Source: an uncultured Aliarcobacter sp.
Lineage (GTDB): Bacteria > Campylobacterota > Campylobacteria > Campylobacterales > Arcobacteraceae
Reading direction: 5' to 3'
Length of the DNA: 64,000 bases
Assembly (NCBI GenBank): GCA_963664305.2
Contig: CAXXLV010000002.1
Coordinates: forward strand, 1,504,001 to 1,568,000
In this document: piece after piece, positions 1 through 64,000 of the stretch
Position numbering within the stretch: position 1 is the stretch's first letter
Layout of the letters: each line of letters opens with the position of its first letter
Program-made: the position numbers and the translations under genes
The notes under the pieces: model-generated
What the model saw: only the letters and a program-made list of their open reading frames with translations
Databases searched by the model: none
What the model was told of the DNA's origin: nothing

Positions 1-85
1 TCATATAAATCACATTATTATCATTTGAATAACCATATGCCATGATTAAAACAGTGATTATATTTGTTATGTCCGTTCTATTCAT
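1..85 (-). CDS. N-terminal part of a membrane protein, possibly DUF445 family (runs off window edge)
   Basis: ATG at 85 with upstream GAGGGAG SD; reads MNRTDITNIITVLIMAYGYSNDNNVIYM... to the edge. Confidence 0.5.
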   Translation of the reverse strand, partial: MNRTDITNIITVLIMAYGYSNDNNVIYM

Positions 86-211
86 ACTAAATCTCCCTCT
101 ATAAGTAAGAAAAATTTTATCATAAGTTTTTAAAACAATTTATAAATCACATTTGTCACCTTTTTGTAATCAAAGCTTTTTATAATTTTATAAAAAGCTT
201 GCGGAGTATAA

Positions 212-1924
212 ATGATAGATATCCAAAAAGAGATAGAAAAGAAGTTCCCAAAAATAAAAGAAAAAGAGAGTTTTTTAAAAAAATCACTTTTTAAAATTGC
301 TAAAAAAATAGTTCATGAAGATTCAATAAATCAGTTTTTATCACAAAATTCTCACTTAAAAGGGTTTGAGTTTGTAGATGCTGTTTTAGATTATTTTGAT
401 TTTGATTATACTGCTTCAAGTAATGATTTACAAAATATTCCAACAAGTGGTAAAGTAGTAATAATTGCCAATCATCCATTGGGAGGATTAGATGCACTTT
501 GTTTATTAAGACTTATTTCAACTGTTAGAAAAGATGTTAAAATAGTTGCAAATGACTTTTTAGCTGGTTTTGAAGCACTAAATTCACTTTTAATTCCAAT
601 AGATAACTATAAACTTAGACAATCAAAAAATGATATCAAAAAGATTTATGAAGCGTTAAATAATGAAGAAGCTGTAATCATTTTTCCAGCAGGTGAAGTA
701 AGTCGTGCTACAACAAAAGGAATAAAAGACCCAAGTTGGAATAAAGGTTTTTTAAACTTTGCACAAAATTCAAACTCACCAATTTTACCTATATTTTTAG
801 ATGCAAAAAATTCTAAAACTTTTTATACAATCTCTGTTATTAATAAAACTTTTTCAACACTTTTACTATCACATGAAATGTTTAAAAAGAAATCGAAAAG
901 AATAAATATAAAAATTGGACAAATTATCCCAAATGAAAATATAACTCCAAAAGGAATTGATAAAAAGTTTTTATTAAATCTTTATAGAAAACATTTATAC
1001 TCTTTAAAAAAAGGAAAAAAATCTTTTTTTGAAACTCAAAGTGCTATTGCTCATCCTGTTAGTAGAATTGATTTACTAAATGAATTAAAAAAATCAAAAC
1101 TAATTGGGCAAACAAATGATGGAAAAAAAATCTATCTTTATGACTATACAGAAGACTCTATCGTTTTAAAAGAATTAGGAAGATTAAGAGAAATCTCTTT
1201 TAGAAAAGTTGGTGAAGGTGTAAATAAAAAAAGAGATACTGATAAATATGATATTTATTACCAACATATTATTTTATGGGATGAAAATGAACTTGAAATT
1301 GTAGGTTCTTATAGAGTTGGAAATTCTGATTTTATATTTAAAAATATTGGAATAAAAGGTTTTTATTCTAATAATTTATTTAAATATAATGAAGAGTTTG
1401 TACCATATTTACAAAATTCAATAGAACTAGGTCGTAGTTTTGTTCAACCAAAATATTGGGGAACAAGAGCTTTAGATTATCTTTGGTATGGAATTGGTGC
1501 TTATTTAAAAAATAATCCAAATATAAAATATATGTTTGGTCCTGTTTCAATTAGTGCAAATTTTCCACCTGTTGCAAAAGATATGATGATTTTTTATTAT
1601 TCACATTATTATGGTTCTAGTGAGAAATTTATTGAAGCAAAAACACCTTACCAATACTCAAATAAATTGAGTGAAATAAAAGAGTTATTCGATTTAGAAG
1701 ACAAAAAGAAAGATTTTAAATTTTTAAAATCTGCCTTATCAAATATTGGAGTTAGTGTTCCAACTTTATATAAACAATATAGTGAAATAGCAGAAGATGG
1801 TGGGGTTAAATTTTTAGATTTTAACATTGACAAAGATTTTGGTGACTGTATTGATGGATTTATTTTAGTTGAAGTAAATAAAATAAAAGATAGTGCAAGA
1901 CAAAGATATATAGAAAAAGAGTAA
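212..1924 (+). CDS. Bifunctional lysophospholipid acyltransferase / GNAT N-acyltransferase (OlsF-like aminolipid synthase)
   Basis: N-terminal PlsC motifs NHPLGGLD and FPAGEV; C-terminal OlsB-type GNAT (LGRLREISFR, ELGRSFV). Confidence 0.75.
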   Translation: MIDIQKEIEKKFPKIKEKESFLKKSLFKIAKKIVHEDSINQFLSQNSHLKGFEFVDAVLDYFDFDYTASSNDLQNIPTSGKVVIIANHPLGGLDALCLLRLISTVRKDVKIVANDFLAGFEALNSLLIPIDNYKLRQSKNDIKKIYEALNNEEAVIIFPAGEVSRATTKGIKDPSWNKGFLNFAQNSNSPILPIFLDAKNSKTFYTISVINKTFSTLLLSHEMFKKKSKRINIKIGQIIPNENITPKGIDKKFLLNLYRKHLYSLKKGKKSFFETQSAIAHPVSRIDLLNELKKSKLIGQTNDGKKIYLYDYTEDSIVLKELGRLREISFRKVGEGVNKKRDTDKYDIYYQHIILWDENELEIVGSYRVGNSDFIFKNIGIKGFYSNNLFKYNEEFVPYLQNSIELGRSFVQPKYWGTRALDYLWYGIGAYLKNNPNIKYMFGPVSISANFPPVAKDMMIFYYSHYYGSSEKFIEAKTPYQYSNKLSEIKELFDLEDKKKDFKFLKSALSNIGVSVPTLYKQYSEIAEDGGVKFLDFNIDKDFGDCIDGFILVEVNKIKDSARQRYIEKE

Positions 1925-1943
1925 AATTTTCACTCTTTTTCTA
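1911..1943. terminator. Bidirectional intrinsic terminator between convergent genes
   Basis: tagaaaaagagt ... actctttttcta inverted repeat. Confidence 0.6.
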
Positions 1944-1952
1944 CTCTTCAAA

Positions 1953-2468
1953 CTATTTTTTACAGTGTTCAGCGTAATAATTACCAAACTTAGTTTTTGT
2001 TCCTTCTTTATCTTCACCTGATGTATATTTTGTAACTACAGGATTACACTCATCAATCCATTTATTAATTCCATAAATTTTTACAGTGTTAAATCCCATT
2101 TGTCTAAAAGCTTGAGCTTCAAGTGATGCTCTTGCAGCTGTATTACAAACAACTATTAAATTTGTTTTTACAAACTTTTCATTGTCATCTAAAACAATAT
2201 TTTCTAAAGCTTTTTCAGGTGCTTCACGCCCTACTCTTTGAGAACCTTTAATAGCAGCTGCTGACCACTCTTCCATAGTTCTTACATCAACAACAGCCCA
2301 ATCACTTTTTGTTAATGCATCTTTTACTTCTTGAGTAGTTGCATAAAGTCCATCTTTTTTTGCTTCTTCTTTTAATTTTGTTGTTAAATTATGATAATTA
2401 ACAAAATCAGCAGCAAACATAGTTGATGCTAAAAATCCAGCTGTTAATAAAACTTTTCCTAATTTCAT
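1953..2468 (-). CDS. Exported rhodanese-like domain protein
   Basis: Signal peptide; VVDVRTMEEW and active-loop VCNTAARAS. Confidence 0.8.
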   Translation of the reverse strand: MKLGKVLLTAGFLASTMFAADFVNYHNLTTKLKEEAKKDGLYATTQEVKDALTKSDWAVVDVRTMEEWSAAAIKGSQRVGREAPEKALENIVLDDNEKFVKTNLIVVCNTAARASLEAQAFRQMGFNTVKIYGINKWIDECNPVVTKYTSGEDKEGTKTKFGNYYAEHCKK

Positions 2469-2593
2469 ATATCTCTCCTTATATAAAAACCTCTTACTAG
2501 TTTCAGTAATTAGTTAAATAGAGTCTATATGAACTTAGTTTAAATTATAATAAATACTTATATTAATTTTATTAATACAAATTATACATTTTT

Positions 2594-4228
2594 TTAATAG
2601 TACTCTTTACTATTATCTAATCTACAATATAAAACCTCGTCAACAACAGCTTTTGCAATATGATTTGTTGCAACGATAATATGTTCTAGATTTAAACTTT
2701 TTAGAGATTCTTTCTCTTCATCTGTTGTTACATTTACAATAGTTTTACTATTTTTTGTTAAATCTCCAACTGCTTCACAAATTAAATGTAAAATTTCTGG
2801 ATTATTAACAGCAACAATAACAGCAGACGATTTTGTAATATTTAAAGAATTTAAAATATGTTTTTGGGCTGCATTTCCAAAAATAATTGGTTCACCTTTA
2901 TCTTTACCTTCTTGGTAAAATTTTACATTATGTTCTAAAATTACGTAATTTTGACCAAAGTTTTTTAACTCTTCTACTATTGCTTGTCCAAATCTTCCAT
3001 ATCCTAAAACTATTACATGATTTTCTAAATCTTCAGAAACATGATGTGTATTTGTAATCATCATCACATCTTCAGGCATAAGTTTTGCTGCTGCTTTAGA
3101 TAAATTTTTTAATATGATTGGAGTTAAAATCATAGAAATTACAATTGTTACAATCAAAATTTGTGAATTTGTTGTATCAATCAAACTTTGACTTCTTGCT
3201 AATTCTAAAATTGCTAGTGAAAACTCTCCAATTTGAATCAAAGAAAGTGCAGTTTTAAATGCAACTCTTTTATTGTCTTCATATCTTACAAGTGCATAAA
3301 TTACTCCAAATTTTAATGCCATTACAAGTGGTAATAAAACTAAAATTACTAAAATATAATCTGCAATTATTTTAAAGTTTATTTGCATACCAACCGTTAT
3401 AAAGAAAACCCCAAGGAGTATATTTCTAAAGGGAATAAGGTCAGCCTCAACTTGATGTTTAAACTTCGTTTCTGCAATCATCATACCAGCTATAAAAGCT
3501 CCTAGAGAATATGAAAATCCAAAATAATATGCTAAATATGCAGACCCAACAGCAAGAAGTAAAACAGAAGCAACAAAAAGTTCATCCGATCTTGTTGCAG
3601 ATACATATCTTAAAAATGGTTCAAGTAAATATTTTCCACTAAAATACAGTAAAGCTAGTAATATAACTGCTGCAAGCACAGTTTTTCCTATTGTAAAAAT
3701 ATAAGTACTATCATCACCTTTCATAGAAAAAAATGAAATCATAAGCAAAATAGGAATTACTGCAATATCTTGCATAATTAAAATCCCTAAAACTCTTCTT
3801 CCATATGGTTTTGTAATCTCTTTTGTTTCATTAAATGTTTTTAAAACTATTGCTGTTGAAGATAAAGAAAGAGCTGTTCCCATGATTAAAGAAGCAGGAG
3901 TATCAAATCCTAAAATAAATTTTGATATTAAAAATACAAAAAATGCTGTTACAATTATTTGTAAACTACCCGTGAAAAAAACTTCTCTTCTCATCTTTTT
4001 TAGATGATTTAAAGAGAATTCTAATCCAATAGTAAACATTAAAAATACAACTCCAAACTCAGCTATTTCTTTTAATTCATGATTATTTACAGCTTCATGA
4101 AGATTAAATGCATAAGCTATTATTGTTCCAGTTAAAATATATCCTATAATTGTTGGTAAATGTACTTTTTTAAGTATTAGATTTAAAAATAGAGCAATTG
4201 AAGTTGCCGCAACAATAATTCCTAACAT
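2594..4228 (-). CDS. CPA2 family K+/H+ antiporter with TrkA-N domain (KefB/KefC-like)
   Basis: Multi-TM; EFGVVFLMFTIGLE, QIGEFS; C-terminal GYGRFG Rossmann motif. Confidence 0.9.
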   Translation of the reverse strand: MLGIIVAATSIALFLNLILKKVHLPTIIGYILTGTIIAYAFNLHEAVNNHELKEIAEFGVVFLMFTIGLEFSLNHLKKMRREVFFTGSLQIIVTAFFVFLISKFILGFDTPASLIMGTALSLSSTAIVLKTFNETKEITKPYGRRVLGILIMQDIAVIPILLMISFFSMKGDDSTYIFTIGKTVLAAVILLALLYFSGKYLLEPFLRYVSATRSDELFVASVLLLAVGSAYLAYYFGFSYSLGAFIAGMMIAETKFKHQVEADLIPFRNILLGVFFITVGMQINFKIIADYILVILVLLPLVMALKFGVIYALVRYEDNKRVAFKTALSLIQIGEFSLAILELARSQSLIDTTNSQILIVTIVISMILTPIILKNLSKAAAKLMPEDVMMITNTHHVSEDLENHVIVLGYGRFGQAIVEELKNFGQNYVILEHNVKFYQEGKDKGEPIIFGNAAQKHILNSLNITKSSAVIVAVNNPEILHLICEAVGDLTKNSKTIVNVTTDEEKESLKSLNLEHIIVATNHIAKAVVDEVLYCRLDNSKEYY

Positions 4229-4240
4229 AAAACTCCTCTC

Positions 4241-6358
4241 TTATTTATAATGCATTTGTTTGTATCCCTCTAACCTTTTTTTATAGGCAGAGTTTAACAT
4301 CGCATTCTTTGAATCTAAAAAATCTATTGCTAAGCACTCTTGATTTCCACGTCCAATTCGACCTAAATATTGAATTAATCTTCCATAATAAGAGATTGGT
4401 GTTGCGAACATTATAGTATTTAAATGTGGGAAATCTATACCTTCACCAAAATATGAAGTAGTTGCAAGTATAAGTGATTTAGATTTTACTAAATTCATAT
4501 TTTCAACTTGCTCTTTTTTATTTTGACTTCCATGTACACTGATATAATCAATATTTTCTTTTTGCAATAAATTTTCTAAAATATTTATATGTTCTATTCT
4601 ATCAGTTAAAACTAAAATTTTTCTTTCAATATTGTTTTTTATTGCATAAATTATTAAATTATTTCTATTTTCATCAACACAAAGCTCATTTATAATAGTT
4701 GCATAGTTATCGGCTTCGCTACTAAATTCTGTTCTAATTATTTGTAGTTTATTTGTATGTGTTCTTTTCTTTTTATATTCATAAGAAATCTCACCCAATT
4801 GTTGATATAAAATAGGTTGTAATTCATCTTTTCTATTTGGTGTTGCACTTAAACCCAAAATATATCTACCCTTAAAACTTTTGATAATTTGTTCAAAAGT
4901 AAGTGCTGGAATATGATGGCATTCATCAACTATTACAAAAGAGTAATTTTCAATAATTTTTGGGTCGTTTTTTAGACTTTGCATAGTTGCAACATCAATT
5001 TGACCATTTAATTTATTGTGACCTTTTCCTAAATATCCTATATCTTTTTTAGAATATCCAAAATAATCCACAAATCGTTCAATCCATTGATTTAAAAGCA
5101 TATTTTTATTTACAACAATAAGTGTCGAACAAGCTCTTAGTTCAAATATTTTTGCTCCAAGCAGAGTTTTTCCAAATCCAGGAGGTGCAACACAAATAGA
5201 ATAATCAGATTTTTTTATCTCTTTTATTGCATCATTTTGTTCTGGTCTTAGATTAAAAGTTACTTTTTTTGTCTCTACTTTGTTAAAAACTCTTTTATCA
5301 ACAAATGAATAAGAAACTGCATTTGAATTAAAAAAATCAACAATTTTTTCTTTTAATCCTCTTGGAAGAAGTAAATATTTTTCATTTTCTTCAAAAGACC
5401 TTATATATTTTGGAGTATTAAAAAGTGGTTTTCTTAAACTTAGTAATACTTTTATTTGAGGATTTTCAAAAGTTGCAAAAGATTTTAATTTACTAATCAA
5501 TGATTTTGATAAATTATACATTGGTATATAAATATAATCTTCCAAAATTATCTCTATTTTTTCAAGTGGAAAATCTATTTTCTTTAAATCTTTTTCTACA
5601 CTTATTGCCGTTGGAATTTCTGCAAAATTACAAATTGTTTGTTTTGAAACTTTTGAAACATTGGCTAAAACACTCCATTGGTCTTCATAAATTTTATTTG
5701 TATTCATATCTATAAAAATGGTTCTATTTTTATCTCTATGTTTTAAATGAAGTGGTAATTCAATACAATTTCCTAAATTTTCTTTAGTTGCAAACTCTCT
5801 ATTTGGATAAGTTTTTGCACTGATATTTGCTTTTTTTAAAACATATAAAGTAAAATTAAAAGCTATTTTAGATGAGATTTCTTCTTCAAAAAATATCCAA
5901 ACAAAAAGTGAATTATAGGAACTCAATTCATAATATGCTTTTATATTTAAAGAATTTAGAGTTATTTGAAGTTTGAATTTATCCTCATCAGCTATTTCAA
6001 AAACTACAAACTTTGACATATTTTTTTGATTTATACAATAAGTTGCTAAAAAACTATTTCCTCTTAAATGCTCTTCAATTTCATAATTTGTTAAAGGCAA
6101 ATAATCTTCACCTTGAAAAGTTTTTGTAACTGGATAAAAGCCTTGTTTTTGTCCATCTTTACTTACCCATTTTTTTGCAAAAATATCAAAGCGCCCTATA
6201 AATAAAGATTTAAAAAGTTCTATTTTTTCATCTTTTGATAAGTTTTTTTTAATAAGTATATTTTTTTGTTTAATTTGCTCTTTTAGAAACTCTATTTCAT
6301 CATCTATTTTATTCTTTTGAATATAGAGTTCTTCTAATCTTTTTTCAAGATTTTCCAT
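4241..6358 (-). CDS. SF2 DEAD/DEAH (ResIII-like) helicase with N-terminal primase-like (TOTE-type) domain
   Basis: Walker A APPGFGKT, DECHH, SAT, QYLGRIGR; start could be 6358 or 6361. Confidence 0.8.
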   Translation of the reverse strand: MENLEKRLEELYIQKNKIDDEIEFLKEQIKQKNILIKKNLSKDEKIELFKSLFIGRFDIFAKKWVSKDGQKQGFYPVTKTFQGEDYLPLTNYEIEEHLRGNSFLATYCINQKNMSKFVVFEIADEDKFKLQITLNSLNIKAYYELSSYNSLFVWIFFEEEISSKIAFNFTLYVLKKANISAKTYPNREFATKENLGNCIELPLHLKHRDKNRTIFIDMNTNKIYEDQWSVLANVSKVSKQTICNFAEIPTAISVEKDLKKIDFPLEKIEIILEDYIYIPMYNLSKSLISKLKSFATFENPQIKVLLSLRKPLFNTPKYIRSFEENEKYLLLPRGLKEKIVDFFNSNAVSYSFVDKRVFNKVETKKVTFNLRPEQNDAIKEIKKSDYSICVAPPGFGKTLLGAKIFELRACSTLIVVNKNMLLNQWIERFVDYFGYSKKDIGYLGKGHNKLNGQIDVATMQSLKNDPKIIENYSFVIVDECHHIPALTFEQIIKSFKGRYILGLSATPNRKDELQPILYQQLGEISYEYKKKRTHTNKLQIIRTEFSSEADNYATIINELCVDENRNNLIIYAIKNNIERKILVLTDRIEHINILENLLQKENIDYISVHGSQNKKEQVENMNLVKSKSLILATTSYFGEGIDFPHLNTIMFATPISYYGRLIQYLGRIGRGNQECLAIDFLDSKNAMLNSAYKKRLEGYKQMHYK

Positions 6359-7511
6359 CATAACCAATCAAAGATAAAAAATTTTCAACAACTAAAAATG
6401 AACCAAAAACTAAATATTCTTCATTTTCTTCTATTTTTATAGTTTCCTCTTTCATCAGATTTAATTGTTTTATAACTCTTTCCAATTCTTCTTTTTTTAC
6501 AATTCTTTTATCATCAAGTTCAATAATTGCTATTTTTTTAATTATAGGTTCTAAAATTTTTAAAACCGTTTCATAATCTTTATCTCCATAAGAGTTATAG
6601 ATAAGATTTATTTTTTTATCTTTAAATTCATTTACAATAACTTGAGCTGCAAGTGGATTATGTCCCACATCTATAGTCACATTTGGCAAAATTCTTTGGC
6701 ATCTTCCAAAAAGTGGCGTGTCATCAAAAAGTTTTAAATCAATAGAAATTTTTAATTCATTTAAACATGCTATTACTAAGTGTAAATTTCTTTTTAAATA
6801 TGAAGCAAATTTATCATTTAAAGAGTACTTGTCAAAGTCTTTAACTTCAATAATTTCTATATTTTTATCTCTTTCTTTTAAAATTTGTTTTTTTACTTCA
6901 TACGCTGTTTTAATAACTTCATCATAAACTTGATAACCAATAATCATTTTGTTATCGCATGAACGCATTTTTGTAGCTGCTATTTCTTCAAGTGTGTTTC
7001 CTAAAAAACTCTGATGATCAAGACCAATTGTTGTTATTAATGAAATATCATTTGGAACAACATTTGTTGCATCAAATTCCCCACCAAGACCAGCTTCTAA
7101 AACTAAATAATCAAAATCTTTTGATAAATAAAACGCTATTAGTGTTGTATATTCAAAATAAGTCAGTTTTTCAAGAAGTTCTATTTCATATAAATTTTGC
7201 AAAAATTTGTGAGCAATTTCAAGATTTTCATCACTTACATCAAATCCATTTATCCAAATTCTTTCATTGAATTTTAAAATATGTGGAGAACTATAATGTA
7301 AAACTTTATAATTTTTTTTATATAAATAATGAGATAAAAATCTTCCTGTACTTCCTTTTCCATTAGTACCAACTATATGAATTACAAAAGGAAGTTTTAT
7401 TTTTGTAGATAAGATATCCCAAGAAGATTTTACATAACTAAAATCAATTTTATCATAATAAAGAGTTTTATATTTCAAAAACTCTTCAAGATTTAGCTCT
7501 TTTAAATTCAT
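6345..7511 (-). CDS. folC: Folylpolyglutamate synthase/dihydrofolate synthase
   Basis: GTNGKGS, SPHI, EAGLGGEFDATN, DVGHNP motifs. Confidence 0.95.
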   Translation of the reverse strand: MNLKELNLEEFLKYKTLYYDKIDFSYVKSSWDILSTKIKLPFVIHIVGTNGKGSTGRFLSHYLYKKNYKVLHYSSPHILKFNERIWINGFDVSDENLEIAHKFLQNLYEIELLEKLTYFEYTTLIAFYLSKDFDYLVLEAGLGGEFDATNVVPNDISLITTIGLDHQSFLGNTLEEIAATKMRSCDNKMIIGYQVYDEVIKTAYEVKKQILKERDKNIEIIEVKDFDKYSLNDKFASYLKRNLHLVIACLNELKISIDLKLFDDTPLFGRCQRILPNVTIDVGHNPLAAQVIVNEFKDKKINLIYNSYGDKDYETVLKILEPIIKKIAIIELDDKRIVKKEELERVIKQLNLMKEETIKIEENEEYLVFGSFLVVENFLSLIGYDGKS

Positions 7512-7516
7512 AATAT

Positions 7517-8041
7517 TTATCTAAATGAAGCTACTGCTATTTTTGATAAGATTTCATCTACAGCTTTATTTGATGCATTTGAAATTGCATCAAATCTATT
7601 TGAATCAGTCAATGTTGTTCCAATATCAATTGAGAAATCATATTCTCCTTCAACTGTAAATGATTTTTTTATTCCATCATCTTTTCTAAAATAATCAACT
7701 TTTATTACAACCATTGCATTATAAAGTTTATTATATCCTTCTTTATCGTATTGTAATGTTGATATTTTTACTGAACTAATTCCTAAATTCATAATTACAT
7801 CTGCTTTATTTCTATCATTTACTATTTTTGAATCAAGCTTTTGAAGTAAAATTTTATTTACAGCATCTTTCACTAAAACAGAGTTTCTTGGGTCTTCTAA
7901 ACTAACATCTAGTTTAATGAAAACATTTCCTTCCATCTCTTTTTTAGCATAATAAGTTGAAGGTTTATACCCACATGCACTAATAAAAAAAGTCAAAGTT
8001 ATTGTAAAAACAAAAAATAGTAAATTTTTAGAAATATTCAT
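7517..8041 (-). CDS. lptE: LPS assembly lipoprotein LptE
   Basis: Lipobox ISAC-GY; position directly after leuS. Confidence 0.75.
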   Translation of the reverse strand: MNISKNLLFFVFTITLTFFISACGYKPSTYYAKKEMEGNVFIKLDVSLEDPRNSVLVKDAVNKILLQKLDSKIVNDRNKADVIMNLGISSVKISTLQYDKEGYNKLYNAMVVIKVDYFRKDDGIKKSFTVEGEYDFSIDIGTTLTDSNRFDAISNASNKAVDEILSKIAVASFR

Positions 8042-8046
8042 AAATT

Positions 8047-10512
8047 TTATCCTTTAATAACGAAGTTTACCAATTTACCAGGCACAACTATCTCTTTTAG
8101 AAGTTCATTTTCACCTAACCATTTAGCTGCTGCAACTTTTGCTTGAGCTAAAACTTCTTCTTTTGAAGCATTTGGAGTTACTTCTATTTCACATCTTTTT
8201 TTACCATTTACAGTAACTGCTAAGGCTATAGAATCTAATTTAAATACTTCTTCTTTTACTTCTAATTTACCATCAAGATTTTCAAGTTTAAATAAGTCAT
8301 TTGATAATTCCCAACAAGTATGAGGAATTATTGGCTCTAAAATATTAGTTAAAATATAATAACCTTCTGCCCAAACTGATTCATTTTTTTGTACTTGTAA
8401 AGCATTTAATGCTTCCATTGAAGAAGCAATTAATGTGTTAAAAGTATAAGTTTTTGTAAATACTTCATTTGATTTTACTAAAGCTTCATATACTTTTTTT
8501 CTTGCTTCTTTTTCTTCTTTATTTAATTCTGAATGATTTATAGATTTAAAATTTGCTAATCCATTTGAAGTTACATTTATTGCTCTTTCAAAGAATTTTT
8601 TTATAAATCTATATGCACCATCAACAGCACTATCATTCCACTCTAACTCTTTTGTTGGTGGTGCTGCAAACATCATAAATAATCTTGCTGTATCAGCTCC
8701 ATATTTATCAATAATTAAATCAGGATCAACTACATTTCCTTTTGATTTAGACATTTTAGCACCATCTTTAAGTACCATACCTTGAGTAAGTAATCTTTTA
8801 AATGGCTCTCTTGAATTTGTATAACCTAAATCATTTAATACTTTTGTGAAAAATCTTGCATATAATAAGTGTAAAATTGCATGTTCAATTCCACCAATAT
8901 ATTGATCAACATCCATCCAATAGTCACTATCAGATTTTGAAATTCCTACTTCATTCCATTGTTTTGGATTTGTTGCATATCTTAAAAAATACCATGAAGA
9001 TTGAACAAAAGTATCTAAGGTATCTGTTTCTCTAATTGCTGGTTTTCCACAATTTGGACAAGAACAATGTTTCCATGTAGGATGAGAATCTAAAGGATTA
9101 CCTTCTCCTGTAATTTCAACATCTTCTGGTAATGCAACAGGTAAATTTTCAATTTTTTCAGGAACTAATCCACAATCATCACAATGGATAAATGGAATAG
9201 GAGCTCCCCAATATCTTTGTCTAGAAACTCCCCAGTCTCTTAGTTTGAAATTAATCTGTTTTGAACCTAAAGAGTTTTGCTCAAAATGATAAATTATTGC
9301 TTTTTTTGCTTTTGTATTTGGAAGTCCTGTAAATCCTTCACTATCAATTAATGTACCTTCAGCAGTGTAAGCCTCAGTTAAATTTTCAATAACGCCTTCA
9401 TTTCCAACTATTACTTGTTTCATTGGTAAATCATATTTTTTTGCAAATTCAAAATCTCTTTGGTCATGAGCAGGAACTGCCATAACAGCTCCACCACCAT
9501 AAGAGCTTAATACAAAATTAGCAACCCACACAGGAATTTTTTCACCTGTTAATGGATGCATAACATCAATCTCTAAAGAAACTCCCTCTTTTTCTTGAGT
9601 TGCTCTATCTCTTTCAGAAATTTTTTGCATCTCTTTAATAGCTTTAATTTTTTTCTCTGGTAAAAGATTATTTTCAACTATATATTTTACAATTGGATGT
9701 TCAGGTGCAAGTGCTGAATATGAAACTCCATAAATAGTATCAGGACGTGTAGTAAATACAAAATACTTACTAAATGATCTTTCTAATTTTGCTTTTGATT
9801 CAATAGATAATTCAAATTTAAACTCTAAACCTTCACTTCTTCCAATCCAGTTTTCTTGCATTGTTAAAACTTGAGAAGGCCAATTATCTTTTAATAATTG
9901 TAAATCATCAAGTAATTCTTGAGCATATTTTGTAATACCTACATAATATCCTGGCATCTCTTTTTGTTGAACTTCGTTGTCACATCTCCAACAACAACCC
10001 TCTTCAACTTGCTCATTTGCTAAAACTGTATGACACTCTTCACACCAATTTACAATAGTTGATTTTCTATAAAGTAAATTTTTTTCATACATTTTGATGA
10101 TGAACTCTTGTTCCCATTTTGTATAAAGTTCATCACTAGTTGCAAATTCTCTTGTTTCTGAAAAAGACAGACCTAAAGATCTTAATTCTTGTCTCATATA
10201 ATCAATATTTTCATAAGTCCATTTTTTAGGATGAAGTTTATGTTTTATTGCTGCATTTTCTGCTGGCATTCCAAAACTATCCCATCCAATAGGATGTAAA
10301 ACATTAAATTTTTCTTTTCTAAAATGTCTAGCAAAAGCATCACCTAAACAGTAATTTCTTACGTGTCCCATGTGAATTCTTCCACTTGGGTATGGAAACA
10401 TACTTAATATATATTTTTTTTCTTTTGTTAAATCATCACTCGGCTCAAAAGATTGTTTTTCACTCCAAAAATTTTGCCATTTTTTTTCAATATCTTTTGA
10501 ATTATATTCCAT
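8047..10512 (-). CDS. leuS: Leucine--tRNA ligase
   Basis: HMGH and KMSKS motifs, CP1 editing domain. Confidence 0.98.
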
Positions 10513-10856
10513 TAAAACTCTTCCTTGTCTTGACTTTTTGCACTTTCTATTAAAGCTAAAGCTACAGAGAAAATATTAGCTACTATTGCTCCTATTGCTA
10601 AAGAGATAGTTAAAGCTACATTATCTGTAAATGTTAATACCATAAAGGCTGGGATTAGGTGTAAATCTGCAACTAATGAACTAGCTAACAATTCAGCAGC
10701 GAGCAAATTTTTTACACCGAGTTTGAGTATTGTTGAAATAACGTTTACACCGGCTGCTATAAATAGTGCGATTGCGTTTGGTTCATAAATAAAACCTGCT
10801 GTTGTTGTTAATGACATTAATGAGAAGAAAATATAAATTACTTTACCCCAATCCAT
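10512..10856 (-). CDS. Conserved Campylobacterota membrane protein (DUF6394-like)
   Basis: [11 protein letters not shown]... ADLHLIPAF; typical neighbour of secF/leuS. Confidence 0.7.
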
Positions 10857-10929
10857 TTTTATCCTTTTTATTATTTTTGCTTTTTAATAAGGCAAATATA
10901 TTAACTAAAAAATGATAAAAAACTGCTTT

Positions 10930-11400
10930 TCAATCAACAAACTTATTTCTATTTTTAATTGCTATTATCATCTTATAAATTAAATAAAAAATTATAATTT
11001 TAAGTGATATTTGAATAATTAGGTATAAACCAAAACCATCTTGAATAATTTCAAAGATATTAAGATTGTGTAACAGTAGATTAAAAGACAAATCGTGAGT
11101 TATAAGAAGATATAAACAAATTGATATATAAAGAGATAAAAATAAGAATTGTTCTTTTTTCATAAATACAAAACTATAAACACTATACCAAACAAAAAAA
11201 ACTAACATAAGAGCAACTAATAACTCTTTAAAAATTCCATCTGGAATATATTCTATGTATTTTTTTGATATATCTAAAAATTCATACTCAATAATTGAAG
11301 ATAGAAACTCTAAAACCAAAATCCAATTTAAAGCTAACAACCAATTTCTTCCATTTTCAGATGTTACTAAATCAAATTTTACTTTTATATTTTCTATCAT
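10930..11400 (-). CDS. Hypothetical membrane protein
   Basis: About 4 hydrophobic segments; SD GAGGT upstream. Confidence 0.7.
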   Translation of the reverse strand: MIENIKVKFDLVTSENGRNWLLALNWILVLEFLSSIIEYEFLDISKKYIEYIPDGIFKELLVALMLVFFVWYSVYSFVFMKKEQFLFLSLYISICLYLLITHDLSFNLLLHNLNIFEIIQDGFGLYLIIQISLKIIIFYLIYKMIIAIKNRNKFVD

Positions 11401-11421
11401 TAAAATTACCTCATAAAAATG

Positions 11422-13791
11422 TTAAAAACTTTCCCAATCATCTTCGTCATGTTTTTTTATAGAATTATATTCATTTTTATCTTTTAAAACTTTTTTTTCT
11501 ATTTTTTTCTCTTCTGTTTTAACATTTTTTGCTTTAACATTATCTTTACCTTCAAACTCTTTTTTATTAGCACTACTAACTACAAGTTTCGAAATTTCAT
11601 CAGTAATTATTGCAATATTTTTTGCTTCAGCTGCAATCATTGCATTTTGTTGAGTTTGTTGGTCAAGTTGATTAATTGCATCATTAATTTGTTCTATTCC
11701 TAATAATTGTTCTTTTGATGCATTTTCTACATCAAAAATCAATTTTGTTGTATTAGAAATATTTTCATTTAATTGTTTATATCCATCAATCATATTTGAA
11801 GCAATCTCTTTTCCTTGATTTGCCTTATTTGTTGCATTTTCTACTATGGCTTTTATTTCACGTGCAGCTTCAGCACTTCTTGCAGCTAAATTTCTTACTT
11901 CTTGAGCAACAACTGCAAATCCTTTTCCTGCTTCTCCAGCAGTTGCAGCTTCAACAGCAGCGTTTAAAGAAAGAATATTTGTTTGGAATGCAATTTGGTC
12001 AATAACTGTAATTGCTTCATTTATTGCACTAACTTGTGTATTTATATCTTCCATTGCATTTGTTGTTTGAGTTGCTAGTTTTTCACCATCTACAGCCGAT
12101 TTTGTAACTTCATTTGAGAATGTTGCCATTTTTGCAATATTTTCTGTAGTATTTCTAATATTACTTGTAATCTCTTCTAAAGCTGCGGCAGTTTGTTCTA
12201 AACTTGAAGCTGCTTCATTTGAACTATTATTTAAATTTTCTACATTTTTTAATAAATCATTTGAACTATCATCTAAAGTTAATCCCATAGATTTGTTTTC
12301 AACTAACATTTCCGTTATTGAACCACCTAAAGTATTAACACCGTTTGCAAGTTTTAATAAATGTGCCTTTAAATCACTTGTTGGAATTTTATTTAGATAA
12401 TTATAATTACTATACTGTTCTAAAATATTTAAAATTACTTCAATATTTGTTTCAAGATTATCTGCCATTTTATTTAAAACATTTTTTAATTCCATTAAAG
12501 CTGGATTATCAACTGAAATATTTAATCTTTGGCATAAATCACCTTGTTCAAATTCATTTAAAACTATTATAGTTTCATCAATTAATTTTCTATCATCTTT
12601 TACAGTCTTTTCTATTTTTTCGATATTTTCATTGATTTGTTTAGCCATAACACCAAATTCATCTTCTGAATTGATATCAATTCTATTTACATGATTTGTT
12701 TCTCTATTTAAATATTGAAAGAATGAGAATAAACCATTTTTAATATTTGTTAAAGATTTTAGTAAAACTTTCATTGAAATAAATATTGACAATGAAATAA
12801 CTAACATAGTTAAAGTAGATAAAATTATTATCAAATACATAATTTTATTTGCTTCTTCAAATATTTCATTTGAACTAACTCCACCAACTATCAACCAATT
12901 CCATTCATCAAAAGTTTGAAAGAAAACAAATTTATCTAAACCTTCCCATAAATAGTTTAATTGTCCTTCTTTTTTAGCTAGCATCTCTTTTACAAAAGAG
13001 ACTCCATTTGCATCAACTAACTCTAAAGCAGATTTGTCTTTTAGTTTTGGATGTAGTAAAAAATATCCATATTTTTTTGATTTTTCATTTGAATCAATAA
13101 TATAGTAATAACCAGTTTTTCCAATTTTTTTACTACTAATTGTTTCAGTTAAATGTGCTAAATCTTCACTAATATCTGAACCAATAAAAGCAATAGCAAT
13201 TACTTCACCATTTTGTTTTATTGGAATATATTTTGTCATATAACTTTTACCAAATAAAACTGCTTTTCCTAAATATGTTTGACCTTCTAAAACTTTTTTA
13301 TAACCAGGATGTGTTGTATCTAGTTTTGTTCCAATAGCTCTATTTCCATCTTCTTTTTTTAAACTTGTACTAACTCTTATGAAATCTTCACCTTTTCGTA
13401 CAAATATTGTTGCAACTGAGCCTTTTGTCATTTTTGTAAATTCATCAACAAGTTTAAAGTTTAGATTTAAAACTTCATTATTTATTAAAAGAAGAGGAGT
13501 ATCAAACTCACCTACTTTTATACTTTGACTTTTATCAATCTTTATACCATCAACCATATTTAAAAAAATATCTCCATTTACATTAGCACCAGTTTTTGCC
13601 ACTTTGTTAAATGTATTTATATTTTCTACTAATAAAGCCAACTCTTTACTAATTGCCATTTCATTACTATTTTTCATTGCATTTGAAGTATTTGTAACAA
13701 CTAAATATGTCAATATACTCATTGAAATAATAATTGATATAACAGAGACAAAAATTACTTTTGCAATAACTGATTTTTTTAGAAAATCCAT
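11422..13791 (-). CDS. Methyl-accepting chemotaxis protein with Cache sensor domains
   Basis: TM-Cache-TM; signalling hairpin [31 protein letters not shown]-terminal pentapeptide DWESF. Confidence 0.95.
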
Positions 13792-14001
13792 AAAACCATC
13801 CTACTATTTATTTTATTTTTGTATTAATTAAATTTGAGAAAAAATATTTTTAATTTAAGATAGGCAAATTATATAATAATTATTATTCATTGTTATTAAA
13901 TTTTTGTATAAAAGTAAAAAATTATTTACTTAATTTTTAGTGATTTTATTTTAAAGGAGATTGTTTTTATAATATTTTATTAATTATTTATAAAATAAAA
14001 A

Positions 14002-14027
14002 AGGGAAAAGTAAAAAAACTTTTCCCT
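14002..14027 (-). terminator. Intrinsic terminator after secF
   Basis: agggaaaagt-loop-acttttccct followed by a U-tract on the minus strand. Confidence 0.75.
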
Positions 14028-14060
14028 AATTAAAAACATATTTTAAAACTTAACTTTTTA

Positions 14061-15029
14061 TCAAACTGTACCTTGTTCGTACATTGCTCTAAGTTTATCT
14101 TTTTCTTTTCTTCTTTTAACTTTTTCTGATTCTTTAATTCTAAAATCATCAATAGAGAATTTTAATTGAACTAAGAATGAAGCAGCTACGAATATAGAAG
14201 AATATGTACCTACAATAATTCCTACAAGTAAAGTAAATGAGAATCCATTTATAATTTCTCCACCAAAGAAATACAATGTTGCAACCACAAATAAAGTAGT
14301 TAATGAAGTTAAAGTTGTTCTAGATAGAGTTTTACTTACAGATTCATTGATAACTTCTTTTAAATCATTTGCTTTTGAAGTTTGAATTCCTTCTCTAATT
14401 CTATCAAATACAATAATTGTATCATTTAATGAATATCCTAAAAGAGTAAGAATTGCAGCTAAAATATCTAGATTTACTTCAATATTAAATAATGAAATAG
14501 CTCCCATTGCAATAGAAATATCATGAATTAATGCTAACACAGATGCAACTGCAAATCTCCATTCAAATCTAAATGATAAATAAATTAACATTACAATGAT
14601 TGATAAAGTTAATGCCATTAACCCTTTTTCTCTTAATTCTCCACCAACTTTAGCACCAACCATGTCAATTCTTCTAATTTCAAATTTTCCTGTTGGAACT
14701 AAAATTTTAGCCATTTCATCACCAATATCATTCGTTAAATCTGAACTACTTCCAGTGATTCTAATAACTACTTCTTCATCACTACCAAACTTTGTAATTA
14801 TTGAATTACCATATTTTGTAGATTTTAATGTATCTCTAATTTTATCAATTGGTGCTGCTTCTTCATATTTTACTTGAACAATAGTTCCACCAACAAAATC
14901 AATTCCAAAATTTAAACCTTTTGTAAAAAGTAAAACTATTGAAGCAATAACTAAAAATGAAGAAAGTCCTAAAAAAGGAACTCTTTTTCCCATAAAGTCA
15001 TAAATTTTATTTATTTTAAAAATTTCCAT
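14061..15029 (-). CDS. secF: Protein translocase subunit SecF
   Basis: GIDFVGG, GYSLNDTIIVFDRIRE. Confidence 0.97.
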   Translation of the reverse strand: MEIFKINKIYDFMGKRVPFLGLSSFLVIASIVLLFTKGLNFGIDFVGGTIVQVKYEEAAPIDKIRDTLKSTKYGNSIITKFGSDEEVVIRITGSSSDLTNDIGDEMAKILVPTGKFEIRRIDMVGAKVGGELREKGLMALTLSIIVMLIYLSFRFEWRFAVASVLALIHDISIAMGAISLFNIEVNLDILAAILTLLGYSLNDTIIVFDRIREGIQTSKANDLKEVINESVSKTLSRTTLTSLTTLFVVATLYFFGGEIINGFSFTLLVGIIVGTYSSIFVAASFLVQLKFSIDDFRIKESEKVKRRKEKDKLRAMYEQGTV

Positions 15030-16594
15030 TATTTAACTCCAAACCATTTTCTTGTATCTTTTTCTCTCGATAATTTTGGCATTAATGCTTGATAAATTCC
15101 GTGAGTTCCTAAAATTGCAGTTAACATTGAAGCTATTATTCCAATAGAAATTGTAAGAGCAAATCCTTTTATAGGTCCAGTACCATAAGCATATAAGAAA
15201 ACTGCTGATAAAACTGTTGTAATATTAGAGTCTAAAATCGCTCTCATTGCATTTGAATATCCATCTTCAATAGCTTTTGGTATTGAAGCACCCTCTTTTA
15301 TAAGTTCTCTAATTCTTTCAGTAATAATAACGTTTGCATCAACAGCCATACCAATTGTAAGAACAATACCTGCCATTCCAGGAAGTGTTAAAGTTGCTCC
15401 AAACATAGCCATAATAGCAATAATAATAAAAATATTTGTAACTAAAGCAATATTTGCAATAATTCCAGCTCTTCTATAGTAAATAACCATAAATACGAAT
15501 ACTAAAGCAAATCCAGAGATTAACGCAATCATTGAAGCTTGAATAGAATCAGCACCTAAAGATGGACCTACACTTCTTTTTTCTAACATAGTAACAGTTG
15601 CAGGTAATGCACCACTTCTTAAAGCAATAGCAACATTTCCAGCTTCAACAATTGTAAATCCACCAGAAATTTGTCCACTTCCTCCACCAATTCTCTCTCT
15701 AATATTTGGTGCAGAATAAACTTTTCCATCTAAAACAACAGCTAGTCTTTTTCCTACATTTTTCCCTGTAAATTCACCAAAAATTCTAGCTCCAGTTGAA
15801 TTAAGAGTAAAATTAATAATTGGTTGATTTGATTGGTCAAATGCTACTTGTGCATCAATTACTTGACTTCCATTTAAAATAGGAATCTCTTTTACTAAAT
15901 ATTTAATATTTGGATTATTTGTATCCTCTAAAATCACATCTCCATATGATGATGCTTGAGATGATGTCATTGTATTAGCTTGATCAGCTCTTTCTTCATC
16001 AACTGCCATTAATTCTAAATTTGCAGGTTTTGAAATAAGTTCCCTTGCAGCTTTTTCATCTTCAGCAGTTTTAATTCCTGGAAGTTCAACAACAATATCT
16101 GTTTGACCTTGTCTTAATACAGAAGGTTCAGATAGACCAAATTGGTCAAGTCTGTTTCTGATAGTTTCAACAGCTTGAGCAACAGCTAAATCTTTTGTTT
16201 TTTCAATATCTTCAGCAGTAAGTTTTAATCTGTATTTTAAATCTTCTTTAGATATTTCTAAACCTTTTATTTGTTTTAACATCTCATCCATTTTAGGTAT
16301 TTCATCTGCATCTAAAACAGAGAAAACAACACCATCATTTTCAATAGATAAACCATCAATTAAAAGTTCTTCATCATCTGAAAAATACTTAACTGAAGTT
16401 GCAATTGATTTGATTTTTGAAGTTACTGCTTCATTTGTATTTACACCTAAAAGCATATGTAATCCACCTTGTAAATCAAGGCCTAAAGAGATTTTTTTAC
16501 CTGTATCTGTTTGTAATAATGATGGAACTGAAAAAACAATACCAAAAATTATACTAAGAGTAAATATTATAAGTCTATAATTGAAGATTTTCAA
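15029..16594 (-). CDS. secD: Protein translocase subunit SecD
   Basis: LGLDLQGG, GMAVDANVIITERIRE. Confidence 0.97.
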   Translation of the reverse strand: MKIFNYRLIIFTLSIIFGIVFSVPSLLQTDTGKKISLGLDLQGGLHMLLGVNTNEAVTSKIKSIATSVKYFSDDEELLIDGLSIENDGVVFSVLDADEIPKMDEMLKQIKGLEISKEDLKYRLKLTAEDIEKTKDLAVAQAVETIRNRLDQFGLSEPSVLRQGQTDIVVELPGIKTAEDEKAARELISKPANLELMAVDEERADQANTMTSSQASSYGDVILEDTNNPNIKYLVKEIPILNGSQVIDAQVAFDQSNQPIINFTLNSTGARIFGEFTGKNVGKRLAVVLDGKVYSAPNIRERIGGGSGQISGGFTIVEAGNVAIALRSGALPATVTMLEKRSVGPSLGADSIQASMIALISGFALVFVFMVIYYRRAGIIANIALVTNIFIIIAIMAMFGATLTLPGMAGIVLTIGMAVDANVIITERIRELIKEGASIPKAIEDGYSNAMRAILDSNITTVLSAVFLYAYGTGPIKGFALTISIGIIASMLTAILGTHGIYQALMPKLSREKDTRKWFGVK

Positions 16595-16634
16595 TTTTTT
16601 TCCTTAGTTAGGGTTTTAGAAAATTTGAAAGCAT

Positions 16635-16659
16635 AAGATATGTAAAAATACATATCTTA
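16635..16659 (-). terminator. Hairpin between yajC and secD
   Basis: taagatatgt-loop-acatatctta inverted repeat. Confidence 0.45.
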
Positions 16660-16674
16660 AAGATTTGAAAATTT

Positions 16675-16950
16675 TTAGTCTTCTAAAAGTTTTGCTACAA
16701 ACTCTTTGATAAGCTTCATTTCAGTTCCATCGCTGTTTTTAACTAGAAAATATGTATCTTCTACTTTTGCAACTTCTACGATTAAGCCACCATTTGTTAC
16801 AATTTTGTCACCTTTTTTTAAATTAGAAACCATCTCTTTATGAGCTTTCGCTTGTTTTTGTTGTGGTCTAATAATTAAAAAGTAAAAAATTGCAAATAAT
16901 GCAACTAGAGGCAACAATGAGCTTATTAAATCTGTACTTGAACCTTCCAT
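16675..16950 (-). CDS. yajC: Preprotein translocase subunit YajC
   Basis: FYFLIIRPQQKQ, GDKIVTNGG. Confidence 0.96.
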   Translation of the reverse strand: MEGSSTDLISSLLPLVALFAIFYFLIIRPQQKQAKAHKEMVSNLKKGDKIVTNGGLIVEVAKVEDTYFLVKNSDGTEMKLIKEFVAKLLED

Positions 16951-16978
16951 CAAATTTCCTTTTAAAAAGTAGTTTATT

Positions 16979-18211
16979 ATGTTTTTACTAAAACGCGATT
17001 ATTCTAACAAAAACTTTATAATAAAAGGCTTCATCACCTCTATTTTATTAAGTTCTTTTATATACTTGAGTTATTTTAATATTGAATTAAAAATTTTAAA
17101 TACATTTTTAGGTCTATTTGGAATATATTTTTTATTAGTTATTCCTAAACGTTCTTTATTAATTACAGGTTTTCTAACAGGAATATTATGGTGTTACTGG
17201 ATGGCTGTTAGCCTTCAATATTATGATTTAACTTATATTGCACCTGCATTATTAGCTGGAATTGGTATTGTTTATGCAATAATTTTTTACTTATTTGCCT
17301 TTTATGATAGGCTTACAATTAGAATTGTTATGATTTTTGCCTTTACTTTTTTTGCTCCTTTTGGTTTTAACTGGATGAAATTTGAACTTTTATTTATTGA
17401 TTCTTATATTGGCGTTTCAAAAATTGATTTTGCTTTAATTCTTATCTCTTTTTATCTAATAATAAAACTGAAAAGACATAAAATAATTGGATTAATTCCT
17501 CTTTTATTTACACTTACTTTTGGAAAAGGCGAATTTATCGATAATCCAAATGCAAAGTTATATATGCCTCAAATGAATATTGAACAAAGTTTAAAATGGG
17601 AAAAAGAGTATAGAACAACACTTCATGAAAAAAATTTTGAAGAAATAGCAAAAGCAATTGAATTAAAAAAAGATTTAATTATTTTGCCAGAAACAGCTTT
17701 TACCTCTGTATTAAATAGAAATCAAGAATTACAAGATAGACTAAAAGACTTTTCAAATGATATTGATATTGTTACTGGTGCTTTATATGTTGAAGATGAC
17801 CAGATTTTTAATGCTTCATATTTCTTTAGTAAAGGGCAAGTTCAAGTTGCCAAAAAAGTTGTATTAGTTCCTTTTGGGGAAGAGATACCTCTTCCAAAAT
17901 TTTTTGTTGATTTAATCAATAAAGTTTTTTATAATGGTGCACAAGATTATTCTAAAGCATCAGCTCCTACTGATTTTGAAATCAAAGGAGAAAAATTTAG
18001 AAATGCAATTTGTTATGAAGGAACAACAGACAAAATTTTTGAAAATCTAGGTGATACAAGATATATGATTATGATTTCAAATAATGCTTGGTTTACGCCA
18101 TCAATTGAGCCAACACTTCAACATTTACTTCTAAAATATTACTCTAAAAAATATGGAGTTACAATTTTCCATGTGGTAAATGGTAGTCAAAATAGAATTT
18201 ATAGACCTTAA
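16979..18211 (+). CDS. lnt: Apolipoprotein N-acyltransferase
   Basis: Nitrilase triad LPETA / KVVLVPFGE / ICYE; N-terminal TMs. Confidence 0.93.
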   Translation: MFLLKRDYSNKNFIIKGFITSILLSSFIYLSYFNIELKILNTFLGLFGIYFLLVIPKRSLLITGFLTGILWCYWMAVSLQYYDLTYIAPALLAGIGIVYAIIFYLFAFYDRLTIRIVMIFAFTFFAPFGFNWMKFELLFIDSYIGVSKIDFALILISFYLIIKLKRHKIIGLIPLLFTLTFGKGEFIDNPNAKLYMPQMNIEQSLKWEKEYRTTLHEKNFEEIAKAIELKKDLIILPETAFTSVLNRNQELQDRLKDFSNDIDIVTGALYVEDDQIFNASYFFSKGQVQVAKKVVLVPFGEEIPLPKFFVDLINKVFYNGAQDYSKASAPTDFEIKGEKFRNAICYEGTTDKIFENLGDTRYMIMISNNAWFTPSIEPTLQHLLLKYYSKKYGVTIFHVVNGSQNRIYRP

Positions 18212-20007
18212 AAGTAGTAAGAAATTCCTACTTTTAAGATATCCTCTTTTTCATATAAATCATCGTTTATATATCTAACTTTTAAAGCTAAGTTTCTATC
18301 AAGTTTATATGTTGAAAACAGTTCAAACTGATTATTTTCTAAATCTTTATTATACTTGTCATAACTATAATTTATCCCTAACTTTATATTATCAAATCTA
18401 TTTGTAACAGCACCAACAGTTGAACCAATTGAATATAACTGTTCACTATTTTTATAATATAAATTTGAACCCAACATGAAGTAGATAAAATCTTTATTTT
18501 CTCCAAAAGTAACACCAACTTCTGGTTTTACTTTTAAATAATCACTTCTTTGTTTAAATTGCTCATAACCAACATCTATTCCCCATGATATTGGTTTAAA
18601 AAATAAATCTTGAGGGGCAAGCGATTTTATTTTTAAAAGAGTAAATCTATCTAATCTTGCATTTTCATTTTTCTCTTTTTTAATATTTAAATCAAAAAAA
18701 TCAATATAAGCACCTTGCAGATATCCATCACTTATGTCATAGATATCATTATAAACTGGTTTTGCAGAAAGTTCAAAACTATCATTACTATTATAAAAAA
18801 AAGAGACTCTTGCAGAATCATGTGAATAAAGTGGGTCAAAAGGAGTTTTTATATCATAAGTTGAAGCTTGTTTGTAAGAACTTCTCTCTTTTAAAAGTTT
18901 TAAATATTTTTTTAAATATTCATCTTTATCATATTCATTATTTGCTCTTTGATATTGTAAATAAGAGATTTTAAAATCCAAATAAGAGATTTTATCTTCA
19001 GTGCTTAATGAGTCATCTAAAGCTTCATCTTCATAAACAAAATCTTTTAAATACTCTTTATTTTCTATCTTTTCATTTAAAATAAATTTCATTTTTCTCA
19101 TAGATGAGTATCTAAAATTTGTATTTTTAATCAAATCATATTTTTGTAAAACTTTAATAGAATCAAGAGGAACAGTTTTAAAATCAAATTGACTAACTAA
19201 ATCCAAACTAGGCCTTGCAACTTCTAAAAGCCATAAAACATTATATGAACAATTCTCTTTAAAGAAAAAATAATCAGAATATGAATCTTTTAATTCAAAA
19301 GTATGTAAAACTAATCTATCTATCTCTTCTTGATTTAAATCTAAATCATACTCCCAAATATCTCTTTGCTCAAGATTGTTATACTCTTTGATTTTTTCAT
19401 AATAAGGCAAAATAGAATATCTTCCTTCATATTCACCAAATAAACCTTTATAAGCAAAAATCAAACCATTTGTATCTGTTGTTGCAGCTGCATAATTAAC
19501 AGCATTTGAAATAAGTGGAGTTTTTTCATCAGAACTAATTCTTATAAATGTATGTCCATACATAGAAGCTGGTGAATTTATATGAGCTGTTGGGAAAACC
19601 ATAGTTACATATTTTGCATCAACAGAAGTTATAAATTTGTCTAATTCTTCACAAGAATACTCTGCAATCTTTAAATCAGGAAGATTTTGTTTTAACCATT
19701 TTACTCTTAATGGAAATCTACATAAAACATCATTTGTTCCATTTTCTAATGAATTTATAGTTTCAAATAACTCTTCTTTTAAATCATTTTTTCCATTTTT
19801 AGATATAAAAAAGTTAGCTGAATCTATTTCACTTTGCCCATCTCTATAGTGCAACAATTTTGCCCAATAAGGATTTTCATAAAGTTTTGATTGTTCAATA
19901 GTATTTGTTAGTTCAGAAGAATAAGAGAGAGTAAAACATAGAAAGCTAAGTATTAAATACTTAGACTTTCTATTTAAAAAATTACATATATTTAGCAATT
20001 GAATCAA
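18208..20007 (-). CDS. DUF4105 (Lnb N-terminal-like) domain protein with C-terminal beta-barrel-like region
   Basis: SPASMYGHTF, YFFFKENCSY; C-terminal ...ISYYF; start uncertain. Confidence 0.75.
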   Translation of the reverse strand: MIQLLNICNFLNRKSKYLILSFLCFTLSYSSELTNTIEQSKLYENPYWAKLLHYRDGQSEIDSANFFISKNGKNDLKEELFETINSLENGTNDVLCRFPLRVKWLKQNLPDLKIAEYSCEELDKFITSVDAKYVTMVFPTAHINSPASMYGHTFIRISSDEKTPLISNAVNYAAATTDTNGLIFAYKGLFGEYEGRYSILPYYEKIKEYNNLEQRDIWEYDLDLNQEEIDRLVLHTFELKDSYSDYFFFKENCSYNVLWLLEVARPSLDLVSQFDFKTVPLDSIKVLQKYDLIKNTNFRYSSMRKMKFILNEKIENKEYLKDFVYEDEALDDSLSTEDKISYLDFKISYLQYQRANNEYDKDEYLKKYLKLLKERSSYKQASTYDIKTPFDPLYSHDSARVSFFYNSNDSFELSAKPVYNDIYDISDGYLQGAYIDFFDLNIKKEKNENARLDRFTLLKIKSLAPQDLFFKPISWGIDVGYEQFKQRSDYLKVKPEVGVTFGENKDFIYFMLGSNLYYKNSEQLYSIGSTVGAVTNRFDNIKLGINYSYDKYNKDLENNQFELFSTYKLDRNLALKVRYINDDLYEKEDILKVGISYYF

Positions 20008-20419
20008 TAACTGTAGCAGAAGTTACATTTTCACTTGAATAAATGTTTGAGAAGTTTGCTTGTAATTTAGCAGAAAATGCTTCTGTATTTTCTACGTTCA
20101 TTAATTTTGCAACTGTTTGTAATGTTTCACCATGACCAGCTGAAATATCTAAAGCTAATTCGTCCATATTTTCAGCAACAAATTTATTTAATTTGTCATT
20201 TGATACAAAGTTTGAAGGTTTGTCACAATTTGAAGTACCACTTGTAATACCAAAAGTTTGGTTACCTGAAGTTCCATTTGTTGTAGCAGCTAATACTTGT
20301 AATACTACTGTGTTTTGATTTTTAATAACTAAAGAACCAAGTCCACATCCTGTATTTTCATTTGCATAAACTGAAGCTGTTAAACCAAGTGCAGCCACTA
20401 AACCAATAATTTTTTTCAT
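19982..20419 (-). CDS. DUF3015 family exported protein
   Basis: GCGLGS, TTNGTSGNQTFGITSGTSNC. Confidence 0.85.
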   Translation of the reverse strand: MKKIIGLVAALGLTASVYANENTGCGLGSLVIKNQNTVVLQVLAATTNGTSGNQTFGITSGTSNCDKPSNFVSNDKLNKFVAENMDELALDISAGHGETLQTVAKLMNVENTEAFSAKLQANFSNIYSSENVTSATVIDSIAKYM

Positions 20420-20488
20420 ATTGTCTCCTTTTAAGTTTGATTGATTTTATTATTTCTAAAGTAAATCTCTTCTTAAAAAATAACAATT

Positions 20489-21886
20489 TTAATATTTGTT
20501 TGTTATTTTCTCTACAATTTCTTCTTTTGATAAATTTTCATCAATTTGTAAGTCAAAAGCAAACTCTAAAATCTCTTTAAATTCTTTTGAAGGTTTATAA
20601 CCTAAAGCTATCAAATCTCTTCCTTGAACTAAAGGTTTTATTGGCTCATTGTGAATACTTAACTCTTTTGCTTTTTGTAAAATCCAATTAATTGCTTCAT
20701 AACATTTACATTTATCATCTAAATCTCTTCCTAAACAATCAGCCAAACAAACCAAACATAAATCTTCAATATTAACTTTTAAAGAGAGCCTTTTTACAGC
20801 TTTTTCACTTGAATGTGATAAATATAACTGAAAAGGAATAAGATGATTTTTTACTAAAGAACAAACTATTTCGATAAATTTTTTTTCATTTGTTAATTTT
20901 TCTAAAAAAGAGATTGTTGGGTCTATTCCTAAAGATTCATGTTTATATGAAGTAATTTTTCCATTTATCTCTTTTGTACAAAATGGTTTTCCAAAGTCAT
21001 GACACAAAACTGCATAAAAAAGATATAGTTTTTTATACTCATCTTCTATTTTTTCTTTTTCTAAAATCTTTGCTAATTCATCTAAGCACATTAAAGTATG
21101 AATCCAAACATCACCTTCTGGATGATATTCAGGCTCTTGTTCACAATTTATCAAAACTTCTAATTCAGGAAAATATTTTAATAATCCTAATTCTCTTAAA
21201 AGTTCAAATCCAATTGAAGGTTTATTTGATTTTAAAAATAGTTTTTTAAACTCTTCATAAATTCTCTCTTTTGGTAAATATGAAAGTTCATCTCTTAAAA
21301 CTATTTTTTTACATAAATCTTTTGTTTTTTCATCTATATCAAACTCAAATCTAGCTGCAAATTGAATTGCCCTATAAACTCGTAAGCTATCTTCAATAAA
21401 AGTTTTATCATTTATATGTTTGATTATTCTATTTTTTAAATCATCTATTCCATTAAAGGGGTCAATAAATTCATCTTTAAAATAATCATATCCTATTGCA
21501 TTTATTGTAAAATCTCTTCTTATTGCTGCTTCTTCAAAACTCAGATTTGAATTTGTTATAACTTCAAAATCAGTATGAGAGTTTCCAACTTTTTTTTCAA
21601 TTCTTGGAAGGGCAAAATCAAAATCGTAACCTTCAACTTTTAAAGTCAAAATTCCAAAAGATTTTCCAACAAGTTTAACATTTCCAAATTTTTTTAATGA
21701 AATTTCAAGTAATTCAAGAGAGTCAAAATCAAAGATTTCTATATCAAAATCTTTAACTTCTTTATTTAAAAAATAATCACGTACACAACCACCTACAAGA
21801 ATTGGACGAGCTCCTAATTCTTGTAAACTTACTAATATATCAATTAAGATTTTTGGTATATTAATCTTTGTTGTGATGGTAAACAT
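20489..21886 (-). CDS. cca: Multifunctional CCA tRNA nucleotidyltransferase (HD domain)
   Basis: VGGCVRD, DFD, RRDFTINA, EDSLR, HPEGDVWIHT, HDFGK. Confidence 0.9.
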   Translation of the reverse strand: MFTITTKINIPKILIDILVSLQELGARPILVGGCVRDYFLNKEVKDFDIEIFDFDSLELLEISLKKFGNVKLVGKSFGILTLKVEGYDFDFALPRIEKKVGNSHTDFEVITNSNLSFEEAAIRRDFTINAIGYDYFKDEFIDPFNGIDDLKNRIIKHINDKTFIEDSLRVYRAIQFAARFEFDIDEKTKDLCKKIVLRDELSYLPKERIYEEFKKLFLKSNKPSIGFELLRELGLLKYFPELEVLINCEQEPEYHPEGDVWIHTLMCLDELAKILEKEKIEDEYKKLYLFYAVLCHDFGKPFCTKEINGKITSYKHESLGIDPTISFLEKLTNEKKFIEIVCSLVKNHLIPFQLYLSHSSEKAVKRLSLKVNIEDLCLVCLADCLGRDLDDKCKCYEAINWILQKAKELSIHNEPIKPLVQGRDLIALGYKPSKEFKEILEFAFDLQIDENLSKEEIVEKITNKY

Positions 21887-22721
21887 CTTGTTGTGGATAA
21901 GGAATAGTGATTCCTTCTTTATCAAATGTTGTTTTAATAGATTCAGTTAATCCAAATTTTACATCCCAATAATCAGATGTATTAACCCAAGCTCTAACTA
22001 CAAAATTAACTGAAGAATCAGCAAGTTCTGAAACTGCAACTGTAATTCCTTTATCAAGTATTACTTTTTCATTTGAAGAGATAATTGAAGTTAAAATATC
22101 TTTTGCTTTTTTAATATCATCATCATATGAAATTCCAACAACTAAATCAACTCTTCTTGTATCAAGTGCATTTACATTTGTAATTGTTCCACTTGTAATT
22201 GCGCCATTTGGAACTATAATTTTTTGATTATCACCTGTAATAAAAACTGAATTAAAGATTCCTACTTCACTTACACTTCCTGTAACTCCAGCAGCTGTTA
22301 CTAAATCTCCAACTTTAAAAGGTTTAAATAAAATAATCATAACACCAGAAGCAAAGTTTCCAAGTGAATCTTTTAAAGCTAAACCAATAGCAAGACCAGC
22401 AGCTCCTAAAATAGCTAAAAATGATGTTGTTTCAACTCCAAGTTTTCCTAAAGCAGTTAGCAGTACAACTATCATTAAAGCGTAATAAACAATATTCTCT
22501 AAAAATTTAATTAGAGTTTCATCCATACCTTTTACTTTTCGTAAAACTTTTCCAAGTAATTTAACTACTTTATTTACTGCCCATTTTCCAATAACAAATA
22601 TTAAAAGAGCCATTAATAAAGAAAAAGCATAACTAGCAACTATTTCAACAATATTATCAGGAATATATGATTTTATATCCTTTGTTATTACTTCAATATT
22701 TTTTTCTAATTCTTTTTCCAA
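21861..22721 (-). CDS. mscS: Small-conductance mechanosensitive channel
   Basis: GAAGLAIGLAL, NFASG..KPFKVGD, IPYPQ. Confidence 0.93.
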   Translation of the reverse strand: MEKELEKNIEVITKDIKSYIPDNIVEIVASYAFSLLMALLIFVIGKWAVNKVVKLLGKVLRKVKGMDETLIKFLENIVYYALMIVVLLTALGKLGVETTSFLAILGAAGLAIGLALKDSLGNFASGVMIILFKPFKVGDLVTAAGVTGSVSEVGIFNSVFITGDNQKIIVPNGAITSGTITNVNALDTRRVDLVVGISYDDDIKKAKDILTSIISSNEKVILDKGITVAVSELADSSVNFVVRAWVNTSDYWDVKFGLTESIKTTFDKEGITIPYPQQDVYHHNKD

Positions 22722-22731
22722 ATTTAACTCC

Positions 22732-24453
22732 TTACTTAGTTAATTCGATTATTTTTCCTAAAACATCTTCAACTTTTACATCGATTTTTTCTAATGTTTT
22801 TCTATCAACAATTTCTACAAAACCTTCAGCTAATTTTTTCCCAATTACAACTGCATAAGGGAACCCTAAAAGTTCAAAATCACTCATTTTAAAACCAAAT
22901 CTAGCATTTATTCTATCATCTAAAATTGTACTAATTCCAGCATGTTTTAGTTTGTTGTAAAGCTCTTCTCCAACTTGTGCTTCATCCTCTTTTTTAGAGT
23001 TTGAAACAATAATATCTACCATAAATGGAGTTGTTGCTTTCGTCCAAATACAACCTTTATCATCGTGGTTTTGCTCAATTACAGCAGCTACTAGTCTTGA
23101 AACTCCAATTCCATAACATCCCATAACAAATGGTTTTGCTTTTCCATTTTCATCTAAAAAGTTTGCATTCATAGCTGCTGAATATTTTGTTCCTAATTGG
23201 AAAATATGCCCTGCTTCAATTCCTTTTGTATATGAAAGTTTTCCACCACAACAAGCGCAATTATTTCCCTCTTGAACAGCTACTAAATCAAAATATTTAA
23301 CATCTTTTAGAGTTGATAAATCTGTATTTACCAAGTGATAGTGTTCTTCATTAGCTCCACAAGCAAGTCCAATTTCATCTTTTATTTCAAAATCAACGAT
23401 AAAATTTATATTTGAAGGAAGATTAAATGGTCCACAATAACCAGCAACTAATCCAGCTTCTTTTATATCATCTTCAGTTGCATCAATTAATTCTAAAGCA
23501 TTAACAGCATTGCAAGCTTTTGTTTCTTCAAGCTCATCATCACCTCTTACAAAAAATACAACTATTTGAGTTTTTTCTTCAAAAATAGCTCTTTTTATAA
23601 CTGCTTTGATTGTTTGAGCTTTTGAGATACTTAAGAAGTTCGAAACTTCTTCAATAGTTTTTAAATCTTGTGTTAAAACTTTTTCCATTGAAGCAGGTGT
23701 ATTTGTATTTTCAAACCAAGCTGTAAAATGTCTTGGTTTTCTAGTAGCTGCTTCAATATTAGCTCCATAATCACAAGAATCACAAATAACAATTGTATCT
23801 TCACCTGAATCTGCAATTACGTGAAATTCTTTTGAACCACTTCCACCAATTGCTCCTGAATCAGCTGCAACAACTCTAAAATCTAAACCTAATTTTGTAT
23901 AAATTTTTTTATAAGTTGCTTCCATATGATTAAATTCTCGAACTAAATCTTCTTCGCTTGAATGGAAAGAATATCCATCTTTCATCAAGAACTCTCTTCC
24001 TCTCATAAGCCCAAATCTAGGTCTTGCTTCATCTCTAAATTTTGTATTTATTTGATAAAGATGAACTGGTAAATCTTTATATGAAGTAATTCTATTTTTT
24101 ACCATATTTACAACAGCTTCTTCATTTGTTGGACTTAATACAAACTCACCATTTTTTCTATCTTTAAATCGAAGCATTTCTGCTCCCATAGTTGTAGCTC
24201 GCCCTGATTCTTGCCATAATGATAAAGGTGTTACAAAACCAAATTGAACTTCATTTGCACCAGCTTCATCCATCTCTTCTTTTACAATTGCTCTAATTTT
24301 GTCTAAAACAATTTTTCCTAAAGGCATAAAATCATAAATTCCAGCTCCAGTTTGAGCAATAAATCCACCTCTTAATAAATATTGATGAGATGGTAATGTT
24401 GCATCATTTGGTGTCTCTTTTGTTGTTGGAATAAACATTTTACTAAATTTCAT
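22732..24453 (-). CDS. proS: Proline--tRNA ligase
   Basis: [29 protein letters not shown]. Confidence 0.98.
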
Positions 24454-24481
24454 TGATTCTTTTCCTGTATTTAATTTATTT

Positions 24482-25780
24482 CTAGTTTTTTGCTAAATGG
24501 TCACATTTATATTTATTTCTTAAATTTGAATCGTTATTAAATCCAAACATATTTTGAACTGTTCCTACAACTAAATCGCACTCCATATTTTTTGAAATAT
24601 CTTTTAATTGTTTTGATGGTTGATGTAAATATTCAGTAATTACAGTTTGACAAAGTTTTCTAATATTTTCTTCATCACTTGCACTAATATATCCCTTTTT
24701 TATAGCATTTTTTACTTTTTTATCGATAATATCATTACCTTTTACATAAAGATTTTTTACTATTGGTTCAATTTCAAGTGATTTAAGCCATTCAAAAAAC
24801 TCTAGCGACATACGACTTACTATTCCATAAGCTGTTTTTGCTTGTTCTGCTCTTAAACTCATATTTTCATTTACTATATCTTGTAAATCATCAACTGAAA
24901 AAATCTCTAAATTATTTAACGAAATATTTTCATCAATATCTCTTGGAACTGCTATATCAAACCAGTATCTATTTATACTTGAACTTGGAGCATTATCTTT
25001 TGTGATTATTGGATAAGGAGCTGATGTTGCTGTTATCATAACTGGTGTTTTTGCTAGTAAGTTTGATAATTCACTATAAGGTTCTACATTTACATGAACT
25101 TCAAATGTAGTTGCTAAATTTTGAGCTTTTTTCATATCTCTACTAATAATTGTTACATCAAAACCTGAAGAAATAAGATGCTTAACAGTTAGTTCACTCA
25201 TTTCACCTGCACCAATTACTAAAGCTTTTACACCTTTTGTATTTCCAACTATATCTTTTGCTTTTGCAACTGCCGTTGAAGCTACAGAAACTGAACCTGT
25301 CCCTAAACTTGTTGCATTTCTTACTTGTGCAGCACATTTAAAAGCATAGTGCATTACTCTTGTAATATTTGAACTACAGTAACCTTTTGCTTGAGAGAAT
25401 CTAAAAGCATCTTTTAATTGACCAACAATTTGTGTTTCACCAATTACTAATGAATCAAGGGCAGATGCAACTGAAAACAGATGATGAACTGCTCCATCAT
25501 TATCGTAGATATCTGCTCTATCATATAAAAGTTCAAAATCAAGCCCAGAATAAGTTGCTAGTTTTTCTATAATATTTCTAGCACTTTGTTTTACATTTGA
25601 AGATCTAGTGATAATTTCAACTCTATTACATGTTGAAAGTAAAACTACCTCTTTTGTAGCTTCATTTTCTAAAATTTGTTTTATAAATCTCTCTTTATCT
25701 TCATCACTATTAAAAGCCAGTTTTTCTCTCATTTTTATATCAATATTTTTGTGAGAAAAACTAATTATTAAGTAACTCAT
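24482..25780 (-). CDS. hemA: Glutamyl-tRNA reductase
   Basis: [27 protein letters not shown]. Confidence 0.97.
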
Positions 25781-26679
25781 TAAAACTCTCTTTCAATCAT
25801 TGCTTTCATTATCATAACAAGAGTTTGGCTATCTTTTTCATCAATTACAGCACTAATTGCTTCATTCCCAATCTCTTTTGCTTGTAAAATTGAATCTTCT
25901 AAAGCTTTTGTTATTTTCATTTGTTCTTTAATCCAAGCGCTCTCTTCTGAACTTAACTCTTTTTTATATAATGAAGCAAGTTTAGTTTTGTCTTCAACTC
26001 TTTCATATAAAAATAAATATGGAATAGTTACTTTTCCTTCAACAAAATCAAGCATTGCTGGTTTTCCTAAAGTAGCACTATCTTGTGTAATATCTAAAAT
26101 ATCATCTACCATTTGAAAGGCAAGACCAAGATTTTTACCATAAAGTGCATATTTATTTTCATCTAATCCAGCTAAAATTGCAGCTGCTTTTGCACTTGCT
26201 TCTATTAAAGAAGCTGTTTTTTTATAAATCATATCAAGATATAAATCATAAGAAGTATTGAAACTTTCAGTTAAATCAACATCCATCATCTCACCAATAC
26301 TTAAAAGTGTTACAGCATTTGAGATTGTATATGCAACTCTTTTATCCATTTGAGAAAGTTCAGTAAATGCTCTTGAATACAAGATGTCTCCGAACATTAT
26401 AGAAGTTTTGTTATCGTAAAGTGCATTTACAGAAGGTTGACCTCGTCTAGTATCAGCTTCATCAATAACATCATCATGTAAAAGTGATGCTGCATGAATC
26501 ATCTCTACAATTGCACAAAGTTTAATGCTTTCTTCATTTACTCCTGCAATTTTTAGAATCAGTTTAGAACGCAACATTTTTCCTGTTGCTAATTTATCAA
26601 GTAACTCTAAACTTTTTTGATGATTACAAACATTTATAAACTCTTTTATTTGACTTTTAACTTGTTCTAACTCTTCCAC
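25780..26679 (-). CDS. ispB: Octaprenyl/polyprenyl diphosphate synthase
   Basis: LHDDVID and QMVDDILD aspartate-rich motifs. Confidence 0.92.
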   Translation of the reverse strand: MEELEQVKSQIKEFINVCNHQKSLELLDKLATGKMLRSKLILKIAGVNEESIKLCAIVEMIHAASLLHDDVIDEADTRRGQPSVNALYDNKTSIMFGDILYSRAFTELSQMDKRVAYTISNAVTLLSIGEMMDVDLTESFNTSYDLYLDMIYKKTASLIEASAKAAAILAGLDENKYALYGKNLGLAFQMVDDILDITQDSATLGKPAMLDFVEGKVTIPYLFLYERVEDKTKLASLYKKELSSEESAWIKEQMKITKALEDSILQAKEIGNEAISAVIDEKDSQTLVMIMKAMIEREF

Positions 26680-26688
26680 ATCTAACCT

Positions 26689-26991
26689 TTATGAATCTAA
26701 TCTACAGATAATTTCACCAGTAAATTCAACATAAAGACCTTTTTTCATAGCTTTTACTTTTTGAGAATTTTCTAAAGTATACTCTTTGATAAATTCATTG
26801 ATATCAAAATTTTCATCTTTATCTTCACTAATTATCATTTCAAGTACAGCAAGTTTTTCTATAATTTTATCAATTTCATCTTCAACTACTTCTTTTGAAG
26901 CTTCTCTTGTTACATCAAAAAATTTTGATTTTGGGCTTCCCATAAATATATCATCTTCGTCTTCAGTAAACCATTCACTAAATATTGACAT
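26689..26991 (-). CDS. DUF2018 family protein
   Basis: EDDIFMGSPKSKFFD motif; adjacent to ispB as in Campylobacterota. Confidence 0.75.
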   Translation of the reverse strand: MSIFSEWFTEDEDDIFMGSPKSKFFDVTREASKEVVEDEIDKIIEKLAVLEMIISEDKDENFDINEFIKEYTLENSQKVKAMKKGLYVEFTGEIICRLDS

Positions 26992-27000
26992 CTATTTTCC

Positions 27001-28296
27001 TTATTTATTTTCTAATCTAACTCTTACAGATTTAGCATGAGCTGTAAGACCTTCTGTATCTGCTAATAATGCACACGCTTCACCTAATTCATTTATAGCA
27101 TTTTTTGAGAAATTTATAATTGAACTTTTTTTCATAAAGTTTTCTACATTTAACGGACTATAAAACTTAGCTGTACTTCCTGTTGGAAGAGTATGATTTG
27201 GTCCAGCTATATAATCTCCGATTGGTTCAGGAGTGTTTTCACCTAAGAAAATTGCACCTGCATGCTTAATGTAAGGTAATAATTCAAAAGGATTTTGAGT
27301 CATAACCTCTAAGTGTTCAGGAGCTATTTCATTCATAAGTTCAATTGCTTCTTCCATATTTGAAGCAACAATTATTGCTCCTCGCTCATCTATTGATTTT
27401 CTAGCAATTGCTTCTCTACTTAAAGTTTTTAAGTACTCTTCAACTTCTTTACTAGTTAAGCTAGCAACTTCATCACAAGTTGTAATCATAATCGAACTTG
27501 CCATTTCATCATGTTCTGCTTGAGATAATAAATCAATTGCTAAATAATGAGGTTTTGCTGTTGCATCAGCTAAAATTCCTATTTCAGAAGGACCAGCTAT
27601 CATATCAATATTTACTTCGCCAAATACAAGTTTTTTTGCAGTTGCAACAAAGATATTTCCAGGACCTGTTATTACATCAACTTTAGGAATAGTTTGTGTT
27701 CCATAAGCCATTGCAGCAATTGCACTTGCCCCTCCAACTTTATAAACTTTTGAAACTTTACATAAGTGACAAGCAGCAAGTAAAAGTTCATTTACTTCAT
27801 TGTTTGGAGTTGGTGTACATACAACTATTTCTTTAACACCAGCAACGATTGCAGGAACTGCATTCATTAAAAGTGAGCTTGGATAAGCAGCTTTTCCACC
27901 AGGAATATAAAGTCCTGCTTTATCAACTGGAGTTACTTTTTGTCCTAAAATTGTTCCATTTGATTCAAAATCAAGCCAAGATTTTGGAAGTTGTTTTTCA
28001 TGATATGCTTTAATTCTATCATATGCTGTATGAAGAGCTTGTCTTAATTTTTCATCGATATTTTCATATGCTTTTTTCATATCATCTTGAGAAATTAATA
28101 ATTCATCATCTGATTTAACTTCCCATTTATCAAACTTTTCAATATGTCTTTTTAAAGCAACATTTCCTTCAGTTACTATTTCATCAATAATATTCATAAC
28201 TATCGATGAAACACCTTTTATATCACTTTTAGCTCTAGCTAAAATAGAATCAAATTCACTTTGAAAGTTTGTGTCTTTAGTATTTATTATTTTCAT
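27001..28296 (-). CDS. hisD: Histidinol dehydrogenase
   Basis: IDMIAGPSE, LSQAEHD, APEHL, GPNHTLPT. Confidence 0.98.
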   Translation of the reverse strand: MKIINTKDTNFQSEFDSILARAKSDIKGVSSIVMNIIDEIVTEGNVALKRHIEKFDKWEVKSDDELLISQDDMKKAYENIDEKLRQALHTAYDRIKAYHEKQLPKSWLDFESNGTILGQKVTPVDKAGLYIPGGKAAYPSSLLMNAVPAIVAGVKEIVVCTPTPNNEVNELLLAACHLCKVSKVYKVGGASAIAAMAYGTQTIPKVDVITGPGNIFVATAKKLVFGEVNIDMIAGPSEIGILADATAKPHYLAIDLLSQAEHDEMASSIMITTCDEVASLTSKEVEEYLKTLSREAIARKSIDERGAIIVASNMEEAIELMNEIAPEHLEVMTQNPFELLPYIKHAGAIFLGENTPEPIGDYIAGPNHTLPTGSTAKFYSPLNVENFMKKSSIINFSKNAINELGEACALLADTEGLTAHAKSVRVRLENK

Positions 28297-28806
28297 TTAT
28301 ATTTTTCCTAAAATCTCTTTTACAATATCTTTTAAATCTTTATTTTCAACATCAACAACTATTTTTGCTACTTTTTCATAATCTTTAGCTCTTGAATTAT
28401 AAAGTTTTAAAGCTTCTTCCATATTTTGTAAAAGTGGTCTTTTTTTCAATTTATTTGCAGCATTTGGAGCACTATTTATTCTGTCTAGGATTCCTTGAAA
28501 TGATGATTTTAAATAAACAACCTTTCCTATTTTGTTTATATTTTCTTGCTTATAAAATCCACCACCAGTTGAAACAATTGTATTATTTACATTTTTTTCA
28601 AGCCATAAAGCAGTCTTTTTTTCTAAGTTTCTAAAATATGGTTCACCATCTTCTTCAAAAATTTTTTTGATTTTTCTGTTTTCCATACTTTCGATTAAAT
28701 CATCAGTATCAATTGCAAACATGTCAGATTTTTTAACTAATGCACGTGCAACTGTACCTTTACCAACACCCATAAAACCAATTAGTATAATATTATTCTT
28801 TTTCAT
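28297..28806 (-). CDS. aroK: Shikimate kinase
   Basis: GFMGVGKG, DTD, STGGG, RPLL. Confidence 0.93.
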   Translation of the reverse strand: MKKNNIILIGFMGVGKGTVARALVKKSDMFAIDTDDLIESMENRKIKKIFEEDGEPYFRNLEKKTALWLEKNVNNTIVSTGGGFYKQENINKIGKVVYLKSSFQGILDRINSAPNAANKLKKRPLLQNMEEALKLYNSRAKDYEKVAKIVVDVENKDLKDIVKEILGKI

Positions 28807-28923
28807 AGTGGGGGATTATATCTAATTTATAGTAAATTTATATAGTGTATTAAAGTTTATTATTTCTAATTTTAATTTATTATGATAAAATAACTTTTTT
28901 ATAACCTCTAACATGGAAAAAAC

Positions 28924-31900
28924 ATGTCCTTAACTAAACTAATTTCTAAAGAAAATGATTCAATAAATTTTGATGTAACTTTACAAGAAATTTTAGATTC
29001 AATGATAAAAAACCATACTAAACATTTTGTTTTATTAAACAATAAAAAAGTGGTTGGAATCATTACAGAAAGGGATATTCTTTTTTTATATTCAAAACAT
29101 ATAGATTTAAATTCAAAAGCTATTAATTATGCAAATAAAATATTAATAACTACAAAAATAGATAGAAAAACTAATTATATTTTAGGACTGATGTTAAACC
29201 ATAAAGTTAGAAGAATAATTGTTTTAGATAATGAAAATAACTATTTAGGCACTATTTTACAAGAAAAACTTATTTATGAATTTGAACAAGATATTTTTAA
29301 AACAACAATTAAAGCAATTGACATTATTAGAGGTAAAGAAAAAGCTATTAGTATTCAAAAAGATGCAACGATTCAAAATGCTTTAGACATTATGAATGAA
29401 AAAAAAATTGGTTCAATTTTAGTATTTAATGATAATTCACCAATTGGAATTTTAACTGAAAGTGATGTTATAAATCTTGCTCAAAAACATGTGGATACAA
29501 CACTTATTATTAATCAATTTATGCAAAATAATCTTATTACTTTTAATTCTAATGAATCATTATTTCAAATAGTTAAAACCATGAGAGAAAAAGATATAAG
29601 AAGAGCTGTAATATTTGATAACATCTCTTTAAACTATTTTATAATCACTTCTAAAGAGATTTTAAATAATATAAAAGGGAACTACAATCTTTTTTTAGAA
29701 TCAAAACTAAAAGATGTAAAAAATACATTTAACTCTTTAAATGAAGCTGTAATTGAACTTTTTGATAATGATGAAGAACAAATTATTTATTGGTTTAATC
29801 AAAAAGCAAAAAATTTATTCCCAATCAAAGTTGATGAAAATATAACAAATTTAATTTCAAAAGCAAGATGGGATTTAATTTATAAAAAAATAAAATCAAA
29901 TGATTTTAAAGAAACTGAAATTATTGAAATTGGAGAAAATATTTTCCAATTAACTGTTATATACAGTGAAATTATGGATAATTCTATTATCAAACTTTTA
30001 TTCACAAATATTTCAGAAATTGCAAATAAAAATAGACAAATTGAAGATAATTTTAAATTTTTATTTGAAGAAGTTCCTTATGCTTATCAATCACTAAATC
30101 ATTTTGGAATTATTACAAATGTAAATAAAAAATGGTTAGAGTTAACTGGTTATGAAAAAAATGAAGTAATAGGTCAAAAATTTTCTCAATTTACAGATGA
30201 AAGTTTTGAAAAACTAAAAAGTTTATTTGCAAACTTTTTAAAAACAAAACATGTAGAAAATGAAAAAATCAAATTAAGAAAAAAAAATGGTGAAATAATT
30301 CTTGCTAGTTTTACAGGGAATATTTCTGAATTTAACGGTGAATTAAATACACATTGTATTTTTAAAGATATTACAGAAGAAGAAATCATCCAAAACAAAC
30401 TGAAACTTTCAGATATTGTTTTTGAAAATACAACAGAAGGTATCATAATTACAAATGAAAAAAAGGAAATTATTTCTGTAAATTATGCATTTACTGAAAT
30501 TACTGGTTACACTCTTGATGAAATAAAAGGGAAAAATCCCAAAATTTTAAAATCAGGAAGACATGAAAAAGATTTTTATACAAATCTTTGGGATTCTTTA
30601 GAAAAAAAAGGTTCCTATAAAGGTGAAATTTGGAATCGTAAAAAAAGTGGAGAGATTTATCCTGAGTGGTTAAATCTTAGCGTTGTAAAAGATACTAATG
30701 GAAAAATACTAAATTATGTTGCACTCTTTTCAGATATTACAAAAATAAAAAATTCAAATGCAAAAATAGAATTTTTGGCACATCATGACCCTTTGACAAA
30801 TCTTCCAAATAGACTTTTATTGAAAGCTAGATTAATAAAATCTATTGAAAAAGCCCATGAATTAAAACAAAGAATAGCCGTATTTTTTATAGATATTGAT
30901 AATTTTAAATTAATAAATGATACTTATGGTCACTCGATTGGAGATAAAATCATCAATCTTGTTGCAAGTAGATTACATAAAAATATTAGAAAAAATGACA
31001 CTATTTCAAGAATTGGTGGAGATGAATTTATTATTGTAATTGAAGATATTTTAGAAAATAAAGATATTGAAAGAATTGCAAAAAAGATTGTTAATGATTT
31101 TAAAGAATCTATACAATTGGAAGATTATATTTTTGATATAACTGTTAGTGTTGGGATTTCTATTTTCCCAAATAATGGTTTAAACGCAGAAGATTTGATA
31201 AAACATGCAGATACAGCAATGTATAGTGCAAAAAATGCAGGAAGAAATCAATATCAATTTTATAAAGATGAAATGACAAGTGAAATTTTTGAAAAAATCA
31301 TAATGAAACAAGAATTGGCTGAGGCTTTAAAAAATAATGAATTTGAAGTCTATTATCAACCACAAATTGATTTAAAAACAAATACTATTTTAGGAGCAGA
31401 AGCATTAATAAGATGGAATCATAAAACTTTAGGTGTTATATCTCCTGAAAATTTTATTCCATATGCGGAAGAATCAAAATTAATCATTCCTATTGGTGAA
31501 TTTGTCTTAAAAAAGGCTTGTAAGTTTATAAAAAAATTAAATGATTTACAAATATTAGATAATGGAATAGTTGCTGTAAATATTTCAAATATTCAAATAA
31601 AATATAGCCAACTTTTAAAATCTATTGTAAAAGTATTAGAAGATTCAAAATTAAGTCCAGAAAATTTGGAAATTGAATTAACAGAAAGTTATATTATGGA
31701 AGATGTTGAAGAGTCATTACTTGTTTTAGAAAATCTAAAAAATCTTGGTATAAAACTTGCAGTTGATGATTTTGGAACAGGTTATTCATCATTGAATTAT
31801 TTAAAATTATTCCCAATTGATAAACTAAAAATTGATAAATCATTCATAAAAGGTCTTCCTTCAAATAAAAAAGATATTGCAATAGCAAGAACAATAATAG

Positions 31901-32064
31901 CTTTAGGAAATGGGCTTGGAATGAAAACAATTGCAGAAGGTGTTGAAAAAGAAGAACAAAAAGAGTTTTTAAAAAAAGAGGGATGTGACGAAATTCAAGG
32001 TTGGTTATATTCAAAAGCTTTAAAAGAAGATGATTTTATAAGTTTTGCAAAAAATTTTAAATAG
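28924..32064 (+). CDS. CBS-PAS-PAS-GGDEF-EAL c-di-GMP turnover protein
   Basis: N-terminal CBS repeats (GIITERD, GILTESD), two PAS, intact GGDEF, EALIRW, DDFGTGYSSL. Confidence 0.92.
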   Translation: MSLTKLISKENDSINFDVTLQEILDSMIKNHTKHFVLLNNKKVVGIITERDILFLYSKHIDLNSKAINYANKILITTKIDRKTNYILGLMLNHKVRRIIVLDNENNYLGTILQEKLIYEFEQDIFKTTIKAIDIIRGKEKAISIQKDATIQNALDIMNEKKIGSILVFNDNSPIGILTESDVINLAQKHVDTTLIINQFMQNNLITFNSNESLFQIVKTMREKDIRRAVIFDNISLNYFIITSKEILNNIKGNYNLFLESKLKDVKNTFNSLNEAVIELFDNDEEQIIYWFNQKAKNLFPIKVDENITNLISKARWDLIYKKIKSNDFKETEIIEIGENIFQLTVIYSEIMDNSIIKLLFTNISEIANKNRQIEDNFKFLFEEVPYAYQSLNHFGIITNVNKKWLELTGYEKNEVIGQKFSQFTDESFEKLKSLFANFLKTKHVENEKIKLRKKNGEIILASFTGNISEFNGELNTHCIFKDITEEEIIQNKLKLSDIVFENTTEGIIITNEKKEIISVNYAFTEITGYTLDEIKGKNPKILKSGRHEKDFYTNLWDSLEKKGSYKGEIWNRKKSGEIYPEWLNLSVVKDTNGKILNYVALFSDITKIKNSNAKIEFLAHHDPLTNLPNRLLLKARLIKSIEKAHELKQRIAVFFIDIDNFKLINDTYGHSIGDKIINLVASRLHKNIRKNDTISRIGGDEFIIVIEDILENKDIERIAKKIVNDFKESIQLEDYIFDITVSVGISIFPNNGLNAEDLIKHADTAMYSAKNAGRNQYQFYKDEMTSEIFEKIIMKQELAEALKNNEFEVYYQPQIDLKTNTILGAEALIRWNHKTLGVISPENFIPYAEESKLIIPIGEFVLKKACKFIKKLNDLQILDNGIVAVNISNIQIKYSQLLKSIVKVLEDSKLSPENLEIELTESYIMEDVEESLLVLENLKNLGIKLAVDDFGTGYSSLNYLKLFPIDKLKIDKSFIKGLPSNKKDIAIARTIIALGNGLGMKTIAEGVEKEEQKEFLKKEGCDEIQGWLYSKALKEDDFISFAKNFK

Positions 32065-33988
32065 TTTTTTCATCAACTAAAGAAAAAGAAACTTCAAAAA
32101 GAGCTCCTTTATAACTCACTTTTTCATGAACAAACTCTTGATTTGATACGAAAATTTTTCCTTTCATATGTTTTTCAATAATCTCTTTAGACATGTATAA
32201 CCCTATACCTGTTCCTTGAGATTTGAATTTTGTTGTGAAATATGGTTCAAAAATTTTATCCATAATTTTCTCATCAATTCCACCAGCGTTATCTTTTATT
32301 AATATTTTAACTTCATTATTTTTTTCTTCAATTGATATAAAAATATATTTATTATCTAACTCTTTTCTCTCAAATTCATCTTTTGCATTGTTTAAAATAT
32401 TTATTATTACTTGTAAAAATTCATTCTCAAAACCAAAAATATAAACATCATTTAAATTTTTAACAAATTTTATATTATTCAAATTAAATTGAACCTCTAA
32501 TAATTCAAAAGCTTTATTAAATATATCTCTTATATTAAAATATGCTGCTTCTTTATGTGGATTAAAATAGTCTCTAAAATCATCTATTGTTTGTGATAAA
32601 TATTTTGTTGTTGAAGTTATTGAATCCATCGCATGAAGTAATTCTTCTTTTTCTATTCCACCATATTCATATCTAATTTTAACTCCTGTTGAAAGAGTTG
32701 AAATAGAACTTAAAGGTTGTCTCCATTGATGTGCAATATTTTCAAGCATTTCTCCCATGGCAGCCATTTTTGACTGTTGAGCTAACATACTATCTTTTTC
32801 TTTACTTTTTTTAATATTACTTATTACTTGTTGTCTATATTTATAAAATCTTAATTCTAATCTTTTTGATATGTAAAAAGATAAAAATAAAAATAAAACT
32901 GTTAATAATCCACTAGCTGTAAAAAGACTCAATAAATTATGCAAATAATTTTCTTTATACTCTTTCTCTTTTAATTTTATCTGCTGTTTTAGTTCATCTG
33001 TATAAAATCCAGTTGCTATTGCCCATTCCCAATCTTTAAAACCTTTTACATAAGTTATTTTTTCAGAAGGAAGATTTGTTTCTGGTTTTATGGTACTTAT
33101 ATATTTTAAAAAACCCTCACCTTGATTAGCTAAATTTATAATCTCTTGTGTAATCATAACGCCATTAGGGTCTTTCAAATTAATTCGATTAACACCAATA
33201 TAAGCCTTATTTAAATGTGATAAATAAACTCCAAATTTATCTATAACAAAAATAAAACCATTTGTTGAATATTTTATACTTGTTATATATTCTAAAATCT
33301 CTCTTTTTATTTTCTCTTCAAAATCACCAACATATTCACCTGTTCCAACAAACCAATTATATGGCTCAAATACTTTATTAAAAGTGATTTTTTTATATTG
33401 TTTTAGTTTTTCATCTGACTCAGGTTTTTTCCAATAATACTCATTGTAAGACTCTGTTTTATCTTTTAAACCATTTATAGTATTTTCTACAAATCTAAAA
33501 CCAAAATTATCTTCAAAATCTATAATTGTTTTATTTTCAAAATTCTGATTTAGAGGATATAATACAGATTTCCCCTCTAAGCTAACTATATAAAAATATC
33601 CTCTTCCATCATTAAATCTCAAAGCCCTAAGAGCATCTTTAATTCTCTCTTTTATTTTTTCTTCTGGTTCTGTATCTTTATATTTTTCATAAATAAAAGT
33701 CATGATATTATGTGCTTCATTTACTCTATTTTTAATATCTTGTTTTAGTTCTCTTTCACTATTTAATTTTTTATGAACAATATATTCATAAACTTTTTCA
33801 AGTTCATTTTTTATTATATTTTCATTTCTTTTTAAATATTCATTTTGTAATGTATTTAAATCTGCTTGTAATGTAATATTTTTATCAATGTACAATAAAA
33901 ACGTAACCATAATACATACTAAAGTAACAATAGCAACGGGTGTGAATTTTATTAATTTTATAAGTTTTTTTTCTTTTTTTGTCAACAT
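32057..33988 (-). CDS. Cache-domain sensor histidine kinase (no adjacent regulator)
   Basis: TM-Cache-TM; IAHQWRQPL H-box, DNAGG, GTGIGLY. Confidence 0.92.
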   Translation of the reverse strand: MLTKKEKKLIKLIKFTPVAIVTLVCIMVTFLLYIDKNITLQADLNTLQNEYLKRNENIIKNELEKVYEYIVHKKLNSERELKQDIKNRVNEAHNIMTFIYEKYKDTEPEEKIKERIKDALRALRFNDGRGYFYIVSLEGKSVLYPLNQNFENKTIIDFEDNFGFRFVENTINGLKDKTESYNEYYWKKPESDEKLKQYKKITFNKVFEPYNWFVGTGEYVGDFEEKIKREILEYITSIKYSTNGFIFVIDKFGVYLSHLNKAYIGVNRINLKDPNGVMITQEIINLANQGEGFLKYISTIKPETNLPSEKITYVKGFKDWEWAIATGFYTDELKQQIKLKEKEYKENYLHNLLSLFTASGLLTVLFLFLSFYISKRLELRFYKYRQQVISNIKKSKEKDSMLAQQSKMAAMGEMLENIAHQWRQPLSSISTLSTGVKIRYEYGGIEKEELLHAMDSITSTTKYLSQTIDDFRDYFNPHKEAAYFNIRDIFNKAFELLEVQFNLNNIKFVKNLNDVYIFGFENEFLQVIINILNNAKDEFERKELDNKYIFISIEEKNNEVKILIKDNAGGIDEKIMDKIFEPYFTTKFKSQGTGIGLYMSKEIIEKHMKGKIFVSNQEFVHEKVSYKGALFEVSFSLVDEKTI

Positions 33989-34034
33989 CTGCGCAATATT
34001 ATCTTTTTTTTCATTAATTATAAAAAATTTTTAT

Positions 34035-34895
34035 TTATCGACCTAATTTATGTTCATATCTCTCTTTCATAGAGATATTTCCAAGAATACCACCTTGATG
34101 AATATATAAAAATTCATATTCATCATTTTTATCAAAATCTTTTACATATTGTTCAAAACAAAGCCAACCTAAACTATCATAAAGTAAATCAAATTCAATG
34201 TTTGTTTGATTTAATAATTCATTATGAATTTCATATAACTCTTTATAAAGCTTCCCAAAATGATATTTTTTCTCTTTTTTTAAAATTGTTGGAAAATTAG
34301 ATTTTTCAAGTTCTAAAAACTGTTTTTTTAAATATTCATCATCACCAACACAAGCACAAGTCAAAACTTCAAATGGAAGAAATTTTTGTAGATAAAGGGA
34401 TGTTGTTCCTGTACCACTTGGCAAAAAAACTTTTAGATTTTTTATTTGATTTTCTTTTGCCCACTCTTTTATCTCATTTGCTAAAATCTCTATTCCAAAA
34501 GAGGCTTCACTTACAGCTCCACCTTCACTAATAAAAAGTTCATCTTCTTTGAAACTTTTTGGAACTTCAGCTTCAATAATATTCATTCCAAATTCTTTTG
34601 CAAATTTATAATTTCCAACTGGATTTTCTTTTAAATATGAAGCAATATGGTCAACATAATAATCAAATTTCCAACCTTTGATTTTGCATAATACAGAAAG
34701 AGAATACATTGCATTTGATTGTGCAGAACCAAAAGATATAACTTTTTTTATTTTGGGAAAATCATTTTTCAAAAAATAATAAAACTTTCTAGCCTTATTT
34801 CCTGAAAAATCTTTGTGTAATAAATCATCTCTTTTTACAAAATATTTTTTATTATTAAAGATTATTTGTTGAATTAAAGAATTTGTATAGTTCAT
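34035..34895 (-). CDS. ACC deaminase / D-cysteine desulfhydrase family PLP enzyme
   Basis: KRDDL..SGNKARK, QSNA, GTGTT, HQGG. Confidence 0.85.
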   Translation of the reverse strand: MNYTNSLIQQIIFNNKKYFVKRDDLLHKDFSGNKARKFYYFLKNDFPKIKKVISFGSAQSNAMYSLSVLCKIKGWKFDYYVDHIASYLKENPVGNYKFAKEFGMNIIEAEVPKSFKEDELFISEGGAVSEASFGIEILANEIKEWAKENQIKNLKVFLPSGTGTTSLYLQKFLPFEVLTCACVGDDEYLKKQFLELEKSNFPTILKKEKKYHFGKLYKELYEIHNELLNQTNIEFDLLYDSLGWLCFEQYVKDFDKNDEYEFLYIHQGGILGNISMKERYEHKLGR

Positions 34896-34959
34896 GAAAA
34901 ATTGTACCATCTCTTAGCAAAATTTTTATACAATGTCACAAAAAATTATTGGGGTCGTT

Positions 34960-35430
34960 ATGGATTTAATGGGATACATTGATAAAGGTGGAGTTATTGT
35001 TTATATTTTAATATTTTTAAATGTAATAGGATTTACTATTATTTTATGGAAATTTTTTACACTTCCTAGAAAAAATACAATTATAAATCAAATAAAACAC
35101 AAAGTTACAAATAACGCTTCTATTACTTCTCAAATAGAATATGAAGTTAAAAAACTTGAATCTGGTCTTACTATTATAAAAAACATAGCAACAGTTGCAC
35201 CTCTTTTAGGATTATTAGGTACTGTTATTGGAGTTTATAAATCTTTTGAAGCAATTACTCAAAATGGTTTAGGTGACCCAACTATATTTTCAAATGGAAT
35301 TGGAATTGCTTTAATTACAACAATTGCTGGATTAATTGTTGCAATTCCTCACCAAATAGCTTATAACCATTTTATCTCTTTAATTGATTCTATTGAATTA
35401 AAAGCTAAAAAAGAGCTAGTGAGCGAATAA
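34960..35430 (+). CDS. exbB: MotA/TolQ/ExbB proton channel
   Basis: APLLGLLGTVIG, ALITTIAGL. Confidence 0.88.
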   Translation: MDLMGYIDKGGVIVYILIFLNVIGFTIILWKFFTLPRKNTIINQIKHKVTNNASITSQIEYEVKKLESGLTIIKNIATVAPLLGLLGTVIGVYKSFEAITQNGLGDPTIFSNGIGIALITTIAGLIVAIPHQIAYNHFISLIDSIELKAKKELVSE

Positions 35431-35822
35431 TGAAAAGACGTGAAGCTCTAGGCTTAGATTTAACTCCTGTTATTGACGTTGTTTTTATTTTACTTATCTT
35501 TTTTATTGTTACTTCTGTATTCAAAAAAGAAGAACTTGCTTTAATGTTAGATTTACCTACATCAAATGCAAAAGAGATGGAAATAAAAGAGGAACAAGTC
35601 TTTATAGAATTAAATCAAAATAAGTTAGCTATCAAAGGAATTGAAGTATCTTTTGAATCTTTAGAAGATAACTTAAAAGCAATAAAAAATAAAAATAAAC
35701 CAGTTATTGTAAGAATTGATAAAAAAGTCGAGTATCAAAGAGTGGTTAAAGTTTTAGATTTACTTCAAAAATATGATTTAACAAATCTAGCTTTAGTTAC
35801 AAATGAAGAAGGGAAAAAGTAG
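35430..35822 (+). CDS. exbD: ExbD/TolR family protein
   Basis: LTPVIDVVFILLIFF. Confidence 0.88.
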   Translation: MKRREALGLDLTPVIDVVFILLIFFIVTSVFKKEELALMLDLPTSNAKEMEIKEEQVFIELNQNKLAIKGIEVSFESLEDNLKAIKNKNKPVIVRIDKKVEYQRVVKVLDLLQKYDLTNLALVTNEEGKK

Positions 35823-35842
35823 TTTTTCTTCTTCATTTTATA

Positions 35843-36655
35843 TTAGTCTTCTAATAAATTTGTATTATTAATTGCATAATTCAAATATTCTAAATCAAAA
35901 TTATACTCTTTTGCTTTTTCTAAAGCTTTTTGTTTATTTTCTTCACTCAATGGATTTCTTAAATCAAAAAGAGTTCTAACAATATCTAAAATCTGGCATT
36001 TTTCTCTATTATCTTTACTACAAGCATTTACGTCATCTACAAACTCTATAATTTCTATTAAATTATTATTGAACTTCCAATATCTAAAAATTTCAGCTGT
36101 AACTTTATGTGTTGTAATTTCAACTAACTCATTTTCAATAGTTGTTATATCTATTCCAGCATCTATTTTTTCTCTAAACTCTTCTAATAAACCTCTGTTT
36201 ATAATTGTTTCTGATAATAAGAATTTGCCAGTTTCATGTAACAAACATGCCAGAATTACTTCATCTTTAAAACTTCTATCCATTTTAGTTATCCATAAAT
36301 CAACAAAACGTAGAGAGCTATGTGTAATTTTTGTAAAATTTTCACAATTTATTCCATAAGGATGTAAATCAATTTTTAAAACACTATCTATAGCCTCTTT
36401 TATTGCAACGTATATTGTAAAATTTATACCTAAAAGATTTATTACTCTTTTTACTGTTTCAATTTTAGAATTAAATCCAAATAGTGATGAATTAGAAATT
36501 TTTAATAGTGTCGCTACACATAAAGGATCTTTTTCAACAATTTTTACTAATTCATCTGCATCTTGATTAGCTTGTTTTTTAAATGTTTCTATTTCTAAAA
36601 TTGTCTCTGGTAAAGGAGGTAATGTTTCAATTTTTTCTAATATATTTTCTAACAT
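35843..36655 (-). CDS. HDOD domain protein
   Basis: LPPLP, KDP..LLKISNS, LLHETGK. Confidence 0.88.
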   Translation of the reverse strand: MLENILEKIETLPPLPETILEIETFKKQANQDADELVKIVEKDPLCVATLLKISNSSLFGFNSKIETVKRVINLLGINFTIYVAIKEAIDSVLKIDLHPYGINCENFTKITHSSLRFVDLWITKMDRSFKDEVILACLLHETGKFLLSETIINRGLLEEFREKIDAGIDITTIENELVEITTHKVTAEIFRYWKFNNNLIEIIEFVDDVNACSKDNREKCQILDIVRTLFDLRNPLSEENKQKALEKAKEYNFDLEYLNYAINNTNLLED

Positions 36656-36737
36656 AATTTACCCTTTTGTCTGTTCTTCTAGTCAAATTATATTTAGAAA
36701 TAATATCAAAGTAGTATCATTTTAAAAAGAAGAGAAA

Positions 36738-37112
36738 TTAATTTTTCTCTTCTTCTAAAAGTTGTTTATACTCTTCGTCAGTAAAAATTCTTGATTTTGT
36801 TATAAATTGATAACCTAAATCTATTTCAAGGGAAAATGAGTTTCCAAAGGCAGCTTTTTCTTCTCTTACATCTATTGTTATAAAAGAGTGTTTAAAATAT
36901 TCAAATTGTTGTGGATCAATAAAAAATTCACATCCACAAATTTCTCCCATTTTTACATTACGGCTAGGGACATAAAAATCACCTTTTTCATAACACATAG
37001 GAGCCGTACCATCACAACAACCACCACTTTGATTAAAAACTAATTCACCATGAAGTTCTTTTAGTTTTTCTATCACTTTTGCTGCTGCATCTGTAACATC
37101 TACTCTTTTCAT
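36738..37112 (-). CDS. DUF779 family protein (aldehyde dehydrogenase-associated)
   Basis: FNQSGGCCDGTAPMC, FSLE; follows aldB. Confidence 0.9.
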   Translation of the reverse strand: MKRVDVTDAAAKVIEKLKELHGELVFNQSGGCCDGTAPMCYEKGDFYVPSRNVKMGEICGCEFFIDPQQFEYFKHSFITIDVREEKAAFGNSFSLEIDLGYQFITKSRIFTDEEYKQLLEEEKN

Positions 37113-37135
37113 TTTTTATCCTTTTGAATAAAAAA

Positions 37136-37161
37136 ACCCATAGAGGAGAACTTCTATGGGT
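37136..37161 (-). terminator. Intrinsic terminator/attenuator after aldB
   Basis: acccatagagg-loop-cttctatgggt, U-tract on minus strand. Confidence 0.7.
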
Positions 37162-37189
37162 ATTTATGGATTTATTTTCGCGTTAAATC

Positions 37190-38686
37190 CTAGAAGAAAC
37201 CTAATTTATTTTTATTGTATGAAGTTAAAATATTTTTTGTATGTCTATATGAATTTAACATCATCATATGAGTTTCTCTTCCGATTCCTGATTTTTTATA
37301 TCCTCCGAATGATGCATGAGATGGATACATGTGGTAGCAGTTAACCCATACTCTTCCAGCTTCTATACCTCTACTCATTCTATGTAATTGGTGAGCATCT
37401 CTTGACCATACACCTGAACCTAAACCATAGATTGTATCATTTGCAATTGCTAATGCTTCTGCTTCATCTTTGAAAGTTGTAACAGCAAGAACTGGTCCAA
37501 AAATCTCTTCTTGGAAGATTCTCATTTTGTTGTGACCTTTAAACAGTGTTGGTTGAATATAGAATCCATTTGGATTAGTTTCAGATTCAAATACATCTCC
37601 ACCAATTAACAGTTCAGCACCTTCTTCTTTACCAATATTGATGTATTCCATAATTTTTTCTTTTTGATTTAAAGAACATTGAGCACCCATCATATTTTCT
37701 GTATCTAAAGGATTTCCTAATTTAATTGCTTTAACTCTTTCAAGTACTCTTGCAATAAATGGCTCATAAATTGACTCTTGAATTAATGCTCTTGATGGAC
37801 AAGTACAAACTTCACCAGAGTTAAATGCGAATAATACTAAACCTTCGATTGCTTTATCAAAGAACTCATCATCAGCATCCATAATTGATTCAAAGAATAC
37901 ATTTGGAGATTTTCCACCTAACTCTAAAGTTGAAGGAATAATATTTTCTGTTGCATATTGCATAATTAATTGACCAGTTGTTGTTTCACCAGTAAATCCA
38001 ACTTTTTTAACTAATGGATGAGTAGATAAATATTTACCAATTTTTCCTCCAGCACCATTGATGATATTTACAACACCTTTTGGTAATACATCTTGAACTG
38101 CTTCCATTAATAATAAAATTGACATAGGTGTAGCAGATGCAGGTTTCATAACGATACAATTTCCAGCAGCAATAGCAGGAGCTAATTTCCAAGCAGCCAT
38201 TAATAATGGGAAATTCCAAGGAATAATTTGAGCAACAACACCATATGGCTCATAAATTTCTTGAGAAACTGTGTTTTCATCTAAATCTGAAACTGTTCCA
38301 GACTCAGCTCTAATTACAGATGCAAAATATCTAAAGTGGTCAACAACTAAAGGAACGTCTGCATTTAAAGTTTCTCTAATAGTTTTACCATTATCTAAAG
38401 TTTCAGCAATAGCTAATTTTTCTAAATTTGCTTCAATTGCATCAGCCATTTTATTTAATAAGTTACTTCTTTCAACAATTGATGTATGTTTAAAAGATTT
38501 GAATGCAGTATCAGCTGCAATAATTGCTGCTTCAACATCAGCTTCATTTGATCTTGGAATTCTTGTTAATAATGTTCCATCAACTGGAGAAATATTATCA
38601 AAGTACTCACCACTTTTTGGAGCAACCCATTCTCCACCTATAAAATTCTCATATTGAGCTTTGTATGTTGGTTTTGTATAAATCAT
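37190..38686 (-). CDS. aldB: NAD-dependent acetaldehyde dehydrogenase (AldB/ExaC/PedI type)
   Basis: IIPWNFP, FTGETTTG, LELGGKSP, GEVCTCPSR, EEIFGPV; SD favours ATG at 38686. Confidence 0.93.
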   Translation of the reverse strand: MIYTKPTYKAQYENFIGGEWVAPKSGEYFDNISPVDGTLLTRIPRSNEADVEAAIIAADTAFKSFKHTSIVERSNLLNKMADAIEANLEKLAIAETLDNGKTIRETLNADVPLVVDHFRYFASVIRAESGTVSDLDENTVSQEIYEPYGVVAQIIPWNFPLLMAAWKLAPAIAAGNCIVMKPASATPMSILLLMEAVQDVLPKGVVNIINGAGGKIGKYLSTHPLVKKVGFTGETTTGQLIMQYATENIIPSTLELGGKSPNVFFESIMDADDEFFDKAIEGLVLFAFNSGEVCTCPSRALIQESIYEPFIARVLERVKAIKLGNPLDTENMMGAQCSLNQKEKIMEYINIGKEEGAELLIGGDVFESETNPNGFYIQPTLFKGHNKMRIFQEEIFGPVLAVTTFKDEAEALAIANDTIYGLGSGVWSRDAHQLHRMSRGIEAGRVWVNCYHMYPSHASFGGYKKSGIGRETHMMMLNSYRHTKNILTSYNKNKLGFF

Positions 38687-38762
38687 TTTTTTCATCCTTT
38701 TAAATTTAGAAATTGAAGAAAATATCTTTTAAAAAGAGTAATTTTTTTCTTCCATTGATGAA

Positions 38763-38816
38763 ATCTTACACCACATTTATAGCATAAATTTAGCGTAAGT
38801 ATAGCATGAGTATAGC
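38763..38816 (-). promoter_or_regulatory. aldB promoter: four GCTAWA repeats (11-bp period) plus -10 TAAGAT
   Basis: + strand TATAGC 38778, TTTAGC 38789, TATAGC 38800, TATAGC 38811; -10 at 38763-38768. Confidence 0.75.
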
Positions 38817-38907
38817 AATGTAGTTTTTTGTTACAAATTACGATAAATTCGGCGTTTTTATCAATTTTTTTTCTTTGAAAATTTCAAAATATGTGTTACA
38901 ATTTTTT

Positions 38908-40815
38908 ATGAAAACTTTTACATATACAATAAATAATAAACCTTTAGAAAAGATAATTGATTTTTCAATGTTTGAAAACGAAAAAAATATTTTAATTCAA
39001 ATTTTTTGTGGTGAAACAAAAGAAAAATTAGAAAACATATTAGATGTTATTACAAAAAGATTAGCTCATGCTGTTTGTATAGGTTCTTCTACAGATGGAG
39101 AAATAAGTAATGATACTATTACAACAAATCAAACTATCATATCTATTTCTACTTTTGAAACAACAACAATTAAATATGCATATGTTGAAGAAGAAGACTC
39201 TTTTTCAAATGGTGTGGAACTTGCTACAAAACTTTGTACAGATACAACAAAAGCTATTATTGCTTTTAGTGATGGAGCTACTACAAATGGAGAAGAATTT
39301 TTAAATGGTATCAATTTTGTAAATAACAAAGTAATTGTAAGTGGTGGTATGGCTGCTGATAATGCAAACTTTACTCAGACATTTATCTCTTGTCAAAATA
39401 AAATATTAACAAAAGGTGCTGTTGGTATTTCTTTAAATTCTGAAGATTTAAAAGTATGTAATGCTTTTAATTTTAATTGGTCTCCAATAGGAATAGAGCA
39501 TGTTATTGAAGAAGTTGTTGGAAATAGAGTTTACAAAATCTCTGGCCTTACACCTTTAGATTTTTATGAAAAATATTTAGGAGAATATGTTGCTCGGTCA
39601 CTTCCAGCAACAGGAATAGAATTTCCTTTAATTGTACAAAAAAATAGAATTCCAATTGCAAGAGCTGTTATAGCAAAACATGAAGATGGAAGTTTGAGTT
39701 TTGCAGGGAATCTTCATAAAGGAGATGTTGTAAGACTTGGTTTTGGAAATGTTGAATTAATTCTAAGTAATCCTCTAAAATCTTTATTAGATAAATGTGC
39801 AATGAATGAAACTCAAAGTATTTTTATCTATACATGTATGGCAAGACGTAGATATATGCCAAGTTTAATTGATATAGAAATAAAACCTTTTTCAAAAATA
39901 GCACCAACTGTTGGTTTTTTTACTTATGGAGAGTTTTTTCATAATAAAGAGAATAATGAACTATTAAATCAAACACTAACGGTATTAGCTTTAACAGAAA
40001 AAACAAATTCAAATTTGGATTTGAAAGTTGAAATAAATAGTAATCAAGACAAACTTAGTGAGCATGCAAGAAGTCTGCAAGCTTTAACAAATCTAATTCA
40101 ACAATCTTCACGTGATTATAATGAACAATCAGAAAAATTAGAAAAAGGAAATAAATATGCACAAAATCTAATAGAATCTCAAAAACAGTTTTTAAAACAC
40201 GCAGTTCATGAAACAAATACTCCCTTATCAGTTATCATGGGAAATATTGAGATGTTTGAAATGGAAAATGGAAAAAACAAATACCTTTCAAATATTGAAG
40301 TTGCAATGAAAAATATCTTTAGTATTTATGATGATTTGAGTTATTTAATCAAAAAAGACCAAGTAAATTCTGCAATTCATAAAATAAATATAGTTGATTT
40401 TGTTAGAAGTAGAATTGATTTTTTTACATCTTCTGCTTTGAAATTTAAATCAAATTTTAAATTTCAATCATTAAAAGATGAAATAATTATGAATTTCAAT
40501 GAAATAAAACTTCAAAGAATAGTTGATAATAATCTTACAAATGCAATTAAATACACTCTTCCAAATGAAACAATATTTGTAAGGCTTTCTGAATTTAACT
40601 CTGAATGTCACTTTACAATTGAGAGTCGTTCAAAACAGATTTTAGACCCACAACAAATTTTTGAAGAATATTATAGAGAAGAGCTTTCAGAAGAAGGTTT
40701 TGGACTTGGACTAAATTTAGTAAAAAGAATTTGCAGTGAAGAAAATGTAGGAATTAGATTAGAATCTGGTGAAAACTTTGCTTCATTTACATATATTTTT
40801 AAAGGAGTACTATGA
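38908..40815 (+). CDS. Cytoplasmic FIST-domain sensor histidine kinase
   Basis: FIST_N (GSSTDGEI, SGGMAAD), FIST_C (CMARR, GFFTYGEF, NQT), H-box VHETNTPL, NAIKY, GFGLGL; no TM segment seen. Confidence 0.88.
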   Translation: MKTFTYTINNKPLEKIIDFSMFENEKNILIQIFCGETKEKLENILDVITKRLAHAVCIGSSTDGEISNDTITTNQTIISISTFETTTIKYAYVEEEDSFSNGVELATKLCTDTTKAIIAFSDGATTNGEEFLNGINFVNNKVIVSGGMAADNANFTQTFISCQNKILTKGAVGISLNSEDLKVCNAFNFNWSPIGIEHVIEEVVGNRVYKISGLTPLDFYEKYLGEYVARSLPATGIEFPLIVQKNRIPIARAVIAKHEDGSLSFAGNLHKGDVVRLGFGNVELILSNPLKSLLDKCAMNETQSIFIYTCMARRRYMPSLIDIEIKPFSKIAPTVGFFTYGEFFHNKENNELLNQTLTVLALTEKTNSNLDLKVEINSNQDKLSEHARSLQALTNLIQQSSRDYNEQSEKLEKGNKYAQNLIESQKQFLKHAVHETNTPLSVIMGNIEMFEMENGKNKYLSNIEVAMKNIFSIYDDLSYLIKKDQVNSAIHKINIVDFVRSRIDFFTSSALKFKSNFKFQSLKDEIIMNFNEIKLQRIVDNNLTNAIKYTLPNETIFVRLSEFNSECHFTIESRSKQILDPQQIFEEYYREELSEEGFGLGLNLVKRICSEENVGIRLESGENFASFTYIFKGVL

Positions 40816-41471
40816 AAATTTTATTAGTAGAAGATGATGAAATGTTAAATGAAATGATTACTGAATATATAAATTCAACTGGTCATGTAATAATAAGTAC
40901 AAAAACAGGTCAAGAATCTTTAGAAATCTTAGACTCCCAAAAATTTGATTTATTGATTTTAGATATTTCACTTCCAGATATAGATGGTTTTACGATTTTA
41001 GAAAAATTGCATGAACAAAAAAGAATGGTTCCAACTATTTATATTTCTGCATTAATTGATATAGAAGATATATCTAGAGCTTTTGATTTAGGTTGTTTTG
41101 ATTATCTAAAAAAACCTTTTCATCTAAAAGAACTGACTCTAAGAATAAATAAAATTCTAAAAACAAGATTGGTTCCTCAAAGACATAAAAGACTTTCAAA
41201 ACATTATAGTTTTGATGCAGAAACTATGACTTTATATTTTAATAATGAACCACATATTCTTCCAAGACGACAACTTCAAATTATTGAACTTTTAGCACAA
41301 AATAGAAGTTTAGTTGTAAACTATGATATGTTTAGAACTTATGTTTGGAATGATGATTATATAGATAATGCAACTATTAGAGCAGAAGTAAATAGAGTAA
41401 AAACTGTATTAAGAGAAGATTTTATTAAAAATATAAGAGGAAGCGGTTATATGGTTGAAAGACCTGATTAA
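40812..41471 (+). CDS. OmpR/PhoB-family response regulator
   Basis: LLVEDD, LDISLPDIDG, KPF; winged-helix C-terminus IRGSGY. Confidence 0.92.
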   Translation: MKILLVEDDEMLNEMITEYINSTGHVIISTKTGQESLEILDSQKFDLLILDISLPDIDGFTILEKLHEQKRMVPTIYISALIDIEDISRAFDLGCFDYLKKPFHLKELTLRINKILKTRLVPQRHKRLSKHYSFDAETMTLYFNNEPHILPRRQLQIIELLAQNRSLVVNYDMFRTYVWNDDYIDNATIRAEVNRVKTVLREDFIKNIRGSGYMVERPD

Positions 41472-41478
41472 GGTCTTT
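41458..41478. terminator. Bidirectional terminator between the regulator and pqqE
   Basis: aaagacct-gatta-aggtcttt. Confidence 0.6.
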
Positions 41479-41487
41479 CTTTTTATA

Positions 41488-42588
41488 TTAAATAAAAGTC
41501 AAAGAATTTAATCTATTTCTATATATGATTTTATCATCTGCATAAATCATACTATCTTCAATTTTTTTATTTATTATTCCATGGTCTGGTGATTTTATAC
41601 AAACAGGGTCAGTTGCATTCATATCTTTTGTTAATGCAAATGCTTGACATCTGCATCCTCCAAAATCTTTCTCTTTTTCATCACAAGTACGACATGGTTC
41701 TTTCATCCATTTATCACCTCTAAAATAGTTAAAGGCTTCAGATTCATACCAAATATGTTCTACTGAACTCTCTTTTACATTTGGAAAAGTTAAAGGTAAA
41801 GTATTTGCTGTATTACAAGGAAGTGCTAAACCATCTGGATTAATAGTTAAAAATGTTGTTCCCCATCCATTCATACAAGCTTTTGGTCTTGTTGCAAAAT
41901 AATCAGGAACAACAAAAAATACTTTCATATCTGTTCTTTGTGTTCTATAATAATTTGTAACTTTTCTTGCTTCACTAATTTGTTCTTGAGATGGTAAAAG
42001 TGCATTTATATTTTTTAAAGCCCACCCATAATATTGGATATTTGCGATTTCTAAATAATTTGCACCTAATTTTTCAGCAAACTCTATGATATCTCCAACT
42101 TGATGAATATTTTGTCGAGTAATACAAGTATTAATAATAAGTTGAAGACCTGCATCTTTTACCTCTTTTGCAAATGCAATTTTTTCATCATAAGAGTTTT
42201 TATTGTTTGTTATTAAAGTCATAGTATTTTTATCATGTGATTGAATACCAAGTTGAACTGTTTTAAGTCCTGCTTCTTTTAATTTTGGAACAATTCCTTT
42301 TGGAGCACCAACTCCTGAAGTTATAAGATTTGTATAAAATTTTAAATCATTTGCTTTTTTTACAATCTCTAAAACATCTTTATTTAATAAAGGCTCTCCT
42401 CCACTAATTCCAAGTTGAACAGCACCTAATTCTCTTGCTTGTTCCATCACTCTAAACCAATCTTCTTTGCTCATAGCGTCTTTTGTTTTTGCAAAATCAA
42501 GTTGGTTATAACAATATGCACACTCTAAAGGACATTTATGAGTTAATTCTAAAAGAATCCATAATGGTGGTTTTATTTCATTGTTCAT
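41488..42588 (-). CDS. pqqE: PqqA peptide cyclase, radical SAM/SPASM
   Basis: PPLWILLELTHKCPLECAYC, QYYGWA, KACMNGWG, DFGGCRCQA. Confidence 0.97.
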   Translation of the reverse strand: MNNEIKPPLWILLELTHKCPLECAYCYNQLDFAKTKDAMSKEDWFRVMEQARELGAVQLGISGGEPLLNKDVLEIVKKANDLKFYTNLITSGVGAPKGIVPKLKEAGLKTVQLGIQSHDKNTMTLITNNKNSYDEKIAFAKEVKDAGLQLIINTCITRQNIHQVGDIIEFAEKLGANYLEIANIQYYGWALKNINALLPSQEQISEARKVTNYYRTQRTDMKVFFVVPDYFATRPKACMNGWGTTFLTINPDGLALPCNTANTLPLTFPNVKESSVEHIWYESEAFNYFRGDKWMKEPCRTCDEKEKDFGGCRCQAFALTKDMNATDPVCIKSPDHGIINKKIEDSMIYADDKIIYRNRLNSLTFI

Positions 42589-42838
42589 ATTTAATCCAGT
42601 TTCTATTTTTTGCTTCTGCTAAAAAAGCATTTATATCTTGTGTTAAATCTTCCATTTCAAATTTTTCACATAAAATTTTATTTATATCTTTTACGCTGTT
42701 TTTTCCGTCACAAAGATTTAGAATTTCTCCTGCACTTTGATTTAATTGAACCATACCTTCTGGGTATAAAAGTACATAACAGTTTTGTTTTTCTTCCCAT
42801 TGAAATTGAAAATTCGGATTTACACTTATATTTTTCAT
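42578..42838 (-). CDS. pqqD: PqqA-binding chaperone (RRE)
   Basis: QWEEKQNCYVLLYPEGMVQLNQSAGEILNLCDG. Confidence 0.96.
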   Translation of the reverse strand: MKNISVNPNFQFQWEEKQNCYVLLYPEGMVQLNQSAGEILNLCDGKNSVKDINKILCEKFEMEDLTQDINAFLAEAKNRNWIKYEQ

Positions 42839-42839
42839 T

Positions 42840-43550
42840 TTATCTTTCCACGTTAAAGTAAGGAGGTCTTTTTAATTCATAAGCTAAATATAAAGCATCA
42901 CAAATTGTCCATAAAATATCTAGTTTAAATTGTAAAATTGTAAAAGCTTTTTCTTGTAATTCTCTTGTATTAAACTCTTCAAGAGTAATTGCAAGTCCAT
43001 GTTGAACATCTCGTCTAGCTTCACTTAATCTTTTTTGGAAATATCTTAAACCCTTTTGTTCAATCCAAGGATAATTATCTGGCCAAGTATTTAATCTTTG
43101 TTGATGAATTTGTGGAGCAAACATCTCAGTTAAAGATGACATTGCAGCCTCTTTCCAAGGTCTTTGACGTGCAAAATTAACATAAGCATCAACTGCAAAT
43201 TTAACGCTAGGTAATAAAAATTTATGATTTATTAAATCCTCTTTTTTAAGTCCAACTGCTTCACCTAGTTCCAACCAAGCCTCTATTCCACCACCAACAC
43301 TATCATGGTCATTAATTCTATCTATCCATTTTCTTCTATCAACTAAACTATCACAGTTTGACATAATTGCAGCATCTTTAATAGGAATCATACATTGATA
43401 ATAAAATCTATTTGCAACCCAACCTTGAATCTCCTCTTTTGTACACTTACCTTCATACATTCTTATATGAAAAGGATGATGAATATGGTACATTTTTCCC
43501 ATATCTCTTAGTTTTGTTTCAAATTCTTCTTTACTAAAAACTTCTTGCAT
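42840..43550 (-). CDS. pqqC: Pyrroloquinoline-quinone synthase
   Basis: [26 protein letters not shown]. Confidence 0.97.
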
Positions 43551-43560
43551 TTTCTCTCCT

Positions 43561-44475
43561 TTAAATTTCTATACTCATACCATCATAAGATACTTCAATA
43601 CCATGGGATATAAGTTCTTTATACTCAGGGCTCTCTTCATCTAAGATAGGATTTGTATTATTTATATGAATTAATATCTTTCTTGGTTTTGTTAAGGTAT
43701 CTAATAAATCAATCAATCCACCCTTATCTCTTAGGGGTAAATGTCCCATATCAGTTCCAAGTTTTGAAGAAAATCCATTTTTTATCATCTCATCATTTGT
43801 CCAAACTGTTCCATCTACAAGTAAAATATCAGCTTGACTCATCTCTTCAATTATATGTTTTTCTAAAACACCAAGTCCTGGAAGATAAAACAATCTTTTC
43901 CCTGTTTTTTTATTTAAAACAACAACTCCAATATTATCACCAACTCTTGGTCTATCTCTATATTTTGAATATGGAGGTGCATTTGAAATTAGTGGAACGG
44001 CATAAAACTCACAATTTGGCATAACTGGTATAAAAAATGGTTGTTTATTAAAAGCTATTTCATTATAAACAACTCCTCCACCATCCCAGTGTTGAAGCAT
44101 TTTAAATAAAGGAAAAGAAGTATTTAACTCTTCATGAACTTCTTTTGTACAATAAACTTGATGAGGGCATCCTTCCCTTAACATCAAAAGTCCAGTTGTA
44201 TGGTCGATTTGAGCATCAATAAAAATAATAGCTTTTATTTTTGTTTCACGTCTTTGTTGTGGATGTAAAAATGGTGAATTATGAATTTGTTCTAAAATAT
44301 CAGGACTTGTATTAAATAAAACCCAATTCTCACCGTCTTCACTAATTGTAATAGAACTTTGTGTTCTTCTTTTTATAGATTTTTTTCCTTCTCTATAACC
44401 TTTACAATTATCGCAATTACAATTAAATTGAGGAAGTCCACCACCAGCAGATGAACCTAAAACTTCTATTCTCAT
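43561..44475 (-). CDS. pqqB: PQQ biosynthesis hydroxylase, MBL fold
   Basis: [40 protein letters not shown]. Confidence 0.97.
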
Positions 44476-44530
44476 AACCTACCTTTATTTTCATAACTAA
44501 ATCTACAAAATTATAGATTTGGATATAAAA

Positions 44531-44558
44531 ATACAAGCTAGAAATTTCTAGCTTGTAT
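44531..44558 (-). terminator. Perfect 28-bp palindrome between pqqA and pqqB (partial terminator / mRNA stabiliser)
   Basis: atacaagctagaaa|tttctagcttgtat, followed by TTTT on minus strand. Confidence 0.75.
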
Positions 44559-44603
44559 CCAAGAACAAAATTTAATTTACAAACAGGATTTTTAATTTAT
44601 TTA

Positions 44604-44678
44604 TTATTCATGACAAATATACATTGTCACTTCAAAACCAAATCTATTGTCAACAAACATAGGTTTTTCCCATTTCAT
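44604..44678 (-). CDS. pqqA: PQQ precursor peptide, 24 aa MKWEKPMFVDNRFGFEVTMYICHE (absent from ORF track)
   Basis: Manual translation; W-x-K-P and RFGFEVTMY with E-x3-Y; SD AAGGAGG upstream. Confidence 0.96.
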   Translation of the reverse strand: MKWEKPMFVDNRFGFEVTMYICHE

Positions 44679-44704
44679 TTTTATTCCCTCCTTTATAAGA
44701 TTTT

Positions 44705-46495
44705 TTATTTGTGTAATTTAAACACGTGAACAGAGCCACCTTGGTTGATGTTTTTAACTGCTTTTGCAACTTCACCACCCCATAAAGGAACAGCTCCACC
44801 CCAACCAGAAACAACAGCTACATATTGCTCACCATTTTGTTCCCAAGTAATTGGAGAACCAACGATTCCTGAACCTACGTTAAATGAGTATAAAACTTTT
44901 CCATTTTGGTCATCTAAAGCTAATAATTTACCTTCAGGAGTTCCAGTAAATACTAAACCACCAGCTGTACTTAACACTCCTCCCCATAATGGAGCTTTAT
45001 TTTTGTAAACCCATTTAATTTGTCCAGTTACAGGATCAACCGCTTTTAAAGCACCAATGTGGTCTTCAAAAATTGGTTTAATTGTAAACCCTGCTCCTAA
45101 ATATGCTGCACCTTTTTTGTACGATACTGGTTGATTCCAAATATCCATTCCCCACTCATTTGTTGGAACATAGAATAATCCAGTGTTTTGAGAATATGAA
45201 ATTGGCATCCAGTTTTTAGCACCTAAGAATGAAGGAACTGTAAATACTGATGTTCCTTTTCCACCATCAACTGCTGCACCTGGTCTATTATCTTCATTTA
45301 CAATTGGTCTTCCATTTTCATCAATTCCTTTTGCCCAAGTAATATTCTCAGCAAAAGCAACTGATCTAATATATTTACCAGTTGTTCTATCTAAAACGTA
45401 GAAGAATCCATTTTTGTCAGCTGTTGCTCCAGCTTGAACTTTTTTACCATCTTTATCTTTGTAATCAAATGGAATAAACTCTGACATACCATCAAAATCC
45501 CATCCATCATGTGGAGTTGTTTGGAAATGCCATACAATTTTTCCAGTATCTGGATTAACTGCAACTCTTGAAGCAGAATATAAGTTATCCCCTTTTCTTA
45601 AGTGTGAATTCCATGGTGCTGGATTTCCAGTTGGAACGAAAATTAAATCTGTATCAGGGTCATATGTAACACCATTCCAAGGAGCAGCTCCACCTGATTG
45701 CCACATGTCACCTTCCCAAGTAGCGTTTAATGTACCACTAATTCCATTTTCTTTACCATTTAAGTATCCCATATGACCTTCAACCATTGGTCTCATCCAT
45801 ATAAGTTCACCAGTTTTTGGATCTCTAGCTTCTACTTTACCAACAACACCAAACTCACCACCTGAAATACCTGTGATAACTTTGTCTTTTACAATTAGTG
45901 GAGCAGCAGTTATAGAATAACCATCTTTATATTCAGAAACTTTTTTCTTCCAAACAACTTTTCCAGTTTTTCTGTCAAGTGCAACTAATTTTGCATCTAA
46001 AGTTCCAAAAATAATTAGATTATCATAAATAGCAGCACCTCTATTTATAACGTCACAACATGGTAAAATTGCATCTGGTAAGTTTGCATCATATTGCCAA
46101 ATTTCTTCACCCGTTGCTATATCAATAGCAAAAACTCTTGAATAAGAAGCTGTAACATACATTACACCATCTTTAACGATTGGTTGAGATTCTTGACCTC
46201 TTTGTTTTTCACCACCAAAACTAAAGTTCCAAACAGGAACTAAATCTTTAACACTATCTTTATTAATTTGTGTTAAAGATGAAAATCTTTGTCCTTGTTG
46301 TCCTAACCCATAAGTTAAAACATCATTTGTTGTTTTTGCATCATTTGCAATTTCTTTGTAAGTAACTGCATTATATGATGGTTCTGTAACATTAGTTGTG
46401 CTATTATTAGTAGCGTTGTTTGAAGCAACACAACCACTAATTAGTGCAGATAGTGTAACGGCAACTGCACTAGTTAGCAATTTATTTTTAATCAT
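44705..46495 (-). CDS. pedH: PQQ-dependent alcohol dehydrogenase, lanthanide-type (PedH/ExaF-like), predicted lipoprotein
   Basis: GQESQP, vicinal PCCD, GGEFG, GNPAPWN, WDFDG (45488-45502), C-terminal [11 protein letters not shown]; lipobox ISG-C. Confidence 0.88.
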
Positions 46496-46544
46496 ATTCT
46501 CTCCTTATATAATTTTAATAACAGACCAAATTTGTCTTATTGAA

Positions 46545-46576
46545 AGTATACATAACAAATATAGCCTAAGTTTAGC
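46545..46576 (-). promoter_or_regulatory. pedH promoter: GCTAAA-N5-GCTATA plus -10 TATACT
   Basis: + strand TATAGC 46560, TTTAGC 46571; -10 at 46545-46550. Confidence 0.72.
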
Positions 46577-47354
46577 TATGGTTTATTTTTTTAGATTTAA
46601 ATCCAACAAACGCCATAAATAGGCTAATTACCAATGAAATTAGTAAGATAAAAAACACCTCAAAATCATATTTTCCATAAAGTGAAAAACGAATAGCCTC
46701 TACTATATAAGTAAAAGGATTAGATGATGAGATATTAAACAATAAAATAGACGAATCTTTTATCTTCCAAAGAGGATATAAAGCACTACTTAAAAAGAAC
46801 ATTGGGAAAATTACAAAGTTCATAACTGTTGCAAAATTCTCTAACTGTTTTATTACAGAAGAGATAAATAAAGCAAAAGCATTTAAGATTATTGATGAAA
46901 TTATGATTATTGGAACTGTTAGAAAAATATCTAAAACCGATAGTTCAACCCCATACCATTTAGCAATAAATAAAAAAGTTAAAGCTTGAAGAGTTGATAC
47001 GATTGCAGTTGCAAACATCTTACAAAAAAGTAGATAATTTCTATTTATATATGATGTTAAAAGTATTTTCATACTTCCCATCTCTCTATCAAAAATCATA
47101 GTTAAACTACTTTGCATTCCATTAAAAAGTAAAACCATTCCAACAAGCCCTGGAACTATATATGTTTCATAAGTAATATATGTTTCATAAGGTGGAATAA
47201 TTGCCAATCCAAGTGCTGTTTTAAATCCAACTGAAAAAATAAATAACCATAAAAGTGGTCTAACAAGTGCAGAAAAAAATCTACTTTTTTGTTTTAAAAA
47301 TCGTATTAACTCTTTATATACAATTCCATTCATGCAATAGATATATTTTTTCAT
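46572..47354 (-). CDS. pedC: ABC-2 type permease of PQQ-alcohol dehydrogenase clusters (PedC-like)
   Basis: RFFSALVRPLLWLFIF, PPYETYITYE, FNGMQSSL..DREMGSM, QLENFA.VMNFVIFP. Confidence 0.88.
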   Translation of the reverse strand: MKKYIYCMNGIVYKELIRFLKQKSRFFSALVRPLLWLFIFSVGFKTALGLAIIPPYETYITYETYIVPGLVGMVLLFNGMQSSLTMIFDREMGSMKILLTSYINRNYLLFCKMFATAIVSTLQALTFLFIAKWYGVELSVLDIFLTVPIIIISSIILNAFALFISSVIKQLENFATVMNFVIFPMFFLSSALYPLWKIKDSSILLFNISSSNPFTYIVEAIRFSLYGKYDFEVFFILLISLVISLFMAFVGFKSKKINHS

Positions 47355-47358
47355 TTTT

Positions 47359-48078
47359 TCATCCTACAATTTGCTTGAATGTATCAACCAAATTCTCTTT
47401 TTCATATTTTTTAACAATATTTTTTACAATTCCAGTTTCTATTATTTCACCATTTTTTATTATTGAAATATTGTCATTTTCTTTTACCTCATCAAAAAGA
47501 TGTGTAATCCATAAAACAGAAATTTGTTTCTCTTCTACTAATTTTCTTACATAATCCAAAATATCAAATCTACTTTTTAAATCCAAACCAACAGTTGCTT
47601 CATCTAATAATAAAAGTTTTGGTTTATTTATCAATGCTCTTAAAATCTCTACTCGTCTTCTGTGTCCACCATTTAGTTTTCGCACTTGTGTATCCATAAC
47701 ATCTAAAAGTTCAAGTTTTTCTATTTCATCTTTTATTGAAAGAAGTGTCTCTTTAAAATTTAAACCTTTTAAAGAGCCATAGTAATAAAGATTTTGTTTT
47801 ACAGTTAAATCTAAATCCAAAGTTGGTTCTTGAAAAACAATCCCAATATCTTTTAAAGCATTTGAATAATCTTTTATTGAGTAGTTATTTATGAAGATTT
47901 CTCCAATTTGAAGAGATTGAAGTCTTGTAATCAAAGAAAAAATTGTAGATTTTCCTGCACCATTAAGTCCTAATAAAACAGAAAAAGCTCCCTCTTTTAT
48001 GGAAAAAGAGACATTATTTAATACTCTCTTTTTTCCATAATAAAAATCTATATCATTTAGTTCTAAAATATTTTTCAT
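47359..48078 (-). CDS. pedB: ABC ATP-binding subunit (PedB-like)
   Basis: GLNGAGKS, VFQEPTLDLDL, LNGGHRRRVEI, LLDEATVGLD. Confidence 0.88.
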   Translation of the reverse strand: MKNILELNDIDFYYGKKRVLNNVSFSIKEGAFSVLLGLNGAGKSTIFSLITRLQSLQIGEIFINNYSIKDYSNALKDIGIVFQEPTLDLDLTVKQNLYYYGSLKGLNFKETLLSIKDEIEKLELLDVMDTQVRKLNGGHRRRVEILRALINKPKLLLLDEATVGLDLKSRFDILDYVRKLVEEKQISVLWITHLFDEVKENDNISIIKNGEIIETGIVKNIVKKYEKENLVDTFKQIVG

Positions 48079-48079
48079 T

Positions 48080-49039
48080 TTATTTATTTGGAATAACAGC
48101 TAATCCCCAAGGATATCTTCCTACAGGAATTGTTTTTTCAACTTTTAATGACTCAACATCAATTATTGAAACATCACCACTTACACCATTTGTTGTATAA
48201 AGTTTTTTCTCTCCATCTACAAAATGTAACTGCCAAACTCTTTTTCCTACAAGTAAATATTTAATTACTTTATATGTTTTTGCATCAATTACAGCAACAT
48301 GATTTGCAGGTCCTAAAGCAACAAAAGCATATTTTCCATCACTTGTAAGTTTAATTCCAACTGGTTGAATTAAATCTTTAAAAATTCCAGGAATTTTAAA
48401 TCCAATTTTTGCAACAGATGTTTTAGTTTTTGCATCAACTACCATAACTGTTCCACCAATTTCACTTGAAGCCCAAACCATACTTCCATCATGTGAAAAC
48501 TCAATATGTCTTGGTCTTTGATCAACCAATGTGTTATGAATAATCTTTTTTGTTTTTGTATCAATCCAGTGTAAAAAATTTGAAGTTTCTGTTGTATTAA
48601 TAGCAACACTTCCATCAGGACTTACAGCCATACCTTCTGGTTCAACACCTACATCGATTTGAGCTAATACAGATTTGTTTTGTGTATCAACAACAGTTAC
48701 AATTGCATCATCTTCATTTGAAATATATAACTCTTTTCCATCAGGAGTTAAAGCAAATTGTTCAGGGTCTTCACCTGAAGGTAAATCATATAAAATCTCA
48801 TTTGTTTTTGTATCCATTACTTGAACTGTATCATCATCACTTGCACAAATATAAAGTTTGCTATAGTCATTACTTAATAAAATTCCTCTTGGTCTTTGAC
48901 CTACTTTTACAGTTTTTACAACTTTATTTGTATCTGAATCTATTATGCTTAAAGTATTATCTTTTTCATTTGAAACATAAACTGTATCAGCCATAAGCAT
49001 ACTTGTTAAAATTGATATTGATAAAAAAGTCTTTTTCAT
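48080..49039 (-). CDS. Periplasmic YVTN beta-propeller, PQQ-catabolism associated (PedA2-like)
   Basis: YVSNEKDN, GQRPRG, SGEDPE, GVEPEG, GRYPWG; signal peptide; SD favours ATG at 49039. Confidence 0.88.
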   Translation of the reverse strand: MKKTFLSISILTSMLMADTVYVSNEKDNTLSIIDSDTNKVVKTVKVGQRPRGILLSNDYSKLYICASDDDTVQVMDTKTNEILYDLPSGEDPEQFALTPDGKELYISNEDDAIVTVVDTQNKSVLAQIDVGVEPEGMAVSPDGSVAINTTETSNFLHWIDTKTKKIIHNTLVDQRPRHIEFSHDGSMVWASSEIGGTVMVVDAKTKTSVAKIGFKIPGIFKDLIQPVGIKLTSDGKYAFVALGPANHVAVIDAKTYKVIKYLLVGKRVWQLHFVDGEKKLYTTNGVSGDVSIIDVESLKVEKTIPVGRYPWGLAVIPNK

Positions 49040-49068
49040 ATTTTTATTCTCCATTTATTTTATGATGA

Positions 49069-49144
49069 ATTTTATATCATCTTTATAGCCTAAGTTTAGC
49101 GATTGTTTTATTGCTAAACTAAAGCTATAAATATCCATTATAAT
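49069..49144. promoter_or_regulatory. Divergent promoters, each with a GCTAAA-N5-GCTATA box 9 nt from a -10 hexamer
   Basis: Minus: TATAGC 49084, TTTAGC 49095, -10 TAAAAT 49069-49074. Plus: GCTAAA 49113, GCTATA 49124, TATAAT 49139-49144. Confidence 0.75.
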
Positions 49145-49167
49145 CAATGAACTAAAAAGGAGAAAAA

Positions 49168-50319
49168 ATGAAAATAATTTTATTTTTACTACTGCTATTA
49201 AATTTTATTTATGCAGATATCTTAAATACAAAAATTTTATATTTAGAACAAAAAATTGAAAAACCACCTGTTTTATCAAATATCATAGAAGAACCTGATG
49301 ATTTAGGTTTAAAAGGTGCCCAAATTGCTGTAATTGATAGTAATAAAAGTGCTAAATTTTTAAATCAAAACTTTGAACTTGAAACAAAAATATCTTATGA
49401 TGAAAATGAGTTAATAACTGCTTTTGAAGATTTTATAAAAGCAAATAACAGTTATGTGATTTTAAATGTTGAAACAACTCTTTTTGAAAAAATCGTTAAA
49501 AATCCACTTTCAAAAAATGCTTTATTAATAAACGCAAGCAATGAAAGCACACAAATTAGAAAAAATTATTGTGTTAAAAATCTAATCCACACAAGTGCAA
49601 GTAACGCAATGCTTTATGATGGATTAGTTCAATTTTTAGTAAAAAGAAATTTTAAAAATATTCTTTTAATAAGTGGAAAAAATCCAAAAGATATAGAAAT
49701 AGCAGATGATATAAAAAGAGCTGTTAAAAAATTTGGAGCAAAAATCGTTGCTGAAAAAACTTGGGAGAACAATAGTGATATCAGAAGAAAAGCTTCTGAT
49801 GAAATTCCTGTATTTACACAAGCAAAAGATTATGATGTAGTTTTAGTAGCAGATTATTATGGAGATTTTGGAGAGTTAATCTATTTTAACTCTTGGCTTC
49901 CAAGACCAGTTGCAGGAACTCAAGGATTAACTCCTGTTTTATGGCATAAAGTTATCGAAGCTTGGGGAGCTGCTCAAATGCAAAGTAGATTTGAAAAGTT
50001 CTCTTCAAGATGGATGCAATCGCGTGATTATTCAAATTGGCTTGCAGTTAGAACAATCATCACATCTATAGCAAAAACAAATACAAATGATTTAAAAACC
50101 AATCTTGATTTTATTTACTCTGATGAGTTTGATGTTGGTGCATATATGGGAAGAAAACTCTCTTTTAGAGATTATAATGGACAAGTTAGAATTCCTATTT
50201 CACTTGTTCAACCAAGAGCTTTGATTTCAACTTCACCACAAGTTGGTTTCTTACATCCAACAACAGATTTAGATACACTTGGAATTGCACCTTTTGAAAT
50301 GGAATGTAAAAATGAATAA
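49168..50319 (+). CDS. ABC substrate-binding protein of PQQ-ADH clusters (PedA1-like)
   Basis: DYDVVLVAD..GDFG, PRPVAGTQGL, WGAAQMQSRF, SPQVGFLHP..DLDTLG. Confidence 0.85.
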   Translation: MKIILFLLLLLNFIYADILNTKILYLEQKIEKPPVLSNIIEEPDDLGLKGAQIAVIDSNKSAKFLNQNFELETKISYDENELITAFEDFIKANNSYVILNVETTLFEKIVKNPLSKNALLINASNESTQIRKNYCVKNLIHTSASNAMLYDGLVQFLVKRNFKNILLISGKNPKDIEIADDIKRAVKKFGAKIVAEKTWENNSDIRRKASDEIPVFTQAKDYDVVLVADYYGDFGELIYFNSWLPRPVAGTQGLTPVLWHKVIEAWGAAQMQSRFEKFSSRWMQSRDYSNWLAVRTIITSIAKTNTNDLKTNLDFIYSDEFDVGAYMGRKLSFRDYNGQVRIPISLVQPRALISTSPQVGFLHPTTDLDTLGIAPFEMECKNE

Positions 50320-50773
50320 AATCTTTTTATTCATTTTTCTTTTCTCTTCTTTTTTACACGCAAATTATGAAATCATAGAAAATGAAAACTTTTTTGTTGT
50401 AAAAACAGCAAACACAAATTTTCAAGAAAATCTTTTAAAACTAAAAGATGAGATAAACTTTCAAGGTTTTGTGATAGTTTATGAATTAAATCTAGCAAAA
50501 TCAACAAATGAAGTAGCAACTTTACTTGAAAAAAAATCTTATCTAAAAAATGGTACAAATCTAGGAATTTGTAAAGCAAGTTTTACGTATGAAATGGTAG
50601 AAGAAAATTTTAATAATATAAATTATTGCCCTCTTGGATTATCAATATATGAAGATTTTGATGGTTCTTTTTATATTTCATTTAAAAAATATAAACCCTT
50701 TAAAAATGAAGAAAAAATAGCAAATAAGATAAATGAAAAACTGAAAGATTTGATTTTTAAAAGTTTAGAGTAA
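50312..50773 (+). CDS. Exported DUF302-like protein
   Basis: Signal peptide from MNKIFLF; conserved Cys pair (GICKAS ... INYCPL). Confidence 0.65.
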   Translation: MNKIFLFIFLFSSFLHANYEIIENENFFVVKTANTNFQENLLKLKDEINFQGFVIVYELNLAKSTNEVATLLEKKSYLKNGTNLGICKASFTYEMVEENFNNINYCPLGLSIYEDFDGSFYISFKKYKPFKNEEKIANKINEKLKDLIFKSLE

Positions 50774-50777
50774 AAAT

Positions 50778-51653
50778 TCAAACTTCTTTTAAGTACTCTA
50801 AAATTTTTAGATTTTTTATCTCAAACTTTGAAAAAGCGAACCATTTTTTCCCTAAATCTTTCAAACTTGCTCCTATATGAAAAACTTCTTTTTTATCGAT
50901 TATTAGAAATCTATCGTGAGAGCTTTTAAACTCATAAAGTTCTATATTTTTGTATTGTTTTTGGTACTTTTCAAAATCTAGTTTTAATGATTTTGAAATA
51001 GTATGAATATAAATTCTGGTTTTTATATTTGGATATTTAGAAAAAAGAGTAAAAACTGTTTCATCTATATAGTTATCGATTAAAGTTATTTCATTTGTTG
51101 CATTTTTTAATAAATCATTTATAAAAACATACGCATCAAAAATCTCTCCATTATAAAATATCCCTTGTTTTGGTTTTAGTTTTTTGTCTTCAAGCGAGTT
51201 TGAGATATTTTCTACTTTTGATTTTAGGATTATTACTTCTTTTTCCAGTTCTTTAAATCTTTGATTAGTAATTTTTTCACCATTAATAGCATAACCATTT
51301 TGAATATAATTTTTTAATATAGAAGTTGCCCATTGTCTAAATTTAACACCTTTTTGCGATTTCACACGATAACCAACAGAGATAATTACATCTAAATTAT
51401 AGTATTCAATATCTCTTCTTACTTCTCTTTCTCCTTCCTTTTGAAGTGTCGCAAATTTTGCGACAGTTGAATATATTTCTAATTCTTTATCTTTGAAAAC
51501 ATTACTAATATGTTTACCAATTGTTTTTATATCTCTACCAAAAAGTTCTGATATTTGGTTTCTATTTAGCCATACAGTTTCATTTTCAACCGAAACATTT
51601 AGTTCTAATTCACCATCATTATAAACTACTATATTTGATTTATTTTCTTCCAT
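50778..51653 (-). CDS. RhuM-family DNA-binding protein with C-terminal PLD-like nuclease domain
   Basis: ETVWL, YNLDVIISVGYRVKS.KG.KFRQWAT; HDRFLIID..HIGASLKDLGKK. Confidence 0.8.
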   Translation of the reverse strand: MEENKSNIVVYNDGELELNVSVENETVWLNRNQISELFGRDIKTIGKHISNVFKDKELEIYSTVAKFATLQKEGEREVRRDIEYYNLDVIISVGYRVKSQKGVKFRQWATSILKNYIQNGYAINGEKITNQRFKELEKEVIILKSKVENISNSLEDKKLKPKQGIFYNGEIFDAYVFINDLLKNATNEITLIDNYIDETVFTLFSKYPNIKTRIYIHTISKSLKLDFEKYQKQYKNIELYEFKSSHDRFLIIDKKEVFHIGASLKDLGKKWFAFSKFEIKNLKILEYLKEV

Positions 51654-51761
51654 TTTTAGCCTTTTGGATTTATAGAAGTAATTATATGGATTTTGCTGAT
51701 TAATAATAAAAAATATTACAATTTGTTATTTTTTATTTCTTCAATTTTTTTAGGAAAAACA

Positions 51762-51781
51762 GCCATCTTAAAAAAGATGGC
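51762..51781 (-). terminator. Intrinsic terminator of the porin transcript
   Basis: gccatctt-aaaa-aagatggc, then TGTTTTT on minus strand. Confidence 0.75.
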
Positions 51782-51788
51782 ATATCTT

Positions 51789-51893
51789 TTAGTGAGTTAA
51801 AATATAATGAATTTGATAGAACATATTGATATAAATACCAATAAGTCCTATCATTCCTATCATACCCGCGCCATGTTCTTTTAGGAGTTTCAT
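51789..51893 (-). CDS. Putative 34-aa hydrophobic small protein MKLLKEHGAGMIGMIGLIGIYINMFYQIHYILTH
   Basis: Manual translation; fills the gap between the porin stop and the terminator; no clear SD. Confidence 0.5.
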   Translation of the reverse strand: MKLLKEHGAGMIGMIGLIGIYINMFYQIHYILTH

Positions 51894-51899
51894 TTTATT

Positions 51900-53099
51900 T
51901 TAAAATTCGATATTAACTGCACCAACAACAGTATGCATATCTTCTAAACTGTTTTTATCAAAATCACCAAATGCATATCTTAAACCAAGAGTTGCACTTT
52001 TATTTAAAGCATAAGATAAACCTAAATCATATTCGTTGATTTTTAAATCTTCATTTAAACTTGAAAAAGTTGTATCTTTGATTTTATGTTGAGCTATATT
52101 TGACTCTAATGTTAAAGCTTGTGTTAAATCATATTCAAAATTTAAAGCAAAGATAGTTGTATCACCATATTTTCCAACTCTATTAAATGAATCCGTCCCT
52201 AAATCAGCATTTGTAAAATATGTTACAGGTAGATTTTCCCCTGATACATAACCATCTTTTGTATGAACTGCTGCTGCACCAATTTTAAAATCATTGATTT
52301 GTTTAGCAACTTTTAAATATGCTCCAAACATTTTTTCATCAACTTGTCCTGCTGTCGAATTACTTCTATCACCAGTTCTTTTTTCAACTTGTGTTTGTAA
52401 TTCTAATCCAGCAACTTCACCCATTGCAAAGGCATTGAACATATGACTTGTTGCATCATTATAAATTGCAGAATTTGTAGCTGTTTCAGTATTGTTTTGT
52501 AAGTAAACATATCTTCCACCAACAAGTAATTTATCAAGAATAACTTGTCCACCTAAACCATATGCATCAAAATCTCCAGTTCCAGTTCCTGATGAATTAG
52601 CACCTAAGAATGTATTTTGGTCATTATTTTTACCTTCAACTGCTTTAAAATCAAATGCATATAATAAAGTATTTTCAACTGGTGTATAACCTAAAAGAGC
52701 TAAATCAATTTTATCTCCATTAGAACCATAAAAAGGTGTTCCATATGTATCATTTATTCTTCCAGCAATTAGTAATTTATCTTGATTAAATGGAACTGTT
52801 ACATAAGCTTCTTCCCACTCAAAAGTATCGTTTGAGTTATCACCCCAAGCATCATTTTGTAATTTTATAGCTGTGTGAACTTTTATACCTTCAAGTGTAG
52901 TAAAGTCTAAATTTAGATTAACTTCTGAATCAATAATTTGTTTATCTTTTTTAACTGTTGCTGTATCACCTTTTACAGAAATTCCCCTAACTTCTGCATC
53001 ACCAGAGATTTTTAAATCTGATGCTATTTCTATAGTACCTGCCATTAATGAACTTACTACAACTGATGTTGCAAAACTGATTAATCCTAACTTTTTCAA
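51900..53099 (-). CDS. Outer membrane porin-like beta-barrel
   Basis: Signal peptide, alternating beta-strand pattern, C-terminal Phe (..AVNIEF); TTG start with SD AAGGA. Confidence 0.78.
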   Translation of the reverse strand: MKKLGLISFATSVVVSSLMAGTIEIASDLKISGDAEVRGISVKGDTATVKKDKQIIDSEVNLNLDFTTLEGIKVHTAIKLQNDAWGDNSNDTFEWEEAYVTVPFNQDKLLIAGRINDTYGTPFYGSNGDKIDLALLGYTPVENTLLYAFDFKAVEGKNNDQNTFLGANSSGTGTGDFDAYGLGGQVILDKLLVGGRYVYLQNNTETATNSAIYNDATSHMFNAFAMGEVAGLELQTQVEKRTGDRSNSTAGQVDEKMFGAYLKVAKQINDFKIGAAAVHTKDGYVSGENLPVTYFTNADLGTDSFNRVGKYGDTTIFALNFEYDLTQALTLESNIAQHKIKDTTFSSLNEDLKINEYDLGLSYALNKSATLGLRYAFGDFDKNSLEDMHTVVGAVNIEF

Positions 53100-53159
53100 A
53101 CTATTTCCTTTATAATTTTTTTTACATAAATTTATATGAAAATAAATTTTGTATTCGTT

Positions 53160-53235
53160 ATTATATCAAGGAGTTATAGCCTCAGAATAGCCCATAAATA
53201 GCCTATCTATAGCGTTTATATAGCTTAATTATAGC
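53160..53235 (-). promoter_or_regulatory. Porin promoter: six ATAGC (GCTAT) repeats at exact 11-bp period plus -10 TATAAT
   Basis: Hexamers at 53175, 53186, 53197, 53208, 53219, 53230; -10 at 53160-53165. Confidence 0.8.
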
Positions 53236-53278
53236 ATTAATAAAAAATTATTTTTTTGTAATTTTAAGTACATTTTTT

Positions 53279-53683
53279 TTATTTGTATTTACCGTATTCC
53301 TTAAAAGTTTTATCTTCAAAAATAACAAAAACTGTTTTAGTTTCTTTATCATTTTCATAAGCTGGAAGAGATAATCCTATAGAATTTTTTACAGGATTTT
53401 TTAAAAAATCATTTATTGCTAGACTTGGAACATTTCCTTCAAATACAAAATCTTTATATATTGAAGTATTACAAGATTGTATCTCTTTTGGTATTCCAAC
53501 ATTTCTTTTTAATGCTTTCATATCAATCATTGATACAACATCCACACTTTCATTTACATCACTCTTGATTTTGTCTAACCAATCTTGGGGACAAGTGCTA
53601 CTAACTGGCTTAAATATTTGAATCTTTTCATCAAATGCAAATAGACTCAAAGCCAAAAACAAAATAAATACTAACTTTTTCAT
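53279..53683 (-). CDS. Exported DUF411-like protein with altered metal ligands
   Basis: SCNT..FEGNVP..GLSLP resembles DUF411 SCHT..EGHVP..GLAVP. Confidence 0.6.
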   Translation of the reverse strand: MKKLVFILFLALSLFAFDEKIQIFKPVSSTCPQDWLDKIKSDVNESVDVVSMIDMKALKRNVGIPKEIQSCNTSIYKDFVFEGNVPSLAINDFLKNPVKNSIGLSLPAYENDKETKTVFVIFEDKTFKEYGKYK

Positions 53684-54381
53684 ATTTCTCCTTCTAATAT
53701 TTTGGGATAAGTTTTAAATAATCTATTTTTTATTTCATCAATTTTTTCCATATCAAACTCTTGATTATTTTCATTTTTATATTCATAGATTATTTTGGCT
53801 GGATTTTTACCAAAAAACAAAATCCTATTTGAAAGATATATCGCTTCACTTAAATCATGAGTAACTAAAATCACACTACTTTTAAACTCTTTGCAAAGAT
53901 TTAAAAAAAATCTTTTTAGATTTAGTGCAGTTGGAAAATCCAAAGATAAAAATGGTTCATCAAGAAGTACGATTTTTGGTTCATTGATAAAAGTTCTAAT
54001 CAAAGCAATTCGTCTTGCCATTCCACCAGAGATTTCATTTGGGTATTTTTCTAAAATATCTTTTTTTAATTCAACAAAAGATAAAAACTTTTCAATCTTT
54101 TTTATATCTTTATTTTTAGAAAATAAAAGCAAATTCTCTTTTATTGTAAGCCAAGGTAATAATAGATTTTCTTGAAACATATATCCGATATTTGAAGATT
54201 TTAAGTTTACATTTCCTATAAACTCTTTATCCAAAGAAGCAACTATTTTTAATAAAGTTGTTTTACCACAACCAGATGGTCCAATAATTGATAAAAATTC
54301 TGAATCTTTTATATTGATTTTTATATCTTCTAAAATTTTGTTTTTTTCATAATATTTTGTTTTGATTTCTATATTTATCAT
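53680..54381 (-). CDS. NitT/TauT-family ABC ATP-binding protein
   Basis: GPSGCGKT, FQE..LLPW, ISGGMARR, LDEPF, VTHD. Confidence 0.9.
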   Translation of the reverse strand: MINIEIKTKYYEKNKILEDIKINIKDSEFLSIIGPSGCGKTTLLKIVASLDKEFIGNVNLKSSNIGYMFQENLLLPWLTIKENLLLFSKNKDIKKIEKFLSFVELKKDILEKYPNEISGGMARRIALIRTFINEPKIVLLDEPFLSLDFPTALNLKRFFLNLCKEFKSSVILVTHDLSEAIYLSNRILFFGKNPAKIIYEYKNENNQEFDMEKIDEIKNRLFKTYPKILEGEI

Positions 54382-54382
54382 T

Positions 54383-55117
54383 TTAAATCCATCTTCTATA
54401 TTTTTTTTCCATAGGAGTTAAAAACAATCTTTCAAACAAAAATATAATAAAAATAAAACAAAAAGTATAAGCAAATATTGATGTTATATCAAAGTATTGG
54501 AAAAACATAGAGATTTGAAAACCAACTCCATCACTTCTTCCTAAAAGTTCAACAACCAAAACCAATTTCCAAATCAAAGATATAGCAATTCTACTACTTG
54601 AAATCAAAGATGGATACAAATAAGGAATATAGATTTTAAATAGCGTCTCTTTAAAATTTAGGTTATATACTTTTACTAATTGTAAATATTTTTTATCCAA
54701 AGAACTAACTGCCTCTTTTATATTTACAATGATAATTGGAACTTTGTTTATAACAACAGCTAAAATCAAAGAAAAATCAGTTAATCCAAACCAAATATAA
54801 CAAATAACTATTGTTACAAGAGCTGGAATATTTAAAGCAATTAACAAAAAGATAGAAAAAAAGTTTTCAATTTTTGTTGAAATTCCCATCAAAAATCCCA
54901 AAAATATTCCAATAATCATAGTAATAACAAAAGCTAAAACAACTCGATATAAAGTAATACTAATATTTTCAATCAAATCTTTGTTTTTAAAATGTTCAAC
55001 AATAGAATAAAAAATATCAATCAAAGATGGAAAAAGTTCTGAATTTACTAAAAGTGAAATTGCTTGCCAAACAATACAAAAAAGAATTATTGAAAATATT
55101 TTTGTTTCATTAAACAT
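54383..55117 (-). CDS. NitT/TauT-family ABC permease
   Basis: LNIPALV..YIWFGL, WKLVLVVELLGRSDGVG. Confidence 0.88.
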   Translation of the reverse strand: MFNETKIFSIILFCIVWQAISLLVNSELFPSLIDIFYSIVEHFKNKDLIENISITLYRVVLAFVITMIIGIFLGFLMGISTKIENFFSIFLLIALNIPALVTIVICYIWFGLTDFSLILAVVINKVPIIIVNIKEAVSSLDKKYLQLVKVYNLNFKETLFKIYIPYLYPSLISSSRIAISLIWKLVLVVELLGRSDGVGFQISMFFQYFDITSIFAYTFCFIFIIFLFERLFLTPMEKKYRRWI

Positions 55118-56074
55118 TTATTGAACCTTATAAAAAATATCTTTTTCTAAAACTCTGCTCTCTTGTGATAAATCATCTTTTCCTTCATTTAATAAAAGTG
55201 AAAATATTTTTTCTATGTCTTTAATATTTTCATTTGTAAAATCTTTTATAATTGATTTTTTATATCCCTCTTTTAATGCTTCAAAATCATTTTCATTATC
55301 AACTTTCATTATATCTTTTAATCTATCCCACTCTTTTTCGCTACTATTTAAAATATCTTTTGCTTCAAAACTAGCCTTTAAAAAAGAGTTTATTAAATCA
55401 TGATTTTCAATTGAAAAATCTTTATAAAATGTCCAACCAACAAAAGGAATATCACTATTTACTCCAAATTCACTAAAAACATTTTCCATTAGAACTAAAG
55501 GTTTCATACCAAATTTTTCTAATTTTGCATTAAAATGCCAATAATTTATACTTGCATTCAAAGACTCATCTTCCATTTTTTTATATAAAATTGGTGCTGT
55601 TGCAAAAACTGGTTTTACTATATTTTTTAAATCTAAATTATATTTTTTCTTTGCATAAGCTCTTAAAATAATCCAAGTTTTATCATCAACTCCACCTGCA
55701 ATTCCCAATTCTTTATCTTTTAAATTTTCAAAAGTTTTTATTTCACTTTTAGGATTTATATAAAGAGTTCCTGTAGCTTTTGAATAAGGATAAAAAACAA
55801 ATTGTTTATTTTTATCTCTTTGTGTATTTACCCAAATCCAATCATTTACAATCATATCTACACTTTTTGATTGAAGTGCGATTAATTGGGCATTTTTTGA
55901 AGCTAATTGAGTAAGTTGTAAGTCAAATCCATACTTTTTATCAAGTTCATAATGTTTAATTACATCTAATTCCCAGTTTACTGTTCCATAATTTAAAACA
56001 CCTATTTTCAAAACATTTTGTGCATACAAATTTGATATTATTAAAGCTACTATAAATAGGACTTTTTTACTCAT
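55118..56074 (-). CDS. Periplasmic binding protein, PqqT-like (probable PQQ binding)
   Basis: IGVLNYGTVNWEL, FYPYS, GIAGG.DDKTW.IL, NYWHFNAKLE resemble Methylorubrum PqqT as recalled; SD favours ATG at 56074. Confidence 0.72.
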   Translation of the reverse strand: MSKKVLFIVALIISNLYAQNVLKIGVLNYGTVNWELDVIKHYELDKKYGFDLQLTQLASKNAQLIALQSKSVDMIVNDWIWVNTQRDKNKQFVFYPYSKATGTLYINPKSEIKTFENLKDKELGIAGGVDDKTWIILRAYAKKKYNLDLKNIVKPVFATAPILYKKMEDESLNASINYWHFNAKLEKFGMKPLVLMENVFSEFGVNSDIPFVGWTFYKDFSIENHDLINSFLKASFEAKDILNSSEKEWDRLKDIMKVDNENDFEALKEGYKKSIIKDFTNENIKDIEKIFSLLLNEGKDDLSQESRVLEKDIFYKVQ

Positions 56075-56103
56075 AATTACTCCCAATTTTTATTAATTTT
56101 GCA

Positions 56104-56188
56104 ATTGTATATAAATTTTATAGCGTGAATTTAGCAATGAAAAGAATTTTTCCATCGCTATAATTAGGCTATAAAGAGGGTTTATAAT
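56104..56188. promoter_or_regulatory. Divergent promoters, each with a paired GCTAWA box 9 nt from a -10 hexamer
   Basis: Minus: TATAGC 56119, TTTAGC 56130, -10 TACAAT 56104-56109. Plus: GCTATA 56157 and 56168, TATAAT 56183-56188. Confidence 0.75.
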
Positions 56189-56221
56189 TCCACTAATCAA
56201 AAAAAATTGAAAAGGAAAATT

Positions 56222-56626
56222 ATGAAAAAAATAAGTTTAGCGGTTTTAGCAACTGCAGTTTTTGCTTTTGGACATGGAAGTGTTACACCTCAAGCAATTG
56301 ATACAAAATCATTAAAACAACTTGGAAAAGAGTGGTTAGGTGAGAATCCTTATAAAGGTGACAAAAAAGCTGAAGAGTTAGGAAAATATGCATATAGCGA
56401 AAACTGTGCTAGATGTCATGGTTTAGATGCAATTTCTGGTGGGGTTGCTCCTGATTTAAGAGCATTAGATGAAGGGATTGATGGTGATGAGTGGTTCTTA
56501 GAAAGAATCAGAGGTGGTGCTGTTAGAAATGGAAATGTTTATATGCCTCCATTTGAAGGTGTATTAACACAAGAAGCTATGTGGGCTATTAGAGCTTACT
56601 TAATTACATTACCAAAGCCTGAATAA
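56222..56626 (+). CDS. pedF: Cytochrome c550 (PedF/ExaB), electron acceptor of the PQQ-ADH
   Basis: Signal peptide, HGSVTPQAIDT, CARCH haem motif, APDLR, YMPPF. Confidence 0.93.
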   Translation: MKKISLAVLATAVFAFGHGSVTPQAIDTKSLKQLGKEWLGENPYKGDKKAEELGKYAYSENCARCHGLDAISGGVAPDLRALDEGIDGDEWFLERIRGGAVRNGNVYMPPFEGVLTQEAMWAIRAYLITLPKPE

Positions 56627-57486
56627 TGTTTTTCAAACTTTTTGTAATTCTATTCTTATCTGTTCTAGCAATTGCAAGAAGCATTGACCAAATAAAAGAG
56701 AGTGGAGAAATCATCATAGCAGTTTATGAGGATTTTCCTCCTTACTCTTTTAAAGAAAATGGTGTTGCAAAAGGTATAGATGTAGAAGTTGGAAAACTAA
56801 TCGCTAAATCTTTAAATGTAAAACCAGTATGGTATTTTACGGGTTTTGATGAAAATTTATCTGCAGATTTAAGAAATACAATTTGGAGAGGAAATCTTAT
56901 TCACAAAACAAAAGCTGATGTAATGCTTAGAATTCCTTATGATTACGATTATCTAAGAATGACTGATAAATACACTGGTGAATTAGAAAATGAAAAAGTA
57001 TCAATAAAAGCTCCATATCAAAGTGATAAATGGATTATTGCAACACATAAAAAAGTAATTCCAGAGATAAAAACACTTGGTATTTTTGCATATAACACTA
57101 TTGGTGTTGAAGTAGATACGCTTCCTGATTTTCATCTAATGAGTATTAGAACTATTGGTAAAAATGTAAAACACTACACAAAATTTGAAGATGCTTTTAA
57201 AGATTTTAAAGATGGGAAAATTGATGCAATTGCAGGTTTAAAAACTCAACTTCAATATCTTTTAAATTATAAAAAGAATAAAGATTTATACTATCTTACA
57301 GATGGTATTCCTATGCTTCCAACTAATCATTGGGATTTAGCAACTGCTGTTTCTAGTAGTTATAAAGACCTTAGTTATCATATTGATAATGTTGTAGAAG
57401 ATGCTTACAAAGATGGAAAAATTAAAAAAATCTTTGAAAAATTTAATGTGGAGTATCAAGAGCCGATTTCAAAAACACAAAAATAG
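56626..57486 (+). CDS. Quinoprotein-associated periplasmic binding protein (PedG/XoxJ/MxaJ-like)
   Basis: VYEDFPPYS, DENLSADLRN.IWRG, ADVMLRIPYD; follows the c550 gene. Confidence 0.8.
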   Translation: MFFKLFVILFLSVLAIARSIDQIKESGEIIIAVYEDFPPYSFKENGVAKGIDVEVGKLIAKSLNVKPVWYFTGFDENLSADLRNTIWRGNLIHKTKADVMLRIPYDYDYLRMTDKYTGELENEKVSIKAPYQSDKWIIATHKKVIPEIKTLGIFAYNTIGVEVDTLPDFHLMSIRTIGKNVKHYTKFEDAFKDFKDGKIDAIAGLKTQLQYLLNYKKNKDLYYLTDGIPMLPTNHWDLATAVSSSYKDLSYHIDNVVEDAYKDGKIKKIFEKFNVEYQEPISKTQK

Positions 57487-57495
57487 GAGATTTAT

Positions 57496-58245
57496 ATGAA
57501 AAAAATATTTTTACTGGTTTTATCTTTTTTGATAATTCAAAATTTATACGCCAATAATCCAGTAGCTTCTCCTACTTTTGACTCACTATTAAGTGAATTT
57601 ATCAAAAATGACAAATATATTTTTGATGATAAAAATATAACTATCAAAGTACCAAGTTTTGCTGACAATCCAATCCAAGTGCCAATCTTCGTAGATGCTA
57701 AAAAAATAAAAAATGCAAAAAGAGTTATTGTTTTTGCAGATTTAAATCCAATCCCAAAAATCATTGATATGAATTTAGAAAATGGTCTTTTACCTATTAT
57801 TTCTGTAAATATAAAAGTAGCACAAGAGACACCTCTACGAGCATTAGTTTTAGATGATAAAAATATTTGGCATATTGGAAGTAAAAATATAAAAAGTTTT
57901 GGTGGAGGTTGTTCTGTTTCAAGTGCAGCTTCAGGAGATTCTGATTATGACAAACTTTTAGGTAAAGGTAAAGCTGAAATTTTTAAAAATGAAAATAGTT
58001 TTAGAATAAAAAGTTCAATATTTCATCCTATGGAAACAGGTTTAATATTTGGAAATACTGAATTTTATATAAATAAAATAGTTCTAAAAGCTAACAATAA
58101 AGAGTTTGGAGAAGTTTTAGTTTATTCTGCTGTTAGTGAAAATCCAAGATTTATTTTTGAAACAAATATAGATGAAAAAGAGTACAAACTTGAATTTATG
58201 GATACAGATTCAAATAAATTTATTCAAACAATAACTAAGGAATAA
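57496..58245 (+). CDS. Quinoprotein dehydrogenase-associated SoxYZ-like carrier
   Basis: ADLNPIP, GGGCS swinging-arm Cys, HPMETG, SENP. Confidence 0.85.
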   Translation: MKKIFLLVLSFLIIQNLYANNPVASPTFDSLLSEFIKNDKYIFDDKNITIKVPSFADNPIQVPIFVDAKKIKNAKRVIVFADLNPIPKIIDMNLENGLLPIISVNIKVAQETPLRALVLDDKNIWHIGSKNIKSFGGGCSVSSAASGDSDYDKLLGKGKAEIFKNENSFRIKSSIFHPMETGLIFGNTEFYINKIVLKANNKEFGEVLVYSAVSENPRFIFETNIDEKEYKLEFMDTDSNKFIQTITKE

Positions 58246-58247
58246 AA

Positions 58248-59150
58248 ATGAGATTTTTAATTCTTTTTTATTGTACATTTTTATTTTCTGCCCAGTTTGA
58301 TTATAAGTTAAAACCTATAAAATTAAATGAAAATAGCTACTATTTTTATGGAAAAGAAGAATACTTTTCAACAAAAAATGGTGGAGATATAGCAAACACT
58401 TCATTTATAATCACAAAAAACAGTGTTATTTTAATAGATACCGGAAGTTCAGAACTTTATGGTGAGCAGATTAAAAAGGCTATTTCTAAAATCACTTCAA
58501 AACCTATAAAATATATCATAAACACGCACCATCATCCTGACCATTTTTTAGGAAATAGTGCTTTTATAAATAGCAATATTTATGCTTCAAAATTTACAAA
58601 AGAAGAGATAGAAAACAATGGAGAATTGTATATTACAAATCTAACAAATTTAGTTAATGAAGCAATATCAAATACTAAAGTAAAAGCTCCAAATCAAATA
58701 TTAAATTCAAAAGAATTAGATTTTGATGGTTACAAGTTGAAAGTTTTATATTTTGATGGACATACAAAAAGTGATGTTGCTATTTATGATGAAAAAACAA
58801 AAATTCTTTATGCCTCTGATTTAATTTTTAATAAAAGAACAATGGCTACACCACATGCAAATATAAATAAGTGGATAGCCTCTTTAAAAGAGTTAAAAAA
58901 TATAGATTTTAAACTCACAGTGCCAGGACATGGAATTGCTTTTGAAAATAAAAGTGTAATTGATGAAAATATTAATTATTTAAAATATTTGGATAATACT
59001 CTAAAAAATAGTGCAAAAAAAGGACTTGATATATTTGAAATTTTAAATCTTCCTATTCCAAAAGAGTTCAATAACTTTACAATGTTTAAAGAAGAGTTTG
59101 AAAGAAGTGTTATAAATCTTTATCCAACTTATGAAAAAGAGTTAAATTAA
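58248..59150 (+). CDS. Quinoprotein relay system zinc metallohydrolase (SoxH-like, MBL fold)
   Basis: NGGDIAN, IDTG, THHHPDHFLGN, GHT, VPGHG. Confidence 0.85.
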   Translation: MRFLILFYCTFLFSAQFDYKLKPIKLNENSYYFYGKEEYFSTKNGGDIANTSFIITKNSVILIDTGSSELYGEQIKKAISKITSKPIKYIINTHHHPDHFLGNSAFINSNIYASKFTKEEIENNGELYITNLTNLVNEAISNTKVKAPNQILNSKELDFDGYKLKVLYFDGHTKSDVAIYDEKTKILYASDLIFNKRTMATPHANINKWIASLKELKNIDFKLTVPGHGIAFENKSVIDENINYLKYLDNTLKNSAKKGLDIFEILNLPIPKEFNNFTMFKEEFERSVINLYPTYEKELN

Positions 59151-59157
59151 AATTAAT

Positions 59158-60603
59158 TTAACTCTTTTTCTTTGAAACTTTTTCCATAAATCTAAAAAGT
59201 AATCTAACACCTGCACCAGTTGCTCCATAAGGATTACAATCCCACTCTTCTTGTCTATACGAAGGTCCAGCCAAATCAAAATGTAGCCATTTATTTTTAT
59301 TTTCTTCTTTGATAAATTTACTTAAAAATATCGCTGCTGTTATTGCTCCACCATTTTTGTTTGAACTTGTATTTATCATATCTGCAACTTCACTTTTTAA
59401 TCTTTTTTCTAAAAATTGATTAAAAGGTAAGAAACCTACTAATTCACCTGATTTCATTGAAGCTTTTTGGATTTTTGATTTTAACTTATCATTATAACCC
59501 ATAATTGCATGAGTATAACCACCAAATGCCATAATACTAGCTCCCGTTAAAGTTGCTAAATCAAAAATATAATCTATCTCTTTTATTTCATCTTGTGCGT
59601 AACATAAACAATCAGCAAGTACTAGTCTTCCTTCAGCATCAGTGTTTGTAACTTCTATTGATTTTCCATTTTTTGCAATCAAAACATCATCTGGTTTATA
59701 TGCATCTCCACCTATCATATTTTCAACTGCACCAATTATTCCATGAACTTCTAAAGGCAAATTATATTTTGATAAAACATCAAATATTCCCAAAATTGCA
59801 CTTGCTCCTGCTTTATCACATTTCATTGATACCATTCCATCACCTCTTTTAAGGCTTAATCCACCAGTATCATAAGTTACGCCTTTTCCAACAATTACAA
59901 TCTTTGCTTTAGCTTCTTTTGCTTTATATGATAGATGTACTAATTGACTCTCATTTACAGAAGCTTTTCCAACACTAAACATTGCATTCATACCATTTTT
60001 TAAAAGATAATCTTCTCCAAAAACTTTACATTTTATATTTTTATTTTTTGCAAGTTCTAAAGCTTTTTGAGAAAAACTTTTTGGAACAAATTCAAATGGA
60101 GGAGTATTAACTATATCTCTTGTATAGTTTACTCCTTGTGTTAATAATAGAGTTTTATTTAACTCATCTTCTAACTTTTCTTTACTTTTAGAACTTGATT
60201 TGATTGAAATCTTTATCTCATTTATATTTAAAATATTTTTTGAATTTTTATATCTATCAAAACTATAACTTCCAAGCATTAAACCTTCAACAATATCTTT
60301 TATTTTTAATTCTAATCCATTTTGATTTATGTCTAATTTGATAGTTTCAATTTTTTTATTTTTTAAAAAATTTATAGTTTTAAATATTGCTATTTTTATA
60401 TTTTCAGATTTAAAATCCAAACAAGAGATATAAAGTATTTTTGATTCATAATCCAAATGGATATTATAAGAATCTTTAAAAAAATTTATTTTTTCTAATG
60501 TTTCAATAAGTTTTGTAGATAATTTTTCACTTTTTTGAATAATTTTCAGTTCAAAAAAAGCATCAATTTTATTTATATTTTTTTCATAAAGATTTATTTG
60601 CAT
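59158..60603 (-). CDS. pepA: M17 leucyl aminopeptidase
   Basis: GKGVTYDTGG, MKCD, NTDAEGRLVLAD, ATLTGA. Confidence 0.92.
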   Translation of the reverse strand: MQINLYEKNINKIDAFFELKIIQKSEKLSTKLIETLEKINFFKDSYNIHLDYESKILYISCLDFKSENIKIAIFKTINFLKNKKIETIKLDINQNGLELKIKDIVEGLMLGSYSFDRYKNSKNILNINEIKISIKSSSKSKEKLEDELNKTLLLTQGVNYTRDIVNTPPFEFVPKSFSQKALELAKNKNIKCKVFGEDYLLKNGMNAMFSVGKASVNESQLVHLSYKAKEAKAKIVIVGKGVTYDTGGLSLKRGDGMVSMKCDKAGASAILGIFDVLSKYNLPLEVHGIIGAVENMIGGDAYKPDDVLIAKNGKSIEVTNTDAEGRLVLADCLCYAQDEIKEIDYIFDLATLTGASIMAFGGYTHAIMGYNDKLKSKIQKASMKSGELVGFLPFNQFLEKRLKSEVADMINTSSNKNGGAITAAIFLSKFIKEENKNKWLHFDLAGPSYRQEEWDCNPYGATGAGVRLLFRFMEKVSKKKS

Positions 60604-60673
60604 AATTATTCCTTTGGTTTTAATTATATATTTTTAATACCAAAAAAAGGATTTTATTTAGAAGAAAGAGTAG

Positions 60674-60702
60674 ATATTTTAGAGGAATTTCCTCTAAAAT
60701 AT
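60674..60702 (-). terminator. Hairpin at end of fbaA
   Basis: atattttagagga-att-tcctctaaaatat. Confidence 0.65.
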
Positions 60703-61769
60703 TAGTTTTTATTTAAAGCACAAAGATCAGAGAAAGCAACTTCAAGTCTAGCTATCATTGTTTCTTGACCAGCTCTTAAGAATTTTCTTGGGTCATAGTA
60801 GTTTTTATTTGGTTTATCTTCACCTTCTGGGTTACCGATTTGTCCTTGTAAATAATCATGGTATTTAGCTTCGTAAGCTCTTACACCATCCCACATTGCC
60901 CATTGAGTATCAGTATCAATGTTCATTTTAATAACACCATAAGAGATAGCTTCTCTAATTTCACTTAAAAGTGAACCTGAACCACCATGGAAAACAAAGT
61001 CAACTGGTTTATCAGAAGTTTTTAATTTATCTTGAATATATTTTTGTGAATTATCTAAGATTTTTGGACTTAAAACAACATTTCCTGGTTTATATACACC
61101 ATGAACATTTCCAAAAGATGCAGCAATTGTAAAATTCTCTCCAACTTCTTTTAATTTTTCATAAGCATAACAAACTTCTTCTGGTTGTGTATAAAGTAAA
61201 GCATTATCAACATCACTGTTATCAACACCATCTTCTTCACCACCAGTAATTCCAAGTTCAATTTCAATCATCATATCTAATGCATTCATTTTTTTGAAAT
61301 ACTCAACACAAATTTCAATATTTTCTTCTAAACTCTCTTCACTTAAATCAAGCATATGAGAAGTAAATAAAGGTCTTCCTGTTTGTTCAAAATGTTTTTT
61401 ACCTGCATCTAATAATCCATCAATCCAAGGTAAAAGTTTTTTTGCTGCATGGTCAGTATGTAAAATAACTGGAATACCATAAGCTTTTGCCATTGTATGA
61501 ACATGGTTTGCACCACTAATTCCACCAAGAACTGCTGCATCTGAAGTTTTTAAACCTTTTCCAGCATAAAACCCAGCTCCACCATTTGAAAATTGGATAA
61601 TAACTGGCGAATTAACTTTTGCCGCTGCTTCTAAAACAGCATTAACTGAATCAGTTCCTACAACATTAACTGCAGGAATTGCAAAATTGTTCTCTTTTGC
61701 ATAATTAAAAAGTTTTTTTGCTTCACTACCAGTTAAAACACCTGGTTTTACTACATCTAATACACCCAA
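60702..61769 (-). CDS. fbaA: Class II fructose-bisphosphate aldolase
   Basis: HTDH, GGEEDG, FGNVHGVYKPG, FHGGSG, YYDPR. Confidence 0.98.
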   Translation of the reverse strand: MGVLDVVKPGVLTGSEAKKLFNYAKENNFAIPAVNVVGTDSVNAVLEAAAKVNSPVIIQFSNGGAGFYAGKGLKTSDAAVLGGISGANHVHTMAKAYGIPVILHTDHAAKKLLPWIDGLLDAGKKHFEQTGRPLFTSHMLDLSEESLEENIEICVEYFKKMNALDMMIEIELGITGGEEDGVDNSDVDNALLYTQPEEVCYAYEKLKEVGENFTIAASFGNVHGVYKPGNVVLSPKILDNSQKYIQDKLKTSDKPVDFVFHGGSGSLLSEIREAISYGVIKMNIDTDTQWAMWDGVRAYEAKYHDYLQGQIGNPEGEDKPNKNYYDPRKFLRAGQETMIARLEVAFSDLCALNKN

Positions 61770-61779
61770 TTTAATCTCC

Positions 61780-62589
61780 TTATTTAATTACTATTTTTGC
61801 GTCTTTTCTTAATTCGTCTGTTAATTCTTTTACTTTTTTATTATACGTATTTCCTAATAAAATTTGAGAAATATTTCCTTCTACTTCATTGAAAGTTAAA
61901 GATTTTGCAGGAATTTTATCTTTTAAATAAATAATATGATAACCAAATTGTGTTTTTGTTGGAACTTTAGAATATGCACCTTTTGCTAATGCTTTTGCTG
62001 CAGTTGAAAATTCTGGAACCATTTGATCTGCTGCAAATTTACCTAAATATCCACCATTTTTTTTACCAGTTGGGTCTTCAGTTTTAGCTAAAGCTAATTC
62101 TTTAAATTTTTCTTCTTTGTTTGTAGCTTTATCTAATTGTTTGATGATATCAAAAGCTTCTTTTTCAGTTTTTACTAAAATGTGACTAGCTTCTAAAGTT
62201 TCTGGCATAACAAATTTTTCTTTGTTTTTTTCATAGAAATCTTTTTTTTCTGCATCTGTAAATTTGATTTTTTCAATTTGATTTTTTTGCCATACTTGGA
62301 AAGCTAAATCTTCTTTGATTTTTGTAATTGTTTCAACATATTGAGGATCTTTTTCAATTCCTTCTTCAATTGCTTTTTTAGCTAATAATTTTCTATTGAT
62401 TATTTGCTCTAAAACTTGTTTTTTTGCATTCTCTGGTAATTTATCAAAATCGATTCTTGGATCTTGTAAAGCCATTGAGATATCTTGTTTAGTGATTTGC
62501 TCACCATCAACTGTAGCATAAAAATCAGCTGCATTTAAAGTTGTAATTAAAGCAACTGAAGCAACGAAACTAGACACTATTTTTTTCAT
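61780..62589 (-). CDS. peb4: PEB4/Cbf2 parvulin-type peptidyl-prolyl isomerase
   Basis: Signal peptide, ASHILV, GGYLG.F..QMVPEF, KTQFGYHII; upstream of fba as in Campylobacter. Confidence 0.88.
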   Translation of the reverse strand: MKKIVSSFVASVALITTLNAADFYATVDGEQITKQDISMALQDPRIDFDKLPENAKKQVLEQIINRKLLAKKAIEEGIEKDPQYVETITKIKEDLAFQVWQKNQIEKIKFTDAEKKDFYEKNKEKFVMPETLEASHILVKTEKEAFDIIKQLDKATNKEEKFKELALAKTEDPTGKKNGGYLGKFAADQMVPEFSTAAKALAKGAYSKVPTKTQFGYHIIYLKDKIPAKSLTFNEVEGNISQILLGNTYNKKVKELTDELRKDAKIVIK

Positions 62590-62728
62590 TTTATTCCTTG
62601 AAATTATATTTGGCGTATTTTATCTTTTCATAGTTAATAAATAGTTGAAAAAATTACTTTTTCTTTGTAATTATTTTGTATTCAAATTATAGATAAATTC
62701 GCACTTTCTACACATTTTCTAAAAAGCC

Positions 62729-62760
62729 TTACATATCTTTTAAATATAAAGATTATGTAA
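62729..62760 (-). terminator. Imperfect hairpin downstream of the HTH gene
   Basis: ttacatatcttt-loop-aaagattatgtaa. Confidence 0.45.
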
Positions 62761-62784
62761 ATATTTTTCACAAAAATTGCACAC

Positions 62785-63042
62785 CTATTTTATCTTTTCT
62801 TCTAGAAGTTTTATTTTTTCTTCTAAAGCTTTAATTGTTGGAATCATTTTACCAACTACTTCATCTAAATTCGTATATCCTTCTAGATTACCTTTGATTT
62901 CATTTTCTTTTTGTAAGCCCAATTCAATCAATTTAATTAATTCAGGTTTTGTATCTATCCAGTTATAAATTGTTCCAACAGATATATTAATTCTATCTGC
63001 AATTAATTCTTTTTCTTTTCTCGTTAGTTCTTTAATATACAT
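62785..63042 (-). CDS. Small helix-turn-helix protein with C-terminal coiled coil (phage/plasmid repressor-like)
   Basis: IADRINISVGTIYNW HTH signature; SD GGAAAGGAG favours ATG at 63042. Confidence 0.7.
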   Translation of the reverse strand: MYIKELTRKEKELIADRINISVGTIYNWIDTKPELIKLIELGLQKENEIKGNLEGYTNLDEVVGKMIPTIKALEEKIKLLEEKIK

Positions 63043-63354
63043 TTTTCTCTCCTTTCCGTACAAATATTAAATTATATACAAATATTAAGCTTAATTTAAT
63101 TATTAAACTATTACAATTCATTAATTTAAATATTGAATTTTATTCAACTATTGAATTACTGTTTATAATTTAGATTAAAAGATTTAAATGCAAACTACAT
63201 GCAAATTCTATCAAAAATCTAATTATTGTACAAATTCTAATTATTTTAATATTGAATTTACTCCCTCTGTAAGTTCAGTTAGTCAAATGAGGGGAAAGAC
63301 ATTTTAGTCGTAGCCGATTGGTATTAAATCGATTAAATAATAAAAGGAAAAAAT

Positions 63355-63735
63355 ATGTCAACTGAAAAAACTACAAACAACTTAGTAAAACCAATTCAAT
63401 TAACTGAACATGGTTGTTATTTATATGGTACTTTAGATGGTATCGACTTTACTGCTTCTGGTGTATTCCCTGAAACTAAAAAACCTTATGGTGCTAGTGT
63501 TAAACTTAAATTTATTATGAAAACATTAAGTCATAAAGAATTAAATGGTGTAAAAATTCCAGTTCAAAATGCTAGGTCTGTAATTGTTAAATTAAATACA
63601 ACAGATGACAAATTACCTGCTTTAGTTCAAAAATATAATGAATTAGTAAGTAAAAACTTATTTGTAAATTATATTCCTAAAGATGGAGATGTTTTAAATA
63701 TTGATGATGAAAATGAGATTATTGAAATAAAGTAA
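63355..63735 (+). CDS. Hypothetical protein, beta-rich with acidic C-terminal tail
   Basis: SD AAAGGA, 126-aa ORF; no family recognised with confidence. Confidence 0.7.
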   Translation: MSTEKTTNNLVKPIQLTEHGCYLYGTLDGIDFTASGVFPETKKPYGASVKLKFIMKTLSHKELNGVKIPVQNARSVIVKLNTTDDKLPALVQKYNELVSKNLFVNYIPKDGDVLNIDDENEIIEIK

Positions 63736-64000
63736 TTTCTTAATGTTGGGGCATTGAGTTTTAATTCCGTACACTCTTGTAAGTCCCCCTCCATTATATA
63801 AGACTCGATTTTTAAAAATACAGAAGATATCTCGGCTCGTTAGATATGTAAGACTGTAATTTTTAAAAATGAGTAAACAAACGAAGTGCGTTAGGCTTCA
63901 AATGATGACTATGAAAAGTCTAGCTATTTGCTACTAGATGGCTCTTTGCACGAATAGAAAAAAATATAAATATTGTTGAGTACATATTTTTTGTGTATTC

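Follow-up and report, generated by a model that had tools for sequence, protein, structure and literature searches.

Could a member of the Campylobacterota carry out the rare-earth-dependent PQQ alcohol oxidation that is familiar from Pseudomonas and methylotrophs? This question is raised by a 64,000-nucleotide stretch of DNA from an uncultured Aliarcobacter sp. (hereafter the window), in which an earlier note had described a complete lanthanide/PQQ alcohol-oxidation system in an Arcobacter-like host. The genome is indeed that of an Arcobacteraceae member, whose nearest relatives belong to Aliarcobacter/Arcobacter (77–87% identity). Judged by its genes, the locus is likely to encode functional alcohol oxidation in the periplasm after the pattern of Pseudomonas ped or Methylorubrum ExaF, arranged around one lanthanide-type PQQ dehydrogenase.

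Gene content and comparison with known systems

The genes that had been reported, that is, pqqABCDE, the alcohol dehydrogenase (ADH), the c550, PedG-like and SoxYZ-like proteins, the hydrolase, PedA1A2BC, the PqqT-like ABC system, the porin-like protein, the aldehyde dehydrogenase and the two-component system, were all found at or near the positions given for them. The features are as follows, with family models, scores and cut-offs in brackets.

36738..37112, minus strand: DUF779 protein, aldehyde dehydrogenase partner (PF05610, E 1.4e-35)
37190..38695, minus strand: NAD-dependent aldehyde dehydrogenase, ExaC/PedI-like (PF00171, 515 bits; NF050026 ExaC, 834 bits, under the cut-off of 900)
38875..40815, plus strand: sensor kinase, NosP-like FIST fused to HisKA/HATPase (FIST_N, FIST_C, HisKA, HATPase_c)
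40812..41471, plus strand: OmpR-type response regulator (Response_reg and Trans_reg_C)
41488..42588, minus strand: pqqE (TIGR02109, 474.9 bits; cut-off 381)
42578..42838, minus strand: pqqD (NF002535, 108.2 bits; cut-off 101)
42840..43550, minus strand: pqqC (TIGR02111, 337.5 bits; cut-off 240)
43561..44475, minus strand: pqqB (TIGR02108, 380.8 bits; cut-off 245)
44604..44678, minus strand: pqqA precursor peptide, 24 aa, with E-V-T-M-Y (E-x3-Y motif; translated ORF between the ADH gene and pqqB)
44705..46495, minus strand: PedH-type PQQ alcohol dehydrogenase with lanthanide Asp and predicted lipoprotein signal (TIGR03075, 782.6 bits; cut-off 480)
46572..47354, minus strand: PedC, ABC-2 permease (TIGR03861, 338.8 bits; cut-off 241)
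47359..48078, minus strand: PedB, ABC ATPase (TIGR03864, 285.8 bits; slightly under the cut-off of 302)
48080..49054, minus strand: PedA2, periplasmic beta-propeller (TIGR03866, 502.6 bits; cut-off 287)
49168..50319, plus strand: PedA1, substrate-binding protein (TIGR03863, 412.9 bits; slightly under the cut-off of 413.6)
50279..50773, plus strand: small secreted protein, weakly DUF302-like (DUF302 E 0.017 only; likely start the ATG of M-N-K-I-F)
50778..51653, minus strand: RhuM-like gene (PF13310, E 4.8e-26)
51900..53099, minus strand: porin-like outer-membrane protein, 399 aa (signal peptide, C-terminal Phe)
53279..53683, minus strand: DUF411(CopG)-like secreted protein (PF04214, 25.1 bits; cut-off 27)
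53680..54381, minus strand: ABC ATPase of the PqqT-like importer (ABC_tran; closest NCBIfam model SaoA-like)
54383..55117, minus strand: permease of the PqqT-like importer (BPD_transp_1)
55118..56086, minus strand: PqqT-like periplasmic binding protein (PDB 9B1U/9B1V, E 6e-44, 273 residues)
56207..56626, plus strand: cytochrome c550 PedF (TIGR04494, 192.8 bits; cut-off 122)
56626..57486, plus strand: PedG-like periplasmic binding protein (SBP_bac_3)
57496..58245, plus strand: fused SoxYZ-like protein, PP_2677-like (TIGR04557, 138 bits; cut-off 140)
58248..59150, plus strand: quinoprotein relay metallo-hydrolase, PP_2678-like (TIGR04558, 370.6 bits; cut-off 300)
59158..60603, minus strand: second M17 leucyl aminopeptidase (PepA) copy (Peptidase_M17)

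All five genes of the pqqABCDE operon are present, and pqqB to pqqE exceed their NCBIfam cut-offs. Likewise, all four components of PedA1A2BC belong to PQQ-ADH-associated families, two of the models being slightly below cut-off. The PedG-like protein scores 25.5 bits against the PedG/XoxJ/MoxJ family model (TIGR03871, cut-off 212), and a PDB search with it returned generic amino-acid binding proteins only; its putative name comes from its position after PedF and from 27–41% identity to the gene in the same place in proteobacterial loci. For the porin-like protein no Pfam family was matched, and the top atlas match is a cluster named 'porin' at 0.99, 13% of whose members carry Porin_4. The PqqT-like protein is homologous to the PQQ-binding periplasmic protein PqqT of Methylorubrum extorquens AM1, whose structure with PQQ bound is 9B1U, the PQQ-contacting residues being named in PMC11331073. 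In an alignment with 9B1U read by eye, Lys142, which tethers PQQ, Thr41 and Gly112 are kept, whereas Glu111 and Asn143 are both replaced by Thr, so that two of the five readable ligand positions differ.

Four genes in this stretch were absent from the earlier list, namely the DUF411-like, DUF302-like and RhuM-like genes and the second M17 aminopeptidase gene. The DUF411-like gene overlaps the ABC ATPase gene of the PqqT-like importer by 4 bases; S-C-N-T-S and F-E-G-N-V-P are conserved in its six Campylobacterota copies (6/6), and it had no match in the proteobacterial loci compared. Orthologues of the DUF302-like gene occur in eight Campylobacterota loci (29–71% identity) and in none of those proteobacterial loci. 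The RhuM-like gene is a later insertion in the island: a DNA contig of one run (X3) connects 50773 to 51756 without it, and the gene is present in locus L048. The second M17 copy is 50% identical to the other copy of the genome and 48–51% identical to the copies of relatives.

The cluster resembles P. putida KT2440's ped cluster in the enzyme type with the lanthanide Asp, as well as in the c550, the binding protein, the SoxYZ-like protein, the metallo-hydrolase, the four-part ABC system and the NAD aldehyde dehydrogenase; the porin-like gene may be compared with the PP_2662 porin, and the NosP-like sensing domain joined to a kinase recalls PP_2663 and PedS1. In contrast to ped, the calcium enzyme PedE is absent from the genome, and the cluster is without a LuxR-type or PedS2/PedR2-like pair, the pentapeptide PedD, the rhodanese PP_2666 and YiaY. 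Furthermore, pqqABCDE directly follows the ADH gene, two ABC systems lie between the latter and the PedF-PedG-SoxYZ-hydrolase genes, sensor domain and kinase are fused and paired with an OmpR-type regulator, the ADH bears a lipobox, and the DUF411-like, DUF302-like and M17 genes are additional. From M. extorquens AM1, PMC12997753 describes the lanthanide ethanol dehydrogenase ExaF between PedF- and PedG-like genes, a comparable setting, whereas XoxF, the lut cluster and lanmodulin were not identified in the cluster studied here, whose genes do not point to a methylotrophic host.

'Complete' is too strong a word for the system: the ped accessory set and the pqq operon are there, but no outer-membrane lanthanide uptake part, LutH or lanmodulin was identified within 36.7–60.7 kb. 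The ExbB/ExbD genes at 34933–35822 are common to this genome and a close relative, G011. The cluster had also been described as rearranged with its own regulators. The gene order is unlike that of P. putida ped, but the kinase and regulator are retained in G011, which is without the island. The kinase weakly matches NosP (E 1.8e-15) and the NahK/ErcS C-terminal family, and occurs in 138/184 Arcobacteraceae genomes. The ExaC-like enzyme is 97% identical to the G011 copy, and the DUF779 gene, which adjoins exaC here and in the proteobacterial loci, is also present in G011. None of the four genes, for kinase, regulator, ExaC and DUF779, is therefore specific to the island. A PedS2/PedR2-type switch was not found in the cluster, the sole pair in the locus being the FIST kinase and the OmpR-type regulator, which occur also in genomes without the ADH; as there is a single ADH, there would be no calcium/lanthanide enzyme pair to switch between, and any control of the cluster by this pair is conjectural.

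The dehydrogenase and its metal

A single PQQ-ADH was found in the genome. Calcium-type PQQ dehydrogenases have Ser or Ala at the second Asp position of the D-x-D motif. The window's enzyme contains W-D-F-D-G, with the lanthanide Asp, together with P-C-C-D and the lipobox L-I-S-G-C. In an alignment of 95 rows, D-[FY]-D was found in 93/93 orthologues and D-F-S in both paralogues (2/2), and P-C-C-D, the adjacent Cys-Cys ring, in every row (95/95). A calcium-type paralogue with D-F-S is carried by nine other genomes of the family and is absent from this one. The best solved chain is 6ZCW (865 bits; database title 'quinoprotein ethanol dehydrogenase'), which we take to be P. putida PedH, and the ethanol dehydrogenase 1FLG, of the P. 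aeruginosa type, scores lower (679 bits). Over G-G-E-F-G-V-V-G-K and H-D-G-W-D-F-D-G the sequence is the same as in 6ZCW, and the stretch P-W-N-S-H-L-R-x-G-D-N differs by one residue ([16 protein letters not shown]); G-G-E-F-G and P-W-N-S-H-L-R-x-G-D-N are presumably metal/PQQ ligand stretches. The calcium-dependent ExaA/ExaB/ExaC system of P. aeruginosa is similar in fold, Cys-Cys ring, c550 partner and ExaC aldehyde dehydrogenase, but PedE/ExaA-type enzymes have Ser where Asp is found here; the replacement of PedE Ser295 in PedH by an Asp tied to lanthanide binding is described in PMC5487730.

We infer from these residues that the enzyme requires a light lanthanide. It is very improbable, in our judgement, that it instead works in vivo with calcium or another metal, in which case the Asp signature would not be predictive in this lineage. 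The attribution of lanthanide use to Campylobacterota enzymes comes from homology, and the title of PMC10409515 credits an enzyme of the PedE type with 'broad metal selectivity'; against this, the motif stretches match the 6ZCW chain exactly or to within one residue, the D-x-D of all orthologues differs from the D-F-S of the calcium-type paralogues of the same family, and the PedA1A2BC genes, required for lanthanide-dependent growth of P. putida according to PMC12997753, are co-located with the ADH gene. The earlier suggestion of rare-earth-dependent alcohol oxidation agreed with every sequence test that was run (lanthanide Asp, ped accessory set and pqq operon), and lanthanide dependence is retained as a prediction.

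Distribution, phylogeny and the variable block

A survey of Campylobacterota for pqqC and this ADH, as had been proposed, found that the system is not peculiar to this genome but common in the family. The D-x-D enzyme is present in 51/184 Arcobacteraceae species genomes and in 0/377 sampled genomes from other Campylobacterota families, and two MAGs labelled Sulfurimonadaceae carry the same cluster. pqqC was found in 57/184 genomes of the family, with per-genus counts matching those of the ADH except for fragment or spurious ADH matches, and lies a few kb from the ADH gene in the genomes compared by coordinates. The same gene order is seen in 12 Campylobacterota loci, two of which have 41% and 51% G+C. 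In addition, contigs from three metatranscriptome runs of three studies map to the ADH, pqqB/C, PedF/PedG and porin-like genes at 92–99% likeness; these are contigs only, which carry no expression level, and DNA may occur in such libraries.

In a quick LG+G4 search with the best 80 of 582 relatives and 12 family loci, the 25 Campylobacterota ADH rows fall into a single clade (SH-aLRT 100) within Pseudomonadota, with a gammaproteobacterial group as sister (98), an assignment that is tentative because of the speed and sampling of that tree. One Campylobacterota clade nested among proteobacterial enzymes points to one old transfer, probably from a proteobacterium to Campylobacterota. This is compatible with the old acquisition that had been suggested from the AT-richness of the cluster, whose bins have G+C of 0.23–0.34 vs 0.22–0.31 in the flanks.

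The unit that varies among relatives is not the 36738–59150 interval first described but 41472–60690: exactly these 19.2 kb are missing from G011, which keeps the kinase, regulator and ExaC genes, the OmpR-type regulator being the last gene in common before the indel. The second M17 copy sits inside the block and is absent from the syntenic site in G011. Did the block arrive recently from another lineage of Campylobacterota, inserted into the regulator/fba spacer or replacing what stood there, rather than being ancestral and lost in G011? We regard a recent arrival as possible but the less probable course. The window's ADH falls together with those of locus L013, Poseidonibacter and the two Sulfurimonadaceae-labelled MAGs (SH-aLRT 99) and not with the remaining rows of the same genus, the block brings a PepA copy of its own, and both alleles, with and without the block, are found among near relatives. 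However, the block adjoins the same regulator/kinase/ExaC module in other genera (L046, L050–L052), as expected of an ancestral position followed by losses, neither an integrase or transposase nor flanking repeats were seen at it, and the other island proteins are 73–92% identical to same-genus copies, a divergence about equal to that of the kinase. After an old transfer, the system was probably lost here and there, replaced, or transferred again as a 19-kb block beside the widely kept kinase/regulator/ExaC module.

Proposed route and role

From these homologies, the following route may be proposed. A short-chain alcohol would enter across the outer membrane, possibly via the porin-like protein, and be oxidised to the aldehyde by the membrane-anchored PedH-type enzyme with PQQ and a light lanthanide. 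Cytochrome c550 (PedF) would take up the electrons and hand them to a cbb3 oxidase, and the ExaC-like NAD enzyme would oxidise the aldehyde in the cytoplasm; ccoN of the cbb3 oxidase is present in the genome (687.7 bits). PQQ would be supplied by pqqABCDE and probably also by import through the PqqT-like ABC system. PedA1A2BC may bring the lanthanide into the cytoplasm, like in P. putida, and the PedG-like, SoxYZ-like and metallo-hydrolase proteins may aid maturation or protection of the enzyme.

The substrate may not be ethanol, and the main role may be the detoxification or co-metabolism of volatile alcohols and aldehydes, or the provision of an extra electron donor, instead of growth on ethanol; we consider this rather unlikely. 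Searches of the genome for isocitrate lyase and AcsA gave nothing above cut-offs, so the genes checked do not support ethanol as a sole carbon source for growth; close relatives can do without the island, and PMC5487730 and PMC12997753 describe the ped system of Pseudomonas as accepting a wide range of substrates and as detoxifying. On the other side, a path to a c-type cytochrome and cbb3 oxidase is present, so that energy conservation is possible, and the products of the ExaC-like enzyme would be acetate and NADH.

The literature searched contained no paper linking Arcobacter or Campylobacterota with PQQ enzymes or lanthanides, in line with the earlier remark that no characterised example is known from the phylum. 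As far as we could find, PQQ/lanthanide-type alcohol oxidation, as predicted here, would be new to description in Campylobacterota.

Gene content of the locus and its alcohol dehydrogenase

The gene inventory that the earlier note had claimed for this locus is borne out by the ORF list together with the Pfam and NCBIfam scans of the window. The gene order is as follows, where forward means the direction of the PQQ alcohol dehydrogenase (ADH).

Gene order of the locus, read in the direction of the ADH
First gene (59158-60603): second M17 aminopeptidase
Next, opposite strand: relay metallo-hydrolase, SoxYZ-like protein, PedG-like binding protein, cytochrome c550 PedF
Next, forward: PqqT-like binding protein, permease, ATPase, DUF411-like gene (53279-53683; 4-base overlap with the ATPase gene)
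Next: porin-like gene, RhuM-like gene
Next, opposite strand: DUF302-like gene, PedA1
Next, forward: PedA2, PedB, PedC, PQQ alcohol dehydrogenase (44705-46495, minus strand of the window), pqqA-B-C-D-E
Next, opposite strand: OmpR-type regulator, FIST histidine kinase
Last: ExaC-like aldehyde dehydrogenase, DUF779

Most family models in the locus exceed their curated NCBIfam cut-offs, and some fall slightly below, i.e., ExaC (834 vs. 900), PedB (285.8 vs. 302), PedA1 (412.9 vs. 413.6) and the SoxYZ-like protein (138 vs. 140). The pqqA ORF encodes 24 residues, including the Glu-x3-Tyr motif. It should be noted that the PedG-like protein fails its own NCBIfam model (25.5 vs. a cut-off of 212), and its name comes from gene position only; the PDB search with it returned generic binding proteins only, and that with PedA1 returned no match. 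The promoter scan of the locus was uninformative, with fewer promoter-like sites than in shuffled sequence.

The ADH has 596 aa, and its PDB matches are 6ZCW (865 bits), 6ZCV (860 bits) and the ethanol dehydrogenase 1FLG (679 bits). The first two, which the PDB search described just as quinoprotein ethanol dehydrogenase, we take to be P. putida PedH. The motif H-D-G-W-D-F-D-G is the same in the window ADH and in 6ZCW. According to PMC5487730, Ser295 of PedE occupies the position of the PedH Asp associated with lanthanide coordination. Across the 95-sequence alignment, the lanthanide-type signature D-[FY]-D is present in all 93 orthologues and the calcium-type D-F-S in both paralogues, and the Cys-Cys pair occurs in all 95 sequences. 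This ADH is the only PQQ dehydrogenase in the window's own genome. Taken at the level of sequence, the earlier note's reading of lanthanide/PQQ alcohol oxidation is supported. The locus is an alcohol-oxidation system of Arcobacteraceae that is of the PedH type and bears the lanthanide signature.

The N-terminus of the window ADH carries a lipobox, L-I-S-G-C. Based on a regular expression whose output was judged by eye, a lipobox occurs in 13 of the 25 Campylobacterota orthologue rows, with an ordinary signal peptide in the rest, and the same pattern occurs in 6 of 69 proteobacterial rows, mostly where the cleavage site looks unlikely. The locus has some local peculiarities, such as a pqq operon that adjoins the ADH, the lipobox, the seemingly fused sensor kinase, and three genes, small or additional, without an assigned role.

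Distribution and phylogeny

The survey of Campylobacterota for ADH and pqqC, which the earlier note had proposed, finds the cluster widespread in Arcobacteraceae. The ADH family is matched in 59 of the 184 species genomes of the family and exceeds the cut-off in 55, spread over 10 of 22 genera. In 55 of these genomes with a match, 59 ADH stretches were read, 50 with D-[FY]-D and 9 with D-F-S; both types occur in 4 genomes and the calcium type alone in 5. Three genomes (G023, G141 and G117) were excluded from this signature count because their matches are fragmentary or spurious, and G167 and G171 were counted although the ADH is either broken or truncated at the end of a contig. Consequently, the lanthanide-type enzyme is present in 51 of 184 family genomes, the window's genome included. 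The pqqC gene is found in 57 of 184, with per-genus counts that match those of the ADH, and, where coordinates were compared, it is no more than a few kb away from the ADH. The rest of the phylum was sampled evenly, with 401 genomes beside the complete set of the family, and none of the 377 that lie outside the family had an over-cut-off ADH. The genome-contig scan identified the cluster outside the family set in two MAGs, one titled Sulfurimonadaceae bacterium (contig of 226 kb, locus of 51% G+C) and the other Sulfuricurvum sp. (contig of 403 kb, locus of 41% G+C). The titles Sulfurospirillum sp. and Campylobacteraceae bacterium proved to be mislabels of the family genomes G065 and G165. Isolates such as Arcobacter caeni RW17-10 and Poseidonibacter lekithochrous A1R12 carry the cluster as well.

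Some variants were also observed. The D-F-S enzyme is a second, longer PQQ-ADH with frames of 631-648 aa, found in G017, G042, G047, G090, G107, G155, G156, G168 and G170 (loci L095-L103), and in the 4 genomes with both types the two are ~5-14 kb apart. A second, divergent pqqC (258-265 bits) occurs in three genomes of the window's genus (G004:C22:111654-112331, G019:C61:20-697 and G025:C79:8045-8722; loci L013 and L049), together with one more pqqE-like gene close to the cluster. The ADH of G167 lies in two overlapping pieces (G167:C15:400674-402246), probably through a frameshift; the kinase was not found in this genome at E up to 1e-60.

According to tblastn of the window proteins against 80 loci, the Campylobacterota loci keep the gene order of the window as far as their contigs reach. 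In proteobacterial loci, PedF-PedG-SoxYZ-hydrolase typically stand directly before the ADH. A quick maximum likelihood tree (LG+G4, SH-aLRT only) was built from 95 rows, none dropped, with the two D-F-S paralogues as the root; the proteobacterial rows come from the best 80 of 582 matches. The 25 Campylobacterota orthologues together form one clade with support 100, inside Pseudomonadota sequences. Among those best 80 of 582 matches, its sister (support 98) comprises Pseudomonas, Stutzerimonas, Alteromonas, Aestuariibacter, Amphritea, Zhongshania and Halioxenophilus, and the donor is tentative because the proteobacterial rows are only this subset. Judging from this topology, the Arcobacteraceae system is of proteobacterial origin. 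Within the clade, the window ADH and that of locus L013 cluster with Sulfurimonadaceae MAGs and Poseidonibacter (support 99), apart from the other rows of the same genus.

A dispensable 19-kb block

The same-genus genome G011, in which neither ADH nor pqqC is present, shares synteny with the window between 14 kb and the response regulator, with proteins 83-100% identical. There the regulator is directly followed by the aldolase (window 60702). The break lies in the regulator-aldolase spacer, and the extra ~19.2 kb of the window (41472-60690) is absent from G011. Neither repeats nor recombinase genes were seen at the block in the Pfam scan of the window and the junction comparison with G011, and the island was therefore rejected as a mobile element with integrase or repeats. 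The terminator scan placed hairpins at both indel edges and beside the RhuM-like insertion. Farther left, G011 also has the 1046-aa CBS-PAS-GGDEF-EAL protein (28924-32064, at 89%) and the double-Cache histidine kinase (32057-33988, at 84%).

The M17 leucyl aminopeptidase of the block is 50% identical to the other copy in the genome (G000:C2:1218147-1219550), and it is this outside copy that resembles the M17 aminopeptidases of relatives. There is also an M17 gene after pqqE in L015 and L043, two loci labelled Sulfurimonadaceae. The kinase occurs in 138 of 184 family genomes (E up to 1e-60), among them all 15 of the genus that carry the ADH and seven same-genus genomes without ADH; one whole genus has the kinase in 7/7 and the ADH in 0/7. 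The system is carried as a 19-kb block that is dispensable and adjoins a conserved module of sensor, regulator and aldehyde dehydrogenase.

The ADH stretch is present in sequencing runs from 14 studies, and the contigs of four runs were compared with window 41000-60900. The DNA run X3 covers 30/30 bins. Three metatranscriptome libraries, one from wastewater and two from sludge (X15-X17), have contigs on the ADH, pqqB/C, PedF/PedG and the porin-like gene with 92-99% likeness; these contigs indicate presence, not expression level, DNA carry-over being possible, and the uncovered island parts are informative neither way. One contig of a sludge RNA library joins 41471 to 60695 without the island, and 22 of the 23 letters between are those of the G011 spacer. 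Since the same library also has island contigs, both alleles coexist in one community. The RhuM-like gene is itself a 982-base insertion (50774-51755), with a hairpin beside it (51762-51781); an X3 contig lacks this gene and runs from 50773 to 51756 through just four other letters.

Accessory proteins and implications

The 322-aa binding protein matches 9B1U/9B1V with E 6e-44. The former is PqqT with PQQ bound, for which contact residues are named in PMC11331073. With the alignment read at offset 27, the window protein retains Thr41, Gly112 and Lys142, the PQQ-tethering residue, and has Thr in place of Glu111 and Asn143. Even with E allowed up to 5, no Pfam family matches the 399-aa protein. 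This protein has a signal peptide and a C-terminal Phe, and its nearest atlas cluster is a Campylobacterota 'porin' (0.99), which provides a lead to a putative porin.

For the kinase, the N-terminal FIST domains weakly match the NosP model and the C-terminus matches the NahK/ErcS-associated model in NCBIfam. Table 1 of PMC12997753 lists PP_2663 (NosP-like) and PedS1 (NahK/ErcS') in the P. putida ped cluster. As its two parts correspond to these two genes, the kinase resembles a fusion of such a pair, and resemblance is all that is claimed. At least nine family genomes (e.g., G054:C1:2772166-2774070 and G169:C1:3166350-3168251) have a FIST-kinase paralogue (~50% identical) with one in-frame TAA, which may be a NosP-like gene followed by an in-frame separate kinase gene. 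Elsewhere in the window's own genome, ccoN of a cbb3 oxidase is present, and neither AcsA nor isocitrate lyase was found over cut-off.

The DUF411-like and DUF302-like genes were found in Campylobacterota loci only (tblastn, 80 loci), and their proteins have conserved Cys and Asn motifs in alignments. In the secreted DUF411(CopG)-like protein, S-C-N-T-S and F-E-G-N-V-P are invariant in 6/6 copies, namely those of the window and loci L015, L043, L048, L050 and L051. The two Asn of these motifs presumably replace the His of canonical copper-binding CopG. It could be proposed, as a rather unlikely scenario, that Campylobacterota run a lanthanide-only system, with no calcium back-up enzyme in the window's own genome, and handle the metal by parts of their own, namely the DUF411/CopG-like protein, whose gene would be co-transcribed with those of the PqqT-like importer, plus the DUF302-like and porin-like proteins and a lipid-anchored dehydrogenase. 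All these parts together would take the place of the LutH/lanmodulin route of methylotrophs, and one of the small proteins would then be a novel type of chaperone for lanthanides or PQQ in the periplasm.

Work on the bacterial use of rare earths has dealt with methylotrophs and Pseudomonas. Consistent with the earlier note, no prior characterization of the cluster in Arcobacteraceae was found in the open-access literature, nor any open-access paper linking Arcobacter, Arcobacteraceae or the phylum to PQQ enzymes, xoxF or lanthanides. The words 'Campylobacter' and 'Epsilon' never occur in the text of a 2024 review (PMC11845868), and passages of PMC7284936, PMC9841196, PMC8999231, PMC11845868, PMC3158115, PMC11830464, PMC11219375, PMC12375747 and PMC9386943 contain no link of Arcobacter to PQQ or lanthanides. 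In PMC7284936, PQQ dehydrogenase transcripts are attributed to Colwellia.

The locus predicts a lanthanide need for alcohol oxidation in more than a quarter of Arcobacteraceae species, many of which, the window's own included, lack the calcium-type alternative. The clean presence or absence of the 19-kb block among near relatives provides natural controls. Arcobacteraceae, which include emerging enteric pathogens, are frequent inhabitants of sewage, sludge, sediments and animals. If the prediction is true, lanthanide biology would be extended to another phylum, with a possible bearing on the culture and enrichment of Arcobacteraceae and on alcohol turnover in wastewater, and it may also bear on lanthanide uptake in bacteria without an identified uptake route of the known kinds.

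Follow-up and report, generated by a model that had tools for sequence, protein, structure and literature searches.

Tandem GCTAWA repeats beside a FIST-domain kinase–regulator pair as predicted activator sites of an aldehyde-centred regulon in Aliarcobacter

Introduction

Which protein reads the tandem GCTAWA repeats at the promoters of an Aliarcobacter alcohol oxidation cluster, and to which signal does it answer? The question arises from a window of 64,000 nucleotides (the whole stretch of DNA that was analysed), for which a preliminary description had proposed an OmpR/PhoB-type activator box, a link to the regulator encoded at 40812–41471, and an alcohol/lanthanide regulon. In genome comparisons the box style and the link to the regulator held, but the lanthanide half did not. 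Judging from sequence comparison, we consider it likely that the 11-bp GCTAWA repeats, found at nine promoters, are the predicted sites of the phosphorylated regulator, which would act as a PhoB-like activator of a regulon centred on aldehydes.

Results

The features of the window are listed in Table 1. The cluster contains a ped-type structural gene set, i.e. a PQQ alcohol dehydrogenase (ADH), PedF, PedA1A2BC, a SoxYZ-like carrier, a relay metallohydrolase and pqqABCDE, with TIGR03075, TIGR04494, TIGR03866, TIGR03861 and TIGR04558 above their cut-offs and TIGR03863, TIGR03864 and TIGR04557 just under. The ADH was closest to 6zcw/6zcv (865 bits), which we take to be PedH, with 1flg behind (679 bits), and carries W-D-F-D-G; D-x-D is a lanthanide signature. 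It was the single ADH of the genome past a threshold of 1e-100, and no second kinase–regulator pair was found within the cluster. The earlier name 'pqqT-like' for the ABC importer was not confirmed; the best NCBIfam matches were SaoA/SaoP, below cut-off.

Translation of the kinase probably starts at ATG 38908, judging from M12, which is invariant in the ortholog alignment. The structure model (pLDDT 81) had the FIST protein FBXO22 as its best fold match, and no membrane-spanning hydrophobic run was seen when the sequence was read by eye. Against the NosP model, the kinase scored 56.9 bits (cut-off 450). The regulator matched Pfam Response_reg with 92.3 bits and Trans_reg_C with 38 bits (cut-off 26.2), and aligned to 1kgs across its full length. 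Its phospho-acceptor aspartate and partner residues (D8, D9, D51, S79, K101) were invariant in 12/12 orthologs from the window's own family and a second one, as were T188, I189, R190, E192, N194, R195 and K197 in the predicted DNA-reading C-terminal stretch T188–K197. An identification as PhoB proper was rejected (TIGR02154 87.9 bits, cut-off 296.2; the repeat is not CTGTCAT). Before the kinase ATG, TGCTACAAT and six T are kept in G001, G042, G054, G155 and G002. The short gap between the candidate -10 and this ATG implies that the kinase–regulator mRNA may be leaderless or near-leaderless; no box was found at the fixed distance from this -10.

Table 1 Features of the window, with positions counted from its first nucleotide.
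Feature	Coordinates	Strand	Details
aldB (ExaC-like NAD aldehyde dehydrogenase) and DUF779 gene	36738..38695	-	NF050026 834 bits, cut-off 900
aldB (ExaC-like) promoter	38763..38816	-	four 11-nt-phased GCTAWA units, 9-nt spacer, -10 TAAGAT
Soluble sensor histidine kinase	38875..40815	+	Pfam FIST, FIST_C, HisKA, HATPase_c
Candidate extended -10 (TGTTACAAT) of kinase–regulator operon	38894..38902	+	5 nt before ATG 38908
OmpR/PhoB-family response regulator, predicted box binder	40812..41471	+	start overlaps kinase stop by 4 nt
Terminator-like hairpin ending kinase–regulator operon	41457..41479	+	
pedH-like PQQ alcohol dehydrogenase, pqqA (44604-44678), pqqBCDE	41488..46495	-	all co-oriented, downstream of pedH promoter
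pedH promoter	46545..46576	-	two units, 9-nt spacer, -10 TATACT with preceding TG
pedA2 (beta-propeller), pedB (ATPase), pedC (ABC-2 permease)	46572..49054	-	TIGR03866, TIGR03864, TIGR03861
pedA2BC promoter	49069..49100	-	two units, 9-nt spacer, -10 TAAAAT
pedA1 promoter	49113..49144	+	two units, 9-nt spacer, -10 TATAAT; divergent from pedA2BC promoter
pedA1 (periplasmic binding protein) and conserved 164-aa ORF, no family assigned	49168..50773	+	TIGR03863
Porin-like outer-membrane protein	51900..53099	-	no family match
Porin promoter	53160..53235	-	six units, 11-nt phase, 9-nt spacer, -10 TATAAT
ABC importer (binding protein, permease, ATPase) and DUF411 protein	53279..56086	-	
ABC importer operon promoter	56104..56135	-	two units, -10 TACAAT
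pedF operon promoter	56157..56188	+	two units, -10 TATAAT
pedF cytochrome c550, SBP_bac_3 protein, SoxYZ-like carrier, relay metallohydrolase 1	56207..59150	+	

The pattern GCTAWA-N5-GCTATA-N9-TANNNT, with at most one mismatch, occurred 8 times in the window versus 0.03 expected, and none of 100 shuffles reached 8; GCTAWA-N5-GCTAWA, likewise with at most one mismatch, gave 13 matches versus 1.83 expected. One of the eight (53204–53235) falls within the porin array, as an inner register, and represents no separate promoter. Pattern scan and sequence reading reproduced the seven box positions and -10 hexamers of the preliminary description, together with its copy numbers: four units for aldB (38778–38816), six GCTA cores in 11-nt phase for the porin (53175–53235), and two at each of the other five promoters. 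The pedH promoter overlaps the stop codon of the pedC-like gene. A sigma-70 scan gave little information (91 hits versus 110.8 in shuffles).

Across the whole genome (2,780,884 bases), seven exact full-pattern matches were found, six of them inside the cluster. Allowing one mismatch gave 10 matches at 9 promoters versus 0 for the reversed pattern in the same scan. A co-oriented ORF starts 15–105 nt past the -10 of all 10, which bears out the claimed orientation and leaves no match without such an ORF nearby. The restriction to seven promoters of the cluster has to be widened, since two further promoters of this genome lie outside it and relatives have more. The eighth site (G000:C1:615212-615243) is upstream of a 400-aa Pyr_redox_2 (NDH-2-like) ORF, and the ninth (G000:C2:1138604-1138635, one mismatch) is upstream of a 657-aa ORF, the second in the genome with a FIST domain. 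The latter is a putative chemoreceptor, an assignment that rests on a 22% alignment to the FIST-MCP of G044.

Each promoter carries 2, 4 or 6 units in 11-nt phase, a tandem array of direct repeats spaced by roughly one helical turn. Among 87 promoter-proximal dimers, chosen blind to the -10, TANNNT lay exactly 9 nt past the dimer in 78, with at most 14 for each other spacer between 0 and 19 nt; 81/87 box sites had a co-oriented ORF, 100 aa or longer, within 200 nt. In 26/30 loci the core pattern recurred ~82 nt ahead of the ADH start, and the remaining four were 1-mismatch variants or were cut by contig ends. In 7 clusters, drawn from 6 genera, the box likewise stood at orthologous promoter positions.

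The box keeps a fixed distance from the -10 and takes the place of a -35 element, with a predicted position relative to the start. Because Campylobacterota promoters generally have no -35 consensus, the missing -35 is not diagnostic here. From the geometry alone, we infer activation rather than repression. A repressor whose occupancy of the -35 region occludes RNA polymerase until the signal relieves it is improbable: the box does overlap the polymerase-binding region, but simple occlusion needs neither the strict orientation nor the exact 9-nt distance that 78 of the dimers keep, and PhoB-type systems of this architecture activate transcription.

That the predicted activator is the regulator at 40812–41471, as first proposed, is indicated by co-occurrence across genomes. 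The strict pattern was found in 99/184 genomes of the window's family (reversed control 0/184). Of the family genomes in which a kinase ortholog was found (E at most 1e-140), 89/99 had a strict match, versus 10/85 of the others, in a hand tally that overstates the statistics because the genomes are related and not independent. All five kinase-bearing genomes without a match that were examined still had a degenerate four-unit array, and in 16/16 inspected family genomes a four-unit array separated the kinase gene from aldB. Nine of the ten kinase-less family genomes with a strict match had a single one, and G167 had four. G167 is 91% complete, and no kinase was found in it with the query used. 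In kinase-less families, the relaxed pattern has a background, with at least one match in 182/401 genomes; two kinase-less genomes reach 4.

The pair and the box were again side by side in a second family, in which the kinase was present in 15/19 sampled genomes and the regulator was 56–63% identical to that of the window. There the pair adjoins GCTATA-N5-GCTAGA-N9-TATAAT (4/4 inspected genomes), and the gene downstream of the box encodes a molybdenum aldehyde oxidoreductase (three genomes) or a tungsten aldehyde:ferredoxin oxidoreductase (one). These neighbouring targets are non-homologous to those of the window's family. In G249, from the second family, Mo-AOR, W-AOR, a porin and a Hyf/Ech-like complex had box-bearing promoters. 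In G390, a genome of a third family, the pair adjoins an RND efflux operon, and no box could be recognised nearby.

G390, together with the ten kinase-less genomes that have a strict match, would be accommodated if another transcription factor, encoded elsewhere, read the box and the neighbouring pair controlled something else. We give this a similarly small chance, as pair and box adjoin in every inspected genome of both families despite the non-homologous targets, no other regulator gene is conserved across the clusters from 6 genera, and 11-bp-phased direct repeats suit an OmpR-family winged helix.

With the neighbouring regulator as the predicted activator, box-bearing promoters outline its regulon. 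NDH-2-like genes stand behind the box in G010, G023, G029 and G141, as well as in G000 (the window's genome) and G011, and pta-ackA in G148. The box precedes eutBC and an ethanolamine permease in G001 and in G033, the latter assigned from matching ORF layout, as was L064 in G108, where eutB was confirmed at the other of two loci, L063. Loci L051–L070 had been selected for matching the pattern. FIST-domain chemoreceptor genes bear it in G044, G049 (via matching layout) and G000. In G002, G011 and G148, which have no PQQ dehydrogenase, kinase, regulator, box and aldehyde dehydrogenase stay together; on sequence grounds, the core of the system is the kinase–regulator pair, the box and the aldehyde dehydrogenase.

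This content bears on a regulon answering lanthanide availability, with the kinase reporting the metal state of PedH. Such a reading is very improbable despite the PedH-like scores and W-D-F-D-G of the ADH and the membership of pedA1A2BC-like genes: the kinase lacks any membrane or periplasmic portion, kinase, box and aldB are kept where there is no PQQ ADH, the second-family targets are Mo and W enzymes, and no LuxR-type pair like PedS2–PedR2, the lanthanide switch, is present in the cluster. The lanthanide label was dropped on these grounds; lanthanides are without support as the signal and are not the predicted one. Because pedA1A2BC, a lanthanide transporter in Pseudomonas according to passages of PMC12997753, is in the regulon, a metal co-signal is possible. 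Least credible of all is a -35-type element of an alternative sigma factor in place of an activator site, which would fit the fixed distance to the -10 but not the plain TAnAAT hexamers, the 2, 4 or 6 repeats at 11-nt phase that a sigma factor does not need, or the tracking of the kinase–regulator pair by the box.

Discussion

In the proposed mechanism, the phosphorylated regulator would bind the repeats and, like PhoB on its pho boxes, activate transcription. With a start assumed ~7 nt past the -10, the proximal pair of units would span about -38 to -22, i.e. the place of the -35 element, where a head-to-tail regulator dimer would be in contact with RNA polymerase; the longer arrays of aldB (four units) and the porin (six units) would take additional dimers. 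The soluble FIST-domain kinase would pass an aldehyde-linked signal to the regulator, and the genes would be switched on, probably with aldehydes present. With regulon content as the sole basis, the kinase is predicted to respond to an aldehyde, of which acetaldehyde is the probable one, or else to a signal closely tied to the oxidation of aldehydes. PedH, PQQ synthesis, cytochrome c550, the PedA1A2BC transporter and the porin would serve the step from alcohol to aldehyde, EutBC in some relatives that from ethanolamine to acetaldehyde, and the ExaC-like dehydrogenase that from aldehyde to acid. The reduced carrier would be re-oxidised by the NDH-2-like enzyme, and a FIST-domain chemoreceptor would also be in the controlled set.

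The FIST-domain kinase, hitherto uncharacterised, and its partner regulator thereby become testable: their predicted DNA site is defined, one genome offers nine promoters as targets, and there is a concrete candidate for the signal. As to what FIST domains may sense, the regulon gives an unusually direct clue, since its constant member is an enzyme that oxidises aldehydes and comes in four unrelated kinds. A bolder version, which we regard as rather unlikely, is that the FIST domain of the kinase is itself the aldehyde sensor, and that kinase, regulator and box form an ancient Campylobacterota aldehyde alarm with a target repeatedly swapped among NAD-, Mo-, W- and PQQ-dependent oxidising enzymes. 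If true, this would provide the first metabolite ligand for the FIST family, and the NosP-like FIST protein in Pseudomonas ped/exa clusters would report alcohol-derived aldehyde and not nitric oxide only. The analysis further offers a first account of possible control of periplasmic alcohol oxidation in Arcobacteraceae, and the box promoters are possible compact inducible parts for AT-rich hosts.

The closest parallel in architecture is the pho box of Escherichia coli, where two direct repeats of 11-bp period, ~10 bp upstream of the -10, serve as the -35 for the winged-helix regulator PhoB, which activates through RNA polymerase contact. Both systems have a winged-helix response regulator and 11-bp-period direct repeats that replace the -35 near the -10. 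They differ in the repeat (GCTAWA here, CTGTCAT in the pho box), the kinase (a soluble FIST-domain protein here, membrane-bound PhoR there), the arrays of up to four and six units found here, and the regulon (alcohol and aldehyde oxidation here, phosphate there).

In gene content, the nearest relative is the Pseudomonas ped/exa system, which shares homologous pedH, pedF, pedA1A2BC, pedI/exaC and pqq genes, a porin, the SoxYZ-like carrier and the metallohydrolase. Passages of the review PMC12997753 describe its regulation by NosP-like PP_2663 with PedS1 (ErcS'/NahK), YiaY with PP_2683, AgmR (ErbR) and PedS2–PedR2. As far as this source goes, both clusters may encode a FIST/NosP-type sensor along with a soluble kinase. 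In Aliarcobacter the FIST and FIST_C domains belong to the kinase itself, with a NosP score below cut-off, unlike the Pseudomonas NosP-like FIST protein, which is paired with a kinase. Pseudomonas has LuxR-type regulators, a layered cascade and a lanthanide switch (same passages), whereas here one OmpR-type regulator apparently serves all promoters directly, a much simpler scheme. No LuxR/NarL-type regulator of the AgmR/ErbR or PedR2 type was found in the cluster, whose sole regulator has Trans_reg_C. In the review, 'OmpR' and 'FIST' have 0 occurrences each.

In logic, the system resembles EatR of Pseudomonas aeruginosa, presented in passages of PMC5821096 as an enhancer-binding protein that senses acetaldehyde and governs the aldehyde dehydrogenase-eat-eutBC operon. 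On that account, both have a regulator gene divergent from the acetaldehyde dehydrogenase gene, ethanolamine lyase co-controlled with the aldehyde dehydrogenase, and, demonstrated for EatR and only inferred here, the shared intermediate acetaldehyde rather than the substrate as signal. EatR differs in being a sigma-54 enhancer-binding protein with another DNA site and a far smaller regulon, in contrast to the two-component system of Aliarcobacter.

Distribution of the box in the window and the genome

The box GCTAWA-N5-GCTATA-N9-TANNNT, consisting of direct repeats phased at 11 nt upstream of alcohol- and aldehyde-oxidation promoters, gave eight matches with at most one mismatch in the window, all within 38763-56188, compared with 0.03 in shuffled sequences. 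The dimer alone gave 13 matches in the window vs. 1.83 expected. A re-scan showed that the repeat copy numbers, coordinates and -10 hexamers in the preliminary description were all right. The porin array has six units, and one of the matches is an inner register of that array (see table). In the whole genome of 2,780,884 bases, the exact box occurred seven times, six of them inside the cluster, and with one mismatch allowed there were 10 occurrences marking nine promoters. An ORF in the same orientation began 15-105 nt past the -10 of every one of these genome matches, and the reversed pattern, used as a control, had no match in the genome. The motif was thus not equally common at unrelated promoters, and the observation of the box is real and strongly non-random. 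A scan with the sigma-70 consensus (91 hits vs. 110.8 in shuffles) carried no information in such AT-rich DNA.

The geometry was assessed on 87 promoter-proximal dimers from all DNA extracted, which were picked without use of the -10; loci L051-L070 had been selected by pattern match and the cluster loci by protein matches. TANNNT stood at exactly 9 nt in 78 of these dimers; the remaining spacers between 0 and 19 nt each gave no more than 14. Within 200 nt after 81 of the 87 full sites there was an ORF of 100 aa or more in the same orientation, the exceptions including contig ends and one site ahead of the small pqqA gene. The consensus of the 86 distinct sites was GCTAwAnTnAgGCTATAAAtnT...TAnAAT.

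Coordinates of the features discussed (window positions unless a genome, G, contig, C, or extracted locus, L, is named; G000 is the window's own genome, other G-numbers are comparison genomes)
Feature	Position	Strand	Remark
HDOD-domain gene	35843-36655		Downstream of aldB-DUF779, same strand as these
Palindrome TTTGTAACAAA	38826-38838		Just past distal aldB repeat
FIST-domain histidine kinase	38875-40815		TTG start of ORF listing; ATG at 38908
Extended -10 TGTTACAAT	38894-38902		5 nt upstream of ATG 38908
OmpR/PhoB-family response regulator	40812-41471
pqqA	44604-44678
pedH-leader inverted repeat, AAGACAAA...GTTTGTT	46500-46540	-	About 8 nt past -10
RhuM-family gene	50778-51653		Between pedA1 unit and porin gene
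Box match in porin array	53204-53235		Inner register
Off-cluster box	G000:C1:615212-615243		About 100 nt before 400-aa Pyr_redox_2 (NDH-2-like) ORF
Off-cluster box, one mismatch	G000:C2:1138604-1138635		GATATA-N5-GCTATA-N9-TATTAT, 26 nt before start of 657-aa FIST-domain ORF
Second FIST-domain protein, 657 aa	G000:C2:1136606-1138579 (L072 606-2579)	-
DDE transposase splitting porin gene	G001, L032 9818-11419
eutBC and ethanolamine permease	G001, L050 5004-8739		Preceded by box
Two divergent boxed units	G004, L061 1604-6374
Divergent boxes as in G004	G025:C79:8766-8827
Mo aldehyde oxidoreductase box and leader	G249, L084 5938-6241		About 270 nt to start codon
Second FIST-kinase copies, examples	G054:C1:2772166-2774070; G169:C1:3166350-3168251		49-53% identical

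The seven cluster promoters serve an ExaC-like NAD aldehyde dehydrogenase (aldB) and a DUF779 gene; a PQQ alcohol dehydrogenase with pqqA and pqqBCDE behind it; a beta-propeller protein, ATPase and ABC-2 permease annotated PedA2, PedB and PedC; a binding protein of the PedA1 type and a conserved ORF of 164 aa; a porin-like protein that matched no family; an ABC importer plus a DUF411 protein; and cytochrome c550 PedF together with an SBP_bac_3 protein, a SoxYZ-like carrier and relay metallohydrolase 1. The PQQ dehydrogenase was nearest to PDB entries 6zcw/6zcv (865 bits), the former of which we take to be PedH, and less near to 1flg (679 bits). It contains W-D-F-D-G; the D-x-D motif is a mark of lanthanide enzymes. 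The HDOD-domain gene, likewise placed in G011, may add another signalling protein to the module. The RhuM-family gene was missing from its position in seven other clusters inspected, and in G001 the porin gene is split by a transposase.

Conservation and co-occurrence with the kinase-regulator pair

Orthologs of the PQQ dehydrogenase were found in 57 of the 184 Arcobacteraceae genomes scanned, representing 10 of 22 genera. At 26 of 30 dehydrogenase loci, including that of the window, the core pattern lay 61-84 nt (mostly ~82 nt) upstream of the start codon; among the other four, three had a distal CCTATA variant and one was cut by a contig end. The recurrence of the box in orthologous clusters was borne out by the seven clusters compared, from six genera, in which it was kept at the same positions, namely the aldB, pedH, pedA2, pedA1, porin, ABC importer and pedF promoters.

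The strict box was present in 99 of the 184 family genomes, and the reversed control in none of them (0/184). Kinase orthologs, at a threshold E of 1e-140 or better, were likewise found in 99 of the 184. By a hand tally in which related genomes are not independent, the strict box occurred in 89/99 kinase-bearing vs. 10/85 kinase-less genomes. Nine of these ten kinase-less genomes hold a single match each and G167 holds four; the kinase query found nothing in G167, which is 91% complete. Five of the ten kinase-bearing genomes without a match were inspected (G038, G087, G088, G153 and G158), and all had the four-unit array with variant hexamers. A relaxed pattern also gave matches in kinase-less families, and this background was too high for a phyletic test, so the relaxed motif was discarded and the strict pattern used.

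In 16 of 16 genomes inspected, aldB was divergent from the kinase-regulator operon with the four-unit array in between, which in G086 is divided into two dimers. The module of pair, array and aldB is retained in G002, G011 and G148 even though these lack the PQQ dehydrogenase, and G011 also retains the box before an NDH-2-like gene.

The kinase-regulator operon and a model for box function

The cluster encodes no regulators apart from the kinase, with FIST, FIST_C, HisKA and HATPase_c domains, and the response regulator, with Response_reg and Trans_reg_C domains. No membrane-spanning hydrophobic run was found in the kinase sequence. The phospho-acceptor residues and the C-terminal stretch T188-K197 of the regulator did not vary among the 12 orthologs compared, a set that draws on each of the three families with the pair. 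The preliminary description had assigned the box to this neighbouring OmpR-type regulator, and the comparative evidence, co-occurrence and adjacency, supports it well as the predicted box binder. PhoB provides the model for a head-to-tail dimer over such repeats. By this model, the phosphorylated regulator would bind as a head-to-tail dimer, cover about -38 to -22, and bring in RNA polymerase. Activation is favoured over occlusion because orientation and spacing are strict.

The operon itself has a candidate extended -10 beside the kinase ATG, and five relatives have TGCTACAAT followed by six T at this position. A Shine-Dalgarno sequence is absent ahead of the ATG at 38908. Given the 5 nt between the extended -10 and the ATG, the kinase-regulator mRNA appears to be leaderless; the listed TTG start is probably too early, and the ATG is probably the true start. 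The operon's own conserved extended -10 beside the start codon, ~80 nt off the array, suggests that the box does not control the operon directly, leaving autoregulation via the distal aldB repeats unsupported.

The FIST region of the kinase, about residues 12-375, includes an invariant C321. It gave a good structure model (mean pLDDT 81, pTM 0.84), and in a fold search with this model FBXO22, a FIST protein, was the best match (TM 0.45-0.53); folds of the chorismatase and cyanuric-acid-hydrolase types came next. The search thus confirmed the FIST fold and gave no pointer to the ligand; matches of the kinase in a PDB sequence search were confined to the kinase core. Several genomes hold second FIST-kinase copies (examples in the table), each of which aligns through one in-frame TAA located at the same alignment span; these could be paralogues, split genes or recoding sites.

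The pair in other families

Among 401 genomes sampled at class level, a kinase ortholog was present in 10/23 Arcobacteraceae, 15/19 of a second family (f11), 1/118 of a third (f2) and none of 240 genomes from eleven other families. Three f11 genomes have the pair divergent from the gene for a molybdenum aldehyde oxidoreductase of 907-943 aa, which has Fer2, Fer2_2, Ald_Xan_dh_C and MoCoBD domains. The region in between holds two units, a spacer of 9 nt and a -10 resembling TATAAT; in G249 of this family the intergenic box reads GCTATA-N5-GCTAGA-N9-TATAAT. A fourth f11 genome has a one-mismatch box after the regulator gene and before a tungsten-type aldehyde:ferredoxin oxidoreductase. In G390, the only f2 genome with the pair, it adjoins an RND efflux operon and no box was seen. 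The molybdenum enzyme of G249 has a long leader; at the gathering score, Rfam gave nothing in three f11 loci or in window positions 36000-60000, so a Moco riboswitch was not found in this leader.

Regulon content and the predicted signal

Beyond the cluster, the box precedes NDH-2-like genes in G010, G023, G029 and G141, pta-ackA in G148 and, in both G024 and G025, genes for a Fer4_5 protein and ApbE. It also precedes eutBC and an ethanolamine permease gene in G001 and, judging by ORF layout, in G033. Boxes before eut genes were found in the relatives' loci L050, L068, L063 and, again judging by layout, L064. In G108 the box stands before a 466-aa ORF in both loci extracted, with eutB confirmed in L063, the one scanned; its identical box occurs three times, which may reflect real duplicates or an assembly artefact. 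In the window's own genome, eutB (L071) is present without an upstream box.

Exact boxes precede orthologous FIST-domain chemoreceptors in G044 and, judging by gene layout, G049. The second FIST-domain protein of G000 is apparently a chemoreceptor, to judge from its 22% alignment with the G044 protein. G004 has two divergent boxes, one per unit, as does G025: one unit of G004 encodes two U32 peptidases, a radical-SAM/SPASM protein and a class IV aminotransferase, the other a PqqC/TenA-like gene, and together they may represent a cofactor pathway inside the regulon. Box-bearing promoters of G249 serve molybdenum and tungsten aldehyde oxidoreductases, an OprD-family porin, a Hyf/Ech-like membrane complex and a chemoreceptor gene located behind an insertion sequence.

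What stays constant in the regulon is an enzyme that oxidises aldehydes, of types that are unrelated between lineages, together with a means of re-oxidising the reduced carrier. On this basis we infer that an aldehyde is the stimulus of the kinase, acetaldehyde being the simplest candidate, as the product common to ethanol and ethanolamine breakdown. The preliminary description had proposed an alcohol/lanthanide regulon; nothing points to lanthanide as the signal, which is better described as aldehyde-centred. As pedA1A2BC belong to the regulon, a metal co-signal is possible.

Other candidate elements

The pedH-leader inverted repeat is conserved and was found in most of 25 distinct alcohol dehydrogenase leaders, with a compensatory ACAAC/GUUG variant in one lineage. 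RNAalifold gave no consensus structure for the pedH leaders. The repeat may form a hairpin at the 5' end of the mRNA or serve as a second operator. The palindrome TTTGTAACAAA is kept in G001, G042, G002 and G011 and almost so in G054; its half-sites are similar to those of the pedH-leader repeat, and it could be a site for a second regulator.

Comparison with known systems

In architecture the box is like the pho boxes of PhoB, but the regulator is not PhoB (87.9 bits vs. a cut-off of 296). A possible likeness to the repeat consensus of Campylobacter jejuni CprR was dropped, as the available text of a review (PMC7887314) gives no consensus. The homologous structural cluster of Pseudomonas is described in the available part of PMC12997753 as governed by LuxR-type regulators that form a layered cascade; among its components are a NosP-like FIST protein, together with the soluble kinase PedS1, and the lanthanide switch PedS2-PedR2; 'OmpR' and 'FIST' each have 0 mentions in that text. 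Searches of the openly accessible literature gave no account of this regulon, box or kinase. The nearest functional analogue is EatR of P. aeruginosa, which the portion of PMC5821096 available describes as an acetaldehyde-sensing sigma-54 activator divergent from an aldehyde dehydrogenase-eat-eutBC operon. The system of the window is a new, cleanly defined example of a familiar system type.

Follow-up and report, generated by a model that had tools for sequence, protein, structure and literature searches.

The alcohol dehydrogenase gene at the heart of this locus raises a question of metal: does an Aliarcobacter depend on lanthanides for its PQQ-linked alcohol oxidation, with no calcium enzyme alongside? 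The gene (here adh) lies in a 64,000-nucleotide stretch of DNA, the window, from an uncultured Aliarcobacter sp. A first-pass annotation of its letters had pointed to a lanthanide-diagnostic D-x-D motif, WDFDG, and to a missing calcium-dependent partner, and had proposed a pathway that may be obligately lanthanide-dependent, with no rare-earth switch. We regard a lanthanide-dependent type I enzyme of the PedH/ExaF kind, encoded together with its cofactor and helper genes and without a calcium partner, as the best explanation of the whole locus, with a probability of about 0.88.

The dehydrogenase groups with PedH

The gene and the residues on which its classification turns are as follows.

44705..46495 (-): PedH-type PQQ alcohol dehydrogenase, 596 aa, from TIGR03075, PDB matches and a structural model
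46055..46060 (-): vicinal Cys146-Cys147, from the sequence
45854..45856 (-): Glu214, predicted metal ligand, aligned to PedH E199
45623..45625 (-): Asn291, predicted metal ligand, aligned to PedH N281
45488..45502 (-): WDFDG motif with D333 and D335, aligned to PedH D323 and D325 (ligand table of PMC11845868)
45413..45487 (-): variant segment from M337-S338 (PedH V327-N328) through K361 (PedH R350), from the PedH alignment and covariation counts

The reading frame is intact over its 596 aa, and the minus-strand translation of 45488-45502 is indeed WDFDG, residues 332 to 336. The other annotated elements were all located as well, namely the Glu ligand (E214, within GGEFG, residues 212 to 216), the Asn ligand (N291, within GNPAPWN, residues 290 to 296) and the vicinal cysteines (C146-C147). 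Aligned to PedH, D333 falls on the catalytic-base position and D335, two residues further on, on that of the lanthanide-diagnostic Asp (PedH D325), where the D-x-S motif of the calcium enzymes PedE and ExaA has Ser or Thr. The motif is no chance word, since the whole protein scores 782.6 bits against the methanol/ethanol PQQ dehydrogenase model TIGR03075 (cut-off, 480) and WDFDG can be aligned gap-free with both PedH (WDFDGVNE) and ExaA (WDFSGNNE).

Among solved structures, the best matches are to PedH (6ZCW/6ZCV, 865/860 bits), against 680 bits for ExaA (1FLG). A predicted model of residues 41 to 596, built from 47 sequences (pLDDT 85, pTM 0.90), forms an eight-bladed propeller without a heme c domain and places 6ZCW at the top of a fold search, with a TM score of 0.96; identities in that search were 66% to PedH, 54% to ExaA, 37-39% to XoxF and 37% to 1KV9. 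The phylogeny that the first-pass annotation had asked for points in the same direction: in a FastTree tree of 110 rows, computed by this one quick method from 39 of 58 full-length family proteins and 71 database rows (ten family loci left out) and with Pseudomonas and Stutzerimonas D-x-D enzymes standing in for PedH itself, adh lies among the D-x-D enzymes and away from the 10 WDFSG rows. Identities and tree position thus both group adh with PedH.

The comparison can be made more specific. PedH of P. putida KT2440 (PP_2679, type 2b) has the same four metal ligands, vicinal cysteines and fold, whereas adh differs from it in Ser338 and Lys361, which replace Asn328 and Arg350, in a lipobox-like signal, in lacking a PedE/PedD partner and in its campylobacterotal host. 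The calcium-dependent enzymes, ExaA of P. aeruginosa and PedE, have the same fold and catalytic layout, but ExaA has Ser at the Asp335 site, GDEFG for GGEFG and loop insertions that adh lacks, and the nine true PedE-type genes of the Arcobacteraceae are about 50% identical to adh and form a separate clade. The XoxF methanol dehydrogenases (6DAM, 4MAE, 6OC5) have the D-x-D motif and ligand set in common with adh, but their identity to it is low and they belong to a different clade with a different substrate preference.

These comparisons support adh as an orthologue of PedH in which the four lanthanide ligands, E214, N291, D333 and D335, are all conserved. Purified PedH is described as working with light lanthanides but showing no activity with Ca2+ (PMC5487730), and its ligands E199, N281, D323 and D325 are tabulated for a Pr3+ structure (PMC11845868); from the close orthology and the ligand alignment, we infer that adh would likewise be lanthanide-dependent.

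The predicted signal peptide (46430-46495, -) ends in a lipobox-like ISG-C22, by regular expression, and adh may be a lipoprotein anchored at this cysteine. The same expression finds the motif in 27 of 49 family PedH-type proteins and misses it in 22; the lipobox seems to have been gained and lost.

adh lies in a ped cluster that includes the PQQ biosynthesis genes

The dehydrogenase gene is part of a complete cluster spanning 36738 to 59150, whose other members are listed here.

36738..38695 (-): ExaC-like aldehyde dehydrogenase and DUF779 protein (NF050026, 834 bits against a cut-off of 900; PF05610)
38908..41471 (+): FIST-domain histidine kinase (PF08495, PF10442, PF00512, PF02518) and OmpR-type response regulator (PF00072, PF00486)
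41488..44475 (-): pqqB, pqqC, pqqD and pqqE (TIGR02108, TIGR02111 and TIGR02109 over cut-off; PF05402)
44604..44678 (-): pqqA precursor peptide, 24 aa (PF08042)
46572-47354 (-): pedC permease
47359-48078 (-): pedB ATPase
48080-49054 (-): pedA2 beta-propeller
49168..50319 (+): pedA1-like substrate-binding protein (TIGR03863, 412.9 bits against a cut-off of 413.6)
50312..50773 (+): conserved 153-aa protein of no family, kept in 4/5 calcium-only loci
51900..53099 (-): probable outer-membrane porin, from its signal, C-terminal Phe and position; no family match
53279..53683 (-): 134-aa DUF411-like protein (PF04214 just under cut-off; atlas score of 0.91 to DUF411 clusters)
53680-54381 (-): ATPase of a second ABC system
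54383-55117 (-): permease of the second ABC system
55118-56074 (-): predicted PqqT-like PQQ-binding protein (PDB 9B1U, E 6e-44)
56222..56626 (+): pedF cytochrome c550 (TIGR04494, 192.8 bits against a cut-off of 122)
56626..57486 (+): pedG/XoxJ-like periplasmic protein, named by position and a weak TIGR03871 match (PF00497; gene order as in Table 1 of PMC12997753)
57496..59150 (+): SoxYZ-like carrier and SoxH-like metallohydrolase of quinoprotein systems (TIGR04557, 138 against 140; TIGR04558 over cut-off)

With the pedA2BC genes (46572..49054, -; TIGR03866 and TIGR03861 over cut-off, TIGR03864 just under, 285.8 against 302.25) and the pedA1-like gene, the cluster encodes a PedA1A2BC transporter; of its four models, TIGR03863, TIGR03866, TIGR03864 and TIGR03861, two are matched over and two just under the cut-offs. 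The gene set is that of the Pseudomonas ped cluster, as laid out in PMC12997753, minus pedD and pedE, and pedS2/pedR2 are missing from the cluster too. It has pedA1A2BC, pedF, pedG, the SoxYZ-like and SoxH-like genes, the aldehyde dehydrogenase and a FIST-domain sensor in common with the cluster of P. putida, but here the cluster also houses the pqq genes and the PqqT-like ABC system, and its regulatory pair consists of a fused FIST kinase and an OmpR-type partner, without any LuxR-type regulator among its genes.

Predicted metal use, substrate, localisation and helper roles can be put together as follows. The adh protein would work in the periplasm after export, perhaps held by a lipid anchor on Cys22, and would bind PQQ supplied by the adjoining pqqABCDE genes and hold a light lanthanide through E214, N291, D333 and D335. 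It would oxidise short alcohols to aldehydes, with the PedF cytochrome as electron acceptor, and the aldehyde would then be turned into the acid by the ExaC-like enzyme. Supply or insertion of metal and cofactor would fall to PedA1A2BC, PedG and the PqqT-like ABC system.

The PqqT-like protein matches 9B1U with an E value of 6e-44 over 273 residues. This structure is PqqT of Methylorubrum extorquens AM1, reported to bind PQQ and to be up-regulated by La3+ (PMC11331073). Four of its six PQQ contacts are identical here (L37, T41, G112 and K142, the key Lys), A42, a backbone contact, is Val and N143 is Thr; D141 is also kept. Compared with its M. extorquens counterpart, the protein here is encoded by the first of three genes that make up an ABC operon within the ped cluster. 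We also considered the second ABC system as a LutAEF lanthanide importer of the type described in PMC7391723, and dropped this assignment on the match of the binding protein to PqqT, with no LutA sequence in the comparison.

Several further features of the cluster and its relatives deserve mention. An exbB/exbD pair (34933-35822, +), accompanied by neither tonB nor a TonB receptor gene, adjoins the DUF779/aldehyde dehydrogenase genes, as it does in several relatives, and could energise an unlinked PQQ or lanthanide receptor. A RhuM-family gene (PF13310; 50778-51653, -) interrupts the cluster and, among 40 relative loci, is found in the same place only in G033; the site between the 153-aa gene and the porin is an insertion hot spot, which in other loci holds varied unrelated genes. 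Around adh itself, a promoter and terminator scan of 44400-46800 gave 9 promoter sites against 11.1 in shuffles, hence no excess, and the 28 bases at 44531-44558, between pqqA and pqqB, form a nearly perfect inverted repeat, which the terminator scan missed and which may end or stabilise the adh-pqqA message.

Of the 40 relative loci, 13 encode a conserved 139-aa protein without family assignment in the interval from pedA1 to pedA2 (e.g., L038:5046-5474); no homologue of it was found in this genome. Three genomes (loci L057, L063 and L069) carry a 656-aa FIST-domain chemoreceptor inserted between pedA2 and pedB; its homologue here lies outside the cluster (G000:C2:1136614-1138563), and the chemoreceptor may respond to whatever signal the FIST kinase detects. 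Two loci, L066 (G025:C79:1-15000) and L069 (G004:C22:91500-111400), have a divergent second pqq-like set beside the ped cluster, accompanied by U32-family and branched-chain aminotransferase genes. There are two pqqE matches each in G004, G019 and G141, and three pqqA copies in the two-enzyme loci L038 and L039 (G155, G156), one behind each dehydrogenase unit.

A single PQQ dehydrogenase in the genome

The first-pass annotation counted one ADH in the window and advised a search of the rest of the genome for a WDFSG paralogue. We searched all but 8,000 bases of the genome (2.78 Mb, 2 contigs, 99.96% complete). Both tblastn and phmmer, the latter over 7,155 six-frame ORFs, returned one match (for phmmer, one above threshold), which was adh; Pfam PF01011 matched adh only, a PedE-type query from a relative likewise found adh and no PedE paralogue, and none of 50 loose WD[FYWL][DSATG] matches in the genome was WDFSG. 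The count of one thus extends to the genome searched. PedD, the pentapeptide protein, was not found in the genome either; in the family it occurs in 9/184 genomes, exactly the 9 with PedE. With neither a PedE paralogue nor PedD found in the sequence searched, there is no enzyme pair to switch: in the absence of a calcium-type paralogue, PQQ-linked alcohol oxidation would need lanthanides and a PedE/PedH switch would be impossible. The lack of a partner, presented as distinctive in the annotation, turns out to be the common state, seen in 49 of the 58 family genomes with such an enzyme.

As to regulation, no PedS2/PedR2 system, with its LuxR-type regulator, was found in the cluster. A 213-aa GerE-domain ORF is encoded elsewhere in the genome; one of the four two-enzyme genomes has no GerE match. 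The same FIST kinase and regulator adjoin calcium-only (4/5 loci), two-enzyme and PedH-only clusters, and because they stand beside clusters of all enzyme types they more likely sense substrate or redox state than metal; expression under lanthanide control is possible. We also looked for a switch regulator confined to the four genomes with both enzymes. The extra ORFs that recur in their loci encode unnamed proteins, a biotin carboxylase and an AraC regulator, and are also present near single-enzyme loci; none stood out.

Dependence of the enzyme on lanthanides need not make the organism dependent on them. A cytoplasmic NAD(P)-linked dehydrogenase might oxidise alcohols in its place, and the pathway would then not be obligate for growth. 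The genome holds candidates for this role in one gene of the iron-type alcohol dehydrogenase family and three medium-chain dehydrogenase genes. The best model for the iron-type gene is PRK15138, which we take to be the NADPH aldehyde reductase YqhD, at 400 bits (cut-off, 645). Two of the medium-chain matches are acrylyl-CoA-reductase-like (TIGR02823 over cut-off), the third, a 267-aa frame (G000:C2:443127-443927; L157:1328-2128), breaks off within its second domain, perhaps through truncation or a frameshift, and no iron-type or medium-chain candidate passes the cut-off of the AdhP, AdhE or ErcA models. We regard such a bypass as a realistic possibility, though an unlikely one. Given these NAD(P)-type candidates, the word "obligate" suits just the PQQ route: the absence of an enzyme pair to switch, as proposed in the annotation, is supported by the lack of PedE and PedD in the sequence searched, whereas obligate lanthanide dependence of all alcohol use may not hold. 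A glyoxylate shunt was considered as well and set aside, the sole PF00463 match being a short stretch in a 297-aa frame that is probably not isocitrate lyase.

Distribution and origin of the enzyme

Named close homologues of adh come from Arcobacter, Aliarcobacter, Poseidonibacter, Malaciobacter and Sulfuricurvum. Of 184 Arcobacteraceae genomes, 58 encode a PQQ alcohol dehydrogenase: 49 have the PedH type only, 4 both types and 5 the calcium type only. The 53 PedH-type genomes comprise 51 in which D-x-D is seen and two with fragments typed by score (G023, G141); a WDFSG gene is present in 9 family genomes. A sample of 401 genomes from the phylum gave 5 matches, all in Arcobacteraceae, and 0/377 in other families, but two Sulfurimonadaceae records (L073, L101) do carry the cluster.

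In the 110-row tree, all 32 D-x-D rows from Campylobacterota fall into a single clade (0.999), with 8 gammaproteobacterial rows as its sister group (0.991). For the limited set of rows sampled, this suggests one old acquisition. The same patchy occurrence, with just 58 of the family genomes and none of those sampled from other families, and the nesting of the adh clade among Gammaproteobacteria might be read as marks of a recently acquired or silent island with no present function. That is very improbable in our view: all frames are intact, the third-position GC of adh (0.14) is near that of housekeeping genes (0.10-0.11) in a genome of 27% GC, and the cluster is kept, in conserved order, in 10 of 22 genera. 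As possible evidence of expression, we inspected metatranscriptome contigs from three libraries of three studies (X11, X13, X14) and a probable DNA run (X1), which lie on adh and pqq genes mostly at 90-99% identity, and set them aside because contigs of relatives do not show transcription at this locus.

Helper genes follow the lanthanide-type enzyme

Across the 184 family genomes, the searches found PedA1 in 49, PedA2 and the PqqT-like protein in 51 each, and PedG in 52. All four are confined to the 53 PedH-type genomes, where the misses are drafts, and occur in 0/5 calcium-only and 0/126 enzyme-free genomes. As a control, pqqE is found in 57/58 enzyme genomes, including all 5 calcium-only ones. 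The relatives behind these counts are not independent, and three of the five calcium-only genomes are drafts; in a tree of PqqB, PqqC and PqqE from 35 genomes with all three genes (a pqq tree, not a species tree), the five calcium-only genomes fall at five separate places among PedH genomes, with supports of 0.67-1.0. The locus is continuous across the missing helpers in four of them, and G042 retains a 34-residue remnant of the second permease. The pedBC genes do not track the lanthanide enzyme cleanly, because pedC scores over its cut-off, with pedB adjoining, in three of the five.

In P. putida, growth at low La3+ is reported to require PedA1A2BC when it depends on PedH but not when it depends on PedE (PMC6839425), and the calcium-only P. 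aeruginosa is described as lacking pedA1A2BC and pedG (PMC12997753). The link between PedA1A2BC and PedH in the family agrees with both. A corresponding link between PqqT and genomes with lanthanide-type enzymes was not found stated in the available text of the PqqT structure paper or of the 2026 ped review, in which "PqqT" has 0 occurrences.

A Lys/Ser variant of the PedH-type enzyme

The motif of adh continues with MSE, which the first-pass annotation had called atypical against the usual VNE. It does differ from VNE, but it is not a one-off: the 51 family D-x-D motifs continue with VNE in 29, ISE in 12, MAE in 9 and MSE in 1 (adh), so that 22/51 are not VNE, and the best 120 database homologues include 20 with WDFDGMSE and 19 with WDFDGMTE. 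Linked to MSE is an Arg-to-Lys change at residue 361, a change missing from the annotation. Ser338 (for Asn) and Lys361 (for Arg) are unlike every solved type I enzyme aligned; the Arg at the PedH Arg350 position presumably contacts PQQ and the catalytic Asp, although a search of the literature for its role turned up no passage on it.

MSE thus marks a subclade in which Asn328 of PedH is Ser, Ala or Thr and Arg350 is Lys. All non-Asn forms have Lys361 (20/20 family proteins, 60/60 homologues) and all Asn forms have Arg. About 20 columns separate Lys-type from Arg-type enzymes, with fixed differences of the Lys-type near the ligands at S211, P272, N274, V276, P288, M337, S338 and K361. The Lys-types form a clade (support, 0.998) in a tree with proteobacterial outgroups and a grade in a second, unfinished quick tree with PedE as sole outgroup. 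Outside the phylum, 67/68 D-x-D loci combine VNE with Arg. The exception, with ISE and Lys, is a deep-branching alphaproteobacterial PedH-like protein (L132:8001-9668; WDYDSISE) that resembles the Arcobacteraceae variant.

We considered Asn338-Arg361 as a general structural pair. The association is perfect in 58/58 family proteins and 120/120 homologues, but this amounts to about one event on the tree, L132 possibly being separate. In a distant set (123 usable of 150 representatives at 50% identity), Asn goes with Arg in 22/27, and the 96 non-Asn proteins have Lys in 56 and Arg in 39; judged by these alignments, the coupling is loose, and the Fisher value computed for this set makes it look stronger than it is.

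The adh protein is 89% identical to the Lys-type enzyme of G025 but 79-80% identical to four same-genus Arg-type enzymes, which are mutually 91-93% identical (three pairs compared), and the pqq genes of this genome group with those same-genus Arg-type genomes. On this pattern, the Lys-type allele may have been exchanged within the family.

A metal-flexible variant, one that prefers lanthanides but has enough calcium activity to make PedE dispensable, would be in keeping with the fixed differences near the ligands, with Lys at the 361 position in 28/30 representatives without the second Asp and with the Lys of the calcium-type quinohemoprotein 1KV9. Lys also occupies this position in 32/93 representatives that retain the second Asp, however, and being common in such distant D-x-D proteins it is no argument against lanthanide binding. 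Moreover, PedE is absent equally often from Arg-type genomes, G170 has a Lys-type PedH plus PedE, and Lys-type genomes keep the whole helper set. We therefore think metal flexibility improbable, and favour a lanthanide-dependent enzyme for the Lys-type as well.

Possible lanthanide biology in the Campylobacterota

The kind of enzyme to which adh belongs is well studied; its host is under-described. Bacteria with only lanthanide-type enzymes are known among methylotrophs. Full-text literature searches found no report of lanthanide enzymes in Campylobacterota, although survey tables and supplements may list Arcobacter sequences. A term search of the main text of PMC11996626, PMC11845868, PMC6028718 and bioRxiv 10.64898/2026.07.10.737718 gave no mention of Campylobacterota, nor did the text supplements of PMC11996626, and no assayed member of the adh clade was found in the literature searched. 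For ocean metagenomes, PMC11996626 gives 61% lanthanide-type against 12.5% calcium-type enzymes, and in PMC7284936 it is aldB transcripts, not PQQ enzymes, that are linked to Arcobacter.

A wider evolutionary reading, offered tentatively and at somewhat below even odds, is that the Arcobacteraceae are an overlooked lanthanide lineage in which the metal is switched by gene replacement over evolution, five lineages having gone over to the calcium enzyme and each having lost PedA1, PedA2, PedG and the PqqT-like system while still making PQQ. PqqT would then be no general scavenger; it would be dedicated to maturation of the lanthanide enzyme, delivering PQQ or keeping it metal-free until loading, and the Lys361/Ser338 subclade would have a remodelled second shell, with another lanthanide or substrate range.

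Three aspects seem worth following: the extension to a further phylum, the recurrent disappearance of four helpers together with the lanthanide enzyme, and the Lys/Ser variant. If our reading of adh is right, lanthanide biology extends to the Campylobacterota, and some 29% of Arcobacteraceae species (53/184 genomes) could oxidise alcohols only with rare earths, metals that are missing from standard media. Within the family, closely related lanthanide-only and calcium-only members also form natural pairs. Such pairs separate helpers tied to lanthanides (PedA1, PedA2, PedG and the PqqT-like ABC system) from general needs of PQQ enzymes (pqq, PedF and the SoxYZ-like and SoxH-like proteins), and through them the roles of PqqT and PedG would become directly testable.
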